Shown piece by piece: positions 1-64,000 of a stretch of 64,000 nucleotides of DNA. The notes below the pieces were generated by a model. That model saw only the letters and a list, made by a program, of their open reading frames with translations. It was not told the origin of the DNA and did no database searches. Source of the stretch: Thermoanaerobaculia bacterium (GTDB lineage: Bacteria > Acidobacteriota > Thermoanaerobaculia > UBA5066); assembly GCA_963816185.1 (NCBI GenBank), contig CAWFJJ010000008.1:192001-256000 (forward strand), given 5' to 3'. The translations under genes and the position numbers were made by a program. Each line of letters begins with the position of its first letter. Position 1 is the stretch's first letter.

Positions 1-843
1 GCCCTCGCGAACAAGGAAACGCTTGTCGTGGCCGGAGAACCGCTCGTGACGGCCGCGCGCGCGTCCGGCGCCGTGATCCTCCCCGTGGATTCCGAGCACT
101 GCGCCCTCCATCAGGCGCTCCGCGCCGGGACCCCGGAGGAAGTGAAGCGGCTCGTCCTCACCGCGTCCGGCGGGCCGTTCCGCACCCGAGACTTCGCCAC
201 GTTCGATGCGATCACCGTGGACGATGCGCTCCAGCACCCGACGTGGAAGATGGGCCCGAAGATCACGATCGACTCGGCCACGATGATGAACAAAGGACTC
301 GAGGTCATCGAGGCCCGCTGGCTCTTCGGGGTGCCGGGCAAGAAGATCGACGTCGTCATCCACCCGCAGTCCATCGTGCACTCGATGGTCGAGTACGTGG
401 ACAGCTCGGTCGTCGCGCAAATGTCGCCGAACGACATGCGTTTTCCGATCCTCTATGCGCTCACGTACCCCGAGCGCGTTCCGTCGCCGCTCAAAGGACT
501 CGACATCCAGGCCCTCGGAAAGCTCGAGTTCTTCCCGCTCGATGCGACGCGATATCCGGCCGTAGGGCTCGCCTATGCCGCGCTCGAGACCGGCGGCTCG
601 GCTCCTGCGGTGCTGAACGCGGCGAACGAGGTCGCGGTCCAGGCGTTCCTCGAAAGGCGCATTCCCTATCCTGCGATCGTCGAGATGGTCGCCCGCATCC
701 TCGGCAGACACCGCGTCGTGCGCGTGGCGTCCGTCGCGGATGCGCTCGATGCCGACGCGTGGGCGCGGCGCGAGGCCGCCGCCCTCCTTCCCCTTCTCGA
801 AACCAGCCCGCGCGCGGCAACCGCCCGCGCGTACCCCTCGTAG
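1..843 (+). CDS. dxr: 1-deoxy-D-xylulose 5-phosphate reductoisomerase (5' truncated by window)
   Basis: Frame open from base 1: [43 protein letters not shown] motifs. Confidence 0.97.
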
Positions 844-857
844 AACCCCGAGGCCCC

Positions 858-2210
858 ATGACCATTCCGACCAACATCCTCGCGTTGATCTTCGTGCTCT
901 CGTTCCTCATCGTGTTTCACGAAGGGGGACACTTCCTCGTCGCAAAGCTCTTCAAGTTCCCGGTCGAGATCTTCTCGCTGGGATTCGGCAAGCGGCTCTT
1001 CGGCTGGAAAAGGAAAGAAACCGACTATCGGGTCTCGGCGATCCCGCTCGGCGGCTACGTGAAGGTCGTCGGCCTGGGTCCCGACGAGAGCGATGTCGTG
1101 CACGGCACGGCCGAAGCGGCGGTGACGCAGCCCGGCACACGCCTCCAGCGCCTTCTCATCCTCTTCGCCGGCCCGGGCGTGAATCTGGTTCTCGCCGTGC
1201 TCCTCACCGCAGGCGCGTTCATGATCGGCATGGACATTCCGAGGTACTACGAAGAGCGTCCGGTCGTGAAGTTCGTGGACCCCGACAGCCCGGCCGAGAA
1301 GGCCGGCGTCCAGATCGAAGACGTGATCGTGAAGCTCGGGGGAAAGCCCGTCACGACCTGGCGGGAGGTCGAGTTCGGCACGGGGCTGGCCTCGCGGGAG
1401 CAGATTCCCGTCGAGGTCGTTCGACAGGGACGGGTCGTCTCTCTGACGCTCAAGCCCGAGCCAAGAACCGAGGAAGAGAAGAAGTACGACGTCGGGTTCA
1501 CCGGCCTCCATGCGTCCGTGCCCGTCTACATCGGAATGCTCCAGCCCAATGCGCCGGGGGTGAAGGCCGGGCTGAAAGTCGGCGACCGGATCGTGAAGGT
1601 CAACGGGCACGACGTCTCGTGCTTCGCAGCCGTGGTCTGGCGCATCGCGCAAGCGGCGGCAGATTTCAAGGAGACGGGGCCCCGGCCCATCGATCTCGTC
1701 GTCGAGCGGGACGGGAAGATGCTGACTCTTCCGGTCACGCCGCGGGCCGAAGGCTCTTCGTGGAAGATCGGGTTCGGCGCCACCCTTCGCGACACGGTGC
1801 GGCGTTCTCTGCCGCTTCTCCCCGCGCTCGAGGCCTCGATCAACGAGCTGCGCGAGCAGACGCGCGCGACCGCAACCGTCCTGAGGCGCCTCGTCTCGTT
1901 CAAGGGCTCCTTTCGGCAGTTTTCGGGTCCGATCGACATCGCGAAGTTCTCGGGCGAGGCGGCTCGCTCGGGCCCCGCGTCGCTCCTCAGCCTGATGGGC
2001 ATCCTGTCTCTTCAGCTCGGGATCCTGAACCTGTTTCCGATCCCGCTCCTCGACGGCGGGCAGATCTTCGTCACGCTCCTCGAGGCCGTCGCGAGGCGGG
2101 ATTTCTCGCTCAAGGTGAAGGAGCGGCTCCTGCAAGCGGGCTTCGTCTTCCTGGTTCTCATCATGGTGACCGTCCTTTACTTCGACGTCCTGAAGAACGT
2201 CAATTTCTGA
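858..2210 (+). CDS. rseP: RIP metalloprotease RseP with two PDZ domains
   Basis: HEGGH zinc motif, [17 protein letters not shown]; follows dxr. Confidence 0.95.
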
Positions 2211-3466
2211 TGTCCAATCGGACGATCCGCCCGCGCCACACGACCGTCGGCGTGCGGGTGGGAGACGTGCAGGTCGGAGGCGGCGCGCCGATCGTCGTGC
2301 AGTCCATGTCGAACACGGACACGGCCGACGTCGCGGCTACGGTCCGGCAGGCCCTCGAGCTCGCCGAGGCGGGCTCCGAGCTCGTCCGCGTCACGGTGAA
2401 CGTCGACGAGGCCGCCCGGGCCGTCCCCGAGATCCGGAAACGTCTCCTCGGCGCGGGCTGCGGCGTCCCTCTCATCGGCGACTTCCATTACAACGGGCAC
2501 GTCCTTCTCACGAAGTACCCGGAGATGGCGAAGGCGCTCGACAAGTACCGGATCAACCCCGGAAACGTGGGCACGGGAAAGAGACGCGACGAGCAGTTCG
2601 CGACGATCTGCTCCGTCGCACGCGACCTCGACCGGCCCGTGCGCATCGGCGTGAACGGCGGCTCCCTGAACCAGGAGCTCGTCATGCGGAAGATGCAGGA
2701 GAACACCGACCGCGATCTCGGCCGCTCGTCGGAGGAGATCGTAAACGAGTGCATCGTCCTCTCGGCTCTCGAGTCGACGGAGCTCGCGCTCGAGACGGGC
2801 ATGAAGAAGGACCAGATCATCATCTCGTGCAAGGTCTCGCGCCCGAACGACCTCATCGCCGTCTACCGCGAGCTCGCGACGAAGACCGACCAGCCGCTGC
2901 ATCTCGGCCTCACCGAGGCCGGGATTGGGACGAAGGGCCTCGTGTGGTCGTCGGCCGCGATGGGCGTCCTCCTGAACGAGGGGATCGGCGACACGATCCG
3001 CGTCTCTCTCACGCCCCGTCCGGGCGGCGACCGGCGCGAAGAGGTGTACGCCGCATGCGAGCTCCTTCAGTCGCTCGGCCTCCGCAGCTTCTCGCCGTCC
3101 GTCACGGCCTGCCCCGGCTGCGGCCGCACGACGTCCACACTGTTCCAGGAGCTCGCCGAGCGGATCCAGAGCTACGTCCGCGAGCAGATGCCTGCCTGGA
3201 AGACGCGCTACGAGGGCGTCGAGACGATGACGCTCGCGGTCATGGGCTGCATCGTGAACGGCCCCGGTGAATCGAAGGCCGCGAACATCGGCATTTCACT
3301 GCCGGGCACGGGCGAGGCGCCGAGCTGCCCCGTCTACATCGACGGCCAGAAGTTCACGACGCTCAAGGGCACGCACGAGGAGCTGTCGCAGGCGTTCCGG
3401 AAGCTCGTCGAGGACTACGTCGCGACGAAATATCCGCGGAAAAATGAGGGGCCGGCGGCACCCTGA
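2210..3466 (+). CDS. ispG: (E)-4-hydroxy-3-methylbut-2-enyl-diphosphate synthase
   Basis: [38 protein letters not shown]; ATG overlaps the rseP stop. Confidence 0.97.
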
Positions 3467-3476
3467 ACCGCCGCGC

Positions 3477-4463
3477 TCAGCTTCCGGGCCGCCCCTTTCT
3501 CTCGAACCGCGCCTTGAGCCGCTTGGAGAGGGCGATCTGCTTGGCGTAGTTCAGGGAATAGACGGCGATGGGGGCACCAGCCACGTTGAACGGCACCGAG
3601 GCGAGCGCGAGTAGGAAGTGACGCGCCTTCTCGGTCGGCGTGTACGCGGGATTCCTGAAGTCCACGACCGTGCGGTAGTACCTGCCGAGCAGCTCGTAGA
3701 CGTCGCCGAGGACCTTCGTGAAGCCCATCTCGACGCCCCAGGAGAGGCACTCGCCCGCGCGGACCGAGGAAAGGAACTCCCGCCAGGTCGCTCCCGGCGC
3801 CATCGTGAAGACGGACGCGACGGGCGGATACGTGTGGGCGTCCGATCCGCCGACGAGGGCGAGCGAGCCGCGCTTCTCCTTGGCGGCGGTCAGGAGGTCC
3901 TCCACGAGGGCGTTGTGTTGGTACGCCATCGAGCCGTTCTTCACCTCGAAGACGTCGAAAAGCTCGAGCATCGTCGTGAAGAAGTCCTCGGGGGCCTGCC
4001 GCATGCGGTACGACTGGAAGAGGTGGTTCGCCGAGTAGAGAAGTCCCTCGCTCCTGAGGTACTCGACGAGGTCGAAGATGTTGCGCCGCTTCTTGTCGAC
4101 CACCTTCCATTGCGGGAGCGAGAGGTCGAAGACGTTCACGTGGATGCGGTGACCCGTGCGGGGGAAGAACGTCTCGATCTCGGCCGAAACGAAGAAATCC
4201 GCGTAGTCCGGATGGCGGTCCTGGAACTTCAGACAGCCGTCCACGGTGTCGTGGTCCGTGAACGTCACGAAATCCATGCCGCGGCTCTTGGCGAGACGAT
4301 AGGTTTCGTCGGGGTCGTTGTACGAGTCGCGCGTGTTCGCCGCCTTGAAGTATTTGAAGACGGACGCGTTCGTGTGCAGATGGAGGTCCGCCCGCGCGAG
4401 GGGCAAGGCCGGCCGGGATTCGGTTTCGGCGGAGCCGGGGGGGAAAGGGGGTGTGTCCGCCAT
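3477..4463 (-). CDS. PHP-domain metal-dependent phosphoesterase
   Basis: DLHLHT, FTDHD, GGSDAH motifs; start taken at MADTPP. Confidence 0.85.
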   Translation of the reverse strand: MADTPPFPPGSAETESRPALPLARADLHLHTNASVFKYFKAANTRDSYNDPDETYRLAKSRGMDFVTFTDHDTVDGCLKFQDRHPDYADFFVSAEIETFFPRTGHRIHVNVFDLSLPQWKVVDKKRRNIFDLVEYLRSEGLLYSANHLFQSYRMRQAPEDFFTTMLELFDVFEVKNGSMAYQHNALVEDLLTAAKEKRGSLALVGGSDAHTYPPVASVFTMAPGATWREFLSSVRAGECLSWGVEMGFTKVLGDVYELLGRYYRTVVDFRNPAYTPTEKARHFLLALASVPFNVAGAPIAVYSLNYAKQIALSKRLKARFERKGRPGS

Positions 4464-4519
4464 GGGAAGGGCAGTCTCTGTGTCCGCGCCCGACGAGTCA
4501 AGGATCTCGGCCCGAAGGT

Positions 4520-5224
4520 CTACGCAGTCTCGCCGGCGAAGTTGAACGTCCCCCACATTTGGATTTCGGTCTCGAAGCTCACCGGCACGTAGACGGTGCC
4601 GGTGGCAAGGTAGAACTCCATGACATGACCGGGACTGACCTTGTAGTAGTCGTCCGGCGGCCCCCATGGAGTCGTCGGGTTGATGATCGGTGAAGTCCCT
4701 TGCCGAGCCTTGCAATCGAGCTCGCGGACGGTCATCGGCGATCTGGTCATGAAGGCGTTCCACTCGCCCTTGAACCAGGCAGGGGGATAGGCACCTGGGT
4801 CCACGGAGACCGGCCCGGCCGAGAACGAGTAGATCGCGTTCCGCGATGCACCCTCGAGGTATTGGACGAGGAAGATCTGCGTCCGCATCGAAGGCACATC
4901 CTCGGAGTCCGACTGCTGCCGGCGCATACGGAATCCCAGCGACCTGTACTCTTCCACCGCCGCCATTTCGTTCATCTTCTTCAGGGTCGCGCCGGCGGGG
5001 TCGACTCGCGAATCGGCGAGCTTCCAGCCGAAATGTTTGAGCTGGAAGGCCTGGATGGCGCCTTTCGTCTTGGGACCGCAGATGCCGTCCACCTTCAAGG
5101 GAGAATTGGGGCCGCCGTTCGCGGGTGTGATGTCGTTGAGAAGCTGTTGGATCGTCACGACATCGTCATAGAGGTTCTTCGCCTTCTGCCCGTCTCCGAC
5201 CGGCTGCTGGATGGATCTGTCCAT
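4520..5224 (-). CDS. Protein with N-terminal peptidoglycan-binding (PG_binding_1-like) domain and unknown C-terminal domain
   Basis: DVVTIQQLLN...VDGICGPKTKGAIQAFQ...DSRVDP; GGAGGG RBS upstream. Confidence 0.75.
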   Translation of the reverse strand: MDRSIQQPVGDGQKAKNLYDDVVTIQQLLNDITPANGGPNSPLKVDGICGPKTKGAIQAFQLKHFGWKLADSRVDPAGATLKKMNEMAAVEEYRSLGFRMRRQQSDSEDVPSMRTQIFLVQYLEGASRNAIYSFSAGPVSVDPGAYPPAWFKGEWNAFMTRSPMTVRELDCKARQGTSPIINPTTPWGPPDDYYKVSPGHVMEFYLATGTVYVPVSFETEIQMWGTFNFAGETA

Positions 5225-5407
5225 TGAACGGCCCTCCGTTGTGGTGCTGCGTTACTCGATCCAAATCGAACGCATCGGCGAGCCCTGGGGCGGGACACGG
5301 AAAAAGGCGGGAGCGGAAGAGCCGGGTCCGCCACGGGAGGGAAAGTTTCCCGGTCTGCGCGGGGAGAGTCAAGGAGATCGCCTCGAGCCTGCTAAAGTCG
5401 ATTCGCC

Positions 5408-6133
5408 ATGGGAGGAGTGTTCGGAAGAGTGATTTACGCGATGTTGCTTGCCGGCGTGCTCGCGACGGCGACCTGGGTGTCCTTCACGCGATTCGTGGCA
5501 GGGAAGTCGCTCAAGGTGCCGAACTTCACGAACCTCACGGCCGAGGAGGCAGCGACCCTGGCGGCCGAACGCGGCCTCGAGGTGAAGGTAGATCCCGCGC
5601 AGGAGGGCTTCGACGACGCGGTCGCCGCGCATCGCGTGCGAAGCCAGATACCGGCCGCGGACACCGCCGTCAAGGGCGGCCAGACGATTCGCATCGCGCT
5701 CTCGCTCGGTCCCCGCGCCGTTCGGATGCCTGATCTCACGGGTCTCTCGGCGCGCGCGGCCGCGCTCACCGTCGCGAAAGCAGGGCTCAAGGAGGCCGCG
5801 GTCTCCTCCATTCGGCTGCCGGGCCCGGCCGGAGTCGTCGCCCAGGGCATCGCGCCCGGGTCGATCACTCCGCCCGATTCGCCGGTCGACGTGCTCGTGA
5901 ATCGGGGGATGCCGGAGGTCGCCTGGGTCATGCCCGACCTCATCGGCCGGGACTTCGAGCGCGTCCGGACGGCCTTCGAGGAGCGGGGCTTCCGCATCGG
6001 CGGCGTCAAGAGCCAGTCGTACGAGGGCGCCATCACCGGCACGATCCTCAGGCAGTTCCCGCTCGCGGGCTCCCCGGTCACCAGGCGAGACGCCCTGTCC
6101 TTCGTGATCGCCTCACCGGAGGGTGGCGCTTGA
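5408..6133 (+). CDS. Membrane-anchored PASTA-repeat protein (three PASTA domains, no kinase)
   Basis: N-terminal TM helix; VPNFTN, MPDLTG, MPDLIG repeats with Q.P.AG. Confidence 0.85.
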   Translation: MGGVFGRVIYAMLLAGVLATATWVSFTRFVAGKSLKVPNFTNLTAEEAATLAAERGLEVKVDPAQEGFDDAVAAHRVRSQIPAADTAVKGGQTIRIALSLGPRAVRMPDLTGLSARAAALTVAKAGLKEAAVSSIRLPGPAGVVAQGIAPGSITPPDSPVDVLVNRGMPEVAWVMPDLIGRDFERVRTAFEERGFRIGGVKSQSYEGAITGTILRQFPLAGSPVTRRDALSFVIASPEGGA

Positions 6134-6807
6134 GCATCGCCCTCGCGCCTTCGCTGCTCTCGGCCGATTTCTCGCGGCTTGGCGAGGCTGCGCGCGCGTG
6201 CGAAGACGGCGGCGCCGACTGGATTCACTTCGACGTCATGGACGGGCACTTCGTCCCGAATCTGACCGTCGGGCCGATCGTCCTGAATGCGCTCCGCGGG
6301 GTCACGCGGGTGCCCTTCGACGTTCATCTCATGATCGAGGAGCCGCTCTCGACGCTCGACCAATACCTCGATGCGGGCGCGTCGCGCGTGGCCGTCCACG
6401 TCGAGGCCGAGCCGCATCTCCACCGGTTCGCCCAGCACGCGCGCGGACGCAACGCGAGCCCGGGCGTCGCGATCAATCCGGGCACCTCCCTCGCGGTCCT
6501 CGACGAGGCGATTCTCTTCGTCGACTTCGTCCTCTTGATGACGGTCAACCCGGGCTGGGGCGGGCAGGCCTTCATCGAGGCTTCGCTCGACCGGGTGGCG
6601 CGCCTGTCGGGGTCGATCCGCAGCTCGGGTTCGCGGGCGACGATCGCGGTGGACGGGGGAGTCGGTCCCGGGAACATCGGCGACCTCGTTCGCGCAGGGG
6701 CGCGCCATTTCGTCGCGGGCGCATCAGTTTTTTCGGCGGGGGACGTGCCGGGAGCGATCCGACGCCTCCGGGAAGCCGCCGGATCGCCCGGCACCTTACG
6801 TGCTTGA
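6130..6807 (+). CDS. rpe: Ribulose-phosphate 3-epimerase
   Basis: APSLLSADF, HFDVMDGHFVPN, DVHLMI, MTVNPG, VDGG. Confidence 0.97.
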   Translation: MSIALAPSLLSADFSRLGEAARACEDGGADWIHFDVMDGHFVPNLTVGPIVLNALRGVTRVPFDVHLMIEEPLSTLDQYLDAGASRVAVHVEAEPHLHRFAQHARGRNASPGVAINPGTSLAVLDEAILFVDFVLLMTVNPGWGGQAFIEASLDRVARLSGSIRSSGSRATIAVDGGVGPGNIGDLVRAGARHFVAGASVFSAGDVPGAIRRLREAAGSPGTLRA

Positions 6808-6841
6808 AAGGTCGCCGAAGTCCGTGCATCCTCCGAAGTCC

Positions 6842-7657
6842 ATGTCGCGACGAACGTCTCCTCGCCTCCTCGCAGCCGCAACTTTCGGCGCGGCGCTCGC
6901 GATTCTGTCTGGCTGCAGCTCTTCGAACGACGCCGCGAAGCTGACACGCGAGCTCCTGACGATGCCGAAGGAGGAGGCGTACGCGCGAGGCGAAGCGCTC
7001 GTGAAGAAAAAGAAGTATGAGACGGGACGTCAGTACCTCCGTTTCGTAGCCGAGAACTACGCGAACGACCCGATCGGACGGCAGGCCGCCCTTCGCCTCG
7101 CCGATTCGTTCTTCGACGAGAAGACTCAGCTCGGTTACCTCGAGGCCGGCGTGAGGTACAAGGACTTCCGAAATCGCTACCCGTCGCACCCGAAATCCGA
7201 CTACGCTCTTTTCCGCCTCGCACAGTGCTCGGACAAGCAGGCCGAGCGCCCGGACCGGGAGCAGGGAAACACGCGCACGGCCGCGACTGCCTACCGGGAG
7301 CTCATCATCAATTACCCCGACTCTCCGTACGCCACGGAGTCGCGTGCTCGCCTCGGAGTGATGCGCAGTCTCCTCGCCGACCACGAGTATCTCGTGGGCC
7401 ATTTCTACCTGCGGCGCAAGGCGTGGCGGGCGGCGAAGGGCCGGATGGACACGATCCTCACCGCCTATCCCGATTACCCCGGCCTCGACAAGGTCCTCTA
7501 CGAGGCGGGTCTTCTCGAGACGAGAATGGGCAACAAAGACGAGGCCCGGACGCTCTGGGAGCGCCTCGCGCGCGACTATCCGGCAAGTCCGCTCGTGAGG
7601 AAGTTGCCCGCTCCGCGGGCCGGCGCGGCCGCACCGATTCGGGCGGCCGGCCGCTGA
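6842..7657 (+). CDS. bamD: Outer membrane protein assembly factor BamD (TPR lipoprotein)
   Basis: Lipobox LSGC; YPSHPKSDYA, RDQ-like REQ, YPDSPY, HEYLVGHFY. Confidence 0.9.
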   Translation: MSRRTSPRLLAAATFGAALAILSGCSSSNDAAKLTRELLTMPKEEAYARGEALVKKKKYETGRQYLRFVAENYANDPIGRQAALRLADSFFDEKTQLGYLEAGVRYKDFRNRYPSHPKSDYALFRLAQCSDKQAERPDREQGNTRTAATAYRELIINYPDSPYATESRARLGVMRSLLADHEYLVGHFYLRRKAWRAAKGRMDTILTAYPDYPGLDKVLYEAGLLETRMGNKDEARTLWERLARDYPASPLVRKLPAPRAGAAAPIRAAGR

Positions 7658-7680
7658 AGCGCCCTCCAAGAGGGCCGGAT

Positions 7681-7710
7681 TTGACGCAACCGCTTCCGAT
7701 GCGGTAACTT
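7681..7710 (+). promoter_or_regulatory. Putative sigma70-type promoter
   Basis: TTGACG-18 nt-TAACTT upstream of the gene at 7783. Confidence 0.5.
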
Positions 7711-7782
7711 AGGGTGCCTTTTCGTCACGTTCTCGCTCGGCTCTGCCGTCCCTTGGGCACCGTTTTCGAGCAGGAGGTCGTC

Positions 7783-8667
7783 ATGCGTCATCCTCTGGCT
7801 GCGCTCACGGCGGGCATCCTTCTCGCCGCCCAGCCCTTTCTCAGGGCATCAGACGAGCCGCGTACGCCTCTGACTAAAGAGCCGCCTGCCGTCAGCGGTT
7901 CTCGGCTCGAGACGGTCGCCCGGGAGCCGGTGACCGTGACGGGGCCGATTCCGATCGGCGTCGAGGCCGATGTGTACTGCTCGGGCTATTTGGGGGAGCC
8001 GGCCGAAGTTTTCCCCGGGACGATCGTGAGCGCCGAGAAGGAGGAGAACCAGACGATGTTCATGCAGGGCGACATCGTCTACCTTGATATCGGAGAGCGG
8101 GACGGCGTCCAGGCGGGAATGGAATTCACGATCGTGCGGCCCTGGCGCCTCGTGAACAAATGGAGCGTGCGGTCTTTCTCCTCGTATTCCGGTCCGGCCC
8201 CCGACCTCGACGTGGTCGGACGCATCTACAAGACTCCCGGCCGCGTGCGCGTAATTTGCGCGCAGGAGCGGTCGTCCATCGCCGAGATCTCCTACGGGTG
8301 CTCCGACACCGAGATCGGAGACTTCGTCTCTCCTTTCGAGCCGATTCCGGTGCCGCTCGTGCGCCGGACGCAGGTGACGACGATGTGTGATACGCCGAAT
8401 GGAAAGGTGATCGGCCACATCGTGGAAACCAGAGATGACGTGACTCCCGTCGGAACCGCTTCCGTCGTCTTCCTGGACCTTGGAGAAGCCGACGGCCTGA
8501 ATCCCGGAGACTTCCTCACCGTTTATCGCCCGTCCAGCCGCGCGGAAGGAGTCCGGACGATCCTCGGCGAGGCCTCGATCCTGACGACGAGACCCCGGAC
8601 CTCGGTCGCCATCATTACCCTCATGTCCGACACGATGGGCGTCGGCGACGCCGTCGAGCTCAAGTAA
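7783..8667 (+). CDS. Exported hypothetical protein with duplicated beta-barrel (FlgT_C-like) modules
   Basis: AGGAGG RBS, signal peptide, two 'VYLD.G..DG...G..F...R' repeats. Confidence 0.7.
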   Translation: MRHPLAALTAGILLAAQPFLRASDEPRTPLTKEPPAVSGSRLETVAREPVTVTGPIPIGVEADVYCSGYLGEPAEVFPGTIVSAEKEENQTMFMQGDIVYLDIGERDGVQAGMEFTIVRPWRLVNKWSVRSFSSYSGPAPDLDVVGRIYKTPGRVRVICAQERSSIAEISYGCSDTEIGDFVSPFEPIPVPLVRRTQVTTMCDTPNGKVIGHIVETRDDVTPVGTASVVFLDLGEADGLNPGDFLTVYRPSSRAEGVRTILGEASILTTRPRTSVAIITLMSDTMGVGDAVELK

Positions 8668-8769
8668 GGAAACACGCCGAAAAAACTGTTGCGGGATGAA
8701 GATCCCGTGATAGTTTTCTCTCCCCCAAACGGCGAGCGTTCGTGCGGTGTTGTGGGAGGAGACGTGTCT

Positions 8770-9003
8770 GTGACGATCGACGGGCAGCTGCAACGGATCA
8801 TCGACGAGCTGGTCTCGAAGGGAATTCCGCTCGAGGCCGCGAAGAAGGAATTCGAGAAGAAGTACGTTGCGGCGGCCGTGACGCGCGCCTCCGGCAACAT
8901 GGGCCGCGCCGCGAAGTCCCTCGGCATCCACCGCAATACGCTGCGGGCCAAGATCTCGCTCCTGAAGGTGAAGCCGCCGCTGCGCGGACGCGACAACAGT
9001 TAA
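8770..9003 (+). CDS. Small Fis-family HTH protein
   Basis: GNMGRAAKSLGIHRNTLRAK; GGAGGA RBS before GTG. Confidence 0.85.
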   Translation: MTIDGQLQRIIDELVSKGIPLEAAKKEFEKKYVAAAVTRASGNMGRAAKSLGIHRNTLRAKISLLKVKPPLRGRDNS

Positions 9004-9100
9004 GTCGGGGTCATTCCCCCGTGCGCCATGGCCTCGAGGCGCGCGACGCGCTCCTCGGTGGGCGGATGGGTCGAGAACAGGCGCGCGAGGCCTCCCGGAA
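9000..9100 (-). pseudogene. htpX: C-terminal remnant of HtpX zinc protease
   Basis: Minus strand reads GGLARLFSTHPPTEERVARLEAMAHGGMTPT*; no start and rest of gene absent. Confidence 0.8.
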
Positions 9101-9180
9101 CGGTTCACATGAAAATCGAGGGCCCGCCAGAACCTCGCGGTCTGTTCGTCCCGAAGCCGGGCCTCGGCCTGACGGCCTGC

Positions 9181-9375
9181 CTACTTGGGCTTATCGGTCC
9201 CGTCGTTCTTCGGGGCGTCCTTCGAATCTCCGGTCTGGCCTTCGCGCATCGAATCCTTGAAGTTCTTGATGCCTTCGCCGAGGCCCTTGCCGAGCTGCGG
9301 GATCTTGCCGGCCCCGAAGATGAGGACGACGATGACAAGGATGACGAGAAGTTCGGGAAGTCCGAGATTCGGCAC
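9181..9375 (-). CDS. tatA: Twin-arginine translocase TatA/E subunit
   Basis: [37 protein letters not shown]; AGGAGG RBS. Confidence 0.95.
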
Positions 9376-9412
9376 AGGATCCTCCTGCCGGCGTGATCAT
9401 ACCCCCCCGAGC

Positions 9413-10339
9413 TCAGAGGAATGCGAGCAGAGGAGCGAATGGGCCTCCGGGCGACGTGTGGCGACGGATGACGCGGCGCGCCGCCTCGCGGTGCGGGCGA
9501 TAGAACGGCCGGCCCATGAGCATCATCTTCTCGAACGTTCCGAGGACCTTCCAGGCTCTTTGTAAGAGAACCGGCTCTGAATACGCCGCGGCGTCGCATG
9601 CCACGGCTTCGGCGACCCTTTCGAAGCGGAGGGAGACCGGGTCGTAGTCCGGCGGCCCAAGGCGCAGATCCTGAAAATCGATCGCCGCGAGGCGGCCGCC
9701 GGGCGCGCGCATGAGGTTATTCGCGTGATAGTCACGGTGCGTTGGAACGGGCTCACCGGTGCCGCGGGGATCGGCCGCTGCGCGGGCGAGGGCCAGCGCG
9801 AGCTGCTGCCAGCCGGCGGCACGAGACGCGCCGAGAGGTTCGCGACCTCCCTTCTCGAGCGCCCAGTGCCGGGTGTGCTCGAGCTCGGCGGCGAAGAACT
9901 CTGCATCGAAGGCGGAATTGAGCGTCGCGGCCGTCCGCGAGACTGAGCGGACCGAGTGAAGCAGCTCCTCGGCCTCATCGAGGAGACGCGCACGATTCTC
10001 GACTGGCGCCTCGGCGAGTTCGATGGCGAGATCGCGGTCTCCGAGATCCTCGATGAGCGCCACGCCGAGGTCCGGGGCGTCCGCGTGAAGCGCGGGCACG
10101 CGCACGCCGGCGGCAGCGAGGGCCGCGCCGACCAGGGCCCAGTTCGTCTGCGCGACCGAGGCCGGCTGCGGATAGAGAACGAGAAGAGTCGACGAGCGGC
10201 CGGCGGTGGGCTGCCGATAGTAACGGCGCGCGCCGATGTCTCCGGCGAGGGGCTCGGGTGCCGAAGCGCCGCCCAGGCCGAAGCGCTCACGAGCACAATC
10301 GAGGCGTCTTGCCGCCTCGAGCTCCGGGAGGTCGGTCAC
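9413..10339 (-). CDS. APH/choline-kinase-family phosphotransferase, AmgK-like
   Basis: LAGDIGARRYYR, EDLGD, HRDYHANNLM, IDFQD; GTGA overlap with upstream gene. Confidence 0.8.
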   Translation of the reverse strand: MTDLPELEAARRLDCARERFGLGGASAPEPLAGDIGARRYYRQPTAGRSSTLLVLYPQPASVAQTNWALVGAALAAAGVRVPALHADAPDLGVALIEDLGDRDLAIELAEAPVENRARLLDEAEELLHSVRSVSRTAATLNSAFDAEFFAAELEHTRHWALEKGGREPLGASRAAGWQQLALALARAAADPRGTGEPVPTHRDYHANNLMRAPGGRLAAIDFQDLRLGPPDYDPVSLRFERVAEAVACDAAAYSEPVLLQRAWKVLGTFEKMMLMGRPFYRPHREAARRVIRRHTSPGGPFAPLLAFL

Positions 10340-11055
10340 CCCTTCTTCACCGGCGCCCGTGCCGGCGCCGGCGTCGCGGCCGGAGCCGCGCTCTCCTCGA
10401 CGATCTCGATTTTCACCAGCTTCTGGTAGGCGCGGGGCTTGCCGAGATTGTGATTCGCGGGATCCGGATTCGATTCCGCCACGATGCGGTCCACGACGTC
10501 CATGCCTTTCACGACCTCGCCGAACGCCGTGTACTGGTGGTCGAGAGAAGGGTAGTCCTTGAGGACGATGAAGAACTGGGAGGAGGCCGAATCGGGCGCC
10601 GAAGAGCGGGCCATCGAGACGATGCCGCGCTTGTGCTGCGTCTCGTTGAACTCCGGCTTCAACGTGACCGGATTTCCTTTCGCGTCGGTCTTGCCGGCGT
10701 TTCCCCACACGAACGCGTTCTTCGGATCCTTCGTCAGAGGATCGCCGCCCTGCAGGATGAAGCCCGGGATGACGCGGTGGAAGAGCGTGCCGTCGTAGAA
10801 GCCCGAAGCCGCGAGATCGATGAAATTCTTCACGTGATTCGGGGCTCGGTCGTAGAAGAAGCGGATCGTCACGTCGCCGCGCTCGGTATGGAGGATGGCC
10901 AGCGAATGGGCGTAGTCGTGAGGCGCCGCTTTGACGGGAACCTTCTTTCTCGCCTTCGGTTTCACGGCCGCGGCGAAGGTCGGGACGGAAGCCAGGACGA
11001 GAAGAGCCGCGAAGGCCGCGCAGACCGCTCGGGAAGCAGCCGTTCGGATCGACAT
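10336..11055 (-). CDS. Exported cyclophilin-type peptidyl-prolyl isomerase
   Basis: FYDGTLFHRVIPGFILQGGDP, SMAR, SASSQFFI; signal peptide. Confidence 0.93.
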   Translation of the reverse strand: MSIRTAASRAVCAAFAALLVLASVPTFAAAVKPKARKKVPVKAAPHDYAHSLAILHTERGDVTIRFFYDRAPNHVKNFIDLAASGFYDGTLFHRVIPGFILQGGDPLTKDPKNAFVWGNAGKTDAKGNPVTLKPEFNETQHKRGIVSMARSSAPDSASSQFFIVLKDYPSLDHQYTAFGEVVKGMDVVDRIVAESNPDPANHNLGKPRAYQKLVKIEIVEESAAPAATPAPARAPVKKG

Positions 11056-11128
11056 TCCGTGTGTCCTCCTTGGAGCGTCCGGACGGTCCTTGTCAGCGGC
11101 ACCGGCCGCGCCGATGATAGCTCCCGGA

Positions 11129-11725
11129 ATGCTCGCCGAGACGTTCCTGAAGCTGGTCGAGAAGGCCACGACCGACCTCGATGTCGACCGTCTTCGGAGC
11201 GACGTTCGGCAGCTCGCGGCGAAGCACCCGGAGGCGACGACGCGGGAGATGGGCCAGCGCCTCGTCACGAAAGCGGCCCGGAGAGCCGCGGTCCTCGGCG
11301 GCGTAGCGGGCCTGCCGCCGGGGTGGGCGGCCCTCGCGACGGCCGCGCCCGAGCTGACAGCGCTCCTCGTTCTGCAGAGCCGGCTCATCGTGTCCATCCA
11401 TCTCCTTTACGGCGCTCCCATGGAGCCGAAGGAGCGAGCCCTGGAGGTTCTTGCCGGCCTCGCCGCCGGCGCGGGCATCAACGTCGGGCGCCGCCTCACG
11501 ACCCGTGCCGCCGAGGAGATCGCGGCACGCCTCCTGGCGCGGTTCGTGGGACGCGAGACCTCGCACCTCGTGCCCCTGTTCGGCGCGGCTGCGGGGGCCG
11601 CCCTGAATTACGGAGCCGTGCGGGCGGTCGGGAGGGCTGCGCTCCGGCGCGTCGAGCGCCTTTACGGCCCCCCCGATCTGCCTGGAAAGGGACTCATTCT
11701 CGACACCCCCGGGCGGGTGTCCTGA
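11129..11725 (+). CDS. EcsC-family protein
   Basis: GGVAGLPPG...ELTALL..Q.RL...I...YG; LVPLFGAAAGAALN. Confidence 0.7.
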   Translation: MLAETFLKLVEKATTDLDVDRLRSDVRQLAAKHPEATTREMGQRLVTKAARRAAVLGGVAGLPPGWAALATAAPELTALLVLQSRLIVSIHLLYGAPMEPKERALEVLAGLAAGAGINVGRRLTTRAAEEIAARLLARFVGRETSHLVPLFGAAAGAALNYGAVRAVGRAALRRVERLYGPPDLPGKGLILDTPGRVS

Positions 11726-11817
11726 CGGCGCGTGATAAAGTTCCGGCTTCACAAAGTCGTCGCGACGAGAGCCAAACCGGGGGGTGCGGCGCGACGATCC
11801 AATCCGGGAGGAGATCG

Positions 11818-13725
11818 ATGCGCGAGCTGTTCTACGAGGCGGTCCGGTCGACGGCGAACGTCGCCTGGAACGCTTTCCAGGCCGTGAACCGCCGCATTCC
11901 CGCGCGTGCGTTTCATCCGGCATGGGCCCCGGAACCGCTCCCGAAGAGCCACCAGCGCACGAAACCTCCGCTCGGGTATCCGCGCCGCACGGACTCGCTT
12001 TGTCCGACGTGTACGCGGGAAGTCCGGGACGCGATCGTGGGCGGGACGCGCGAGCTGCGCGAGCTCGTGGACGGGCGCCCGGGCGAGATTCCCGCGGACA
12101 TCGTTCTGCGCGGAAACGAAATCTGGATGGTCAAGACCTGCCCGAAGCACGGCACGTTCGAGGACCTCATGGCGAGCGACGCCCGTTTCTTCGGGCGGCT
12201 CGAGGAGAATTTCTTCGGGCGCGACGTGAAGATCGGCAAGGACGCTCTTCACGACCACGGCTCGGCCTCCATCAAGTACGGCCGTGGGGCCGTCCTCACG
12301 GTCGACCTGACGAATCGCTGCAACATGATGTGCAATCCGTGCTTCATGGACGCGAATCAGGTCGGCTACGTCCACGAGCTCTCCTTCGCGGACATCAGGG
12401 AGATCCTCGACAACGCGGTCTCCATCAAGCCGCGACGCCAGCTTTCCGTGCAGTTCTCCGGCGGCGAGCCCACGATCTCGCCCTTCTTCCTCGAGGCGAC
12501 GCGCTACGCGAAGGAGATCGGCTACTTCTCGGTCCAGTGCGCGACGAACGGAATCCGCTTCGCGCAGGAGCCCGGGTTCGCGAAGGCAGCGTACGACGCG
12601 GGGCTGAGGCTCGCGTACCTCCAGTTCGACGGGGTCGGGAACGAGCACAACACCCACCGCGGCGTCGGGAACCTCTACGACGTCAAGCTGCAAGCGCTCG
12701 ACAACCTTCACGCGGCCGGCGTCGACGTCACGCTCGTGACGACGCTCGTGAATTCCGTCAATAACGACCAGGTGGGCGACATCCTCCGGTTCGCGATCCG
12801 GAACATCGACAAGATCAACGCCGTCTCCTTCCAGCCCGTTTCCTTCACGGGCCGCGACGAGGAGATCGACGACGACACGCGCAAGAAGCAGCGCTACACG
12901 CTCGCTCACCTCGCGCACGACGTGAAGGATCAGGCCGGAATCGGCGAGCCGATGCGCGATTGGTTTCCCCTCTCGGCGTCGGGCCCCTTCTCCGATCTCA
13001 AGGATCTGCTCGGCGGCCTCGAGGCCCAGTGGGGCTCGCTCAAATGCGGCTGCCACCCGAACTGCGGCATCGCGACGATGATGCTCGTCCATCCCGAATC
13101 GGGCGACGCCGTGCCGGTCACCCAGATCCTCGACGCGGACCGCCTCTTGCGCGATCTGACGATCGTGACGGACTCGGCGCGCGGCCGCTTTCTCACCGTG
13201 ATCCAGACCGCCCTCTCTCTCGCGCGCAACATTCGCCCCACCGGCGTCCCGAAGAACCTCGGCGTCTGGGAGACGCTGAAGGTCATGGACGGGCACACGG
13301 GCCGCGGCATGGGGATCGCGAAGCAGGGGCGCTACCCCTGGCGCGTCCTCCTCGTGGCCGGCATGTGGTTCCAGGACCTCTTCAACTACGACTTTCGCCG
13401 CACGGAGATGTGCATCATTCCGTACGGCACCCAGCTCGGCGAGATTTCGTTCTGCGCCTACAACACGGGGGCCGGCTGGCGGAAGATCGTGGAGGAGATG
13501 TTCCAGAGCGCCACGCTGGCCGAGTGGTACAAGGAAAAGGGCCGCCACCCCGTCTACGCCCACGGCAAGCGCGTCCCCCTTCCTTCCTACGCGCCCGCGC
13601 CGAGGCCCTCCACGCTGCCCGTCTTCGAGCCCTCTCCCCAGCCCGTCGAGCGCCCGGCGGCCGCGCGCTCCGCGACGCCTGCGCTCACCGCCCTGCCGTC
13701 CTTCAGCGTGGCGTCGGGGAAATAG
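11818..13725 (+). CDS. Radical SAM protein, tetraether lipid synthase (Tes/GDGT-MAS) family
   Basis: SLCPTC...KTCPKHG N-terminal metal site, DLTNRCNMMCNPCF, QFSGGEPT, YLQFDG, FQPVSFTGR, CHPNCG, C.I.Y...SFCAYN; GGAGGAG RBS. Confidence 0.85.
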   Translation: MRELFYEAVRSTANVAWNAFQAVNRRIPARAFHPAWAPEPLPKSHQRTKPPLGYPRRTDSLCPTCTREVRDAIVGGTRELRELVDGRPGEIPADIVLRGNEIWMVKTCPKHGTFEDLMASDARFFGRLEENFFGRDVKIGKDALHDHGSASIKYGRGAVLTVDLTNRCNMMCNPCFMDANQVGYVHELSFADIREILDNAVSIKPRRQLSVQFSGGEPTISPFFLEATRYAKEIGYFSVQCATNGIRFAQEPGFAKAAYDAGLRLAYLQFDGVGNEHNTHRGVGNLYDVKLQALDNLHAAGVDVTLVTTLVNSVNNDQVGDILRFAIRNIDKINAVSFQPVSFTGRDEEIDDDTRKKQRYTLAHLAHDVKDQAGIGEPMRDWFPLSASGPFSDLKDLLGGLEAQWGSLKCGCHPNCGIATMMLVHPESGDAVPVTQILDADRLLRDLTIVTDSARGRFLTVIQTALSLARNIRPTGVPKNLGVWETLKVMDGHTGRGMGIAKQGRYPWRVLLVAGMWFQDLFNYDFRRTEMCIIPYGTQLGEISFCAYNTGAGWRKIVEEMFQSATLAEWYKEKGRHPVYAHGKRVPLPSYAPAPRPSTLPVFEPSPQPVERPAAARSATPALTALPSFSVASGK

Positions 13726-14494
13726 CGCGCAACGCGAGAGCCACGACGGCGTTCGCGGCCTCGCCGGGGTTCTCGAGCGGCACGAGGTGCCCCGCCCCGG
13801 GCACCGTCACGAGGCTCACCCACGAGGCGCGACCTGCGACGGCCGTCATCGCTTCGGCGTCCGAAGGCGGCGCGATCGCATCCTCGTCACCGACGACGAC
13901 GAGAAGGGGTTTCTCCCAGGCGGACAGCGCCTCGAAGCCTTCGTCGCGCACGGCGAGGCCCGCGAGGTCGGCCATGGCGGTTTCGGGCGGCGTCTCGAGG
14001 ATCATCGCGCGCGCCGTTTCCTCGACGGGCGTCCCCTTCGAGCGCCTCGCGAGGAGCTTCGGCAGCATCGCGGAGAGGGCCGCTCCGATCCCGTCCCTGC
14101 GGAGGGCCTCGATGGCTTCCTTGCGTTTTGCACGTCCCGCGTCGTCGTCCGCGGTGGCCTTCGTATCGAAAAGAGCGAGGCCCACGAGGCGGTCGCGTTC
14201 GCGCATGCCGTGCCGTTTCAGGAACTCGAACGCCACGTAGCCGCCCATCGAGAGGCCCGCGAGAACGTACGGCTCTCCTTTCGGGAGGGCGCGGGAGATC
14301 TCCTCCGCCATGTCGTCGGCGAGAAGCGACATCGTATGAATAGGGGCCGCGGCGCGGAAGGAGGTGCCGCGCCCTCGGAAGTCGGGAGCAAAGACGGACG
14401 TGATCGGAACGAGGGCGCCCGCTGCGGCACGTACGGCAAGGGGACTCCAGATCCGGTGATCCAGCGGATAGCCGTGGAACGCGACGAGGTGCAT
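13703..14494 (-). CDS. Alpha/beta hydrolase
   Basis: HGYPLD, PDFRG.G, GLSMGG, D...GAGHL. Confidence 0.9.
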   Translation of the reverse strand: MHLVAFHGYPLDHRIWSPLAVRAAAGALVPITSVFAPDFRGRGTSFRAAAPIHTMSLLADDMAEEISRALPKGEPYVLAGLSMGGYVAFEFLKRHGMRERDRLVGLALFDTKATADDDAGRAKRKEAIEALRRDGIGAALSAMLPKLLARRSKGTPVEETARAMILETPPETAMADLAGLAVRDEGFEALSAWEKPLLVVVGDEDAIAPPSDAEAMTAVAGRASWVSLVTVPGAGHLVPLENPGEAANAVVALALRAISPTPR

Positions 14495-14503
14495 CGACGG
14501 ATA

Positions 14504-15973
14504 CTACCGGCGCCCCGCGACCCGTCGCCATGTCGCTCCCCTGGGACCAAGGCCGTCGGGCACCGTGCCGGTCTCCAGGAAGGAGAACACGCGCGTCGCG
14601 CGGACATGCTCGTCGGCGGGGGACGGCGCGCGGAAGAGGACGGGGAGGCCGGGGCGCGCCCGGAGGGCCGCGACGAGGCGCTCGTCGCCGTCGTCGCGGT
14701 TCAAGCAGTACCAGAAAGACGGATTCACGTAGAGGCCGCCTGGAGCTCGGGTTCCGGTGATCGGATAAAGCGTCTGCCGCCCGCCGAAGACGAGCAGCTC
14801 GCCGCCGGCTGGCACGTGCGCGCGCACGGACGCCGCCTCGGCGCGCGTCACCGCGTCGTCCCAATAGTAGAGAGAACGCCCGAGCCGATCGAGGAGGAGC
14901 GGGCCGGCGCCGAGGATTGCCACGCCCAGGAAGACGGCGAGGAGCGCGGCCGATGCCGCCGGCGCGAGGACACGGCCACGCGGGGATCGCACGCGATGGA
15001 GGCGTCGAAATACTGCCGGAAGCGCGAGCGCCGTCCGCACGGCCGCGAGCGCGGCGAGTCCCGTGACGGCGGACAGATGCAAGAGGCCTGGCCGCGGCCA
15101 CGCCATCCCGATCGCGCCGATGGCCACGCCGACGAGCGGTGTGCGGCGCGACACCCCCGTCGGCAGCGTCGCGCCGGCGAGCGTGATCGCCGCAAAGGGC
15201 ACGAAGACCTCGAGCGACTCGTGAACGTTCGCGGCCATGAGTGGCGTCGCGATCTCCCGCGACATTCCGGAGAAGACGGGGTAGACGAGCGTCCAGCGCA
15301 CATGCGCGAGCGTCCGGAAGGCGAGCGCCCAGGTGAGAAGGAACGCGACATACGGCAGGGCGGCGGCCGCCGCGAACAGGAGAGCGGCGCGGCTGCCGCG
15401 TCGCCGACTGCGAAAGAGGATCCAGAGGCCGGCGGCGAGGGCGGCCCACGCGGAGGTCTGCTTCACCAGGATCGCCGTCCCGAAGACGAGGCCCGCCGCG
15501 GCGAAATCGCGCGCTCGACCGGTCCTCTCGGCGCGCTCGAGGAGGAGAACGCCTGCGAGAAGGAACGGTGCGAGGAACGGCTCCGGCCATAGCGCGGGGC
15601 CCTCGGCATAGACGGCGAGAAGGACGATGAGAGGAGCGCCGAGAAAAAGCCCGACGATCGGACCCCGGCGCGAGGCGCCGTGCGGCTTCGCGCCGAGGAC
15701 GAGGAAGACCCCGGTCAGGGCGAGAGCGAGGGCGGGGATCGCGCGCAGGACAGCCGCGGAGAAGCCGAAAAGAGCGCCGGCGGCGGCCGTCAGGAGGATG
15801 AGGAGCGGCGCGTGCGGGAAGAGGATGCCGTCGTAGAGGCGAAAGCCTTGCGTCACGAACCACGCGGGCGTCACGATCTCGGGCCAGGCGATCGTCCTCA
15901 CGGCGAAAGGAAGCGCTCCCGCCAGGAGGGCCGCGAGCACGGCACACGAGGCGGCCACGCGCGAGGGCTTCAA
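14504..15973 (-). CDS. Polytopic membrane protein, GT-C/ArnT-like glycosyltransferase
   Basis: Many TM helices; LY..I.FPH.PL N-terminal loop; conserved 'KQT'. Confidence 0.6.
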   Translation of the reverse strand: MKPSRVAASCAVLAALLAGALPFAVRTIAWPEIVTPAWFVTQGFRLYDGILFPHAPLLILLTAAAGALFGFSAAVLRAIPALALALTGVFLVLGAKPHGASRRGPIVGLFLGAPLIVLLAVYAEGPALWPEPFLAPFLLAGVLLLERAERTGRARDFAAAGLVFGTAILVKQTSAWAALAAGLWILFRSRRRGSRAALLFAAAAALPYVAFLLTWALAFRTLAHVRWTLVYPVFSGMSREIATPLMAANVHESLEVFVPFAAITLAGATLPTGVSRRTPLVGVAIGAIGMAWPRPGLLHLSAVTGLAALAAVRTALALPAVFRRLHRVRSPRGRVLAPAASAALLAVFLGVAILGAGPLLLDRLGRSLYYWDDAVTRAEAASVRAHVPAGGELLVFGGRQTLYPITGTRAPGGLYVNPSFWYCLNRDDGDERLVAALRARPGLPVLFRAPSPADEHVRATRVFSFLETGTVPDGLGPRGATWRRVAGRR

Positions 15974-16347
15974 GGGGGCCTGAAACTCACGCTGTTCCGG
16001 GGGCCTTCCCAGACCGTGACTTCCTCGAGGCGCACGCCGTCCTTCAGGAGCCTGGCCTTCGCGATCTCGTTCGCGATCCAGAGCGCGAGGTTCTCGGCGC
16101 TCGGATTCTTCCGGTCGAACGGCGGCACGGTATTGAGGTCGCGGTCGTGCAGGCGCGAAGCGAGCTCCTTCACGAGGGCCTCGGTCGGGACGAAATCGAC
16201 GGAAAGGTCGTACTCTCCGAGCGTCTCCGTCGCGAGCGCCACCTCGATGGTCCAGGAGTGCCCGTGCACCGGCTCGGGCCCGCCGACGTAGTCCACGAGG
16301 TGGTGCGCGGCCTCGAAGGTCGCGCGGCAGCGAACGATGAAGGGCAT
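15970..16347 (-). CDS. queD: 6-carboxytetrahydropterin synthase (QueD/PTPS family)
   Basis: FEAAHHL, HGHSW, LHDRDLN, NPSAEN, VWEG. Confidence 0.85.
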   Translation of the reverse strand: MPFIVRCRATFEAAHHLVDYVGGPEPVHGHSWTIEVALATETLGEYDLSVDFVPTEALVKELASRLHDRDLNTVPPFDRKNPSAENLALWIANEIAKARLLKDGVRLEEVTVWEGPRNSVSFRPP

Positions 16348-16356
16348 CCCCGCAGT

Positions 16357-16941
16357 CTACGACGCGAGGACGGTCTCGAGGCGCGTCACGCGCACGGCAT
16401 GCTGGCCCTCGGGCGGGACGCCGTATTCCTTTTCGAGGAACTTCTTCGGCGTCGTGGCCTCCGCGCCCGCGAGGGCGAGCCGCTCGGTACGCGTTTCGCC
16501 GTTCGGAAGCGTGAACGAGTAGACCGCCTCCGTGGCGGCCCGCCCGAGGGACCTCGCGCCCTTCGGAAGCTCGGCGAACGCGGTGAGACGAATTCCCGGC
16601 GGAAGGCGGTCGTTGACGGCCTGAAGGTGCTCCACCGTGAAGACGTTCTCCACGTCCACATCGAAGAGCTCGTGCTTCGACTCGTGGCCGAGCGGCAGCG
16701 CGGGTCCCATCGACATTCTGAGGTGGGGGTTGTAGCCCTCCGTGTAGCGCACGGGCGCGCCCGAGGCGCGGAGAGCGCGCTCGAAGACGTCCATCGTGTT
16801 GCGGTGCGAGAGGTAACGCGCGTCGCCCAGCTTCTCGAACGTGAAGCGGACCGTGTGCGCGGTCGCGGCGACCGGCGCAGCGGTGCCGTCGCCCACCCGC
16901 CGCCGCTCGCGGAGCGGCAGGAGATCGGGCTCGGCCTTCAT
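16357..16941 (-). CDS. Radical-SAM-linked domain (TIGR03936/DUF2344-like), probably the C-terminal part of the upstream gene
   Basis: F.K.G.ARYLSH, YTEGYNPH, GPALPLG..S..E. Confidence 0.8.
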   Translation of the reverse strand: MKAEPDLLPLRERRRVGDGTAAPVAATAHTVRFTFEKLGDARYLSHRNTMDVFERALRASGAPVRYTEGYNPHLRMSMGPALPLGHESKHELFDVDVENVFTVEHLQAVNDRLPPGIRLTAFAELPKGARSLGRAATEAVYSFTLPNGETRTERLALAGAEATTPKKFLEKEYGVPPEGQHAVRVTRLETVLAS

Positions 16942-19142
16942 CCGATACGCCGCGCCTTTGGCTTTTTCGGTATAGGCGGAGGGACGAGAAAGAGAGGAGA
17001 GAGGAAAGAGATGTTCTTCGAAAGGTATTGCGGCCGGTGCGCCCGCGGCCTGCGGCGCTGCGACGGCTGTGGGTCGGCGCCGCGGAGACCTTTCTTACCT
17101 TCTAAGAAATCCTCATATGCGGCGGCTGCTGATGCAGCCGCCGATATAGGCGAATCTGTTGCTCGAACGTCCGACGTCAAGGGCGCGCTCTGCGCGCCGC
17201 TTCGCGGTCGAAGACCCTTGACTTCGGACGTTCGAGAAATATCCCCTTCTTCGTTCCCCTCTTCTCCGAAGCAAATCTGAATTCCTTCGGCAGCGGGTTG
17301 GCGAGGACGGTGTCCTCGCCGTCGCCCGGGAACGCCGCAGGCGTAGCAGTGCCCCCACTTACAGTCGTCCGTGTGCATCTCCTTGAGCGCCTTCTTCCAC
17401 TCCACGACGAGGAAAGGCTTGCGGATGAAGGCGTCGACGACGTCCCAGGGGAGCGTCTCCTTGAGGTCCTTCTCCCTGAGGTGGCGGCTCTTCGGGATGC
17501 CCGCGGCCTCGAGCGCTTCGTTCCACCGCTCCCACGAGAAGTGCTCGCTCCACGCGTCGAAACGCCCGCCGCGCCTCCAGACCTCGAGGATCGCCCGGCC
17601 CATGCGCCGGTCGCCGAGCGAGAGCATCGTCTCGATCTCGGCCTCCTTCGGCTCGTGCCACGTCATCTTCGCGCCCCTCACCGTGCGGAATTTCTCCCGC
17701 AGATAGGCGAGCTTGCGGTTCAGGTTGTCGACGCCGTCGAACGCGAACCACTGGAACGGCGTGAAGCTCTTCGGCACGAACGAACCGACCGAGACGTTCA
17801 CGTTCGGGCGGACTCCGTGTCTCCTTCCCTGGGCGAGGATGTCCTTCACGAGAGTCACGAGCTCGTCGAGGTCCGGCTCGGCCTCGGTCGGGAGGCCGAT
17901 CATCGTGTAGACCTTGATCATGTCCCAGCCGCGCGAGAAGGCGACGTCGGCCGCTTTCACCATGTCGGCGTTCGTGAACGTCTTGTTGATGACGCGGCGC
18001 AGGCGATCCGAGCCGGTCTCGGGCGCGAACGTGAAACCGGACTTTCTCACCTCGGAGACGGCATCCGCGAGGCCGACCGAGAACGCTTCGGCACGAAGTG
18101 ACGGCAGCGAGATCGAGACCTTGGTCTTCGCGAGCTCCGGGGCGAGGCACGCGACGAGCGGTTCGATCTGCGAGTAGTCGGCCGACGACAGGGACAAGAG
18201 TCCGACCTCGCTCCACCCCGCCTCGTCGATGAACGCTTTCGTGGCCTTCGCGACGTCGGCGGGGTCCAGCTCGCGAACGGGCCGGTACCAGTACCCAGCC
18301 TGGCAGAAGCGGCAGCCCTGCGTGCAGCCGCGCATGATCTCGAGGCCGAGCCGGTCTTGGACGATGTCGACCGACGGCACCATCGGCTTTCGGGGATAGA
18401 CGTCGGCCGAGAGCTTCTCGACCCAGACGCGCTTCGCCCTCTCGGGTACTCCCGGAGCGTTCGGGGTCGTCGAGACGACGCGGTCGCCGTCGTAGAGGAC
18501 GTCGTAGAGAGACGGGACGTAGATCCCCGGGCAGGCAGCGAAGGCGAGGAGGCGCTCGCGGCGGGAAAGACCCTTCGTGGCCGCGACCTTCTCGAGGAAC
18601 ACCGGTAGAGCCTCCTCCGCGTCGCCGATGAGGAAGACGTCGAAGAAATCCGCGAGCGGCTCGGGGTTCGCGACGCAGGGCCCGCCGCCGATGACGATGG
18701 GGTCCGCGTCGCCGCGATCCGTGGCGAGGACCGGGATACCCGAAAGCTCGAGCATGTTCGGGACGTTCGTGTAGTTGAGCTCGCTCTGGAGGGAGAATCC
18801 CACGACGTCGAAATCCGAGACGGGAGCGAACGACTCGACGGAAAAGAGAGGGACCTTCTCGCTTCTCAGGATCGCCTCGAAGTCCACCCAGGGCGCGTAC
18901 GTTCTCTCACAGGCCCAGTCGGGCCGCCGGTTGACGATCTCGTAAAGGATCTTCGTGCCCGTGTGGCTCATCCCGATCTCGTACGCGTCGGGAAACGCGA
19001 GACAGACCGTCACCGACATCTCGCCGAGGTCCTTGCGCGTGACGTTCCGCTCCAGGCCGAGGTAGCGCCCCGGGCGCTCGACGGCGAGGAGGAAGGGCTC
19101 GAAGCGGGAACGGACGGACGCGTAACGCACGGCGGATCTCAC
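16938..19142 (-). CDS. TIGR03960-family B12-binding radical SAM protein; 3' linker contains a repeat element and ambiguous frame
   Basis: VERPGRYLG.E.N, FPDAYEIGMS, RGCTQGCRFCQAG, FAPETGS, PKSFTPFQW, C...C..CGV. Confidence 0.9.
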   Translation of the reverse strand: MRSAVRYASVRSRFEPFLLAVERPGRYLGLERNVTRKDLGEMSVTVCLAFPDAYEIGMSHTGTKILYEIVNRRPDWACERTYAPWVDFEAILRSEKVPLFSVESFAPVSDFDVVGFSLQSELNYTNVPNMLELSGIPVLATDRGDADPIVIGGGPCVANPEPLADFFDVFLIGDAEEALPVFLEKVAATKGLSRRERLLAFAACPGIYVPSLYDVLYDGDRVVSTTPNAPGVPERAKRVWVEKLSADVYPRKPMVPSVDIVQDRLGLEIMRGCTQGCRFCQAGYWYRPVRELDPADVAKATKAFIDEAGWSEVGLLSLSSADYSQIEPLVACLAPELAKTKVSISLPSLRAEAFSVGLADAVSEVRKSGFTFAPETGSDRLRRVINKTFTNADMVKAADVAFSRGWDMIKVYTMIGLPTEAEPDLDELVTLVKDILAQGRRHGVRPNVNVSVGSFVPKSFTPFQWFAFDGVDNLNRKLAYLREKFRTVRGAKMTWHEPKEAEIETMLSLGDRRMGRAILEVWRRGGRFDAWSEHFSWERWNEALEAAGIPKSRHLREKDLKETLPWDVVDAFIRKPFLVVEWKKALKEMHTDDCKWGHCYACGVPGRRRGHRPRQPAAEGIQICFGEEGNEEGDISRTSEVKGLRPRSGAQSAPLTSDVRATDSPISAAASAAAAYEDFLEGKKGLRGADPQPSQRRRPRAHRPQYLSKNISFLSPLFLVPPPIPKKPKARRIG
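17115..17236 (-). repeat. Double-hairpin repeat element, copy 1
   Basis: 75-bp inverted repeat 17162-17236 with GTCAAGGG/CCCTTGAC core, plus hairpin CGGCGGCTGC-TGAT-GCAGCCGCCG; homologous to 52862-52979. Confidence 0.85.
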
Positions 19143-19237
19143 GGACCGTCGAGTCTACCGTGCCGGTGAGACGCCGTCTCGTTTTCCGCGCTGCACTCGC
19201 GGTGCTCTGGCGATCGCGTCGACCTATAATTGTGTAA

Positions 19238-21335
19238 ATGCCTGGTCGACCGGTGCGGGGTATCGCGGGACGTGTGTGCTCGGGGGCGACCGCACTCCTG
19301 GTTTTCGCAGCTCTTCGCGTCCCGCGCCACGGCGCAGGTGGCGGCGGACTATGCCGTGCAAGTCACCGCGACCGTCCAGGTTTCGCCGCCCCAGATCGCG
19401 CTGTCGTGGGGTTCCTACTCCGGAGCGACGCAGTATCTCGTCTACCGCAAGTCGTGGACGGCGACATCGTGGGGCGCGGCGACCGCCACCCGGCCCGGAT
19501 CCGCGACCGGCTTCACGGACACGAACGTCACCGTCGGCTCCTCCTACGAATATCAGGTCATGAGGCAGGCGAGCGTGTTCGGGTACGGCTATGTCGCGTC
19601 CGGCATCTCGCTGCCGCTCGTCGAAGATCGCGGCACCGTGATCCTCGTCGTCGACTCGACCTACGCGAGTGATCTCTCGACGGAGCTGGAACGGCTCCAG
19701 GAGGATCTCGTCGGCGACGGCTGGACGGTGATCCGTCACGACGTGGCGCGGACGGCGACCGTGCCTTCCGTCAAGGCGCTGATCGTGGCCGACTACGAGG
19801 CGGCTCCCTCGCGCGTGAAGACCGTCTTTCTTTTCGGCCACGTTCCGGTCCCCTATTCGGGGCAACTCGCGCCGGACGGGCACGGAGATCACATCGGGGC
19901 GTGGCCCGCCGACCTCTATTACGGCGACATGAACGGAATTTGGACCGATACCGTCAATTACGGAGGAACCGGAAGGCAGAGCAACGTGCCGGGCGACGGC
20001 AAGTTCGACCAGACTTACGCGCCCGGCCTCGTGGAGCTGGCCGTCGGGCGCGTCGATCTCGCAAACATGCCCGCCTTCGGGCCGAAGACCGAGCGCGACC
20101 TCCTCGGCCAGTACCTCGACAAGGACCACGACTTCCGCCACGCGGTCTGGACGTTGCCTGCCCGGGGCCTGATCGACGACAACTTCGGGGCGTTCGGAGG
20201 AGAGGCGTTCGCGTCGACGGGGTGGCGGGCCTTCTCGGCGTTCTTCGGACGCGCGAACGTTTTCGCGCTGGACTGGTTCACGACGCTGGCCAACAACGCC
20301 TACCTCTGGGCCTACGGCTGCGGAGGCGGGAGCTACACCGGGGCGGGCGGCGTCGGCTCGACATCCAACTTCGCCTCGACCGACACGAAGGTCGCCTTCA
20401 CGTTCCTCTTCGGCAGCTACTTCGGCGACTGGGACGTCTCGAACGACTTTCTGAGGGCGCCGCTGGCGACGAGGACGTACGGTCTCACGTGCGCCTGGGC
20501 GGGGCGGCCGGCCTGGTACGTCCACCACATGGCCATGGGAGAGACGATCGGATACGGGGCGCGCGTCACGCAGAACAACTCGGGAACCTACTTCAACGGT
20601 TACGGGCCGGAGGTTCACATCGCCCTGATGGGAGATCCCACGCTGCGGCTCACGCCGGTCGCGCCGGTCTCGAACTTGTCGGTGAATCCGGGTCTTCACA
20701 CGGCCGCACTGACGTGGACGGCTTCCCCTGAAACGGTCGACGGCTCTTACGTCTATCGGTCTCAGAATCCGGGTGGACCCTTTTCGCGTGTCACCTCCTC
20801 GCCGGTCGCCGGTGTCTCGTTCACCGATTCCGGCGTTCCCGGCGGGAGCTGGACGTACATGGTGCGTTCCGTGAGGGTCGAGACGAGCGCCAGCGGCTCG
20901 TACGGAAACGCGAGCCAGGGCGTCTTCGCGTCGACGATCGTGGGAGGATCGTCCATGAACGGCTTCTTCGAGGTCACGCCCTGCCGCGTTCTCGACACAC
21001 GCAAACCGGACGGCCCCTTGGGCGGACCTCGGCTCGCCGCCTCGTCGATCCGACGTTTCGTCGCGACCGGCGCCTGCGGCCTACCGGCAGGAGTGCAAGC
21101 GATCTCGGCGAACGTCACCGTCACCAACGCGACGGCCGACGGCCGCCTCGTCGTCTATCCCGGCGATCTCGCGACGCCGCCGACGGTCGAGACCGTGGTC
21201 TTTCGCGCGGGGAGGACGCGTGCGAACAACACGATCCTGGGCCTCGCCCGGGACGGCTCCGGTTCCTTCAACGCTCAGAACGACACCCCGGGAACGGTCG
21301 ATCTGATCGTCGACGTCACCGGATACTTCCAGTAG
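19238..21335 (+). CDS. Secreted FN3 / gingipain(C25)-like fold protein with C-terminal 'TPCRVLDTR' domain; frameshift near 19310
   Basis: Signal-like peptide from ATG 19238 in a different frame from the body; LFGHVPV, ADLYYGD, VGRVD, LMGDPTL; ends DVTGYFQ. Confidence 0.7.
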
Positions 21336-21347
21336 GGCGGCCGCCGC

Positions 21348-22001
21348 CTACGCCGTCCGGGCGACCCCCACGGGGCAGGAAACGCCCGTTCCGCCCAGGC
21401 CGCAGTATCCGTCGGGATTCTTCGCGAGGTATTGCTGGTGGTAGTCCTCGGCGTAGGTGAACTCGGGGGCCGGCAGGATCTCGGTCGTAATCGCGCCGTA
21501 GCCCGCTTCCGTGAGCTTCTCCTGGTACGCCTTCTTCGAAGCCTCGGCCGCCGCGCGCTGCATGTCGTCGAACGTATAAATGCCCGAGCGGTATTGCGTG
21601 CCCACGTCGTTGCCCTGTCGCATGCCCTGCGTCGGATCGTGGTTCTCCCAGAACGTCTTCAGAAGCTCGTCGTACGGGACGACGGCAGGATCGAAGACGA
21701 CGAGGACGACCTCGCTGTGTCCCGTGCGGCCCGTGCAGACTTCGCGATACGTGGGATTCGGCGTGACGCCCGCGGCGTAGCCCACGGCCGTCGTGAAGAC
21801 GCCGTCCTTTTGCCAGAACTTCTTCTCGGCTCCCCAGAAGCAGCCCATCCCGAAGAGTGCGCGCTGCATCCCTTGGGGAAAGGGGGGCTCGAGCGGACGG
21901 CCGTTGACGAAATGAGTCCTGGGCACGGGGGGCGGATTCTGCTCCTCGTCGGCGAAGAAGAAAAGAACCTTGTCGGGGGAAACCGAACGATCGTCCTGCA
22001 C
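21348..22001 (-). CDS. msrA: Peptide-methionine (S)-S-oxide reductase
   Basis: [33 protein letters not shown]. Confidence 0.96.
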
Positions 22002-22040
22002 GATTGACTCCCCGCGGGCAGCGTCCTAGATTGCCGGCAG

Positions 22041-22436
22041 ATGGCGATGGACGACAAGGTTCGCGCGTACCTGAGAGAGCTCGGCGCCGCGCTCAACGAG
22101 GCGGTCTCGTCGTCGGAGAAGGTGCACGAGATCCTCGGGAAGGTGAAGGCCGAGGGGTACGGCGTGTATCTCGTCCTCGATGCCACCGTCGCGCTCGAGA
22201 AACGCGGACGGCGCTCGTCGGCGGCCCTTCCGTCCATCCGACGCGGCTCGCTGCAGTCGTCCCGTGCCGCCGGGGATGGCGAGGGCGGCGCCGTCGAAAC
22301 GGCCGTCTTCCAGATCAACGTCAAAGATCTGAGCTTTCTGCGTTCGGTCGGCATCGATCCCACGCGGCCGATCCGCGCACGCCGCCGCCCGGCGGCGGCC
22401 GTCACTCTTCGGTCCACGGTCGCGAAAAGGGGCTGA
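22041..22436 (+). CDS. Hypothetical protein
   Basis: Typical codon usage; F.IN..DLSFLRS.GIDPT segment; directly upstream of rlmN. Confidence 0.7.
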   Translation: MAMDDKVRAYLRELGAALNEAVSSSEKVHEILGKVKAEGYGVYLVLDATVALEKRGRRSSAALPSIRRGSLQSSRAAGDGEGGAVETAVFQINVKDLSFLRSVGIDPTRPIRARRRPAAAVTLRSTVAKRG

Positions 22437-22456
22437 TTTCCCTTTTGTCTCCGGCT

Positions 22457-23539
22457 GTGCAGGACCTCCTCGGTCTCCCGCCCCTCGACGTCGCGCGGGC
22501 GGTGCGCGATGTGGCGCCGGAGTCGTTTCGCGCCGCGCAGATCTACAGTTGGATCTACGCACGCCGCGCTACGGACTTCGCGGAGATGACGAGCCTGCCG
22601 AAAGCGATGCGCGAGGAGCTCGCGAAGCGCTTCGTCATCGGTCTCCCGAAGGTCGTCGCGCGAACGCCTGCACCCGATGGGACGGAGAAATTCCTCTTCG
22701 AGCTCACGGACGGCGCGCGCATCGAGGCCGTTTACATCGTGGAGTCGAAGAAGACGCCTTCGTGGACGGACCCCGAAACGCCCGGCGCGTCCCGAATCAC
22801 GATTTGCGTATCCTCGCAGGCCGGCTGCGCAGTCGACTGCGCATTCTGCGTGACGGGACGAATGGGAGCCGGGCGCAATCTCACGGCGGGCGAGATCGTC
22901 GGGCAGTACCTCGCCATCGCGCGTGCGAAGGGCTTCGGCCCTCACGCCGCGAACCTCGTCTTCATGGGGATGGGGGAGCCGCTGTTGAACGTCTCTCAGG
23001 TGACGCGCGCCCTCGACCTTCTCGAAGGTGAGGTCTCCCCGAAGCGCACGACCGTCTCGACGGCGGGCGTCGTGCCCGGGATCGAGAGGCTCGCGGGCCG
23101 ACCGCGCCGCCCGAACCTCGCCGTGTCGCTCTCCGGGGCGGACGACGCGACACGCACGAAGCTCATGCCGATCAACCGCACGTATCCCCTCGCCGAGCTC
23201 TTCGCGGCGCTCAAGCGGTGGCCGCTCGAACGAGGGCGAAGGCTCACGTTCGAGTACGTCCTCATCGAGGGAGTCAACGACTCGACGGCCGATGCGGTGA
23301 AGCTCGCCGCGCTCGTGCGAGCGCTGCCCGCCAAGGTCAACCTCATTCCGCTGAACGAATCGAAGAAGTGGCTGCCGGGCCTGAAGCGGCCCTCGGACGC
23401 CACGGTGAATGCGTTCGCGAAGGCGGTCGCGGACGGCGGAGTCCCGGTGACGGTCCGCTGGTCGAAGGGCCTGCAGGCCGACGCGGCCTGCGGGCAGCTC
23501 AAGGGGCGTGAAGAGCCCCGGCGACCACGATCCCGGTGA
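22457..23539 (+). CDS. rlmN: Dual-specificity RNA methyltransferase RlmN
   Basis: CVSSQAGCAVDCAFC.TG, MGMGEP, KVNLIP.N, AACGQL. Confidence 0.95.
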   Translation: MQDLLGLPPLDVARAVRDVAPESFRAAQIYSWIYARRATDFAEMTSLPKAMREELAKRFVIGLPKVVARTPAPDGTEKFLFELTDGARIEAVYIVESKKTPSWTDPETPGASRITICVSSQAGCAVDCAFCVTGRMGAGRNLTAGEIVGQYLAIARAKGFGPHAANLVFMGMGEPLLNVSQVTRALDLLEGEVSPKRTTVSTAGVVPGIERLAGRPRRPNLAVSLSGADDATRTKLMPINRTYPLAELFAALKRWPLERGRRLTFEYVLIEGVNDSTADAVKLAALVRALPAKVNLIPLNESKKWLPGLKRPSDATVNAFAKAVADGGVPVTVRWSKGLQADAACGQLKGREEPRRPRSR

Positions 23540-24278
23540 GGATGCGTCCCGTCTGCGAGCCGTCACGCCGCCAGGACGGAAGGTCGGGTGTCGACGCCGT
23601 GCAGAGGCCCGACATCGTGATCCGATCCGCGCGCACCCCGCTCGCGCGGAGGGCCGCGGCATTGAACGCCGCGACGTCGACGGTGGCCCGGTCACCGGGT
23701 CCTGGGCGCACCGCCTCCTCCGGAACGGCGACGTCGCGGTATGCATCGTGGAGCGCCGCCACGACCTCGGGTCCGACTTCGTAGCGATCGCGCGAGATCG
23801 ATGGGCCGAACGCGGCACGGAGGCTCTTCGCCTCGACGCCACGTGCGGCGAGAGCGTCGAGCGCGGCGTCCAGGACGCGTGCGGCGGTGCCCCGCCAGCC
23901 GGCGTGGACGGCGGCGATCCAGCCGGTCACCGGGTCGGCGAGAACGATCGGCACGCAATCGGCTGACGCGACGAGGACGAGAACGTTTGGCTGGCAGGTG
24001 AGGACGGCGTCGCCCGTTCCGAGGACTCCGCTCCGGCGCTCACGCGCCGGTTCCTCGAAGGTGAGTGTGACGGCGCCATGAACCTGGTTCATGCGGACCA
24101 CTTCCGCATCCGGCGCGCCGAGCGCCTGGGCGAGGGCCCGCCCGGCGGCGTCGGGATCGAGAGAACGAGCCGACAACGCCCCTCGCGTGAATCCCGCCGC
24201 GAAGCCTGGGATGCCACCGAGCGAAAGCGGCTGAAAGGCGCCGGCCGATTTCGCGCGCGCCGCCGGTCGCCCTTCCAC
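23499..24278 (-). CDS. pgeF: PgeF/YfiH (purine nucleoside phosphorylase/laccase-domain) family protein
   Basis: QVHG, ADCVP, HAGWRG, GPSI...YEVG, SWRRDG. Confidence 0.88.
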   Translation of the reverse strand: MEGRPAARAKSAGAFQPLSLGGIPGFAAGFTRGALSARSLDPDAAGRALAQALGAPDAEVVRMNQVHGAVTLTFEEPARERRSGVLGTGDAVLTCQPNVLVLVASADCVPIVLADPVTGWIAAVHAGWRGTAARVLDAALDALAARGVEAKSLRAAFGPSISRDRYEVGPEVVAALHDAYRDVAVPEEAVRPGPGDRATVDVAAFNAAALRASGVRADRITMSGLCTASTPDLPSWRRDGSQTGRILTGIVVAGALHAP

Positions 24279-24347
24279 ACGCTCATTCTAAGAAATTCTT
24301 CGTCTTCTACTTTTCTTACTCTTCTCCCCCTCTAGAATCCTCGTGTC

Positions 24348-24968
24348 TTGAACCAGAAGGCGATGTCCGTCTTGCGGCTCCCGCGCGGGCTGCGCTCACC
24401 GATCGCGATCCAACGCTTCCTGGACGAGCTTCTCTACAACAAGGAAAAGGGAGGCGAGACGGCGCGCTCGCCGCGGCGCGTCCTCGAGACGCGCGAGGCG
24501 CATTGCTTCGAGGGCGCGCTCCTCGCGGCCGCGGCCCTGCGGCGCCTCGGGCACCCGCCCCTCGTCGTCCAATTGCGCTCGACCGTGCGGGACGACGACC
24601 ATGTGCTCGCACTCTTCCGAGAGCGGTCCAGGGCCGGCTGCTGGGGGGCCGTCGCGAAGTCGAACTACTCGGGCCTTCGCTTCCGTTCGCCCGTGTACCG
24701 CTCGCTCCGCGAGCTCGTCATGAGCTACTTCGACGTCTACTACAACCTCGAGGGCGAGAAGAGCCTGCGTGCCTTCGAGCGCCCCGTCGACCTCGCACGG
24801 TTCGACCGGCGCGGCTGGGAGACGGCCGAAGAGGACCTCTGGGACGTGAGCGCGTACCTGGCGACGCGGCGCTTCACTCTCATTCTCACGCGCGCCCAGG
24901 TCCGGGCGCTCACGCCGATGGACCGGCGCCTTTACGACGCCGGTCTCCTGGGGATGGCGTTCGCGTAA
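24348..24968 (+). CDS. Hypothetical protein, possible transglutaminase-like fold
   Basis: HCFEGA and DDHVLA motifs; start uncertain. Confidence 0.65.
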   Translation: MNQKAMSVLRLPRGLRSPIAIQRFLDELLYNKEKGGETARSPRRVLETREAHCFEGALLAAAALRRLGHPPLVVQLRSTVRDDDHVLALFRERSRAGCWGAVAKSNYSGLRFRSPVYRSLRELVMSYFDVYYNLEGEKSLRAFERPVDLARFDRRGWETAEEDLWDVSAYLATRRFTLILTRAQVRALTPMDRRLYDAGLLGMAFA

Positions 24969-26344
24969 TACCGCAGCAGCGGCAGCTCGGCGGTAATCGC
25001 CCGGAAGAGCCCGTTCTCCGCGGTCACGAGGTGTCGTTGCAGGAGCGTCCTGAGCCCGAACGTGACGGCATAGTCCTGATCGCCGCGCGGCACGTAGACC
25101 TGCGCGCCAGCCTTCTCGAGTTCCCGCCAGCGGGCGAGGGCCTCGGCCTTGAGCTCGATCTCGCTCTGGGCGCGGCCCGGCTCCGCCAGAAAGACCGCGG
25201 AGACGAGCGAGACGGGCAGCACCGGAATGATCCGCGCGATTCGCGCCATCAATTCCTCGGCAAGCGCCAGCACGGCCGTGAAGCGCTCCTCGCGGGAGAT
25301 GGCCGAAAGATCGAGCGATCGGGACGCGAGCCACGCTTTCGTCGAGACGGGCGTTCCGAAGCTCACGCAGGCGTAGCCGAAACGGTGCCAGTCGTTCGTT
25401 GCGAGAAGGCGAAGGTTCTGCCCCAGAAAGCGCAACGTTCCGCCGATCGTCTCGAACACCGACGCCCGGCCCTGCGCGGGAGACCGATCCAGCAGGAGCG
25501 TGCGATCCTCGAGGACGCGGTCATAGTTCACGCCGACCGGGACGAAGACGAGGTCCCTCGTCCCGCTCGGGTCGAAGCCCCGGATCATGTAGTCGAGGAG
25601 CCCGAGCCTCGGAGGACGGAGCGCGCCGTCCCGCGTGAGCCCTCCCTCCGGATACACGGCCTGCGGAACGCCGTGCGCGGTCGCCATCGCGACGTAGCGC
25701 TCGAGAACGCGCCGATAGAGGGGGTCGTTCGCGTCGCGGCGCACGAAATAGGCGCCGGTGGCCCGGACGAGGCTCTGCACCGGCCAGATGCGCGCCCACT
25801 CGCCGACCGCATAGCTCAGGGCCGTACGCTCGGCCGCGAGGTACGACAGGAGGATGTAGTCCATGTTGCTCCGGTGGTTCATCACGAAGACCACCGCCGA
25901 CCCGTCGGGAATCGCCGCGAGACCCGCGTCGTCGGCCGAGCCGATCCGCACGCGATACAGCGTTCGCGCGAGGGCGCGCGCCGCCGCGTAACCCGCGCGG
26001 AAATAGATCCACGCGTTGAACGCCGGGACGATCTCCACCGCGTAACGCGCAACGCGTTTCTGGACCTCCTCGCGCGGCGTGCCCGTCTCGCGGGCGAAGG
26101 CTTCGGCGGCCTCGAGGACCTTCGGATCGAAGCGCAGCTGCTCCACGAGAACCTCGCGCTTCGTGAGCTTGAAGGAGGGGATTCTGAGCGGCAGGCGTCT
26201 GTTCAGCTCGTCGATCACGCGGTTTGCCCGGCGCCGCAGCACGGCGCGAAGCGCAGGCCTCAGAAGGCGATCGAACACCGCCCAGCCCGCCAGGGCGACG
26301 AGCAGGACGAGAGCCCAGGCCGGGAGGGAGACCGTGGCGTACAT
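24932..26344 (-). CDS. Glycerol-3-phosphate acyltransferase-like (PlsB/PlsC superfamily)
   Basis: NHRSNMD, YFVRR, YPEGG, VPVGVNYDRVLE. Confidence 0.88.
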   Translation of the reverse strand: MYATVSLPAWALVLLVALAGWAVFDRLLRPALRAVLRRRANRVIDELNRRLPLRIPSFKLTKREVLVEQLRFDPKVLEAAEAFARETGTPREEVQKRVARYAVEIVPAFNAWIYFRAGYAAARALARTLYRVRIGSADDAGLAAIPDGSAVVFVMNHRSNMDYILLSYLAAERTALSYAVGEWARIWPVQSLVRATGAYFVRRDANDPLYRRVLERYVAMATAHGVPQAVYPEGGLTRDGALRPPRLGLLDYMIRGFDPSGTRDLVFVPVGVNYDRVLEDRTLLLDRSPAQGRASVFETIGGTLRFLGQNLRLLATNDWHRFGYACVSFGTPVSTKAWLASRSLDLSAISREERFTAVLALAEELMARIARIIPVLPVSLVSAVFLAEPGRAQSEIELKAEALARWRELEKAGAQVYVPRGDQDYAVTFGLRTLLQRHLVTAENGLFRAITAELPLLRYYANAIPRRPAS

Positions 26345-26400
26345 GGTGCGGGGAGAGTGTCGATTGTGTCAGAGAGCCCGAGTCGCGGTCTAATCGGCCC

Positions 26401-27474
26401 ATGAAGGCGATTGTGGCCGCCAGTGGGTTCGCGCTGGCCGTGGCGCTCGGTGTCCGCGCACAGATCGTCCCGCCGGCTCCCGTGCAGGGCGACGCCATCC
26501 TCCGTGACTTCCGTTTCGCGAGCGGCGAAACCCTTCCCGAGCTGAAGCTGCACTACGTCACGCTCGGGCGAAAGCTCGACGACGGAAGGGGACGCACGGT
26601 CAATGCCGTCCTCGTGCTTCACGGAACCGGCGGGTCCTCGGCGCAGTTTCTCGGGCCGAGATTCGCGGGCGTTCTCTTCGGGCCCGGACAGCCGCTCGAC
26701 GCATCCCGTACCTTCATCGTGATTCCGGACAGCCTGGGCCACGGCGGCTCGTCGAAGCCGAGCGACGGCCTGAGAGCGAAGTTTCCGCGCTACACGTACG
26801 ACGACATGGTGAGCGCCCAGCACCGGCTCCTCACGGAGAGCCTCGGCGTGAGCCATCTGCGCCTCGTGATCGGGACGTCGATGGGCGGCATGCAAACCTG
26901 GATCTGGGGCGAGACGCATCCCGACTTCATGGACGCCCTGATGCCTCTCGCGAGCCTTCCGACTGCGATCGCGGGGCGGAACCGGATGTGGCGGAAGATG
27001 GCGATGGACTTGATTCGCGAGGATCCCGATTGGAAGGGAGGCGACTACGCAGCGCAGCCGCGCGGGTTCAGGGGCGCGCTCGCGCTCATGCTCGTCCTCT
27101 CGGGAAGCCCCCTCGAGTGGATGCGGGAGGCGCCCGACCGCGCGGCTGCGGACGCGGCCGTCCAGGCGTACATGGCGGAACGCCTCCCGAAGACGGACGC
27201 GAACGACCTCTTGTTCGCCCTCGACGCCTCACGCGACTACGACCCGTCAACGAACCTCGAGAAAATCCAGGTGCCTCTTCTCGCCCTCAACTTCGCAGAC
27301 GACGCGATCAACCCGCCTGAGCTCGGCCTACTCGAAAAGGGAGTCGCCCGAGTGAAGAACGCCCAGGCCGTCGTCTTTCCGCTGTCGGAGAAGACGCACG
27401 GCCATCAGACGCACACTTGGGCCGATCTATGGAAGACCTATCTCACCGAGCTGCTCGTCAGATCGAAGAGGTGA
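26401..27474 (+). CDS. Exported homoserine O-acetyltransferase-like alpha/beta hydrolase
   Basis: F.SGETL..L.L.Y.TLG, GTSMGGM, D...NPP, GH; signal peptide. Confidence 0.85.
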   Translation: MKAIVAASGFALAVALGVRAQIVPPAPVQGDAILRDFRFASGETLPELKLHYVTLGRKLDDGRGRTVNAVLVLHGTGGSSAQFLGPRFAGVLFGPGQPLDASRTFIVIPDSLGHGGSSKPSDGLRAKFPRYTYDDMVSAQHRLLTESLGVSHLRLVIGTSMGGMQTWIWGETHPDFMDALMPLASLPTAIAGRNRMWRKMAMDLIREDPDWKGGDYAAQPRGFRGALALMLVLSGSPLEWMREAPDRAAADAAVQAYMAERLPKTDANDLLFALDASRDYDPSTNLEKIQVPLLALNFADDAINPPELGLLEKGVARVKNAQAVVFPLSEKTHGHQTHTWADLWKTYLTELLVRSKR

Positions 27475-27488
27475 AGGAAGGAGAATCG

Positions 27489-27743
27489 ATGGGAGAGTCC
27501 GATCTGCGCGTGAAGATCGTCCGCTACCTCGAAACGAGTGTGGAAGGAGACCTCCTTCGAAGCGTCGGCATGATCGCCGAGGCGATCGGGGCCGAGCGAG
27601 ATACCGTCCAGGAGCTCGTCCGCGACCTGGTGAAGAAGGGCGAGGTCTTCGAGCCCATTCCGCGGCGGTATCTCCGTCGCGAGCGCCGGACGAGCGGTTC
27701 CTTCGCCAAACACGACCCCGAAAGACGCCAAGTGCGAAGGTAG
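27489..27743 (+). CDS. Small winged-HTH-like protein
   Basis: AAGGAG RBS; IAEAIGAERDTVQELVRDLVKKGEV pattern. Confidence 0.6.
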   Translation: MGESDLRVKIVRYLETSVEGDLLRSVGMIAEAIGAERDTVQELVRDLVKKGEVFEPIPRRYLRRERRTSGSFAKHDPERRQVRR

Positions 27744-27778
27744 GCGGACCTCGAAGAGGCGGGTTGCGCGGGCAGGGC

Positions 27779-29011
27779 TCAGCCGCCGACGCCGAGACAA
27801 CGCGCGACGCGTGTGACGCCCTCGCGGAAAACCTCCGGACCCGGCAGGAGGCTGACGACGAGGAACGCCTCGAAAGGGAATTCGAAGAAGTAGCCGGGCT
27901 GTGCGAGAACGTCGTGCGATTCGAGGAGGTCGAGGACGAGATCCTCCTCGGGGCGAACGGCCGGCACGCGCAGGCACGCCGTCCACCCCGCCGGAACGGG
28001 GAGGACGGTCACCGGGCCGCCCTCGGGGAAGCTCGCCCGGAGCACGCGCTCGTTGTGAAGCACGCGGGCCCAGATGGCGTCGACGGTGCCGCGCGCATGC
28101 CCGAGAAGCCTCGGAAGGGCGACCTGCACCGGCGTCGAGACCGAGAGGTAGGCGTCCGCGATCCACTCGAGGCGCTCGAGCGCGTCGTCGAGGAGGCCTG
28201 CGGGGCCGTTCGCGAAGATCCATCCGAGCTTGAGCTGCGGAAGGGCCGCCGATTTCGAAAGCCCGCCGAGCGAGAAGACGAGAGCGCCCTGCGTATCTTT
28301 CGCCGAGGCGGCGATGCGCACGTCACGGGGCCGGTCGGTGTAGCGGAAATCGACGAAGACCTCGTCTGAGATCACGGAGAACCGCCGCTCTTTCGCGAGC
28401 GAGAGGAGCGTCGAGAGCTCGGCCTCCGCGAATGACGTCCCCGTGGGGTTGTTCGGATTCACCAGGACCACGGCCGCGACCCGGCGGCCGTCGGCTTCTA
28501 CGCGCTGAACCTCGGCCTCGACGGCCGATGCGTGAAACGCGAAACCGTCCTCGGCCGCGAGCGCGTATCGATGCAGCGTCAAGGACTCCAGCTCCGCAAG
28601 GGCGTCGAGAAGCGGATACGAGGGCGCCGGCACGAGCACGACGTCGCCCGGATCCCCGGCGAGCTTGAAAAGCCAGCCGTAGGCCTCGCTCGAGGAGGCC
28701 GCCAGAACGATCTGTCCCGGAGGCACGAGCACGCCGTGTACCGCCGCGTAATAGTTGGCGACCGCCGTCCGCGCCGAGAGAATTCCTTTCGGGTCGGGCG
28801 TGTAGACGAGACCTCGTTCGTCGGCGAGGGCCGCGAGCACGCGCGCATCCCTGCCGGACCCGGCGCCGTCGAAGAGGTCGGCCTCGCCCGAGCGGAGTGC
28901 AACCGAGGTGGGGTTCGTCACCGTCAGGTCGAGAAACGGGCGGGCGCGGGCCGCCAGCGCCTGCGCCAGGCGGTTCACCTCGTGAGGTGCGGGGGTCCGG
29001 CGCGAGAACAC
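27779..29011 (-). CDS. PLP-dependent aminotransferase class I/II
   Basis: VNPNNPTG, SDEVF, GGLSK, KLGW. Confidence 0.92.
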   Translation of the reverse strand: MFSRRTPAPHEVNRLAQALAARARPFLDLTVTNPTSVALRSGEADLFDGAGSGRDARVLAALADERGLVYTPDPKGILSARTAVANYYAAVHGVLVPPGQIVLAASSSEAYGWLFKLAGDPGDVVLVPAPSYPLLDALAELESLTLHRYALAAEDGFAFHASAVEAEVQRVEADGRRVAAVVLVNPNNPTGTSFAEAELSTLLSLAKERRFSVISDEVFVDFRYTDRPRDVRIAASAKDTQGALVFSLGGLSKSAALPQLKLGWIFANGPAGLLDDALERLEWIADAYLSVSTPVQVALPRLLGHARGTVDAIWARVLHNERVLRASFPEGGPVTVLPVPAGWTACLRVPAVRPEEDLVLDLLESHDVLAQPGYFFEFPFEAFLVVSLLPGPEVFREGVTRVARCLGVGG

Positions 29012-29027
29012 GACTGGGCGCTTCCTT

Positions 29028-31133
29028 TCAGCGTCCCGATACGAGGTCCTCGGGCTTCCATGGCGAGGCCGCGCCTCCGAGGGTGCGGTGGAACCAGTCG
29101 AGATGCGCGGCGTAGTAGAGGCCCATCTCGAACGCGTTCGGCCAGTGGCCGGCCTTCTCGAAGACGATGAGACGCGACGGGACTCCGCGCCTCTGCAGGT
29201 CCGTGAAGAACTCGAGGGATTGCGTATAGGGCACGCGGAAGTCCTTCTCGCCCGTGATCACGAGGCACGGCGTCTTGAAGTCCTTGACGGAGCCCGACGG
29301 GGTTTGCGCATGGTAGAGGGCCGCGTTCTCCCACGGCGCCCCCTTGAGATCCCACGCCGGGAACCAGACCTCTTCCGTCGAGGAGTACATCGCGCGCAGG
29401 TCGTAGACGCCCATCATCGAGGCGAGCGCCTTGAATCTCGTCGTGTGGCCTTCGAGCCACATGATCGCGTAACCGCCCCACGACCAGCCCATCGCACCCA
29501 TGCGGTCCTTGTCGACGTAGGGCAGCTTCCCGAGGACGTCTGCGACCTTCTCGATGTCGGTCATGACCTTGCCGGTCCAGTCGCCCGAGATGGCGGACGT
29601 GTAGGCCTGCCCGAATCCCGTCGAGCCGTGGGGATTCGGGAACGCCACGACGTAACCGGCACCGGGATAGACCTGCCAGTCTCCCCGGTACGCGTCCGCC
29701 CACTGCTGCTGCGGGCCGCCGTGGATGTTCAGGATGAGCGGGTACTTCTTCGCCGGATCGAAGCCGTGGGGTTTCACGATCCAAACCTGCACACTCTTGC
29801 CGTCGGCGCCCGCGACGGTCATCTCCTCGCCGGGACGAAAGTCCACTTCCTGCTCGAGCGCGGCGTTGTGCGTCGTGAGGCGTCGTCCGGTCTCGTCCGC
29901 TCCTTTCATGAGAGAGAGCCGAAACAGCTCGAACGGGCTTCCGATGCGGCGGCGGGCCACGGCGGTCCACGTGCCGTCGGGGGCGATCGCCACGCTGTCG
30001 AGGAGGCCGATCGACGAGATCGTGCGGATCGTCCCGGTCGCGACGTTCGCTTCGTAGAGCGGCGTGCGCCCTTTCACGTCGGCCGTGAAGAAGACCCGCG
30101 ACCCGTCCTTCGAAAAGGCAAAGTCCCGGAGCGTGTCGTCGAAGGCCGCGGTCAGGTCGCGAAGGGCGCCGGATTTCCGGTCGAGCAGCATCAGCCTCAG
30201 GCGGTCGGACTCGTACCGCGGCGTCGTCTGCCTCAGGAACGCGAGATATCGGCCGTCCGGCGAATAGCGGGGCGAGCCGTCGAAGCCCGCGTTCGTAACG
30301 GTGAGGTTCTTCGGGGACTCGAGGTCGGCGACGCCGCCGGAAACCGGAACCGTGAAGACGTCGGCATTCGTCGAGAGGGCGGGATCGGCGTCCCGATTGG
30401 AGGAGAAGGCGAGCTCCGCTCCGTCGGGAGAGAGGTCGAAGCCGTGCCCGCCACCCAGCTCGAAGACCGGCGATTCGAAGTCGCCGGGCGTGAGGTCCCG
30501 CAGGGATTTCTTCGGATCCGTCTCCCTGAGGTCGAGAACCAGGACGTGCGCGCGCTTACCCTCCCTCCATTCCGTCCAGTGCCGGTAGAGAAGCGCGTCG
30601 GCGAGGTGGGCTTTCAGCTTGTTCTTCTCGCGAGCCTCGGTGCCCGTCCGGTTGCACGCGACGTCCGCGCCGCAATCGGGAAAGACGTCCGCGGAAAAGA
30701 CGAGAAGCCGGCCGTCCTTGGAGAACGCGGGACTCTCGACGCCTCCGGGAAAGAAGGTCCTCTGCTCCGGCTCGCCGCCTGCGAGCGGCAGGAAGAAGAC
30801 CTGCGGGTCGCCGGTGCGGGTCGAGACGAACCCGAGCGTCCGGCCGTCGGGCGAGAAGAACGGATGTTCGTCGCTCGCTCCCGAGAACGTGAGAGGACGA
30901 GCGTTCTTTCCATCGGCATCGATTCGCCAGAGCGCGACGGTCCTCTTCTTCGTCGCCCAATCGTTCGTGGTCACGCTGTAAACAACGGTCTTCCCGTCGG
31001 GGGAGATCGCGGGCTCGCCGACGGTCTTGACGCGGTAGAGGTCCTCGAGCGTGAAAGCGCGGCGCGAGTCGGCCGCCGAAGCGGTGAACGGGCAGAGAAG
31101 GAGGAGAAGGAGGGCGCGGGGGCGAGTCGTCAT
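29028..31133 (-). CDS. Exported S9-family peptidase with WD40/PD40 propeller
   Basis: IHGGP, NPHGSTGFGQ, GWSWGG, DFRVP, GHW. Confidence 0.93.
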   Translation of the reverse strand: MTTRPRALLLLLLCPFTASAADSRRAFTLEDLYRVKTVGEPAISPDGKTVVYSVTTNDWATKKRTVALWRIDADGKNARPLTFSGASDEHPFFSPDGRTLGFVSTRTGDPQVFFLPLAGGEPEQRTFFPGGVESPAFSKDGRLLVFSADVFPDCGADVACNRTGTEAREKNKLKAHLADALLYRHWTEWREGKRAHVLVLDLRETDPKKSLRDLTPGDFESPVFELGGGHGFDLSPDGAELAFSSNRDADPALSTNADVFTVPVSGGVADLESPKNLTVTNAGFDGSPRYSPDGRYLAFLRQTTPRYESDRLRLMLLDRKSGALRDLTAAFDDTLRDFAFSKDGSRVFFTADVKGRTPLYEANVATGTIRTISSIGLLDSVAIAPDGTWTAVARRRIGSPFELFRLSLMKGADETGRRLTTHNAALEQEVDFRPGEEMTVAGADGKSVQVWIVKPHGFDPAKKYPLILNIHGGPQQQWADAYRGDWQVYPGAGYVVAFPNPHGSTGFGQAYTSAISGDWTGKVMTDIEKVADVLGKLPYVDKDRMGAMGWSWGGYAIMWLEGHTTRFKALASMMGVYDLRAMYSSTEEVWFPAWDLKGAPWENAALYHAQTPSGSVKDFKTPCLVITGEKDFRVPYTQSLEFFTDLQRRGVPSRLIVFEKAGHWPNAFEMGLYYAAHLDWFHRTLGGAASPWKPEDLVSGR

Positions 31134-31182
31134 GCCCCGAGTCTATCGGGGAGCCCGGCCGTCCTCCGCGCCCCGCGTCGCC

Positions 31183-31676
31183 TCAGCTCGTGAGGCCGTC
31201 CTTCTTTTGCAGGATCTCGTTCAGGAACCAGCGATTCTTCTGGTGGGTCTGGACGAGGCGCGTGTAGAGGTCCGCCGTGCCGATGTCGCCGGCCTCGGCC
31301 GCGACTTCCGTGTCCGCGTGCATCTCCTCGATGATGACGTCGAGCGTGGCGCGCGCCTCCGCGATCATTTCGTCGAGCGAAAGCTTGCCCTTCGACGGCT
31401 TCACGCTCGCGCTCGGGAGATAGTCTGCGGGGTCGCCCAGCGGCGCGCCGCCGACCATGATGGAGCGTTCGGCGAACTCGTCGATCGTCGCGTACACGAG
31501 CGTCGCTTGCTCGTCGAGGAGCAGGTGGATGTCACGGAACAGCGGCCCGTAGCTGAGCCAGTGATACTTCTTGTAATTGAGATAGGCGACGAGCGCGTTC
31601 GCCTGCTGCCGTTGAAGCGTCGCAACGACCCTCGCCGCGCCCTTGTGCCTTTTTCCTTCTTGTCCTTCTTGGCCAT
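31183..31676 (-). CDS. dps: Dps/ferritin-like DNA-protection protein; frameshift near 31645
   Basis: KKYHWLSYGPLFRDIHLLLDE, DEFAER, DIGTADL, HQKNRWFL; GAGGAGG RBS before ATG 31676. Confidence 0.88.
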
Positions 31677-31692
31677 ATGCCTCCTCGAGTAA

Positions 31693-31709
31693 TTTAGACT
31701 AAGTCTAAA
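31693..31709. promoter_or_regulatory. Perfect palindromic operator upstream of dps (Fur-family Irr/PerR-like)
   Basis: TTTAGACT-A-AGTCTAAA, 16 nt from the dps start codon. Confidence 0.75.
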
Positions 31710-31763
31710 CTAAGTGCAAGGCATTTATGCCCCTCGAAGAGGGTCAGGCGTCGTTCTTGTTTC

Positions 31764-32110
31764 TCAGGCTCCCAGGTACTCGACGTGCACGTACGTTCCG
31801 AGTCTCACGTTGTAAGCCAGGTACCAGCCCGCGTGATCGGGATCTTCGTAGATCACGATCTCGTCGCTGTCCCAGAGCCAGTCGTCGCAGGACGGGTAGT
31901 CGAATACGGCGACCGCCCGGGTTGGTCGCGAAACTGGGGGCGCTCGGCGGCGGGCCTTGCGGCAGGCGACCGGAGAGCGGCCTTGATTGGGCCGTGCGCG
32001 GGGATGTGCCCGCTCCCCGCGCGAGTGCCTCCGTGGTGCTCGTCCTTCTGCGCCAGCGCCAGGAGCGAAGTGACCATGGCGATCAGGAAATAAACGGGGA
32101 GCTTTTTCAT
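31764..32110 (-). pseudogene. Small exported protein, frameshifted or internally deleted near 31915
   Basis: Signal peptide [11 protein letters not shown] with GGAGG RBS in one frame; aromatic C-terminus [33 protein letters not shown] in another. Confidence 0.6.
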
Positions 32111-32196
32111 GGAGACCTCCCTTGATGTCTTTTCCTTCAAGGAACGTGCCGAAGTGCCGCTCCGCGCTCACAGCGCTCGGAGATGCCGACCCGTGG

Positions 32197-32436
32197 TCAG
32201 ACCCGCTTGATGAGCCTCACGAGCGCGACGAGAACGACGGCTCCGATGAGCCGGACGAGAAATTCGCCCAGGAGGCCGCCTGCCATGAAGAAACGGCCGA
32301 GGAGAAATCCTCCGAGCCAGCCCCCCACGATCCCCAGCAGGATGTCTCCAAGAAGACCATAGCCTCCGCCCTTCATGATCTGTCCGGTCGCCCAGCCCGC
32401 GAGCGCGCAAAGCGCGAGTTCCACGATCAGCCACAT
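32197..32436 (-). CDS. GlsB/YeaQ/YmgE (transglycosylase-associated) small membrane protein
   Basis: AGW..G.IM.G.G.GL.GDI.LGIVG pattern. Confidence 0.88.
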
Positions 32437-32494
32437 GACGGCGTCCTCCCGTGCGCGGAATCCTATCCCTCGTTCCTGTTACATTCCCGCCCCC

Positions 32495-34174
32495 ATGGCC
32501 GAGCAGTACATCTTCACGATGCAGAACCTGAGGAAGGTCGTCCCGCCGCAGCGGGAGATCCTCCGGGGCATTTACCTGTCTTTCTTTCCGGGCGCCAAGA
32601 TCGGCATCCTCGGGCTCAACGGCGCGGGCAAGTCGACCGTCCTTCGCATCATGGCGGGCCTCGACAAGGAGTTCACGGGCGAGGCATACCCGGCCGAAGG
32701 GATACGCATCGGTCACCTCTCGCAGGACCCGCAGCTCGATCCGAGGAAAACGGTGCTCGAGAACGTCGAGGACGGCGTCAAGGCCGTGAAGGATCTGCTC
32801 CGGCGCTTCGACGAGCTCGGCGAAAAGATGGGCGAGAACCTGCCTGAAGGCGAGATGGACAAGGTCATGGCCGAGTACGGGAAAGTGCAGGACGCCATCG
32901 AGGCCGCGAACGGCTGGGAGCTCGACCGGACGCTCGAGAATGCGATGGACGCGCTACGCTGCCCGCCGCCGGATGCGGACGTCACGAAGATCTCCGGGGG
33001 CGAGAGACGGCGCGTGGCTCTGTGCCGGCTCCTCCTCGAGAAGAACGACATGCTCCTTCTCGACGAGCCCACGAACCATCTCGACGCCGAGTCGGTCGCG
33101 TGGCTCGAGCAATTTCTCAAGGACTTCCCGGGCACGGTCGTGGCCGTCACGCACGACCGTTATTTCCTCGACAACGTCGCGGGGTGGATTCTCGAGCTCG
33201 ACCGCGGCGCGGGCATCCCCTGGAAGGGCAACTACTCCTCCTGGCTCGAGCAGAAGGAAGCCCGCCTCGAGATCGAGGAGAAGGCCGAGAGCGCGCGTCA
33301 GAGAGCGCTCAAACGCGAGCTGGAGTGGGTGCGCTTGTCGCCCCGGGCCCGGCAGGCGAAGAGCAAGGCTCGCCTGCAAGCGTACGAGCAGCTCGTTTCC
33401 GAGAGCGGCGTCGAAGCCCGTGGCGAGACGAACGAGATCTACATTCCGCCGGGACCCCGCCTCGGGGACGTCGTCGTGAGGGCCGAGGGCGTGAAGAAGT
33501 CCTTCGGCGACAAGCTGCTCTTCGAGGACCTGAATTTCGACCTGCCGAAGGGCGGCATCGTCGGCATCATCGGGCCGAACGGCGCGGGGAAGACGACGCT
33601 CTTCAAGATGATCATGGGATTCGAGAAAGCCGATGCCGGAGTGCTCCAGATCGGCGAGACCGTCGTCCCGAGCTATGTCGACCAGAATCGCGAGAGGCCC
33701 GACGCGAAAAAGACGGTGCACGACGAGCTGTCCGGCGGCCAGGACCTCGTCCTCCTCGGCAAGCGCGAGATGCCGAGCCGAGCCTTCTGTGCGATGTACA
33801 ACTTCAAGGGCGCCGACCAGCAGAAGCTCGTCGCGAACCTCTCGGGCGGCGAGATGAACCGCCTTCACCTCGCCCGCACGCTGAAGAAGGGCGGAAATCT
33901 CCTGCTCCTCGACGAGCCCACGAACGACCTCGACGTCGACACGCTGCGCGCCCTCGAAGAAGCGCTCCTCGCCTTCGGCGGGTGCGCCGTCGTGATCAGC
34001 CACGACCGCTGGTTCCTCGACCGCGTCGCGACGCACATGCTCGCCTTCGAGAGCGACAGCAAGGTCGTCTGGTACGAGGGCAACTATCAGGACTACGAAG
34101 CCGACCGGCACAGGAGGCTCGGCGTCGAGGCAGACCGCCCGCACCGGATCAGGTACCGCAAGTTGACGGGGTGA
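32495..34174 (+). CDS. ettA: Energy-dependent translational throttle protein EttA (ABC-F)
   Basis: [10 protein letters not shown], two Walker A motifs, [21 protein letters not shown]. Confidence 0.96.
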
Positions 34175-34185
34175 AAGGCCCGGCT

Positions 34186-34329
34186 CTACTTCGGCACCGC
34201 GAGATTCGGGAAACGGGCTCGCTCGGCGGCAGACCAGTCCACGAGGCCCGCCGAGTCGCGCTTCGTCCAGAACGCGCGCTCGGCCGCTTCAGTGCGAAAG
34301 GCCGGGATCTTCTTTTTCTTCCTGCTCAT
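34186..34329 (-). pseudogene. Truncated CopG/BrnA-type antitoxin (47 aa, lacks RHH C-terminus)
   Basis: MSRKKKKIPAFRTEAAERAFWTKRDSAGLVDWSAAERARFPNL..*; below the ORF-track cutoff. Confidence 0.7.
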
Positions 34330-34356
34330 GGCGCTTACTTTCTCGCCGGCTCAAGT

Positions 34357-35733
34357 CTACTCGGTTCGAACCAGGTGCCCTCTCCGTCCCCAGCATTTCG
34401 ATCCGTCGGGCGTCTTGTGGGCGCGCAGTGCCGAGTCGTTCTTCGAGTGTCGAAGCAGTTTCTGACAGTTCACGCATTCGAAGACGTATATGGGGTGGCT
34501 CCCCGAGCGTCGAGCCCTGGAGCCGAATATTGTTCGGGCTACGGGTGGCGCGCTGATAGCGCCCACCGGACTGAACTCGATCGGATGGCGCGGCGTGAAC
34601 GTCATCGAGGTGACTCGCAGGCCGCCGATCTTCTGGACGCTGAAGGCTTTGATGTTGGGTGAACTGACCTCCCATGCATAGAGAAGAAGGTTCCCATTGC
34701 GCGCGCGCCGGAGCGAGTAAGGCTCCGCTCGGCGGTGCTTGCCGTCATACGTGAATTCGACGAGAAGATGATTGATGCCAGCATACCGGGCCGTTTCGAG
34801 CGGAACGCCGAGGCCCCAATACGTTACGCCGGCGGGTGCGACGAGCGGCTCCCTGGACGCTGCAACGGCAGGAAGCGCCGGAGCGACCACCACGGGTGCA
34901 TCGATCCAGCGCAGCGCAGCCTCGAGGCGCGAGAGGTGTCCCTCGAAGGGCGGGAGGCTTGGAAGCTGATGTCCGAGCATGTTCTCCCACTCCGACCTCA
35001 GCTCTCCAGTCGATCGAACGACAGCCAGCAATTCCGCGGAAGACGGGGGCGCCACGCTCTTCGCCTCGCACTTCCGGCGGAAGAGGCCTCGAGTCTCGTC
35101 GAGATCGAAGTCGGCGGCCCTGCTTTCAAGGATGAAAACGACGTCATAGAGGTCGCGTGGGCGAGTACGTTCGAGAAGCGCCCGTGTCTTCTCGGCGAGC
35201 AGCTCTTCCAGGTAGTAGGCCTGAACTGTAGTGCCCTCAGGAAGCTGATCTGGATACGGATGGAAGACAGGACGGCTCTCGGGCTCTCCGAGCACCGGTT
35301 CGTGTCGGGTGAGGTCGAATAGGATGCGCGGAGTGCTGACGATCGCAAGGGGTCCGCGGTAGCCGATTTTTCCCTCAAAAGTCTCGCGACCGAGCTTGTC
35401 TTTGCGGGTTCTGACGCTGACGACGTCCGGCGGGAAGACGACGCCGCTCAACTCCTGTGCGATCCCGACGGCCTCAACCAGAATTTGCCGCAGGCCTTCG
35501 ACTTCGTAGACGGCCTCTGGAAGTAGCGTGAAGTCGAGGTCTTCCGAGAACCGATACGTTTCGAAGTAGCACTTCTTCAGGCACGTACCGCCTTTGAAGA
35601 TCCATTGCGTCGATGTCTCAGAGTGCTGAGCGATGGCGGCGAGCATCCAGCCGAGAACGTAGTCTTTCTCGACGACACCCGGCGTCAGCTGCCATTCCGC
35701 GGCTCTGTCGAGAATGTCCTGCTTGCTGATCAC
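34357..35733 (-). CDS. AbiEii-family nucleotidyltransferase toxin fused to a WYL domain and C-terminal Zn finger
   Basis: VEKDY, FKGGTCLKK.Y...YRFSEDLDF, AEK.RA..R.RPRDLYD; FTY...R.AEPYSL...LLYA...KAF...KI; CVNC..H..C. Confidence 0.88.
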   Translation of the reverse strand: MISKQDILDRAAEWQLTPGVVEKDYVLGWMLAAIAQHSETSTQWIFKGGTCLKKCYFETYRFSEDLDFTLLPEAVYEVEGLRQILVEAVGIAQELSGVVFPPDVVSVRTRKDKLGRETFEGKIGYRGPLAIVSTPRILFDLTRHEPVLGEPESRPVFHPYPDQLPEGTTVQAYYLEELLAEKTRALLERTRPRDLYDVVFILESRAADFDLDETRGLFRRKCEAKSVAPPSSAELLAVVRSTGELRSEWENMLGHQLPSLPPFEGHLSRLEAALRWIDAPVVVAPALPAVAASREPLVAPAGVTYWGLGVPLETARYAGINHLLVEFTYDGKHRRAEPYSLRRARNGNLLLYAWEVSSPNIKAFSVQKIGGLRVTSMTFTPRHPIEFSPVGAISAPPVARTIFGSRARRSGSHPIYVFECVNCQKLLRHSKNDSALRAHKTPDGSKCWGRRGHLVRTE

Positions 35734-36542
35734 GTGTCTTCCGGTGATGTGTCGAGCCGGACGTTCAACCAGAGCCCCCAGCGCTTGCTGAGCCGGCCAC
35801 ATTCACCCACGTCGGGGTCGAGCTTCACGATGCCGGCCGTGAGGCGGGTGCGGGCCGCCGCCACGAGCGCGGGCTCGGCGGGGAGGATGGTTTCCGCCAG
35901 GTAGCCCAGGCGCTTGAAGGCGGCACCGGAGCCGACCTCGCCGACCCGCTCGAAAAGCCGATTCGGGTTCCACTCCTTCGCCATGTGATAAGTGCGGAGG
36001 ATCTCTGCGAGATGGCGGATTCCTCCCACCCACGAGGGCGACGCGAGAGCGTCAGCGATCGTGCGCTCGCGGTCGGAGACGGCGATGCGTTCGCGGCCCC
36101 GCCAGATCGGGCGAACGTTCTCGACTCGCGACCTCTTCGTGCGGACGAGGTGAAACTCGGCGCCGAGAAACGTCTCACTTGCGTGGCGGATTGCAGCGGC
36201 GGTGACGACAAACGTCGAACGGAAGAGCTGCTCGGTAAGCCCCCAGTGTTCCGCGGCGGTCCAACCGCCGATGTAACACGGCGCATACAGCTCGCGCGCG
36301 AGACTCCACGGATCCTCGACCGCGCCCCCTTCGCGGCCCGCTTCGAGTGGCAGCACGAGGTAGAGCCCACGGCGAACCCGCACGAGCCAGCCTTGCCGCA
36401 CCAGCCGTGAGAGCATCGCCGACGCTTCCGCTGGCGGTTGGCGCAGAAGCGCCGCACCTCGCGCGGTGGTCACGAGCCCTCCTCGTGCCCCCCGGGCTAG
36501 TAAGCGGAGCTTCTCTTTAGGGACTGGGCTCTTCTTTGTCAT
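35730..36542 (-). CDS. AbiEi-family type IV antitoxin (wHTH regulator)
   Basis: LSRLVRQGWLVRVRRGLY, YIGGWTAAEHWGLTEQ, SDRERT..D, KRLGYL; GTGA overlap with toxin. Confidence 0.9.
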   Translation of the reverse strand: MTKKSPVPKEKLRLLARGARGGLVTTARGAALLRQPPAEASAMLSRLVRQGWLVRVRRGLYLVLPLEAGREGGAVEDPWSLARELYAPCYIGGWTAAEHWGLTEQLFRSTFVVTAAAIRHASETFLGAEFHLVRTKRSRVENVRPIWRGRERIAVSDRERTIADALASPSWVGGIRHLAEILRTYHMAKEWNPNRLFERVGEVGSGAAFKRLGYLAETILPAEPALVAAARTRLTAGIVKLDPDVGECGRLSKRWGLWLNVRLDTSPEDT

Positions 36543-36545
36543 CGC

Positions 36546-36606
36546 AGGTATAGTATACGCGTAGAAACAAACGTTCTTAGCTATTTACTACACTCTCACT
36601 ATACCT
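36546..36606. promoter_or_regulatory. Imperfect inverted repeat, probable AbiEi autoregulatory operator
   Basis: AGGTATAGTatacgcGTAG-AAA versus reverse complement AGGTATAGTgagagtGTAGtAAA in the AT-rich upstream region. Confidence 0.7.
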
Positions 36607-36703
36607 CAATATTGATGCAGGCGACGGAGGCTTTTCCCTGACGACGCTGGGCCTCCCTTCACAGTCACCAATTCGAAAAGCCGCCCACGCGCCGTCTCTC
36701 GGC

Positions 36704-37933
36704 TCATTGCTGTCCAGGAACGTCGAACGCGAGCACAGCGACATAAAGCCGTCGGGCAGGATCGCTCGGCATGCGGAAGAGATAACGGAGGTTCGCCGAA
36801 TCCTTATGCGTCAGCGTCGATACGAAGCAGGGGTGTCTCTCTACTGCTTCTCTTAGTGATGCGAGCATCGTCGAGAAACCCTTATTCCGATTGAAGACGA
36901 GCAGGGCGGTCTTCGTGTCTCGCCACGTGACGTAACCGAGGAGCTGGTCGATAGCCTCGGACGTCGCCTTTTCGCCATGCCAGAACTTGCACTCAGCGAT
37001 GAAGACGTTCTGGTTGTTCTCACGGATCAGAATGTCGGTCTTGCCTGCCGCGTTGAACGTCTCCCCTGTCGCCCGCCCTTCGTATTGTCCGTTGAGCTGG
37101 ACGAGAAAATGTGATCGGAGGTCCTCTTCTCCGCACGCTGCAAAGACTTTTGGACTACGTTCGATGACACGCACCATGCTCCCGACGATTCGGAGGATCT
37201 CTTCGTACTCCTCCTGCGGAAGCGTTGGGTCGAGCGGAGCCGCGTCGTCGTGTCCGGAACGCTCCAGCGTAACTGATCGCCTCTTTACCGAAACCGCGTA
37301 GGTCGTCGGCGCATCAGGCCTCTTCTTGAGCGGAATTCCAAGAGCGGTGACCATGTCCGCCTGTTTCCGCAGACGCTCCTTTCGAGCCTGCAGGCGCTGC
37401 AGAATGTTGGAAGCCAGGCTATGGTTGTAGCCGCCAACCGAGTCTTCCAGTCGCGCCAAGTACGCCTTGATTGAGGTAATGGTGGTGGCTAGTTCCCGCG
37501 TCACGACCTGAGCGTCTGGCGTGGTCTGAATGAAGGTGAAGCGTAGCTCCTGCCCGACGACCTCCGCATGCGGTGGCATCGAATCGTAACTTGAGGGCCT
37601 GACTTCGAAGAGCTGGGGGTTGCCCCGAAAGGGAACCGCCACAATTAGGCGGTGGCCAGGAACGAACAAAGGCTCACTTCGATCGTGAAGGAAGCGATTA
37701 GGATCGTAACGAACGTCTACTGGCGTCTCGCCTTCGTCGACGATGTATTGAGAGCCCTCTTCAACGACCGGAACATCGATCTTTAGATCAAACATCAATG
37801 CCGCGACAAGATCGTCCTCTCGTTCGCGAAGAAGTCGAGTCGAAGACAGTTCGTCGACGCGCTTCCGCATCTCGCCCTGTAACCCTTCCAAGACTCCGTG
37901 TACATCGAGCCTCATGAACAGTACATCGCTCAT
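36704..37933 (-). CDS. Hypothetical protein with C-terminal PD-(D/E)XK nuclease-like domain
   Basis: EEDLR...GETFN..GKTDILI...FIAECKFW...DQLLGY; atypical codon usage. Confidence 0.75.
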   Translation of the reverse strand: MSDVLFMRLDVHGVLEGLQGEMRKRVDELSSTRLLREREDDLVAALMFDLKIDVPVVEEGSQYIVDEGETPVDVRYDPNRFLHDRSEPLFVPGHRLIVAVPFRGNPQLFEVRPSSYDSMPPHAEVVGQELRFTFIQTTPDAQVVTRELATTITSIKAYLARLEDSVGGYNHSLASNILQRLQARKERLRKQADMVTALGIPLKKRPDAPTTYAVSVKRRSVTLERSGHDDAAPLDPTLPQEEYEEILRIVGSMVRVIERSPKVFAACGEEDLRSHFLVQLNGQYEGRATGETFNAAGKTDILIRENNQNVFIAECKFWHGEKATSEAIDQLLGYVTWRDTKTALLVFNRNKGFSTMLASLREAVERHPCFVSTLTHKDSANLRYLFRMPSDPARRLYVAVLAFDVPGQQ

Positions 37934-38151
37934 GAGGAAACGATACGCCGTGCTGAAGAAGCGGGGCGAGTGAGTGACTGCCCACAACGGCTCGGCCTTG
38001 AACGCATTGTCGAGAATCGAGAGCGGGAGGGCTTCTAACCGCGCCACCCGCCTCTTTTGCAATAAGCCGAGAGAAGTTCCGCCCTCTATCTGCGCTAGGC
38101 TTGTCGGTGCCTAGATAGGGATTCACAACAATCCCCGCTGAGCGGCCTGAC

Positions 38152-38943
38152 ATGCTCCCGGCCTCACCCTTCCTCTTCCACCTCCGCCGCGAGCTGAAGC
38201 GGGTCGCAGCGGCGGCGAACGCGCCGGCGATGCAGGCATACATGAAATCCGACATGCCGTACCACGGCGTTGCAGCCGTGGCGATGCGCGCCGTTTGCCG
38301 CAGGGTCTTCGCGGGGCATCCGATCACATCCGCCGAGGCGTGGCGGCGCGACACGCTCGCCCTCTGGGACGGCGCTACGCACCGCGAGGAGCGCTACGCC
38401 GCGATCGAGTGGACCGGCGACCGGCGTGCCCGCGGGTTCCAGACCCTCGAGGCATTGCCGATGTACGAGCACATGATCGTGACCGGCGCGTGGTGGGACA
38501 CCGTCGATGCGCTCGCGAAGCTCAGGCTGGGCGAATTACTCCGCCGCGAGCCGAAGAAGATGCGCTCGAGGATGCTCGCCTGGAGCGTGGACGCGAACAT
38601 CTGGAAGAGGCGCTCGGCGATTCTCTGCCAGCTGGCCTTCAAGGAAAATACCGACCTGCCGCTCCTCTACGCCTGCATCGAGCCTTCTCTCGAGCCAAAT
38701 CTCAGGCGCGGGGCCCTGCGAGGCCGGAATCTTTCGGCGACGGACCTATTCTTTCTCCGCAAGGCGATCGGATGGGCGCTCCGGCAATACGCGTGGACGG
38801 ACCCGAAAGAGATCGCCCGCTTCGTCAGGAGGAGAGTCGACGCGCTGAGCGGCCTGAGCCGCCGCGAGGCCCTGAAGAACGTTCAGGGCGCAAGCGCCAT
38901 GACGGCGAACGTGGCGCCTTCGCGATCGGTCAGGAAGGCGTAG
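38152..38943 (+). CDS. DNA alkylation repair protein (AlkD family)
   Basis: MQAYMKS, REERY.A, WWDTVD, W.RRSA, FFLRKAIGWALR. Confidence 0.9.
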   Translation: MLPASPFLFHLRRELKRVAAAANAPAMQAYMKSDMPYHGVAAVAMRAVCRRVFAGHPITSAEAWRRDTLALWDGATHREERYAAIEWTGDRRARGFQTLEALPMYEHMIVTGAWWDTVDALAKLRLGELLRREPKKMRSRMLAWSVDANIWKRRSAILCQLAFKENTDLPLLYACIEPSLEPNLRRGALRGRNLSATDLFFLRKAIGWALRQYAWTDPKEIARFVRRRVDALSGLSRREALKNVQGASAMTANVAPSRSVRKA

Positions 38944-39665
38944 CGTCCCACCTTCTCGATGTCGTCAGGCCCCCTGAAGATGCGCGCTCCGAGCGCCCGC
39001 GCCTTCGCCACGGCTGCGTCGCAGTCGGCCACCCGGAAATAGACTCCCCATGCCGGCTCGGCGGGAGACCGAGTTTTCTCGATCTCCATCATCCCGCCCG
39101 CGGGCCGCGGCCCTTTCCAAAGCTCCGTGTAGGCGCCTTCGCCCGTCTCCTGTTTCTTCAGCGCCCAGCCGAAGAGGCTCGCATAGAAGTGGCCCGCCGC
39201 GACCGTATCGGTCGTCAGGAGCTCGGTCCAGCACAGCGTGCCGATCTCGCCGACGATCTGCGCGCCCGGATGCACGCGAGCCTCCCACAGACACAACGTC
39301 GCGCCCTGCGGGTCCTTCACGATCACCATGCGCCCGTTCTTCCCGACGTCGAAGGGCGACCCGAAGGTCGTTCCCCCGAGAGCCTTCACGCGCGTGGCGC
39401 TCTCGTCGGCGCTCGCGACGGCTGCGTAGGAGTTCCAGCGAGCCGGAACGCCGCGCTCACGCTGCGAGGGCTGGAGAACGTAGAGAGCGGCCACGTCCCT
39501 GCCGGCGAGCCGCGCAACCGTGTATGTCGTGCCGGATGCAGCGGCCTGGTCGTCGAAAACCCACCCGAAAAGGCCGCCGTACAGAGCCTTCGCCGAATCC
39601 GCATCGGTCGTGGCGAGCTCCGGCCAGCAGAACGTGCCGGGCTCGTGCCGGACGATCTCGCGCAT
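38883..39665 (-). CDS. VOC/glyoxalase-family protein, two domains
   Basis: W.EL.TTD....FY..LFGW twice; DPQGA. Confidence 0.9.
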   Translation of the reverse strand: MREIVRHEPGTFCWPELATTDADSAKALYGGLFGWVFDDQAAASGTTYTVARLAGRDVAALYVLQPSQRERGVPARWNSYAAVASADESATRVKALGGTTFGSPFDVGKNGRMVIVKDPQGATLCLWEARVHPGAQIVGEIGTLCWTELLTTDTVAAGHFYASLFGWALKKQETGEGAYTELWKGPRPAGGMMEIEKTRSPAEPAWGVYFRVADCDAAVAKARALGARIFRGPDDIEKVGRYAFLTDREGATFAVMALAP

Positions 39666-39721
39666 CGGCCACCTCCGCGGGGCTGCCTCATCATACGGTC
39701 GCCGGATCTCGCGGGGAAAGG

Positions 39722-40621
39722 TCAGGAGCCGGGAAGCGCGCGAAGCTCGCGAAAAAAGGCCTTCACGAGAGCAGACGCGACGTGCGCGCGATAGGCCGCC
39801 GTCGAGCGGATGTCGTCGATCGGGGCGATGTCGCGCCGGGTCGCCGCGTCGAGCTCCTCCTCGGAGACCGAGGCGAGATTCGGCGCGAGGGCGAGCGCGC
39901 GCACCGTCGGAAGGGACGCCGTCACGGGCGCGACCGACGCCATGCCGAATCCGGCACGAACGCCACGGCCTCTCTCGAGCTCGGCGACCGCGGCCAGGGC
40001 GACCTTCGAGATCGCCTGCGCCGCGCGCGTGCCCACCTTCCGCCAGATCTGGTGGGCGCCGGTGCGGGGGAGGACGAACTCCACCCGGACGATCACCTCG
40101 TCCTCGGCCCGCCGCGTCGCGCGGTAGCCCGTGAAGAACTGGGTGAGCGCCACCCGCCGCTCGCCGTGAACGCTCGCGAGGACGACGTCGGCCTCGAGGG
40201 CCATGAGGGCTGCCGCCCCGTCGGCCGCGGGAGACGCGGTCGCGAGATTGCCGCCCAGCGTCCCGCGCGCCTGGATCTGAACGGCGCCCACCTCGCGCGC
40301 CATGGCCGTCAGAACCGGCGCGCGCCTGAGGAGCACGGAATGGCTCCGGATCTCGAGGAAGGTGGCGGCCGCGCCGATCGCCGCACGCTCTCTCGCGACC
40401 TGGATGCCGCGCAGCTCGGGCAGGCGGGAGATGTCGAGCACGAGCGGCAGGTCGTCCGGGTCCTCCGGCGGCGCGAGGCCGCGCTCCACGATCCAGTCGG
40501 TTCCCCCGGCGAGGAGAACGGTCTTCTCCCGGCGACCCGCGCGGGCCGAAAGCGTGCGGCAGAGCTCGGCGAGCGTGGCCGGGCGTTCGAACGGGTAGAG
40601 CGCGAGCTCAGCCGGATTCAC
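39722..40621 (-). CDS. Xanthine dehydrogenase family FAD-binding subunit
   Basis: LAGGTD, QIQARGTLGGN, SPAAD, PIDDIRSTA.YR. Confidence 0.9.
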   Translation of the reverse strand: MNPAELALYPFERPATLAELCRTLSARAGRREKTVLLAGGTDWIVERGLAPPEDPDDLPLVLDISRLPELRGIQVARERAAIGAAATFLEIRSHSVLLRRAPVLTAMAREVGAVQIQARGTLGGNLATASPAADGAAALMALEADVVLASVHGERRVALTQFFTGYRATRRAEDEVIVRVEFVLPRTGAHQIWRKVGTRAAQAISKVALAAVAELERGRGVRAGFGMASVAPVTASLPTVRALALAPNLASVSEEELDAATRRDIAPIDDIRSTAAYRAHVASALVKAFFRELRALPGS

Positions 40622-41084
40622 GCGAGGCCAGCTCCTTGGCGGCGTGCCGGATCGATTCGACGATGCGCTGGTATCCGGTGCAGCGGCAGACGTTGCCCGC
40701 GATGCTCTCGCGGATCTCGCCCTCGCCGGGCTGCGGGTTCGCAGTGAGCAGCGCGTGCGCGGCCATGAGAAAGCCGGGCGTGCAGATGCCGCACTGCGTG
40801 CCGCCCTCTTTCACGAACGCGTCCTGCAGCTCGGAGAGCACGTCCTTCGTTCCGAGCCCCTCGACCGTCAGCACCGTACGCCCGTCGCATTGGCCGGCCA
40901 CGACGAGACAGGCGTTCACGGGGACGCCGTCGAGCAGCACCGTGCACGCGCCGCACTCCCCTTCGCCGCAGCCCTCCTTCGTCCCCGTGAGGCCGAGGGG
41001 GCCGCGCAGGAGGTCGATGAGACGCGCGAGAGGAGGCGCGTCGAGCTCGCGCTTCCTGCCGTTGAGGACGAACGCGATCCTCAC
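40608..41084 (-). CDS. Xanthine dehydrogenase family 2Fe-2S subunit
   Basis: GTKEGCGEGECGAC, QCGICTPG, GNVCRCTGY. Confidence 0.93.
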   Translation of the reverse strand: MRIAFVLNGRKRELDAPPLARLIDLLRGPLGLTGTKEGCGEGECGACTVLLDGVPVNACLVVAGQCDGRTVLTVEGLGTKDVLSELQDAFVKEGGTQCGICTPGFLMAAHALLTANPQPGEGEIRESIAGNVCRCTGYQRIVESIRHAAKELASRESG

Positions 41085-43349
41085 GTGCCCGTCCGTCGCG
41101 CCGCGAAAAGATCCTCCGGCAGGAGCGGCAGGTGGTCGCGGACGATTCCCGTCGCGTGCTCGATCGCGGCCGCGATCGCGGGCGCGCCGCCGTCCATGGG
41201 CAGCTCGCCGATCCCCTTGGCGCCCCCGCCCGGGCCCTTCGAGTAGGGATCCTCCACGAGGATCGTCGTGAACCTCGGCGCGTCGAGACTCGTGGGGACG
41301 ATGTAATTCGCCATGCGGGCGTTCAGGATCCTGCCGTCCTTCACGACGAGCCTCTCGTTCAGCGCCCAGCCGATCGCCTGCAGCGTCCCGCCTTCGATCT
41401 GCCCCTTGCACTGCAGCGGGTGAATGGCTTTTCCCACGTCATCGACGGCCCAGAAACCGAGCACCGTCGTCTCGAACGTGTCGAGGTCCACCTCGACCTC
41501 GGCGATGTCGCAGCCCCAGGCGAAAACGGGATACGCGTCTCCGCGGTACGTCTCGTCGTCCCAGACGAGGTCCTTCGGCGTCTCGTACGTCTTTTCGGAG
41601 ACGACCGGCTCCTTCCCGGCGAGGAGGCGGAGCGCCGCGTCGTCGAACGAGCCTCCGCGCTTCTGGCGCTCGTGCTCGATGCGCGCGAAGAGCTCGCGCG
41701 CGGCGCGTTCGACGAGCGAACCGACGATCATCACGGTGCGCGATGCGACGGTCGGGCCCGAGTCGGGGACGACGGAAGTGGACGGCGTGGCGAACTCCAC
41801 GCGATCCATCGAGACCCAGAGCGCCTCGGCCGCGATCTGCCGGAAAACCGTCTCGGTGCCCTGGCCGATGTCCGTCGACGCCGTGCGGATCCTGAAAAGA
41901 GGCTTCTTCCCCGAGGGGCCCCGGAGCATGTCCATCGCCACCCGGCCCTTCAGCCTGCGTTCGCCCGAGCCCGTGAAGCCCGCTCCGTGCAGGAAGACGC
42001 TCGCGCCGATGCCGCGAGCCTTGCGGGGGGCGGACGCGCCGGGCGCGGTCCGGCGAAGCAGCGCGGAGCCCGGCCGCGCGGGCGCGCCGGCGCCGAGCGC
42101 CGCTCGCTTCTTGTCCCATCCGCTCGCTTTTCTCGCCTCCTCGACGCAGCGCTGCACGCCGACCGACTCCTTCAGGAACTGGCCGGTCGGCGTGGTGTCG
42201 CCGACCCGGAGGAGGTTTCTCTCGCGCAGCTCGAGCGGGTCGGCGGACAGCTCGCGCGCGATCCGATCCATGTGCCGCTCGATGGCCCAGATCGTCTGCG
42301 GCGCTCCGAAGCCCCGAAAGGCGCCGTTCGGAGGCGTGTTCGTCGCGACCGCGACCGCCTCGATCACGACGTGCTCCCAGCGGTAGGCGCCGGCCGCGTG
42401 CAGGGCGGCGCGCGAGAGGACGACGGGAGTCAGCGTGACGTACGCGCCGCCGTCCATGAGGATCTTGATCGAGACGGCGGACAGGTTCCCCTCGCGGTCG
42501 CAGCCGGACTCGATCGTCACCTCGCAGGGATGGCGCTTCGTCGTCGCCTCGACGTCTTCCTGCCGGTTGTAGATCATCTTCACGGGCCGGCCGCTCTTTT
42601 TCGCGAGGAGGAGGGCGTGAAGGGCGAGGAGCGTGGGGTACTCCTCCTTCCCGCCGAATCCGCCGCCCGTCACGGCCTGCGTCGACGTCCACGTGCGCGT
42701 CGTCGAGGCTGAACGTGCGCTTGACGCCTTTGTGGACGTAGAACGGACACTGCAGCGAGCCCACGAGGTGAGCCCCGCGCGCGTCCCAGAACGCGAGCAT
42801 GCCCTGAGGCTCGATGTAGAGCTGCTCCTGATGGTGCGTGCTGTACCGCCCGGTCAGGCGGACCGGGCTCGAAGAGATCGCCTGCGCGGCATCGCCTTTC
42901 GAGATCCGGTAAGTCGCGAAGACGTTGTCCGGTCCGTGAATCTGGGCCTTTCGCGCGAGCGCGTCGGCGACCGTGAGGACGGGCGGCAAGGGCTCGATCT
43001 CGGGCGTGAGCGCGCGCAGGGCCCGGGCGAGGCGAACGGGGTCCTCGGCCGCCACGAGAGCGATCGGCTCGTACGCGTGGCGCACCTCGTCCGAGGCGAG
43101 GACGGGCTGGTCTTCCTCGATGAGCGCGACGACGTTCACCGGCACGTCCTCGGCGGTCACGACCGTCACGCCTCCCCAGTCGAACGCGGGATCTCTTCGA
43201 ATGCCTCTGAGACGCCCGCGCGCCACGGGGCTGCGGAGGGTCACGCCGTAAAGGACGCCCGGCCTCGTCAGATCGTCGACGTACCGGGCCGTCCCGACGA
43301 CCTTGGCCGGTCCATCGACGCGCGGCACGCTGCGGCCGACGAGAGCCAT
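41081..43349 (-). CDS. Xanthine dehydrogenase family molybdopterin-binding subunit; frameshift near 42683
   Basis: RVDG..KV.G.A.Y.DD, YIEPQ, GGGFGGK, GAFRGFG.PQ, IGQG, TVASR, KGIGE over two overlapping frames. Confidence 0.9.
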
Positions 43350-43352
43350 CCT

Positions 43353-44258
43353 TCAGACTCCCGCAACATCCTGAAGAGCGGCGTCGACCAGGGGGAAGCG
43401 AAACGGAAAGCCGAGCGCCTCGGCTTTCTTCGGAACGATGCGCTGGCCGTCGAGCACGACGGTCGACATCTCGCCGAGCAGGAGGCGGACCGCGGCCGCG
43501 GGCATGCGCAGGAAGCTCGGCCGGTGCAAAGCGTGCCCGAGGGCCTTGGCGAATTCCCTCATCGTGACGGGATTCGGCGCGGTGCCGTTGACCGGGCCCT
43601 TTGCCTCCGGATTTTCGAGCGCGAAAACGTAGAGGGCCGCGAGGTCATCCAGATGGATCCAGGACAGAAACTGGCCGCCCCCGCCGATCGGGCCGCCGAG
43701 AAAGGCCTTGAACGGCGGGAGCATCTTCGCGAGCGCCCCGCCGCCTTGGCCGAGCACGACTCCGGTCCGGATCAGGACCACGCGCACCCCGAGCGGCTCG
43801 GCCTTTCGTGCGGCCTCCTCCCACGCGATGCACGTCGTCGCGAGAAAGTCGCTTCCGGGTGAAGAATCTTCGGAGGCGGCCTCCTCTCCTCGCGGACCGT
43901 AGATGCCGACCGCCGAGGCGTTGACGAGGACGGACGGCTTCAGGATCGCCTTCTCGATCGCCGCGAGGAGCCTCTCGGTCGCCGCGAGACGGCTCGACAG
44001 GATTCTCTCCTTCGCGGCCCGGGTCCAGCGCTGCGCGATGCTTTCGCCCGCGAGGTTCACGATTCCGCCCGCGCCGTCGATCCACGACTCCCAGTCCGCG
44101 CCCGGCGCCCATGACACGACGTGGACCTTCGGGTGAATGTGGTCTCGCGAGCGCGAGGCGTCGCGCGTAAGGAGGACGACGTCATGGCCTTTCGCGAGAA
44201 GGCTCTCCCAGAGCTTCGAACCGATGAACCCGGTCCCACCCGCCACGACGACGCGCAT
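43353..44258 (-). CDS. TIGR01777-family NAD-dependent epimerase
   Basis: GGTGFIG, NLAGE, ASAVGIYG, RTGVVL, SWIH.DD. Confidence 0.92.
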   Translation of the reverse strand: MRVVVAGGTGFIGSKLWESLLAKGHDVVLLTRDASRSRDHIHPKVHVVSWAPGADWESWIDGAGGIVNLAGESIAQRWTRAAKERILSSRLAATERLLAAIEKAILKPSVLVNASAVGIYGPRGEEAASEDSSPGSDFLATTCIAWEEAARKAEPLGVRVVLIRTGVVLGQGGGALAKMLPPFKAFLGGPIGGGGQFLSWIHLDDLAALYVFALENPEAKGPVNGTAPNPVTMREFAKALGHALHRPSFLRMPAAAVRLLLGEMSTVVLDGQRIVPKKAEALGFPFRFPLVDAALQDVAGV

Positions 44259-44317
44259 CCGCTCTCCTTAGTCCTTGCATCGTACCGAAATCCCGGCGCC
44301 GTATAGTCTGCAAGGTC

Positions 44318-45217
44318 ATGAAGGCTCGTTTGCCGGCATGCGCCGCCCTCGCGATCTCGCTCCTTCCCGGCGGGATCCGCGCGGAGATCGTGGCGCCGGC
44401 CGACGAAATAGACGCGCGCGACCTCGTCCGCCGGGTCGTGAGAAGCCAGCGCCGGGAGGAGGCCGCATGGAGCGGCACCACGTTCGACCAACGCGAGGTG
44501 AAGATCGAGTGGGGCCCGGACGGCCGGCCCAGGGAGATCGCGTCGCGTCTCTTCTACGTTCTGTCCGGGAACGGCGATACGGAAGGCTCGCGCGAGCTCG
44601 TCGAGGTCGACGGCCGCCCCGCGACCGAGGCCGAGAAGCGCAAGGCGGCCGATGAGGACGAGAAGAGCCGGAAGAAACGCGTCGAGGAGAAAGCCGCCGC
44701 AGAAGCCCGCCGAGCCGACAGGGTCTCCGGCGACGAGGACGACCCGCTCGTCGGACGCAAGCGGCTGTCGGAGCTCATCCGCCGGTTCCAAATCCGCGTC
44801 GTGGGCGAGGAAATCGTGGAGGGCCGCCCGGCGTACGTTCTCGACTTCTCGCCCGACCCGGCTGCGCCCGCGCCGAAGAGCCTCGGAGACCGCGCGCTCA
44901 ATTCGCTCGCGGGCCGCGCCCTCATCGACGCCGTGGACTTTCAGGTTCGTTCCGTCGTCGCCCATCTCACGAAGCCCGTGAAGGTGGCGGGAGGCCTCGC
45001 CGCGAACGTGAAGACGGCGGAGATCTCCTACACGGGCCAGCCGCTCGCGGGGGACCTGTGGTTTCCGTGCGTGGTCGAGCTCCGGCTGACGGGAAGGAAG
45101 GCTCTTTTCTTCCGCCTCGATACCTCGTTCCGATTCGAGTTCGCAAATCTCAAACGGTTCCGGGTGGACACGGAAAGTGACGTCCGCCCCCCCGGGAACC
45201 CGGGGAGCGCTCCATGA
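44318..45217 (+). CDS. Exported hypothetical protein (LolA-like beta fold possible)
   Basis: Signal peptide; GEE.VEGRPAYVLDF.P pattern. Confidence 0.65.
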   Translation: MKARLPACAALAISLLPGGIRAEIVAPADEIDARDLVRRVVRSQRREEAAWSGTTFDQREVKIEWGPDGRPREIASRLFYVLSGNGDTEGSRELVEVDGRPATEAEKRKAADEDEKSRKKRVEEKAAAEARRADRVSGDEDDPLVGRKRLSELIRRFQIRVVGEEIVEGRPAYVLDFSPDPAAPAPKSLGDRALNSLAGRALIDAVDFQVRSVVAHLTKPVKVAGGLAANVKTAEISYTGQPLAGDLWFPCVVELRLTGRKALFFRLDTSFRFEFANLKRFRVDTESDVRPPGNPGSAP

Positions 45218-45787
45218 CACCGTCCCGCCGCCGCGTCTTTCTGGTCGCCGCTCTCGCCCTCCTGGCCGGCGGGTTCGCGTACGCCTACTGGCTCTCTCTC
45301 GTGCCGGCGACGCATCCCGATCACGACCACGGGATCCTGAACCTCGACGCGGGAGGCCGCCTGAACGTGATCACGCGGGAAGGGAAGAAGCGCAACCTCG
45401 TCGGGAGGCCGGGAAAGGCGCTCGTCGTCCACTTCTTCTCGAGCTCGGCTCCAGGGGCTGCCGAGGAGCTGGGGGGCATCTTCCGGATGCAGGAAGACGC
45501 TGAAGGCCGATCCTGCCGTGGAATTCGTCCTCATCGCGCACGACCCAGACTTCGCGACGCTGGACGCCTGGCTGAAGCAGAAGGGGCTCGTCGCGCCCGC
45601 GCCGGCGACGCTGGTCCTCGACCCGTCGGGCGACACGACGCAGAAGCTGAACTGCAAGCGGCCCCTCGAGACGATGTTCTTCAACGCCGCCGGCAAGCTC
45701 TCCTCGCAGGCGCGCGGAGCGCTCGAGTGGCCGGATGGTGCCATCGACTATCTCTCCCGCGCCCGGGGCGGGGAGACGATCGAGTAG
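45214..45787 (+). CDS. Membrane-anchored thioredoxin-fold (TlpA-like) protein lacking CxxC; frameshift near 45492
   Basis: GKALVVHFFSS.AP...EL, then FVLIA.D, LDP.G, P.T.FF...G in next frame. Confidence 0.6.
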
Positions 45788-45812
45788 CTGGCGCGCCGCT
45801 CTCTCCAGACTC

Positions 45813-46301
45813 CTACTTCGTCGCGGGGGCGGCGGCTGCAGTCGCCGGCGGGTCGCTCGCCGCGTGGTCGGAGACGTATTTCCAGACCCCGTCCTTCTCG
45901 GCGGCGACTGCAAGGAACGTCCCGGTCTCCGTCTTCGATGCTCCGCCCGCCTTCGGAACCGTCGTCATCCGCCAGTGTCCCCACCCCGCCGAGAGATGTC
46001 CGGCCGTCCTGTAGTGGGTGTCCGTCAGCGCTACCTCCGTGACCTTGACGTCCTTGAGGAAGCCTTCGTACGCCTCTGTAATCGCCGTCTTGCCCTTGAT
46101 CGCCGGCGATCCGGGCAGAACGAGAACGGCGTCGTCCGCGTAGAGGGCCGCGGCGGCCCCCGCGTCGCCGGCGAGCATCGACTTCGTCCAGACGGCGTCG
46201 ACACCCTTCATTCCAGGCGGCACCGTGGCGTCGGCGGCGGCGAGCGGACCGGCCGCGAGGGCGAAGCATGCGAGCACACACGCCAGCAGGGCTTTCTTCA
46301 T
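45813..46301 (-). CDS. Exported SnoaL/NTF2-like (DUF4440) protein
   Basis: AGDA...AALYADDA, G..AI, DG.WK...DH.S; GGAGGAG RBS. Confidence 0.85.
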   Translation of the reverse strand: MKKALLACVLACFALAAGPLAAADATVPPGMKGVDAVWTKSMLAGDAGAAAALYADDAVLVLPGSPAIKGKTAITEAYEGFLKDVKVTEVALTDTHYRTAGHLSAGWGHWRMTTVPKAGGASKTETGTFLAVAAEKDGVWKYVSDHAASDPPATAAAAPATK

Positions 46302-46348
46302 GGAATCTCCTCCCTTTCCGGTTAGTACGGAGATTCTATCTCAGCGGA

Positions 46349-47233
46349 TCACCGGTGCGATTCGCCGAGCGTGATCAGGACGACCGCTCCGACGATCACG
46401 GCAGCCGCGACGAGCATCCGCAGCGTCACCGCTTCGTCGGCCAGCGCCCAGCCGAGAAAGACCGCGACGACCGGGTTCACGAAGGCGTACGTCGAGACGC
46501 GCGAGGGGTCTGCCACGCGGAGAAGCCAGACGTAGATCGTGTATCCCACGAGCGAGCCGAACACCATGAGGTAGAGGAGCGCCACGAGAGAGCGCGCCGA
46601 AATGTGAGCGGGCGAGAAACGAGCCCACTCGCCGGTCGCGGCGGACGCCGCGAGCAGGAGGGCTCCGCCCGCGAGCATCTGGAGCGCCGTCGCCTGGAGC
46701 GGCGACTCGGTGGGCGCAAAGCGCCGCGAGAGAATGGACCCGAAGGCCCACGCGAGCGCGGCGAAAAGCACCGCCGCCGCTCCGAGGAGGTCGATGCGCT
46801 CGCCCCCCAGGCCTGCGGGGCCGAGGAGAAGCGCAACACCCGAGAGCCCGAGGACGAATCCGAAGAGGGCGCGATTGCCCGGCGCATGCCGCTCGGGCGG
46901 CAGCGCGCGCAGGAGGACGATGAAGAGGGGCTCGGTCGCGATGAGAAGGGCCGCGAGGCCGGAGGAGATCCGCTGCTCGGACCAGACGACTCCGCCGTTT
47001 CCGCAGAGGAGGAGCAGGGCGCCGCACGTGAAGGCGGGAACGAGATCGCGGCCCGCGACGGGAGGCGCTCCACGCGCCTTCGCGGCGGCGAGGAGGATCG
47101 CGCCCGCGCACGCGTACCGAAGGCCCGACATCACGAAAGGCGGAATCGATTCCAGGCCGAAGCGGATCGCGAGATACGTCGAGCCCCAGACGACGTAGAG
47201 GACGAGGAGACCGAGGACGGCGCCGCGCTTCAC
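46349..47233 (-). CDS. EamA/DMT transporter (YedA-like)
   Basis: YVVWGSTYLAI, SSGLAAL, YL..FGS, STYAFVNPVVAV. Confidence 0.92.
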   Translation of the reverse strand: MKRGAVLGLLVLYVVWGSTYLAIRFGLESIPPFVMSGLRYACAGAILLAAAKARGAPPVAGRDLVPAFTCGALLLLCGNGGVVWSEQRISSGLAALLIATEPLFIVLLRALPPERHAPGNRALFGFVLGLSGVALLLGPAGLGGERIDLLGAAAVLFAALAWAFGSILSRRFAPTESPLQATALQMLAGGALLLAASAATGEWARFSPAHISARSLVALLYLMVFGSLVGYTIYVWLLRVADPSRVSTYAFVNPVVAVFLGWALADEAVTLRMLVAAAVIVGAVVLITLGESHR

Positions 47234-49125
47234 GGCGCGATCATCGCCTCCCAGACGGCGCGCGACATCTTCCGCGCGGCGTCGATGACCTTCCGCCGCC
47301 CTTCCTCGTTCGCGCCGAAGTCGTTCGCGAGGAGGACGAGGACGTACTCCCGCCCGTCAGGCAGGCGGACGACCGCCGCGTCGTGCTGCGAGGTGGACAT
47401 ATTTCCCGTCTTGTGGCCCACGATCGCGCCCGACTGCGGATGGAGACCGGCGGGGATCTCCTCGTTGAACGTCTGGCCGGTGAGAATCTCCCATGCCTTC
47501 GCTCTCGAGGCGACCGAGAGCTTCGGCGACCGCACCGCCGCTTCCATTACCGTCGCCATGCCCGCCGCGTCCGTCTCGTTGTTCAGCCCCTCGTCGAACG
47601 CCTTCATGTCCTCGACGCACCGCCGCACCTTCACGGTGGGCGCGCCGAGCGCGTCCGTGAAGGCCTGGACGTTCTCTGGCCCGACGAGCGAGAGGACGAC
47701 GTTCGTCGCGAGATTGGAGGAGCGGACGATCATCTCCGTCACGAGGAATTCGAGCGTCGCCTTCCCGCCGAGCTTCTTCATCGTCGGCGCGTCGCCGTCC
47801 TCGAGGCCGATCGAGAACGGCGAGCCGTCGACGAGACTCTTGAACTCGTTCTTCACCGGCACCTCGTCCGAGAGTCGGAGCGTGCCTGCGTCGACGCGGC
47901 GGAGGACCTCAAGGAGGACGGGGGTCTTCATCGTGGAGGCAGCGTGCATAGGAAGAGAAGGATTCTTCGAAAGGGAAACGCCGCTAGAAAGGTCCTTGAA
48001 GTAGATGCCGAAGCGGGCCCCGCTGGCGTCGGCGATTTTGTCGAGCGTCGTCCTCAGGGTTCGCACCTTCGCCTCCGTGAGCCCCGTCCCCGCTTCCCCT
48101 TTCGAGGAAATCTTCTCTTCTCTCTTCAATCTCCGGGCATATCGAAAGAGAGGCTTCAGGAATGGGCTGTCGAACGGCGTGATCTGCGCGCCGGGCACAC
48201 CGTGACGCGTGGACTGCAGGACCGTGCCGTCGCCGAGCCACATCGCCTCGTGGTCGATCTTGTCCGGCGTGCCGAAGAAGAGGAGGTCGCCGGGCTGGAG
48301 CTTCTCGAACGCGACGGGGACGAGCTGCGGATCCTGGAACGCCTGCTCGTAACTGTTGCGCTTCAGGGTGACGCCGTGCTCCGAGAAGATCCGCCAGATG
48401 AGCCCCGAGCAGTCGAACCCGAGAGGCGAGGTCCCGCCCCAGGTGTACGGTGCGCCGAGGAAGCGCTTGCCGAACGCGATCCAGTCGGAAGGGGATTTGA
48501 GAGGAAGAGGGGAAGAAAGAGAAAGAGGGAGATTTTCTTTGAGGGTGAAGAGGGTCACGTCGCGGCGCGCGACGAAGCCGATGCGCCGATCCGGGAGGCG
48601 CACCTTCACCCAGGAGTAGACGTCCGCCGCATGGCCCGCCGCGGCCGGCTTGCCCTCTTCACCTTCTAAGAAATCTTCAACTGCGAACGTCACCCCCACC
48701 GGAGCGGTGAGGAGGGGACGGGCGGAGGTGAAGGACGGCGTCGCGTAGACATGCGCGAAGTTTGACGTCACGTGCGCGAGCTTCGATCCCGGCGCCGGCT
48801 GCGCCGGCGCCTCACCGCGGCGCAGCGCCCGCTCGGGGATCCACACGTCCTCGCCGGCGGCCGTCCGCACCCTCGCGAAGCCCGCGGCGCTTTCGAGGAC
48901 CGCGACGCGGTCGCCGAGGATCGCCTGGTCGTCGACGCTCGACGTCTCGTCCGGACGGACGAAGAGGTCCTGCACGGCTGTGACGACGACGGCCGTCTGC
49001 GGCGGCGCCGACGACGCACCGGGAGACGCGGAAAGGGAGATTTCTTCGATTGAGAGGAGAAGAACGGCCACAGTGAGTGCGCGAGCGGCGGTGAATCGGC
49101 GGGCGGGATTTCCTTCGAGGCACAT
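47230..49125 (-). CDS. SH3-SH3-NlpC/P60 endopeptidase (YkfC-like) fused to a class A beta-lactamase-fold serine hydrolase
   Basis: LGAPYTWGG...FDCSG...RNS..Q...GDLLFF...DHE; then ASTMK, SSN, HKTG. Confidence 0.85.
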   Translation of the reverse strand: MCLEGNPARRFTAARALTVAVLLLSIEEISLSASPGASSAPPQTAVVVTAVQDLFVRPDETSSVDDQAILGDRVAVLESAAGFARVRTAAGEDVWIPERALRRGEAPAQPAPGSKLAHVTSNFAHVYATPSFTSARPLLTAPVGVTFAVEDFLEGEEGKPAAAGHAADVYSWVKVRLPDRRIGFVARRDVTLFTLKENLPLSLSSPLPLKSPSDWIAFGKRFLGAPYTWGGTSPLGFDCSGLIWRIFSEHGVTLKRNSYEQAFQDPQLVPVAFEKLQPGDLLFFGTPDKIDHEAMWLGDGTVLQSTRHGVPGAQITPFDSPFLKPLFRYARRLKREEKISSKGEAGTGLTEAKVRTLRTTLDKIADASGARFGIYFKDLSSGVSLSKNPSLPMHAASTMKTPVLLEVLRRVDAGTLRLSDEVPVKNEFKSLVDGSPFSIGLEDGDAPTMKKLGGKATLEFLVTEMIVRSSNLATNVVLSLVGPENVQAFTDALGAPTVKVRRCVEDMKAFDEGLNNETDAAGMATVMEAAVRSPKLSVASRAKAWEILTGQTFNEEIPAGLHPQSGAIVGHKTGNMSTSQHDAAVVRLPDGREYVLVLLANDFGANEEGRRKVIDAARKMSRAVWEAMIAP

Positions 49126-49150
49126 TCCCGGATTCCACCATAATCCGGCC

Positions 49151-50302
49151 ATGACACAGTCCACTTCTCCCGCCCTCTCTCGCCGCGGACTCATTCTCTC
49201 CTCGGCGGCCGCCGCCGCGGCCGCCGCCCTGCCGCGTGCCGTCACCGCCGACGGCATGCCGAAGCCGTCCGGTCCTTCCCCTTCGACGCTCTCGTACCGA
49301 CCCCTCGTTCTGAAGCTCGAGCACACGTGGACGATCGCGCGTGGCTCCGCCGACGAGAAGAAGAACGGCCTCCTGACCTTCGCGTCCGAAGGCGTGACCG
49401 GCTACGGCGAGGCGGCCGCGAACAAGCGCTGGAACCAGAGCTGGGAGACGTCCGAGGCCGCCTTCGCGAGGGTCGAGAAGGCCGTCGCCGGCCTCTCGCC
49501 GTGGGACCACCTCACGTGCCTCGAGAAGGCCGAGGCCGCGGCCGGGAACGACCACGAGGTCGTCGCCGCGCTCGACATGGCCCTCTGGGACTGGAAGGGC
49601 AAGCGGCTCGGCCGGCCCGTCCACGAGATCCTCGGCGTGCCCGCGCGCGGCATGCCGGTCACGACGTTCTCGATCGGGATCGACACGGCCGAGGTCATCA
49701 AGCAGAAGGTGAAAGAGGCCGCCGCGTTCCCGAAACTCAAGGTCAAGATCGGCCTCGCGAACGACGAGGAGAACATCGCAGCGATCCGCTCGGTTTCGAA
49801 CCAGCCGATCACGGTGGACGCGAACGAGGGCTGGACGACCGTCGAGGAAGCGAAGAAGAAGATCCTCTGGCTGAACGGCGTCAAGCCGATCTTTCTCGAG
49901 CAGCCGATGCCGGCGGCGATGGACGGCGAGATGGCGAAGCTCAAGGGCCTCGCGACGTTCCCGATCCTCGGAGACGAGGGCGTCCTCACGGCGGCGGACG
50001 TCGCGAAGAAGGCCGGGCTCTATGACGGCGTCGTCGTGAAGCTCGCAAAGGCGGGCGGAATCACGCGTTCGTGGGAGCAGGTCGTCGTCGCGCGCGCCGT
50101 CGGCCTGAAGACGATGTGCGGCTGCATGATCGAGTCCTCGATCGGGATCGCGGCCGGGCTCGCGCTCGGGCCGCTCTTCGACTGGCTGGACCTCGACGGG
50201 TGCCTCCTCCTCGCGAAGGATCCGTTCACGGGGCTGAAGATCGAGAAGGGCGTCTGGGAGATGCCGAAGGGCCCGGGGCTGGGCGTCGCGATGGTGGCCT
50301 AG
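49151..50302 (+). CDS. L-Ala-D/L-Glu (dipeptide) epimerase with Tat signal
   Basis: SRRGLI signal; KVKI, VDANEGW, EQP, DE, KLAKAGG, GCMIE, DLDG. Confidence 0.9.
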   Translation: MTQSTSPALSRRGLILSSAAAAAAAALPRAVTADGMPKPSGPSPSTLSYRPLVLKLEHTWTIARGSADEKKNGLLTFASEGVTGYGEAAANKRWNQSWETSEAAFARVEKAVAGLSPWDHLTCLEKAEAAAGNDHEVVAALDMALWDWKGKRLGRPVHEILGVPARGMPVTTFSIGIDTAEVIKQKVKEAAAFPKLKVKIGLANDEENIAAIRSVSNQPITVDANEGWTTVEEAKKKILWLNGVKPIFLEQPMPAAMDGEMAKLKGLATFPILGDEGVLTAADVAKKAGLYDGVVVKLAKAGGITRSWEQVVVARAVGLKTMCGCMIESSIGIAAGLALGPLFDWLDLDGCLLLAKDPFTGLKIEKGVWEMPKGPGLGVAMVA

Positions 50303-50311
50303 TCGCCGCGC

Positions 50312-51187
50312 TCAGTTCCTCGGCGCGAGAAAGAGCCTCGGCCGCTCGCCCGAGCGCGTGAGGCCGCGCGCGCGCAGGAGGCGGTGATCCGCGCGCGCGA
50401 TCGTCTTCTCGAGCGTCTCGCCGTCCTCTCGCGCGGCCCACCCGAGCGAGAAGGGTACGAGAAGCTCCCGTTCGGCCAGGAACACGAGGCGCTCGCTCGT
50501 GTTCTCGGTGGCGGCGGCATCCGCCCCGTCGAGAAGGAGCAGGAATTCGTCGCCGCCCATCCGAACGGTCGATTCCTCGGCGCGCGTCGTGCGCATCAGG
50601 AAGCGTGCGACTCGGTTCAGGACGGCGTCGCCTGCCTCGTGCCCGAACTCGTCGTTGTAGTGCTTGAAATGGTCGATGTCGACCATGATGCAGCCCCACG
50701 GGGCGCCCGAGTCGGTGTGGCGCCCGGCGAACTCGGTGAGATAGCGCCGGTTCCAGCAGCCCGTGAGCGGGTCGCGAAGGCTCTGGTCGAGAAGACGTTC
50801 TTCGAGGCGCTTGCGATCCGTGATGTCGATCAGGATGCCCTGGTAGTAGACCTCTCCCGTCTCCTGGTCGACGCAGCGGTAGACCGTGTCGATGACGGTC
50901 CGGATCTCGCCGTCCCTTCGCCGGATCTTGAGCTCGAAATCGCGAACGGCGCCGTCGCGCTCGAGAACGAGGAGCTCGGCCCCGCGGCGGGAAACGTCCA
51001 CGATGAAATCGATGACGGTCATCTCTCGAGCCTCCTCGAGCGACGCGACCCCGAGCATCGCGAGGAAGGCCGGGTTTCCGTCCACGATCCGGCCGGCTTC
51101 GTCCGTGACGTAGATCCCTTCGCGGAGATCGCGCACGAAGCGTCGCAACGCCTCGGCGTCGTCGAGACGGGAGAACCGGCTTGGCAT
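50312..51187 (-). CDS. PAS-GGDEF diguanylate cyclase
   Basis: PAS/PAC; DPLTG..NRR, DIDHFK..ND.FGH, RMGGDEF. Confidence 0.92.
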   Translation of the reverse strand: MPSRFSRLDDAEALRRFVRDLREGIYVTDEAGRIVDGNPAFLAMLGVASLEEAREMTVIDFIVDVSRRGAELLVLERDGAVRDFELKIRRRDGEIRTVIDTVYRCVDQETGEVYYQGILIDITDRKRLEERLLDQSLRDPLTGCWNRRYLTEFAGRHTDSGAPWGCIMVDIDHFKHYNDEFGHEAGDAVLNRVARFLMRTTRAEESTVRMGGDEFLLLLDGADAAATENTSERLVFLAERELLVPFSLGWAAREDGETLEKTIARADHRLLRARGLTRSGERPRLFLAPRN

Positions 51188-51225
51188 GGTCAAACGATCC
51201 TATAACGGACGGTCGCCAGGCGTCG

Positions 51226-52833
51226 TCAAGGAGCGAATTGAACCGGCCGTCCGTTCAGTTTTTGGGCGAGAGCGAGACCGCGTCTCACGACGTCGTTCCA
51301 CGGGAAGAGCGCGCCCGGGTCGTCTTTTCGGTCGGGCGCGATGTGCTGGTGCCCGACGATCCAGGGCGCGTCGATCGCGAACATCGCCGTGAGAACTCCC
51401 ACGAGCCGCACGACCGTCTCGATCTGGGCGGGCGTGAAGGGATACCGATTGCCGTCGCCGGTGATCTCGATGCCGACCGAGGTGCGGTTCAGGGCCATGC
51501 GCCCGTGGAGAAGCGAAACGCCCGCGTGCCACGCGCGGTGCTCGAGCGAGACGAACTGGAAAAGGCGGCCGTCGCGGCCGACGAGGAAGTGCGACGAGAC
51601 CTTTCTCTCGGGCTTCTCGAAGAGCGAGATGCACTCCTCGTCGGTGTCCTGCGACGTGTGATGGAGAACGAGTGCCGAGATCGGCTCGATCTTGAACGGC
51701 TCGTAACCCTCCCACCACGAGTTCGGCATCGGGATGAGGCAAGCGTCGGCCACGTCTCCGCCCGCCGCCTGCCAGAGATTCCAGAAGCGTCGGTCCGTCT
51801 CGCGGAAGACGCGGTCGAGGTAAAGGGCGTCGGGGTTCGCCCGGGCTTCGGCGAGCGTCCTCTCCGCGCGCGGCACCGGCGGCAGGAGGACCGGCGGAAG
51901 CGGAGGCTCGACCACGGGTTCGAGGTCGGGGAGCGAAGCGGACCACTCGTTAACGATCGCGGCGGCGACGTCGCCCATCACACGGACGGCACGGGCTTTT
52001 CCGTCCGCCGTGTCGGGAAAGTGGTCGGCGAACGCGACGAGGACGAAGCGGCCCTTCTTCGTCGTGAGGATGCCCGAATCGTTCCGTACGCCTCCGTAGC
52101 TGCCCGTCTTGCCGGCCCAGGACGTCCCGGGCTCGTCGAGGAGCAGCCGAGGCAGGCGGTCGCGATCGTGCTGCGTCGCGAGGAGCTTCCCGATGAGGCG
52201 GTCGCTCGCGGGACCGAGGAGCGTGCGTGTCGCGATCCGCCGATAGAGCTCCGCGGTGTCGCGGGGCGTCATGATGCCGAGGGGTGCCCACTTCGGAGGC
52301 TCCTCGCCCCTGCTCGGGATGCGGCCCACGAGCCGGATCCCGGGCAGGCCGAGCGCCGCCATGCGCGCGTTCACAGCCTCCGCGCCGAAGAGGTCGATGA
52401 AGCGGTCGGCCGCCGTGTTGTCGGAGATCGCGATCATGAGATGGAGCAGGTCGCGATTCGTGGGCGTGAGGCCGGGGTCGAACTCGTCGAGCATCCCCGA
52501 GCCCGCGGCCACGTTCTTCGCCGTGAGCTTCCAACGGTCCGTCAGGTCGAAACGGCCCTCCCCTTCGAGAGCGGCCGCCTCGACCAGGAGCGCGAGCTTG
52601 ATGACGCTCGCCGCCTCGAACTCCTCCGCGGCGTTCAGCTCGAGGCGCCGCCCGCTCTCGACGTGAAGCGCCACGATTCCCATTCGCGCCCCGCTCTTCG
52701 CCGCGAGCTTCGCGACGCGGCGGGCGAGCCCGCGGTCGTCCGGCGCCACGTGCAGCGAAGCAGGGATGGAGGTGCAGGACGCGAGAAACAGGAGGAGAAC
52801 GAAAGGGAGAATTCCTGCTATCGGTGGCCGCAT
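51226..52833 (-). CDS. Lipoprotein: class A beta-lactamase-fold serine hydrolase fused to Amidase_2 (AmpD-like) domain
   Basis: Lipobox LASC; ASVIK, SDN, KTG; LHHT, SSHF, RAWHAG, SVGIE, GH..IAP.RK.DPG. Confidence 0.88.
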   Translation of the reverse strand: MRPPIAGILPFVLLLFLASCTSIPASLHVAPDDRGLARRVAKLAAKSGARMGIVALHVESGRRLELNAAEEFEAASVIKLALLVEAAALEGEGRFDLTDRWKLTAKNVAAGSGMLDEFDPGLTPTNRDLLHLMIAISDNTAADRFIDLFGAEAVNARMAALGLPGIRLVGRIPSRGEEPPKWAPLGIMTPRDTAELYRRIATRTLLGPASDRLIGKLLATQHDRDRLPRLLLDEPGTSWAGKTGSYGGVRNDSGILTTKKGRFVLVAFADHFPDTADGKARAVRVMGDVAAAIVNEWSASLPDLEPVVEPPLPPVLLPPVPRAERTLAEARANPDALYLDRVFRETDRRFWNLWQAAGGDVADACLIPMPNSWWEGYEPFKIEPISALVLHHTSQDTDEECISLFEKPERKVSSHFLVGRDGRLFQFVSLEHRAWHAGVSLLHGRMALNRTSVGIEITGDGNRYPFTPAQIETVVRLVGVLTAMFAIDAPWIVGHQHIAPDRKDDPGALFPWNDVVRRGLALAQKLNGRPVQFAP

Positions 52834-52861
52834 GCGCGGCCACCGGCAAAGAGAACGTGTT

Positions 52862-52979
52862 GCCGGGCGGAGGCTGTCAAGGGTCCTCGACCGCTGCGCG
52901 GCGCGCGGAGCGCGCCCTTGACAGCCTTCGCCCGGCCCAGATTCGTCCCTGCGGCGGCGGCGAATGCCGCCGCCGATAT
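52862..52979 (+). repeat. Double-hairpin repeat element, copy 2 (intergenic)
   Basis: 75-bp inverted repeat 52862-52936 with GTCAAGGG/CCCTTGAC core, CAGATTCG linker, hairpin CGGCGGCGGC-GAAT-GCCGCCGCCG. Confidence 0.85.
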
Positions 52980-53018
52980 CAGAAGAAATTCTCATCTTCT
53001 GTCGTTCTAACATGCGCC

Positions 53019-54188
53019 ATCACGAGCGAGCAAAATCTCCCCTCTTCCTCCGCGTCCCCCGCCTCTGCGCCCGCCTCCGGCGGGCGCCTCGCGGCCCTCG
53101 ACATGTTTCGCGGCCTCACGGTCGTCGGGATGGTTTTCGTCAACAACCCGGGCGACTGGGGACACCTCTACTGGCCGTTCGACCACGCGGAGTGGCACGG
53201 CTGGACGCCGACCGACCTCATCTTCCCGTGGTTCCTGTTCATCGTGGGCGTCGCGGGCGTCTTTTCGCTCGAGAAGCGCATGGCGCAGGGCGCGGACCGT
53301 CTGGACCTCGCGCGCCACGCCTTCCGGCGAGGAATGACGATCGTCGTCGTGGGCTGGCTGATGGCCTTCTATCCGTTCGTTCCGTTCTTCGACCGCCTCG
53401 CACACCTTCGGATCCCCGGCGTTCTCGCACGCATCGGCGTCGCGTACGTTTTCGGCACGTGGATTCTCCTCGCGGTCTGGAAGCGGCGCGCCGTCGGCGT
53501 CGCGGCCGCCGTCGCGTTCCTGCTCGCCCTCCACACGTGGCTCCTCCTCGGGACGGGGTACGACCTGACGCCCGCCGGCAACGTCCAACGCGCGGTCGAT
53601 CTCGCCGTCCTGAAGGGCCATCTCTGGAAGAACGCCCAGGGCTGGGATCCCGAGGGGATCGTCTCGACGCTCACGGCGATCGCGACGATGCTGACGGGGA
53701 CGCTGACGGGTTTCCTCCTGAAGGGCCGGACCGGCGTGAAGGCGAAGGTGACGCGCCTCCTCGCCTGGGGCGCGATCGCGACCGCGGCGGGCCTCCTCTG
53801 GGGACGGGCGCTCCCGATCAACAAGAACCTCTGGACGGCGTCCTATGTCGTCTTCACGTCGGGTGCTGCCCTCCTCGTGATCGGCGTTTGCGTCCTCGTG
53901 ATCGACGTCCTCGGCTGGAAGAAACCGTTCGCGCCGTTTTTCACCTTCGGGACGAACCCGCTCCTCGTCTTCGTCCTCTCGGGCCTCCTCGCCAAGACGA
54001 TGGGGCTCGTCAAGCTGGGGGACGCGGCGGGCAAGACGGTCACGCTTCACGCGTGGGTCTACCGCTCCGGCTTCTCGTGGATCGCGGACCCGACCGTGCG
54101 CTCGCACGCGTTCGCTCTCGTCACGATCCTCTTCTGGTGGGCGATCCTGCGCGTCTTCGAGAAGAAGGGCTGGTACTGGAAGATCTGA
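53019..54188 (+). CDS. NagX / heparan-alpha-glucosaminide N-acetyltransferase-like membrane protein (start uncertain)
   Basis: RL.ALD.FRG, VNNPG, HAEWHG.TPTDLIFP.FLFIVG, DPEG, PINKNLWT.SY. Confidence 0.88.
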   Translation: MTSEQNLPSSSASPASAPASGGRLAALDMFRGLTVVGMVFVNNPGDWGHLYWPFDHAEWHGWTPTDLIFPWFLFIVGVAGVFSLEKRMAQGADRLDLARHAFRRGMTIVVVGWLMAFYPFVPFFDRLAHLRIPGVLARIGVAYVFGTWILLAVWKRRAVGVAAAVAFLLALHTWLLLGTGYDLTPAGNVQRAVDLAVLKGHLWKNAQGWDPEGIVSTLTAIATMLTGTLTGFLLKGRTGVKAKVTRLLAWGAIATAAGLLWGRALPINKNLWTASYVVFTSGAALLVIGVCVLVIDVLGWKKPFAPFFTFGTNPLLVFVLSGLLAKTMGLVKLGDAAGKTVTLHAWVYRSGFSWIADPTVRSHAFALVTILFWWAILRVFEKKGWYWKI

Positions 54189-54201
54189 CGGACATCTCGC
54201 G

Positions 54202-55119
54202 TCAGGACGAGAGGATCCGGCGCGGGACCTCCGTCGCCGACCGGACCGCGACCTCTTCAGGAAAATTCGCCGCCACGAGGCGCGCGACGCAATCGTCGAG
54301 GAGGGCCGTCGAGCCGGCGAGGGCGCCCGAGGCGTTGCGGGCGGCGCCGCTCTTTACCGTGAGAGTCTCGCCCCAGACGGAATAGTCGCCGTCCGCGAGG
54401 CCTGCGGCCGGCATCGCGTCGCTGATCAGGGCGACGCGCCCGTCGCCCTTGGCGCGAAAGACGAGGCGGAGCATCTCGTTCGAAAGGTGGTGCGCGTCCG
54501 CGATGATGTCCACCGTCACGCCGTCCGTGACGAGGCCCCAGCCGATCGGGCCCGCCTCGCGGTGGTGGAGCGGCTTCATCGCGTTGGCGAAGTGCGTCAT
54601 GTGCCGTGCGCCAGCCGCGAGCGCCGCGTCGAGCGTCGCGACGTCGGCCTCCGTGTGGCCGATCGAGACGACGAACCCGCGCCTCACGAACTCCTTCACG
54701 ACGGCAATCCCGCCGGGGATCTCGGGGGCGAGCGTCGTCATTCCGTGGCCGGGCGGATCGCCGGCCGCCTCGAAAAACGCATCGAGCTTTCTCGGATCAC
54801 CGCCGTCGAGAAAGCACGAGGGGTGAAGGGCGCCGCAGCGCGCGGCCGAGACGAACGGTCCTTCGAAATGAATCCCGAGGGGCATCGCCCCGCGCCCATC
54901 GTCCGCGCGGCGCGAGCGCATCCACGCCGAGAGGCGCGCGACCGTCGCGGCTGTGTCGCCGAGAGGCTGCGGGACGAGCGTGGGAAGAAAGCCCGAGACG
55001 CCGCGGCCGGACAGCCCCCGAGCGAGGCGGTCGAGATCGCTCGCGGAGGCCGTCAGCACGTCGATACCGAATGCGCCGTGAATGTGAAGGTCGAGAAGAC
55101 CTTTTGCTCCCTCGCTCAT
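54202..55119 (-). CDS. nagA: N-acetylglucosamine-6-phosphate deacetylase
   Basis: DLHIHG, GIHFEGPF, TLAPE, GHT, TH.ANAM, DAHH, SDA, LAGS. Confidence 0.92.
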   Translation of the reverse strand: MSEGAKGLLDLHIHGAFGIDVLTASASDLDRLARGLSGRGVSGFLPTLVPQPLGDTAATVARLSAWMRSRRADDGRGAMPLGIHFEGPFVSAARCGALHPSCFLDGGDPRKLDAFFEAAGDPPGHGMTTLAPEIPGGIAVVKEFVRRGFVVSIGHTEADVATLDAALAAGARHMTHFANAMKPLHHREAGPIGWGLVTDGVTVDIIADAHHLSNEMLRLVFRAKGDGRVALISDAMPAAGLADGDYSVWGETLTVKSGAARNASGALAGSTALLDDCVARLVAANFPEEVAVRSATEVPRRILSS

Positions 55120-55973
55120 CCGCCGCCTCGCTCTGGCGGCTCGGTCAGCGCGGCGGCCACGTTCGAATGTTTCTTAGAAAGGTGAAGAGCGGCCGCGGAG
55201 GCATCGACTTTCCATTTCGCCGAGACGAGTGCGGTAGGCAAGTGCCAATTAACCCTTCTGAGAAATTCTTCTGCGTTCTCTTCGGACGTTTCCGCAATGT
55301 CCCGGACGATGCGGATCGCGCGTTTGCGGAGTTTTTCGTTCGTGGGTTTCATCGCGACCATCTCGTCGCGGTAGACGAAGCCTCTTTTCGCCATGACGGC
55401 CGTCGAGAGCATGTTGAGGGCGATCTTCTGCGCGGTTCCGGCCTTCAGCCGGCTGGACTCGGCGAGGACCTCGGGACCGGTATCGAGGACGATCGCGATG
55501 TCCGCGAGCCTCTCGAGAGGAGAATGGAAACGACATACGATCGCCACCGTGAGCGCGCCCGCGCGCTTCGCCTCTTCCAGGGCGCCCGACACATAGGGTG
55601 TCGTGCCGCTCGCGGAGATGCCCACGACGGCATCCTTTGCGCCCAAGCCCGCCGAGACGAGGTCGCGTGCGCCCGCGCCCGCACCGTCCTCCGCGCCCTC
55701 CTTCGCCTCTGACATTGCGTCGCGTCCGCCCGCGACGAGCGCGACGACGAGCGAGGGGTCGGTCCCGAACGTAGGCGGGATCTCTGCGGCGTCCAGCGCT
55801 CCGAGCCGGCCGCTCGTCCCGGCGCCCGTATAAAACCACCGGCCGCCCGCCTCGAGCCGCGAGGCGATTGCGTCGGCCGCGCGCGCAATCGCGGGAAGAG
55901 CCGCGCTCACGGCGTCCTGGACCGCGCGGTCGGCCGCGTGGAGCCGCCTGAGGAGGTCGAGCGTCGCGCTCAT
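55116..55973 (-). CDS. murQ: N-acetylmuramic acid 6-phosphate etherase
   Basis: GAGTSGRLG.LDAAE.PPTF, EGAED, GPEV..SSRLKAGTAQK..LNMLST, NEKL. Confidence 0.93.
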   Translation of the reverse strand: MSATLDLLRRLHAADRAVQDAVSAALPAIARAADAIASRLEAGGRWFYTGAGTSGRLGALDAAEIPPTFGTDPSLVVALVAGGRDAMSEAKEGAEDGAGAGARDLVSAGLGAKDAVVGISASGTTPYVSGALEEAKRAGALTVAIVCRFHSPLERLADIAIVLDTGPEVLAESSRLKAGTAQKIALNMLSTAVMAKRGFVYRDEMVAMKPTNEKLRKRAIRIVRDIAETSEENAEEFLRRVNWHLPTALVSAKWKVDASAAALHLSKKHSNVAAALTEPPERGGG

Positions 55974-56905
55974 TTCGTGCATTTCTCCTCCGCGAGCGCG
56001 AGGCGGATGGCGCCGATCTCCGGCGGAAAGGCCGACGGCCCGACCGTCGCTCCGGGTGCGACCGCCGTGATCGCCGCGCGAAGCGGGTCGAGGAGGGGTG
56101 AGCCGGCGGAGAGGACACCGCCGATCGTCGCGACCGGGAACGACTCCTTCTCGAGGCCGAGCTTGCGGACGACCGTGACGACGTCGAGAGCCAGCTCGCG
56201 CGCGGCTTCCTCGAGAATACGCCGCGCCTCGGCGTCGCCGTCCTTCGCCGCGGCGAGAACGACCGGGTAGTAAGCGGCGACGTCGGCCGCGCCGCTCTCG
56301 GAGTGGTACACGTGCTCGAGGAGGTCCGTGATCGAGCGGACGTCCTCCGTCGCGAAGAGACGCTTCTTGATCGCCGTCTTCGGGCCGCGGCCGTCGATCT
56401 CGCGCACGACCGCGATCAGCCCCCGCCGCGCGATCGCGTAGCCCGAGCCTTCGTCGCCGATCACGGGCCCGTAGCCGCCCGCCCGCGCGGTCGCGCCGTT
56501 TCGCCCCTGGCCGAAGGCGATCGCGCCCGTACCGGCGATGAGGATCACGGCCGGGGCGTCGAGGGCCTCTCGGGATGCCCCGGCAAGCGCGATGCGGGCG
56601 TCGCTCGTCAGGAGGACGCGGCCCGCGCCGAAGACGCCTTCGAGCGCGCCGAGAAGAGGGCGGCGATCGTGAATGGAATCGATTCCGGCGAGGCCGATCG
56701 CGACGCGACGCGGGTCAGCGTCGCCGGCGGCGGCGAGAGCGTCCGCTGCCGCCTCGTGAACCGTCTCGACCACGCTCGGCAGGGGTCTCGTCGCGGCGTT
56801 CGCCGGGCCCGAGGCTCCCCGGCCGAGCGGCACGAGATCGGCTCCCGCCACGACGGCGCGCGTACGGGTCCCGCCGCCGTCGATTCCGATGTAGAACGGC
56901 CCCAT
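55970..56905 (-). CDS. BadF/BadG/BcrA/BcrD-family MurNAc/GlcNAc kinase
   Basis: GIDGGGT.T, GLAG, IAGTG, GG.G..IGDEGS; operon with murQ-nagA. Confidence 0.88.
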   Translation of the reverse strand: MGPFYIGIDGGGTRTRAVVAGADLVPLGRGASGPANAATRPLPSVVETVHEAAADALAAAGDADPRRVAIGLAGIDSIHDRRPLLGALEGVFGAGRVLLTSDARIALAGASREALDAPAVILIAGTGAIAFGQGRNGATARAGGYGPVIGDEGSGYAIARRGLIAVVREIDGRGPKTAIKKRLFATEDVRSITDLLEHVYHSESGAADVAAYYPVVLAAAKDGDAEARRILEEAARELALDVVTVVRKLGLEKESFPVATIGGVLSAGSPLLDPLRAAITAVAPGATVGPSAFPPEIGAIRLALAEEKCTK

Positions 56906-56981
56906 GGAGTCAGCTTAACAAGGGCCGCCAGATTCACCCGCATCAGTTCCGGTGAGCGCTCCATGGGGCTAGATTCTGCTC

Positions 56982-58298
56982 ATGACAATCGATCTCGACT
57001 GGAAAACCCGCTACTCCCGCAAAGTAGCCTCCGCCGAAGATGCCGTGCGCGCCATCCTGCCCGGCCGCCGCATACTCATCAGCTCCGGCGCCGGCGAGCC
57101 GGGGCGCCTCGTTCAGGCGCTCGTGACGCACGCCACGCAGCTACGGGGCAACGAGATCGTCCATCTCATGACGCTCGGAGCGGCGCCCTACGTCGCGCCC
57201 GGCCTCGAAGACCGCTTCCGGCACATGGCGTTCTTCATCGGTTCGAACGTGCGGCCGGCCGTTCAGGAAGGCCGGGCCGACTTCCTTCCCGTCTTCCTGT
57301 CGGAGATCCCGCTCCTGATCACGAGCGGGCGCATCGGCGTCCACGCGGCGCTCATCCAGGTCAGCCCGCCGGACCAGCACGGCTTCGTGAGCCTCGGCGT
57401 CTCCGTGGATATCGTCCGCGGCGCCGTCGATACGGCCGACATCATCCTCGCCGAGGTCAACCCGCAGATGCCGCGCACGCTGGGCGACTCCTTCCTCCAC
57501 GTGGACCACATCGCGCACCTCGTGCCCGTGGACGACCCGCTGCCCGAGCTGACGGTCGAGCCTCTCGACGACGTCTGCCGCCAGATCGGGCACCATGCCG
57601 CGCAGCTCATCCCGAACGGGGCGACGATGCAGATGGGGATCGGGCGCATTCCGGACGCCGTCATGAGCGGGCTCTGGGAGCGCAGCGACCTCGGCATCCA
57701 CACGGAGATGCTGTCCGACGGCGTCATGGCGCTCGCGAAGGCCGGCGTGATCACGGGCCGAAAAAAAACGCTCCTTCCGGGGAAGATCGTCACCTCGTTC
57801 GTCATGGGAACGCGCGCTCTCTACGACTGGGTGGACGACAACCCGGCCGTCGAGATGCGTCCCTCCAGCTTCACGAACGACTCCTTCCAGATCGCCCGGA
57901 ACGACCAGATGGTCGCGCTGAACTCGGCCCTCGCCGTCGATCTGACCGGCCAGGTCGCGGCCGACACGATCGGCGGGCGGTTCTTCTCGGGCATCGGCGG
58001 CCAGGTGGACTTCATTCGCGGCGCCGCGCGCAGCAAGGGCGGAAAACCCATCATCGCGCTGCCGTCCACCGCGAAGAACGGCTCGATCAGCCGGATCGTC
58101 CCCGTGCTCGAGGAAGGGGCGGGCGTCGTGACGAGCCGCGGCGACATCCACTACGTCGTCACGGAATACGGCGCGGCCGACCTGTGGGGCAAGAACATCC
58201 GGCAGAGGACGATGGCTCTCATCGGCATCGCGCATCCCGACTTCCGCGGCGACCTGCTCGCGGCCGCCAAGGCTCGGAAGTACATCTTCCCGGGCTGA
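56982..58298 (+). CDS. Acetyl-CoA hydrolase/transferase (4-hydroxybutyrate CoA-transferase-like)
   Basis: SPPD.HG.VSLG, QMGIG.IPDAV, HTEM.SDG, SG.GGQVDF, VTEYG, IAHPDFR. Confidence 0.93.
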   Translation: MTIDLDWKTRYSRKVASAEDAVRAILPGRRILISSGAGEPGRLVQALVTHATQLRGNEIVHLMTLGAAPYVAPGLEDRFRHMAFFIGSNVRPAVQEGRADFLPVFLSEIPLLITSGRIGVHAALIQVSPPDQHGFVSLGVSVDIVRGAVDTADIILAEVNPQMPRTLGDSFLHVDHIAHLVPVDDPLPELTVEPLDDVCRQIGHHAAQLIPNGATMQMGIGRIPDAVMSGLWERSDLGIHTEMLSDGVMALAKAGVITGRKKTLLPGKIVTSFVMGTRALYDWVDDNPAVEMRPSSFTNDSFQIARNDQMVALNSALAVDLTGQVAADTIGGRFFSGIGGQVDFIRGAARSKGGKPIIALPSTAKNGSISRIVPVLEEGAGVVTSRGDIHYVVTEYGAADLWGKNIRQRTMALIGIAHPDFRGDLLAAAKARKYIFPG

Positions 58299-58328
58299 GG
58301 TCCGTCCAGCCGCGCTAACCTCCGTCGC

Positions 58329-60192
58329 GTGCGCCGGCCGCTCTTCCTGCTCCTTCTCGCCACCTTCGCGCTGAAGGCGGCAGTCCTCGCGCGCTTCAAC
58401 GCCCATCCCCTTCTTCAGCCCGCGGGCGACATCGACGGCGGCGTCTACGCGCGTCTCGCGGCGGACGTGGCACGCGGAGATCTCCTGCTGCGCGGCGCCG
58501 GCCCCGTGCCGTTCTTCGTCTCGCCTCTCTACATCTACTTCCTCGCGGCGATCCAGGCTCTCTCATCCGGTTCACTTCTCGCGGTGAAGGTCGTGCAGAT
58601 CGCGCTCGGAACGGCCGCGGTCGCGCTCGTTTTCTTCACGGCAAGACGCCTTTTCGGCAGCCGCGCGGCGCTCGCCGCCGGCATCCTCTACGCACTCATT
58701 GGCGTCGTGACGTTTCACGAGGTCCTGATCCTCCAGGCGGCGATCGATCCCTTCTTGACGGCGCTCGCTCTTTTCCTGCTGGCTGATGCGCTCACGCGGG
58801 GCAGCTTGGGACGCTGGCTCGCTGCGGGCGCGGCGTTCGGCCTCCTCGCGTTGAATCGTCCGAACGCGCTTCTGTGCATCGTTGCAATCGTCGTCGTTCT
58901 GCTCGCATTCGCCGCGACGCGTCTCGTCGCGCGTCGCCACAACGGCCAGCCCTTCTTACCCTTCGAAGAAAATCCTCTTCGAACCCTGCAAGTTGTCGGG
59001 GCATTCCTCGTGGGGACGGGAGCAATGATTGCATTGCCCTTCGCACGCAACCTGATCGTCTCCGGCGAGCCCGTCCTGATCTCTTCACACGGCGGGCTGA
59101 ACTTCCTGATCGGGAACGGACCGGAAGCAAACGGCGTCTACCGAGTGATCCCGGGGATCACGCCCGACATCGGGGGGCAGGCGGCGGACGCGAAGCGCAT
59201 CGCGGAGGCAGCCGAAGGCCGGCCGCTTTCTACGCGGGAGGTCTCGGCGCACTTTGCGAAAGTCGCGTGGACGTGGATCAAGGAAGATCCGGGCGCGGCC
59301 GCTGGACTCTTCCTCAGGAAGATCTGGTACGTCCTCTCGCGCGACGAGGCGCCGCTCAATTTCAGCTTTCCGTGGTACCGCGAGCGAAGCCTCGCGCTGA
59401 AGGTGCTGTTCGTGAGCTCCGGCCTCCTCGTGCCGCTCGCGGGCGCGGGTTTCGTCCTGGCCTCTCTTTGCGTCGGCAGGGGCGGAGCGCCGCGCGCTCT
59501 TCGTCTGGGCGATCTTCGTCCCGGCGTACGTATTCGCCGTCGCGGCATTCTTCGTCGCGACGCGGTACCGTCTCCCGCTTCTCGTCGCTCTCGCCTCGCT
59601 CGGGGGCGCCGCCCTCGCGCGGCTCCCGGAGGCGTGGCGGACGAAGGGCGCTCGGCTCTGGTCAGCGGCGGCGGCGGCCGCCCTCCTTTCGGTGGTCTCC
59701 CTGTGGCCGACGGGCCTCTGGGACGGCGCCGGGGACGAGGAGATGCACCTCGTCCTCTGGGAGATCGAGCAGGGCGAGGCGGGGGCGATGCAGCACGCGG
59801 AGGCGGCAGCCCGAGAGCATCCCGATCCGGCTCTCGTCTGGCTACGTGTCGGGCGGTCGTTCGTGACGGCGGGGAAGAGCGACGAGGCGATCACGGCGCT
59901 CACTCGGTCCCACGAGATCGACGCCAACCGTCCCGGGACGGCTTCCTTTCTGTCGGCCCTGCTCGAAAAGAGGGGGCTCGCGCGCGTCCTCTCTGGAGAC
60001 CCGACGGGAGCGCGCCCCGATCTCGAGGAGGCCGTCCGGCTGGACGGCACGAACGCGTCGGCGTGCCTGAACCTTGCCGTGGCCCTCGCCGAGACGGGAG
60101 ACAGCTCGCGCGCCCGGGAGCTCATCCAACGGGCTCTCGTCTTGAGACCCGGCTACGACAAGGCCGAACAGCTCCTGAAGGCTCTCCGCTAG
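58329..60192 (+). CDS. GT-C (family 39-like) membrane glycosyltransferase with C-terminal TPRs; frameshift near 59490
   Basis: D...Y, PLY.YFLA, RPN, GG.NFLIGN.P.ANG; FFVATRYRLP and TPRs continue in another frame. Confidence 0.78.
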
Positions 60193-60207
60193 GCGCTCAG
60201 GCCGGCC

Positions 60208-60276
60208 GGCGCCCCCTCTCCTTCGCGCGTGAACTCGCTTCGCTCAAACAGCACGCGCGTGCGTCGAGAGGGTGCC
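60208..60276. repeat. REP-like extragenic stem-loop
   Basis: GGCGCCCCCTCTC..CGCGCGTG / CACGCGCG..GAGAGGGTGCC around loop AACTCGCTTCGCTCAAACAG. Confidence 0.5.
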
Positions 60277-60298
60277 GTCTCGCCCCTCGCGCCACAAG

Positions 60299-60327
60299 AA
60301 AAAGTGGCCCGGCGTTTCCGCCGGGCC
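60299..60327 (-). terminator. Rho-independent terminator of the TonB receptor gene
   Basis: GGCCCGGCG-GAAA-CGCCGGGCC then ACTTTTT on minus strand. Confidence 0.8.
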
Positions 60328-60356
60328 CATCAAGAGAAGTTAGAGAAGGGGGAGTC

Positions 60357-63179
60357 TTAGAAGTCCAGACGAGCCGTCAGGACGAAGCGCCTCGGCGCGG
60401 CCCAAGCCGTCGGCGTCCCGAAGGCCGGGTTTGGCTGAGAGGTTCCCTGCGGGCCGAGGGAGGTCGGCGGGTTGGCGTCCTCGTACGCGTCGAAGTACTT
60501 TATATCGTCGACGCTCAGAACGGTCTGCGTGTTGAAGAGGTTCTGGACGCGCGCTTCGAGACGAATGCCAAGAGTGTCCGACGGCTTGAACGTGTAGGCC
60601 GCGAGGAGATCGAAGTTCGTCCACGTCGGGAGCCGGTGCGAACCGGCTGGCTCGAGGTAGCGGCCGTAGTCTGTCGACGGCGTCCCCCCGCGAGCCTCCC
60701 ACGGTGTGCCGCTCTGGACGCGGAGGAAGCCGCCCACGGTGACGCCGAACGGAAGGTCGTATGTTCCCATCGCCTTGAAGATGATCGGGCGGTCCTGCCG
60801 CATGAGGCCGTCACGATTCGGTTCGGCCGAGTACCAGCCGGGCTCGTCCTCGAGGAACGAGGAGGTGTTGAAGAGGGCGAGTCCGTAGTCCTCGTCGAAG
60901 TTACCGGCCAGCTTGCTGTACGTGATGTTCGCGTCCGCGTACCAACGGTTCGCGTACCTCTTCGAGACGTCCAGCGTAACACCGTGGTAATGGCGCCGGG
61001 CGTCGGGGAAGTTCGCGGCCTGGAAGCTGCCGAAGTAGGTGTTCGAGTCGTAGGGGTTCGCGCCGATCCCGGTGTCCTCGAACGCGTTCTTGAGGTTCCG
61101 GTACTGGTAGTAGAGGTCGAAGGTGACGTCCTTCGTGAGTGCCGCCGAGTAGCCGAGGATGAATTCCTGGTAGTACGGCGGCTTGAGGTCGGTCGGGATG
61201 AACTTCCCTCCCGAGGAGCCCCGGTACTGCGAGCCGAGGAATCCGCCATAGGGCACCGAGCCGCAGCCCGTCGTGACGGTGCAGAAGTAGGCCTGGTCCT
61301 GACGAATCCGGAACGGCGCGAAGGACCGCGCCGTGGACTTCTGGTCCATGCCGGCGTATTCGCCATAGGTCGAATAGAGCTTGTCGCTGGAGAGCAGGTT
61401 CGGGTTCCAGGTGATGCCGAGGCGAGGCTGGACCTGCTGGCTCCAGCTGAACGTCATGAAGTTGAAACGCGTGTCGGACGTTTCCGCGGGCGTCCCGGTC
61501 GACCCGCAGACCTGGCCGGCTTTGCAAACCTGGGCGAAGTCGTCCTTGTTGGCGAGAACCCCGACGTAGATCGTCAGGTTCTTCATCGTGATCGTGTCCT
61601 GGATGAAAGCCGAGTACGTGCGCGCCTTGGAGTTCTGCGTCGGCTGGGAGGTGTAGTACCGGGCGCGGTCCGAGGCATACTTGGTACCGGTGCCACAGAC
61701 AGCGGTCGGGCAGGTCCCGCCGATCGCCCCCCAGAGGCCCCAGCCGTTCGTCGCGCGGACGGTGTCCATCGAATCGTCCTCGAAGCCGCCGCCCAGCTTG
61801 AACGCGTTCTGCGTCGGTCCGATGTCGAGATACTGGCTGAGCGTGGCCTTGACCTCGCTCCTCTTGTACCGGTCGCCGGTCTCGGCGAACTCGGGCAAGC
61901 CTCCGTTGTTGCTATGCCGATTCGGGTCGGGAAAGTAGCCGTACGCCGCGAGATTTTTCGGGTCGATCGTCATCGGCTGGAATGCAGGAACGAGATTCTG
62001 GCCCACAGACGTGTCGTTCTCCTGCAGGGCGACGTACTTCGCCTCGAAGACCGTGTCTTTCGACGCGAACCAGTCCGCTGTGAAATTCCCGACGTAGTTC
62101 GTCGTGTCGGTCCCGTAGCCGGCGGTGGGTGCGTCGTAGACCGAGTTGAACTGGTCCGTCCCTTTGTTCGGCAGCGCGCGGAAGCCCGCGTTGAGAAGGA
62201 GCGACTGGCCGATGAAGCCTGTCAGCTTTCCGAAGTAGTCGCCGTTGTGCGACTTCGAGTCGGGCTGCGTCGCCGTGGTGTTGTCGACCAGCGTGGCCGA
62301 CTGGCCGGTCGTCTTATTGTCGTAGTAAGCGCCCGAGACATATCCGAAGAGCATGTCCTTCACGATCGGGAACCCGAGGTTCGCCTGACCGCTGTAGTTG
62401 TTGACATTGGACTGCGTGCCGAAGTCTCGGTTCGCCTGAAAGGAAGACGGCGAAATGATGGCCTGCACGCTGCCGACGATCTGGTTCGTTCCCGACTTCG
62501 TGACGGCGTTGATCATCGCGCCCGATGTCCGGCCGAACTCGGCCGAGATGCCGCCCTTCTTCACGTTGAAGTCCGCGATGTCGAGCTGGTTCGTGTCGAC
62601 GCCGAGGAAGCCGTAGCCCGGGTTCGTGATGTTGACGCCGTCGAGGAGGTACTTGTTGTCCTGCCGCGTTCCGCCGGAGATCGAGACGAAGCCTTGTCCG
62701 TCCGAGGCGGCGGCCCCCGGTACGAGCTTCAGGACTCCCTCGTACGTCCGCGAGAGCGGCAGGTCCTTGATCGTGTTGTCGGTGAAGTTGAAGTTGACCT
62801 CGGAGGCCGTCTTGTCGATCTCGGCCGCGGCGCCGGTCACGACGACCTCTGCCTTCGTCGTCTGAACGAGCGTGAGCGCGAGCTGCGCATCGCTGTCGAC
62901 GAAGACCTTGACCTTGTGGCTCGCCGTACCGAGCCCCTGGAGCTCCGCGGTGACAACGTAGTCGCCGGGCAGAAGGACCGTGAACTTGAACGCGCCGTTC
63001 GCGTTCGTGACGGTGTCGCGGGGGGCCTGTGCGCCCGCGAGCTTCACGCTGGCGCCGGGAACGGGAGCACCGGTGCCGTCTTTCACGACGCCCGAGATCG
63101 ACCCCGTCTCGCCCGCCAACGCCGCGGTGGCCGTGACGAGAAGCACAAGTGAAATGAGAACACGCGAGATGAGCCTCAT
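60357..63179 (-). CDS. Oar-like TonB-dependent receptor with carboxypeptidase-regulatory-like N-terminal domain
   Basis: Signal peptide, G.I.G.V.D..GA.VPGA.V, LP..R, DGVNIT, AEFGR.SG..IN.VTKSGTN, NLFN, terminal F. Confidence 0.93.
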   Translation of the reverse strand: MRLISRVLISLVLLVTATAALAGETGSISGVVKDGTGAPVPGASVKLAGAQAPRDTVTNANGAFKFTVLLPGDYVVTAELQGLGTASHKVKVFVDSDAQLALTLVQTTKAEVVVTGAAAEIDKTASEVNFNFTDNTIKDLPLSRTYEGVLKLVPGAAASDGQGFVSISGGTRQDNKYLLDGVNITNPGYGFLGVDTNQLDIADFNVKKGGISAEFGRTSGAMINAVTKSGTNQIVGSVQAIISPSSFQANRDFGTQSNVNNYSGQANLGFPIVKDMLFGYVSGAYYDNKTTGQSATLVDNTTATQPDSKSHNGDYFGKLTGFIGQSLLLNAGFRALPNKGTDQFNSVYDAPTAGYGTDTTNYVGNFTADWFASKDTVFEAKYVALQENDTSVGQNLVPAFQPMTIDPKNLAAYGYFPDPNRHSNNGGLPEFAETGDRYKRSEVKATLSQYLDIGPTQNAFKLGGGFEDDSMDTVRATNGWGLWGAIGGTCPTAVCGTGTKYASDRARYYTSQPTQNSKARTYSAFIQDTITMKNLTIYVGVLANKDDFAQVCKAGQVCGSTGTPAETSDTRFNFMTFSWSQQVQPRLGITWNPNLLSSDKLYSTYGEYAGMDQKSTARSFAPFRIRQDQAYFCTVTTGCGSVPYGGFLGSQYRGSSGGKFIPTDLKPPYYQEFILGYSAALTKDVTFDLYYQYRNLKNAFEDTGIGANPYDSNTYFGSFQAANFPDARRHYHGVTLDVSKRYANRWYADANITYSKLAGNFDEDYGLALFNTSSFLEDEPGWYSAEPNRDGLMRQDRPIIFKAMGTYDLPFGVTVGGFLRVQSGTPWEARGGTPSTDYGRYLEPAGSHRLPTWTNFDLLAAYTFKPSDTLGIRLEARVQNLFNTQTVLSVDDIKYFDAYEDANPPTSLGPQGTSQPNPAFGTPTAWAAPRRFVLTARLDF

Positions 63180-63334
63180 GCCTGAACCTCCTCCTCCTCG
63201 AATCGAATGCGATACGAATTCACCGTGACTTTTATCACGAAAGAGCGCTCGCGATCGAGTGATCAGGGCGCATCCAATTCTTTGGAGCCGCCAGACTCCG
63301 ACGCGTCGGGTGAGGCGCTGCTAGAGTGCCGCCC

Positions 63335-63979
63335 GTGAGCGCGGCTCCGGCGCTTCTCTACCTTCACGGCCTCGCGTCCTCGCCGAAGGGCCGCAAGAGG
63401 GAGATGCTCGAGAGACGCTTCGCGGCGGAAGGCTGGAAGGTCGTCGCTCCAGATCTGAACGTCCCCTCTTTTCGCGAGCTCTCTTTCGCCGAGATGTGCG
63501 CCGAAGCGTTCGTGACCTGCGCGGAGGCGAGGCCGCGAGTCGTCGTCGGCAGCTCGCTCGGCGCCCTCGTGGCCCTCTCCGTGACGGGCATGCTCGAAAA
63601 CGGCCGCCCGCCGCTCGTCCTCGTCGCACCCGCGCTCGGATTCGGCGAAAGGTGGAAGTCGAAGCTGCCGGAAGGCGACGTTTTCGAGCTCTTCCACCAC
63701 GGCGAAGGCCGGCCGCTTCCCATCCATCGCGCCTTTTTCGAGGAGATGGCGGGCGTGCGCGTGGACGAAGCGGCGCCGCCCGTGCCGGTCTCGATGGTCA
63801 TGGGAACGCGCGACGAATCCGTGCCCTTCGATCAGGTCGCCGAGTCGTGGGCGCGGTGGGAAGCCTCGGGGCGCCTCGCTCCCGGCTCACTCTTCCACCG
63901 CGTCGAGGGCGGCGACCACGGCCTCATCGAGTTCGGCGACGAGATCGAGGCCGCTGTGAGAGAGCGGCTTTCGGGCTAA
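63335..63979 (+). CDS. YqiA/YcfP-family esterase
   Basis: LYLHGLASSP, PDLN, GSSLG, DE.VP, GDH. Confidence 0.9.
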   Translation: MSAAPALLYLHGLASSPKGRKREMLERRFAAEGWKVVAPDLNVPSFRELSFAEMCAEAFVTCAEARPRVVVGSSLGALVALSVTGMLENGRPPLVLVAPALGFGERWKSKLPEGDVFELFHHGEGRPLPIHRAFFEEMAGVRVDEAAPPVPVSMVMGTRDESVPFDQVAESWARWEASGRLAPGSLFHRVEGGDHGLIEFGDEIEAAVRERLSG

Positions 63980-64000
63980 ACGGACTTTGCCGAGGGCCGC

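What the first reader, a model, noticed from the sequence alone, without database searches (positions are those of the whole stretch)
16981..60364. Dispersed AT-rich motif (CCTTC[T/G]AAGAAA[T/A]YCTY + pyrimidine tract) written into unrelated genes on both strands
Seen, plus strand: ttcttaCCTTCTAAGAAATCCTC (17092-17114), TTCTAAGAAATTCTTC plus a ~30-nt pyrimidine-rich tract (24286-24332), CCTTTCGAGGAAATCTTCTC (48098), ctcttcaCCTTCTAAGAAATCTTC (48655-48678), CCTTCTGAGAAATTCTTC (55254), ttcttacCCTTCGAAGAAAATCCTC (58953), and weaker copies at 17231, 52979, 53028 and 54253. Seen, minus strand: 17008-17025, 47951-47975, 48488-48545, 49031-49063, 52790-52815, 55165-55190 (ctcttcaCCTTTCTAAGAAACATTC) and 60333-60364. 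Most copies lie inside CDSs and force TTA/TCT/CTT/AAA codons in genes that otherwise end codons in G/C. They are read in different frames (HLSKKH, EEFLRR, LSKNPS, PFEENP). The same peptide EDFLEG appears in both a radical SAM linker and an SH3 domain. Inference: the constraint is on the DNA, not the protein. Established analogues are DNA uptake sequences (Neisseria DUS, Pasteurellaceae USS with AT-rich flank) and chromosome-organising sites (matS, Noc/SlmA boxes). The motif matches none that I know, so it may mark an undescribed uptake or nucleoid-structuring system.
Basis: partly seen in the sequence, partly recalled or inferred. Interest (0 to 1): 0.88.

Follow-up and report, generated by a model that had tools for sequence, protein, structure and literature searches.

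The report
Paired inverted DNA signal across a genus
An uncultured soil Acidobacteriota genus carries hundreds of copies of one AT-rich DNA word, nearly always as two inward-facing copies around ordinary DNA, even inside essential genes, which points to an undescribed DNA-recognition system.

Summary
The motif is real and far above chance: 10 window matches against 1.0 expected, and 922 copies in the 5.09-Mb genome.

It is a DNA-level signal.
- It is read in all six frames.
- It switches T to G exactly where T would make a stop codon.
- It uses codons such as TTA thousands of times more often than codon usage predicts.

The motif is one arm of a two-armed unit: [purine tract][GATTTCTTAGAAGG-TGAAGAGGG] unique DNA [CCCTCTTCA-CCTTCTAAGAAATC][pyrimidine tract].
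- 76% of strong arms have a head-to-head partner within 300 bp, against 2% at random.
- Across 29 genomes of the genus, I counted 656 heads-in sites and 13 tails-in sites.

The two arms do not covary. The DNA between them is unique and often native coding sequence. Arms sit at orthologous positions across the genus and a sister genus, and arose in place by clustered substitutions. So they are not recent mobile insertions.

Function is unknown. My best reading is paired recognition sites for a trans-acting DNA-binding factor. A DNA uptake or transfer signal kept by molecular drive is the close rival. No matching description was found in print.

The parts
17008..17025 (-). Arm (left arm of unit 1), with a pyrimidine tail running towards 16975 on the minus strand. 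It lies in the intergenic region upstream of the ATG at 16941 (minus strand).
   Evidence: Sequence. Head-to-head partner at 17092-17114.
17092..17114 (+). Arm (right arm of unit 1). It is conserved at this site in relatives that lack the neighbouring repeat.
   Evidence: In the alignment, G001, G002, G038 and G039 carry CTTACCTTC[T/C]AAGAAATCC here.
17112..17250 (+). A separate ~135-nt double-hairpin repeat (MITE-like) inserted beside the arm.
   Evidence: At least 21 matches in G000 and 1-23 per genome in relatives. Present or absent at the orthologous site. Fold z-score -8.15.
24050..24072 (-). Weak arm (TTCCTCGAAGGTGAGTGTG on the plus strand) inside the minus-strand gene. Probable partner of 24280.
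   Evidence: Read by eye. Not scored.
24280..24332 (+). Arm with a ~35-nt pyrimidine tail, at the start or 5' leader of the minus-strand gene 23499-24287.
47951..47977 (-). Arm (unit 3, left), read in sense as SLSKNPSLP in the beta-lactamase-like domain.
   Evidence: Conserved in 19 relatives.
48095..48118 (+). Arm (unit 3, right), antisense to the gene, in the linker between NlpC/P60 and the beta-lactamase-like domain.
   Evidence: Conserved in 19 relatives; two of them carry extra in-frame tandem copies.
48488..48549 (-). Arm plus pyrimidine tail (unit 4, left), in the linker before the NlpC/P60 domain. Tail length varies between species.
48655..48678 (+). Arm (unit 4, right), a perfect consensus match, read antisense as EDFLEGEEG. 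The rare TTA codon is kept in most relatives.
   Evidence: Carried by independent soil-run contigs.
49031..49063 (-). Arm (unit 5, left), read as LSIEEISLS just after the hydrophobic core of the signal peptide.
49109..49135 (+). Weak partner arm (TTTCCTTCGAGGCACATTCC) over the start codon region of the minus-strand gene.
   Evidence: Read by eye. Not scored.
52790..52815 (-). Degenerate arm flanking a palindromic repeat in a divergent intergenic region.
52815..52975 (.). Palindromic three-hairpin repeat related to 17112-17250. It is at this locus only in G000. The five relatives aligned have a canonical two-armed unit here.
52979..53000 (+). Degenerate arm on the other side of the palindromic repeat.
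55165..55190 (-). Arm (unit 7, left), in the C-terminal tail of the minus-strand gene (HLSKKH).
   Evidence: Conserved in all 14 aligned genomes.
55250..55272 (+). Arm (unit 7, right).
   Evidence: Conserved in all 14 aligned genomes.
58953..58978 (+). Arm with no partner that I could recognise within 300 bp.
60333..60364 (-). Arm-like copy whose TAA is the stop codon of the minus-strand gene 60357-63146, followed by a terminator-like hairpin. No partner seen.

Best explanation
SHOWN. The motif is one arm of a two-armed DNA unit.
- Each arm is an asymmetric ~26-nt consensus, CCCTCTTCA-CCTTC[T/G]AAGAAA-TCTCC, followed by a C/T-rich tail of variable length.
- Two arms face each other head to head, with tails outward, around 26 to about 280 bp of unrelated DNA. 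The commonest core-to-core distance is 62-66 bp.
- That central DNA is often native coding sequence.
- The arms match the consensus independently of each other.
- They arose in place by clustered substitutions and small in-frame insertions at tolerant protein positions.
- They are kept at orthologous sites through a whole genus and its sister genus.

INFERRED.
- Each arm is a recognition site on double-stranded DNA for one sequence-specific trans-acting factor, most simply a protein with twofold symmetry or a pair of protomers.
- The fixed heads-in orientation means either that two arm-bound protomers contact each other across the central DNA, or that each arm is a polar loading site and the pair sends a process outward on both sides.
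- The sites are kept by selection on a genome-wide function that does not depend on the local gene. Chromosome structuring or loading of a DNA-handling machine would fit.

I cannot name the factor.
For: - Enrichment and codon-aware tests.
- Frame-dependent stop avoidance. In the frame where T gives TAA, the counts are G 47, A 11, T 8. In open frames T dominates, for example T 43 to G 9.
- Pairing in G000. Among neighbouring hits under 300 bp apart there are 292 heads-in pairs, 11 tails-in and 116 direct.
- 75.9% of 775 strong arms have a partner of 16 bits or more on the head side. The figure is 2.2% on the tail side and 2.1% at random places.
- Replicated in the genus: 656 heads-in sites in 29 of 29 genomes against 13 tails-in sites.
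- In the sister genus, 17 heads-in sites in 7 of 8 genomes. In 8 other genera of the family, 0 sites in 26 genomes.
- Independence of arms: no covariation at any variable position. Flanks are no more complementary within pairs than between pairs, 6.43 against 6.18.
- Central DNA is unique. All-against-all BLAST links only 19 kinase paralogues, 7 repeat-bearing units and a few small clusters out of 292 pairs.
- 153 of 292 pairs lie inside one coding ORF.
- Orthologous conservation: five arms in 19 relatives at 77-83% overall identity, with arm cores visibly better kept than flanks. Both arms of unit 7 are kept in all 14 aligned genomes.
- In-place origin, shown in alanine racemase. Arms at FLEG and SPSKKS are shared by G000, G014 and sister-genus G058. 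They are absent in two motif-less genera, with native sequence between them.
Against: - No binding factor was found.
- No experiment or expression data exists for these uncultured organisms. No RNA run was listed.
- The spacing shows no 10.5-bp helical periodicity, which looping between bound proteins often gives.
- Spacing varies tenfold, which is unusual for a fixed protein complex.
- Counts of the exact 14-mer vary from 9 to 94 between genomes of the genus. That fits a dynamic drive or selfish process better than a fixed essential architecture.
- Selection per site would be weak for about 450 redundant sites.
- My gene contexts rest on an ad hoc codon model, not on curated annotation.
Confidence: 0.35

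Rival explanations
1. The arms are a DNA uptake or transfer signal, similar to USS/DUS or a packaging site, kept by molecular drive. DNA carrying arms would be imported or transferred preferentially among members of the genus, so arm-improving mutations spread. The divergent pair would give the polar machine a start in both directions, or each arm would promote transfer of its partner.
For: - The evolutionary behaviour matches published uptake sequences. It is lineage-specific, with a weaker presence in the sister genus. It is strand-symmetric.
- It sits in genes in all frames at poorly conserved positions, and was made by substitution (abstract of PMC2817400).
- It is over-represented outside genes (passage of PMC1939737).
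- It has a one-sided flank. The USS also has one, but that is from my recall, not a call.
- Copy number varies tenfold between species.
- ComEC and ComEA-like genes are present.
Against: - 76% of arms are in inverted pairs, against about 10% for known uptake sequences. A drive acting on single sites does not predict pairs.
- Density is about 1 arm per 5.5 kb. The published counts are 1,471 and 1,892 per genome (outline of PMC2817400), in genomes I recall as about 2 Mb.
- Arms run against codon usage, whereas published uptake sequences follow preferred codons.
- ComEC and ComEA are widespread in non-competent bacteria; 10 and 11 of the 14 control genomes have them.
- Competence is unknown in this uncultured group.
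Confidence: 0.25
2. The arms are relics or domesticated ends of a miniature inverted-repeat element family, comparable to Rickettsia palindromic elements or Correia elements. They would be kept uniform by gene conversion among about 900 copies rather than by function.
For: - The unit looks like two terminal inverted repeats.
- A truly mobile ~135-nt double-hairpin repeat has arm-like ends. It often sits between or beside arms, and is present or absent at orthologous sites.
- Two relatives carry extra in-frame tandem arm copies in a linker.
Against: - The central DNA is unique and is native protein sequence, as in alanine racemase, the kinases and the signal peptide.
- The arm at FLEG arose without any change of length.
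- The arms of a pair do not covary.
- No pair encloses a transposase-sized segment as a family.
- No Y1 transposase was found.
- The single IS4/5-like and IS630-like genes have no arms within 1.5 kb.
- The IS630-like gene is in 2 of 29 genomes of the genus, in 0 of 8 of the sister genus, and in genera that lack the motif.
- The double-hairpin repeat may simply target the rare AT-rich sites of a 67% GC genome.
Confidence: 0.12
3. The unit works in RNA. Whichever strand is transcribed, the RNA carries first the purine form, which contains AGAAGGUGA (8 of 9 matches to a perfect Shine-Dalgarno sequence). It then carries the pyrimidine form, which resembles the 16S 3' end and its downstream spacer, and looks like a C/U-rich Rho loading site. 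The unit would act in translation pausing, RNA cleavage or termination.
For: - The 16S gene ends ...TCACCTCCTTTCTAAGGGATCTC. By eye, the arm TCACCT-TCTAAGAAATCTC matches this at 17 of 19 positions with one 4-nt gap.
- The pair makes the RNA the same in both directions of transcription, so strand symmetry does not exclude RNA.
- Some units bracket signal peptides.
Against: - No covariation between arms, so no selected hairpin.
- Unit 4 folds no better than shuffles, z-score -1.57.
- No Rfam family was found in the window.
- No fixed distance to start codons appears in the position matrix.
- Many units lie where transcription in a given direction is not expected to matter.
- No RNA data are available.
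Confidence: 0.1
4. The signal is at the protein or codon level: flexible linker peptides, or rare-codon pause sites.
For: Arms in genes sit in linkers and loops, and after signal peptides. Their tails encode Ser/Pro-rich or Glu/Lys-rich low-complexity peptides.
Against: - The same DNA word is read in six frames and on both strands.
- It occurs outside genes.
- It keeps its nucleotide sequence where synonymous codons were free to change.
Confidence: 0.03
5. Chance or an assembly artefact.
For: This genome shows single-base frame breaks in two genes, so its consensus is not perfect.
Against: - 0 of 100 shuffles reach the observed counts.
- The motif is in 28 of 28 other genomes of the genus.
- The genome-collection scan lists it in many separately named assemblies, with several assembler-style contig names.
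- It is carried by contigs of four soil runs.
Confidence: 0.01

Closest known systems
DNA uptake sequences (Neisseriaceae DUS, Pasteurellaceae USS)
   Same: - Hundreds to thousands of copies of a lineage-specific asymmetric word, equal on both strands.
- Present in genes in every frame at poorly conserved residues.
- Enriched outside genes.
- Shared by related species.
Sources: abstract of PMC2817400, passages of PMC1939737, and here.
   Different: - Here 76% of arms are in head-to-head pairs 50-280 bp apart, around non-complementary DNA. Known uptake sequences are inverted repeats in about 10% of cases.
- The conserved part is longer, about 26 nt plus a tail.
- Density is lower.
- The codons used are rare, not preferred.
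- Uptake is untested, and the organisms are uncultured Acidobacteriota.
Miniature inverted-repeat elements inside genes (Rickettsia palindromic elements; Neisseria Correia elements)
   Same: Inverted terminal arms of about 25 nt, hundreds of copies, in-frame presence inside protein genes, and retention at orthologous sites. The features of these elements are from my recall. One search returned only a listing of related papers, which I did not read.
   Different: - The DNA between the arms is not part of a repeat. It is unique and often native coding sequence.
- Arms arose by substitution.
- No target-site duplication or linked transposase was found.
REP / REPIN / BIME elements with RAYT transposases
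   Same: Short repeats that occur mostly as inverted doublets, hundreds per genome (recalled).
   Different: - REP units are themselves hairpins, extragenic, and the doublet folds. Here arms are not palindromic and do not covary.
- Half of the pairs are inside ORFs.
- No Y1 transposase was found in a genome that is 94.9% complete.
Chromosome-organising words (Chi, KOPS, matS, Noc and SlmA boxes) and cyanobacterial HIP1
   Same: Genome-wide words that are independent of gene context and are read by a DNA-handling protein. For HIP1 the function remains unknown (recalled).
   Different: As I recall them, Chi and KOPS are 5-8 nt and skewed with replication. matS, Noc and SlmA sites are palindromes present in tens of copies. 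HIP1 is an 8-nt palindrome. None is an obligate pair of long asymmetric arms.

Membership tests
DNA uptake sequences (USS/DUS) | Fragments carrying the word are taken up preferentially by competent cells. | not testable with these tools
   The organisms are uncultured MAGs. No assay is possible.
DNA uptake sequences (USS/DUS) | Strong lineage-specific over-representation, equal on both strands, in genes and between them. | tested here: met
   465 plus-strand and 457 minus-strand hits, present in 28 of 28 other genomes of the genus; 0 heads-in sites in 26 genomes of 8 other genera of the family.
DNA uptake sequences (USS/DUS) | Copies act singly, and only a minority are inverted repeats. | tested here: not met
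   75.9% of strong arms have an inverted partner, against about 10% in PMC1939737.
DNA uptake sequences (USS/DUS) | DNA uptake machinery is present. | tested here: inconclusive
   ComEC gives 1 hit and ComEA-like HHH_3 gives 4 hits. The same families ring in 10 and 11 of the 14 control genomes. Pilus and secretin genes were not searched.
MITE / Rickettsia-palindromic-element type | The whole element, including its internal part, is a repeated sequence inserted as one piece. | tested here: not met
   Central regions are unique apart from paralogues and 7 repeat-bearing units. In alanine racemase the central region aligns with relatives that lack the motif.
MITE / Rickettsia-palindromic-element type | Presence or absence polymorphism, and a parent transposase with matching ends. 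| tested here: not met
   Arms are fixed at the three loci aligned. No arm-bounded transposase was found. The separate double-hairpin repeat does meet this feature.
REP/REPIN with RAYT | Hairpin-forming repeat units and a Y1 (RAYT) transposase gene. | tested here: not met
   No covariation or extra complementarity. PF01797 gives 0 hits in G000.
Chi / KOPS type polar words | Strand skew that follows the direction of replication. | not tested
   Genome-wide strand counts are equal, and inverted pairs cancel any skew. Mapping against GC skew was not run before the script machine was lost.
matS / Noc / SlmA type boxes | A palindromic site bound by a dimer, tens of copies, confined to one region. 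| tested here: not met
   The arm is asymmetric. There are about 900 copies, with hits listed on many contigs. The features of these boxes are recalled.

The most novel reading that the evidence does not exclude
The units are divergent pairs of polar loading sites for a DNA-translocating machine, such as an import, export or packaging motor, or a chromosome loop-former. Such a machine would mark and handle 'self' DNA in one clade of Acidobacteriota. If so, this would be a new class of genome-wide signal: an obligate two-armed site written by selection or drive into essential genes. If the machine is an uptake system, it would be, to my recall, the first sequence-specific one outside Proteobacteria.
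Probability: 0.25. Interest if true: 0.9.

Novelty: new variant of a known kind. Interest (0 to 1): 0.78.

Why it matters
Few classes of genome-wide DNA words are known, mainly uptake sequences, Chi, KOPS, REP and HIP1. Each one led to a piece of DNA-handling machinery or to a long-standing puzzle.

This case has a long, well-defined consensus and a strict two-armed geometry. It has clear phylogenetic limits: one genus, plus weaker presence in its sister. Sites are written into conserved enzymes against codon preference.

That gives concrete handles:
- a bait sequence for pull-downs;
- a presence/absence contrast between sister genera for finding the factor;
- natural 'before and after' alleles, such as alanine racemase, for studying how a genome writes a signal over its own genes.

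It also matters for annotation. The arms and their low-complexity tails keep frames open, so read-through ORFs can arise, as downstream of the radical SAM gene at 16938-19154. They also add rare-codon patches to real genes.

Tried and rejected
- Rfam gathering scan of the window: no family.
- Hairpin or cruciform idea: rejected. Flank complementarity within pairs equals that between pairs, arms do not covary, and unit 4 folds with z-score -1.57.
- Helical phasing of arm spacing: none found. The best period near 10-11 bp has R 0.13.
- Autonomous element bounded by arms: only 21 heads-in neighbours at 300-6000 bp, with no shared size class.
- RAYT: none found.
- IS4/5-like and IS630-like transposases: no arms within 1.5 kb. 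The IS630-like gene is sporadic and not linked to the motif.
- Outgroup comparison for the SH3-NlpC/P60-beta-lactamase gene: no orthologue in 5 genomes of other families. I switched to alanine racemase.
- Ribosome-binding-site idea: the purine form has an SD-like word, but there is no fixed start codon downstream and many copies are internal.
- Intron-like reading (AAG|GTGAAG ... CTAAG|): dropped, because the central DNA is native protein sequence.
- Sequencing runs: no RNA holder was listed, and the best DNA holders share 0.17 of the words or less. The laid contigs show the arms but cannot show rearrangements. The two 'joints' are replaced stretches in relatives, not excisions.
- Viral contigs: 99 contigs each with a single match to the 16-mer, consistent with chance. 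None has several.
- Literature: 'Thermoanaerobaculia' with 'repeat', 'DNA uptake sequence' with 'Acidobacteria', and the four 12-mers as text gave nothing relevant. Supplements were not consulted.
- Not done: mapping against GC skew, a whole-genome desert analysis, and a quantitative rate comparison of arms against synonymous sites. The script machine was lost. Statements that arm cores are better conserved than flanks rest on reading the alignments.


Full report
**Setting**

The window is G000:C8:192001-256000 of a 5.09-Mb, 30-contig genome with about 67% GC. The genome-collection scan places the motif almost only in MAGs labelled Thermoanaerobaculia or Acidobacteriota.

Yes.
- CCTTCKAAGAAA with up to 1 mismatch occurs 6 times in the window, against 0.47 expected.
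- A 19-nt degenerate form occurs 10 times, against 1.01 expected. In both tests 0 of 100 shuffles reach the count.
- The 12-mer with up to 1 mismatch occurs 574 times in the genome.
- Aligning 572 of these copies gives an asymmetric consensus: cCCTCTTCA-CCTTC[T/G]AAGAAA-TCTCC, followed by a C/T-rich stretch to about +35.
- A position-weight scan finds 922 copies at 16 bits or more (465 plus, 457 minus) and 776 at 20 bits or more. The reversed genome gives 227 and 83. The motif is partly mirror-symmetric, so this control is conservative.

**DNA or protein?**

I had no annotation. I trained a six-class codon model on 1,221 long ORFs; it calls the true frame in 95% of 50-codon test windows.
- Of 572 copies, 177 have the same coding frame on both sides. 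All six frames are represented: 55, 35, 32, 23, 19 and 13.
- Codon usage cannot explain the word. FLEG is coded TTCTTAGAAGGT in 23 of 90 cases (0.008 expected). PSKK is coded CCTTCTAAGAAA in 33 of 54 (0.057 expected). LLRN is coded CTTCTAAGAAAT in 11 of 48 (0.0004 expected). TTA is 0.5% of Leu codons.
- The one common variant, T or G at core position 6, follows the reading frame. Where T would give TAA, the counts are G 47, A 11, T 8. Where it would give TAG, G 20 and T 10. In open frames T dominates: 43 to 9, 17 to 2 and 29 to 7.

This is a nucleotide word forced onto proteins, with coding as a secondary constraint.

- Neighbouring copies under 300 bp apart are arranged minus-then-plus in 292 cases, plus-then-minus in 11, and in direct order in 116.
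- The unit is therefore [purine tract][GATTTCTTAGAAGG-TGAAGAGGG] central DNA [CCCTCTTCA-CCTTCTAAGAAATC][pyrimidine tract]. Heads face inward and tails outward.
- Of 775 strong arms, 75.9% have a partner of 16 bits or more on the head side within 20-300 bp, and 86.8% have one of 5 bits or more. The tail side gives 2.2% and random places 2.1%.
- Core-to-core distance peaks at 62-66 and tails off to about 280. A spike at 81 is one family of Ser/Thr kinase paralogues.
- After the script machine was lost, I repeated the test across genomes with strict patterns and a 45-75 nt gap.

| Group | Arrangement | Sites | Genomes with a site |
|---|---|---|---|
| Genus (g1, including G000) | heads-in | 656 | 29 of 29 |
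| Genus (g1, including G000) | tails-in | 13 | 11 of 29 |
| Sister genus (g10) | heads-in | 17 | 7 of 8 |
| 8 other genera of the family | heads-in | 0 | 0 of 26 |

- With weak partners that I read only by eye, 24050/24280 and 49031/49109 also pair.
- 58953 and 60333 have no partner that I could see.

**What the pair is not**

*Not a hairpin.*
- Tails and inner flanks are no more complementary within a pair than between random pairs: 6.43 against 6.18, and 5.26 against 5.20.
- At every variable position, the two arms agree exactly as often as chance predicts.
- Unit 4 folds no better than shuffles.

*Not a copied element.*
- Central segments are unique. All-against-all BLAST links only 19 kinase paralogues, 7 units that hold another repeat, and a few small clusters.
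- 153 of 292 pairs lie inside one coding ORF.
- The central DNA there is native protein. Examples are the stretch between the kinase FFEGEE and SFEEI motifs, a signal peptide and part of alanine racemase.

*No linked transposase.*
- No arm-bounded transposase-sized family exists.
- No RAYT was found.
- The two single transposase genes are unlinked to arms. One is sporadic across motif-bearing and motif-less genera.

**Evolution**

- A 2-kb gene with five arms was aligned with 19 relatives at 77-83% identity. The ORF has an SH3-like domain, an NlpC/P60 domain and a beta-lactamase-like domain.
- All five arms sit at the same positions. Their cores, including the rare TTA, are visibly better kept than the flanks. 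Tails differ by indels that look to be multiples of three. Two genomes have extra in-frame tandem arms.
- Both arms of unit 7 are kept in all 14 aligned genomes.
- The exact 14-mer is in 28 of 28 other genomes of the genus (9-94 copies each) and in 5 of 8 genomes of sister genus g10 (2-5 copies). The only other match is a single copy in one of the 34 genomes of genus g4.
- The sister-genus sites I read are also head-to-head pairs.
- Alanine racemase shows how arms arise. G000 and G014 (genus) and G058 (sister genus) share an arm at the conserved 'LEG' position (FLEG, coded TTCTTAGAAGG) and an arm at SPSKKS. Two motif-less genera have VPEG or ELGG there, and a shorter loop.
- The first arm was made without any change of length, by about seven substitutions in 13 nt. 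The second was made by substitution plus a small insertion.
- So arms are written in place at tolerant positions, and this locus predates the split of the two genera.

**A second, truly mobile repeat**

- Window 17112-17250 is a ~135-nt double-hairpin repeat with fold z-score -8.15.
- It gives at least 21 matches in G000 and 1 to 23 per genome in relatives.
- At the orthologous site it is present in some genomes and absent in others, where the arm alone remains.
- A palindromic three-hairpin version at 52815-52975 is at that locus only in G000. The five relatives aligned carry a canonical unit there.
- Its ends resemble arm cores, and several copies lie between or beside arms.
- Either it uses the same recognition system, or it simply targets the rare AT-rich sites of a GC-rich genome. 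I cannot tell which.

**Mechanism**

Shown:
- the unit has two independent, oriented arms;
- it is recognised as sequence, not as structure;
- it evolved in place and is retained for a long time.

Inferred:
- A trans-acting factor reads each arm on duplex DNA.
- The heads-in rule reflects either a twofold-symmetric complex that joins two arms, or two polar sites that send a process outward.

I put 0.35 on a DNA-binding or structuring protein under selection and 0.25 on an uptake, transfer or packaging signal under drive. Old MITE ends with concerted evolution get 0.12, and an RNA-level role 0.10.

- Uptake sequences are the closest in behaviour. They are rarely paired and follow preferred codons.
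- The resemblance of the arm to the 16S 3' end and spacer is striking but unexplained.
- ComEC and ComEA-like genes exist but say little.

**Novelty and limits**

- No paper in the searched library holds the word or describes such a system in this group.
- Gene contexts rest on my own codon model.
- Several conservation statements rest on reading alignments rather than measured rates.
- There are no expression or binding data.

Noticed in passing
window 17112-17250; also G000 loci L182-L195: A ~135-nt double-hairpin repeat: GCGGCGGCTGC..GCAGCCGCCG, then a long stem around GTCAAGGGC..GCCCTTGAC. It gives at least 21 matches in G000 and 1-23 per genome in relatives. It is present or absent at orthologous sites and folds strongly (z-score -8.15). 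It has no Rfam match and looks like an active or recently active MITE.
   Followed up: partly
window 52815-52975: A palindromic three-hairpin version of the same repeat, in a divergent intergenic region. It is at this locus only in G000, and matches both strands of copies elsewhere.
   Followed up: partly
window about 17325 (minus-strand radical SAM gene 16938-19154); G000:C24:400353-400384 (alanine racemase): Single-base frame breaks in two conserved genes. At 17325 G000 reads GGGAACGCC where relatives read GGGACGCC. These are probably consensus indel errors of this assembly rather than biology. They create misleading read-through ORFs.
   Followed up: partly
L001 3040-3075 (16S 3' end) against the arm consensus: The arm TCACCT-TCTAAGAAATCTC matches the 16S 3' end and first spacer bases, TCACCTCCTTTCTAAGGGATCTC, at 17 of 19 positions with one 4-nt gap (counted by eye). 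Its complement contains AGAAGGTGA, a near-perfect Shine-Dalgarno word. The meaning is unknown.
   Followed up: partly
window 47230-49150, minus strand: One ORF combines a signal peptide, an SH3-like domain (plus a possible second one that Pfam does not detect), an NlpC/P60 domain and a class-A beta-lactamase-like domain. It is kept in frame in 19 relatives. No orthologue was found in 5 genomes of other families.
   Followed up: partly
G000 C24:602908-620871 and other contigs: At least 18 Ser/Thr kinase paralogues carry the two arms at the same positions (FFEGEE and SFEEI, 81 nt apart), often with a Ser-rich tail insertion after the second arm. The pair was inherited through gene duplication.
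   Followed up: no
G000 C1:554689-555318: A 273-aa ORF with two ComEA-type HHH_3 domains carries a complete unit in the linker between them.
   Followed up: no
window 53003-53045: The segment CGTTCTAACATG..CCATCAC.AGC.AGCAAAATCTCC upstream of the gene starting near 53103 is nearly invariant in 6 genomes, while its surroundings diverge. It may be a leader or regulatory element.
   Followed up: no
orthologues of window 52790 (L199, L202-L204, L206); G000 C14:32949: A variant purine-form arm, GAGATTCTGCTAATAGGG, recurs at several sites. This suggests sub-types of the arm.
   Followed up: no
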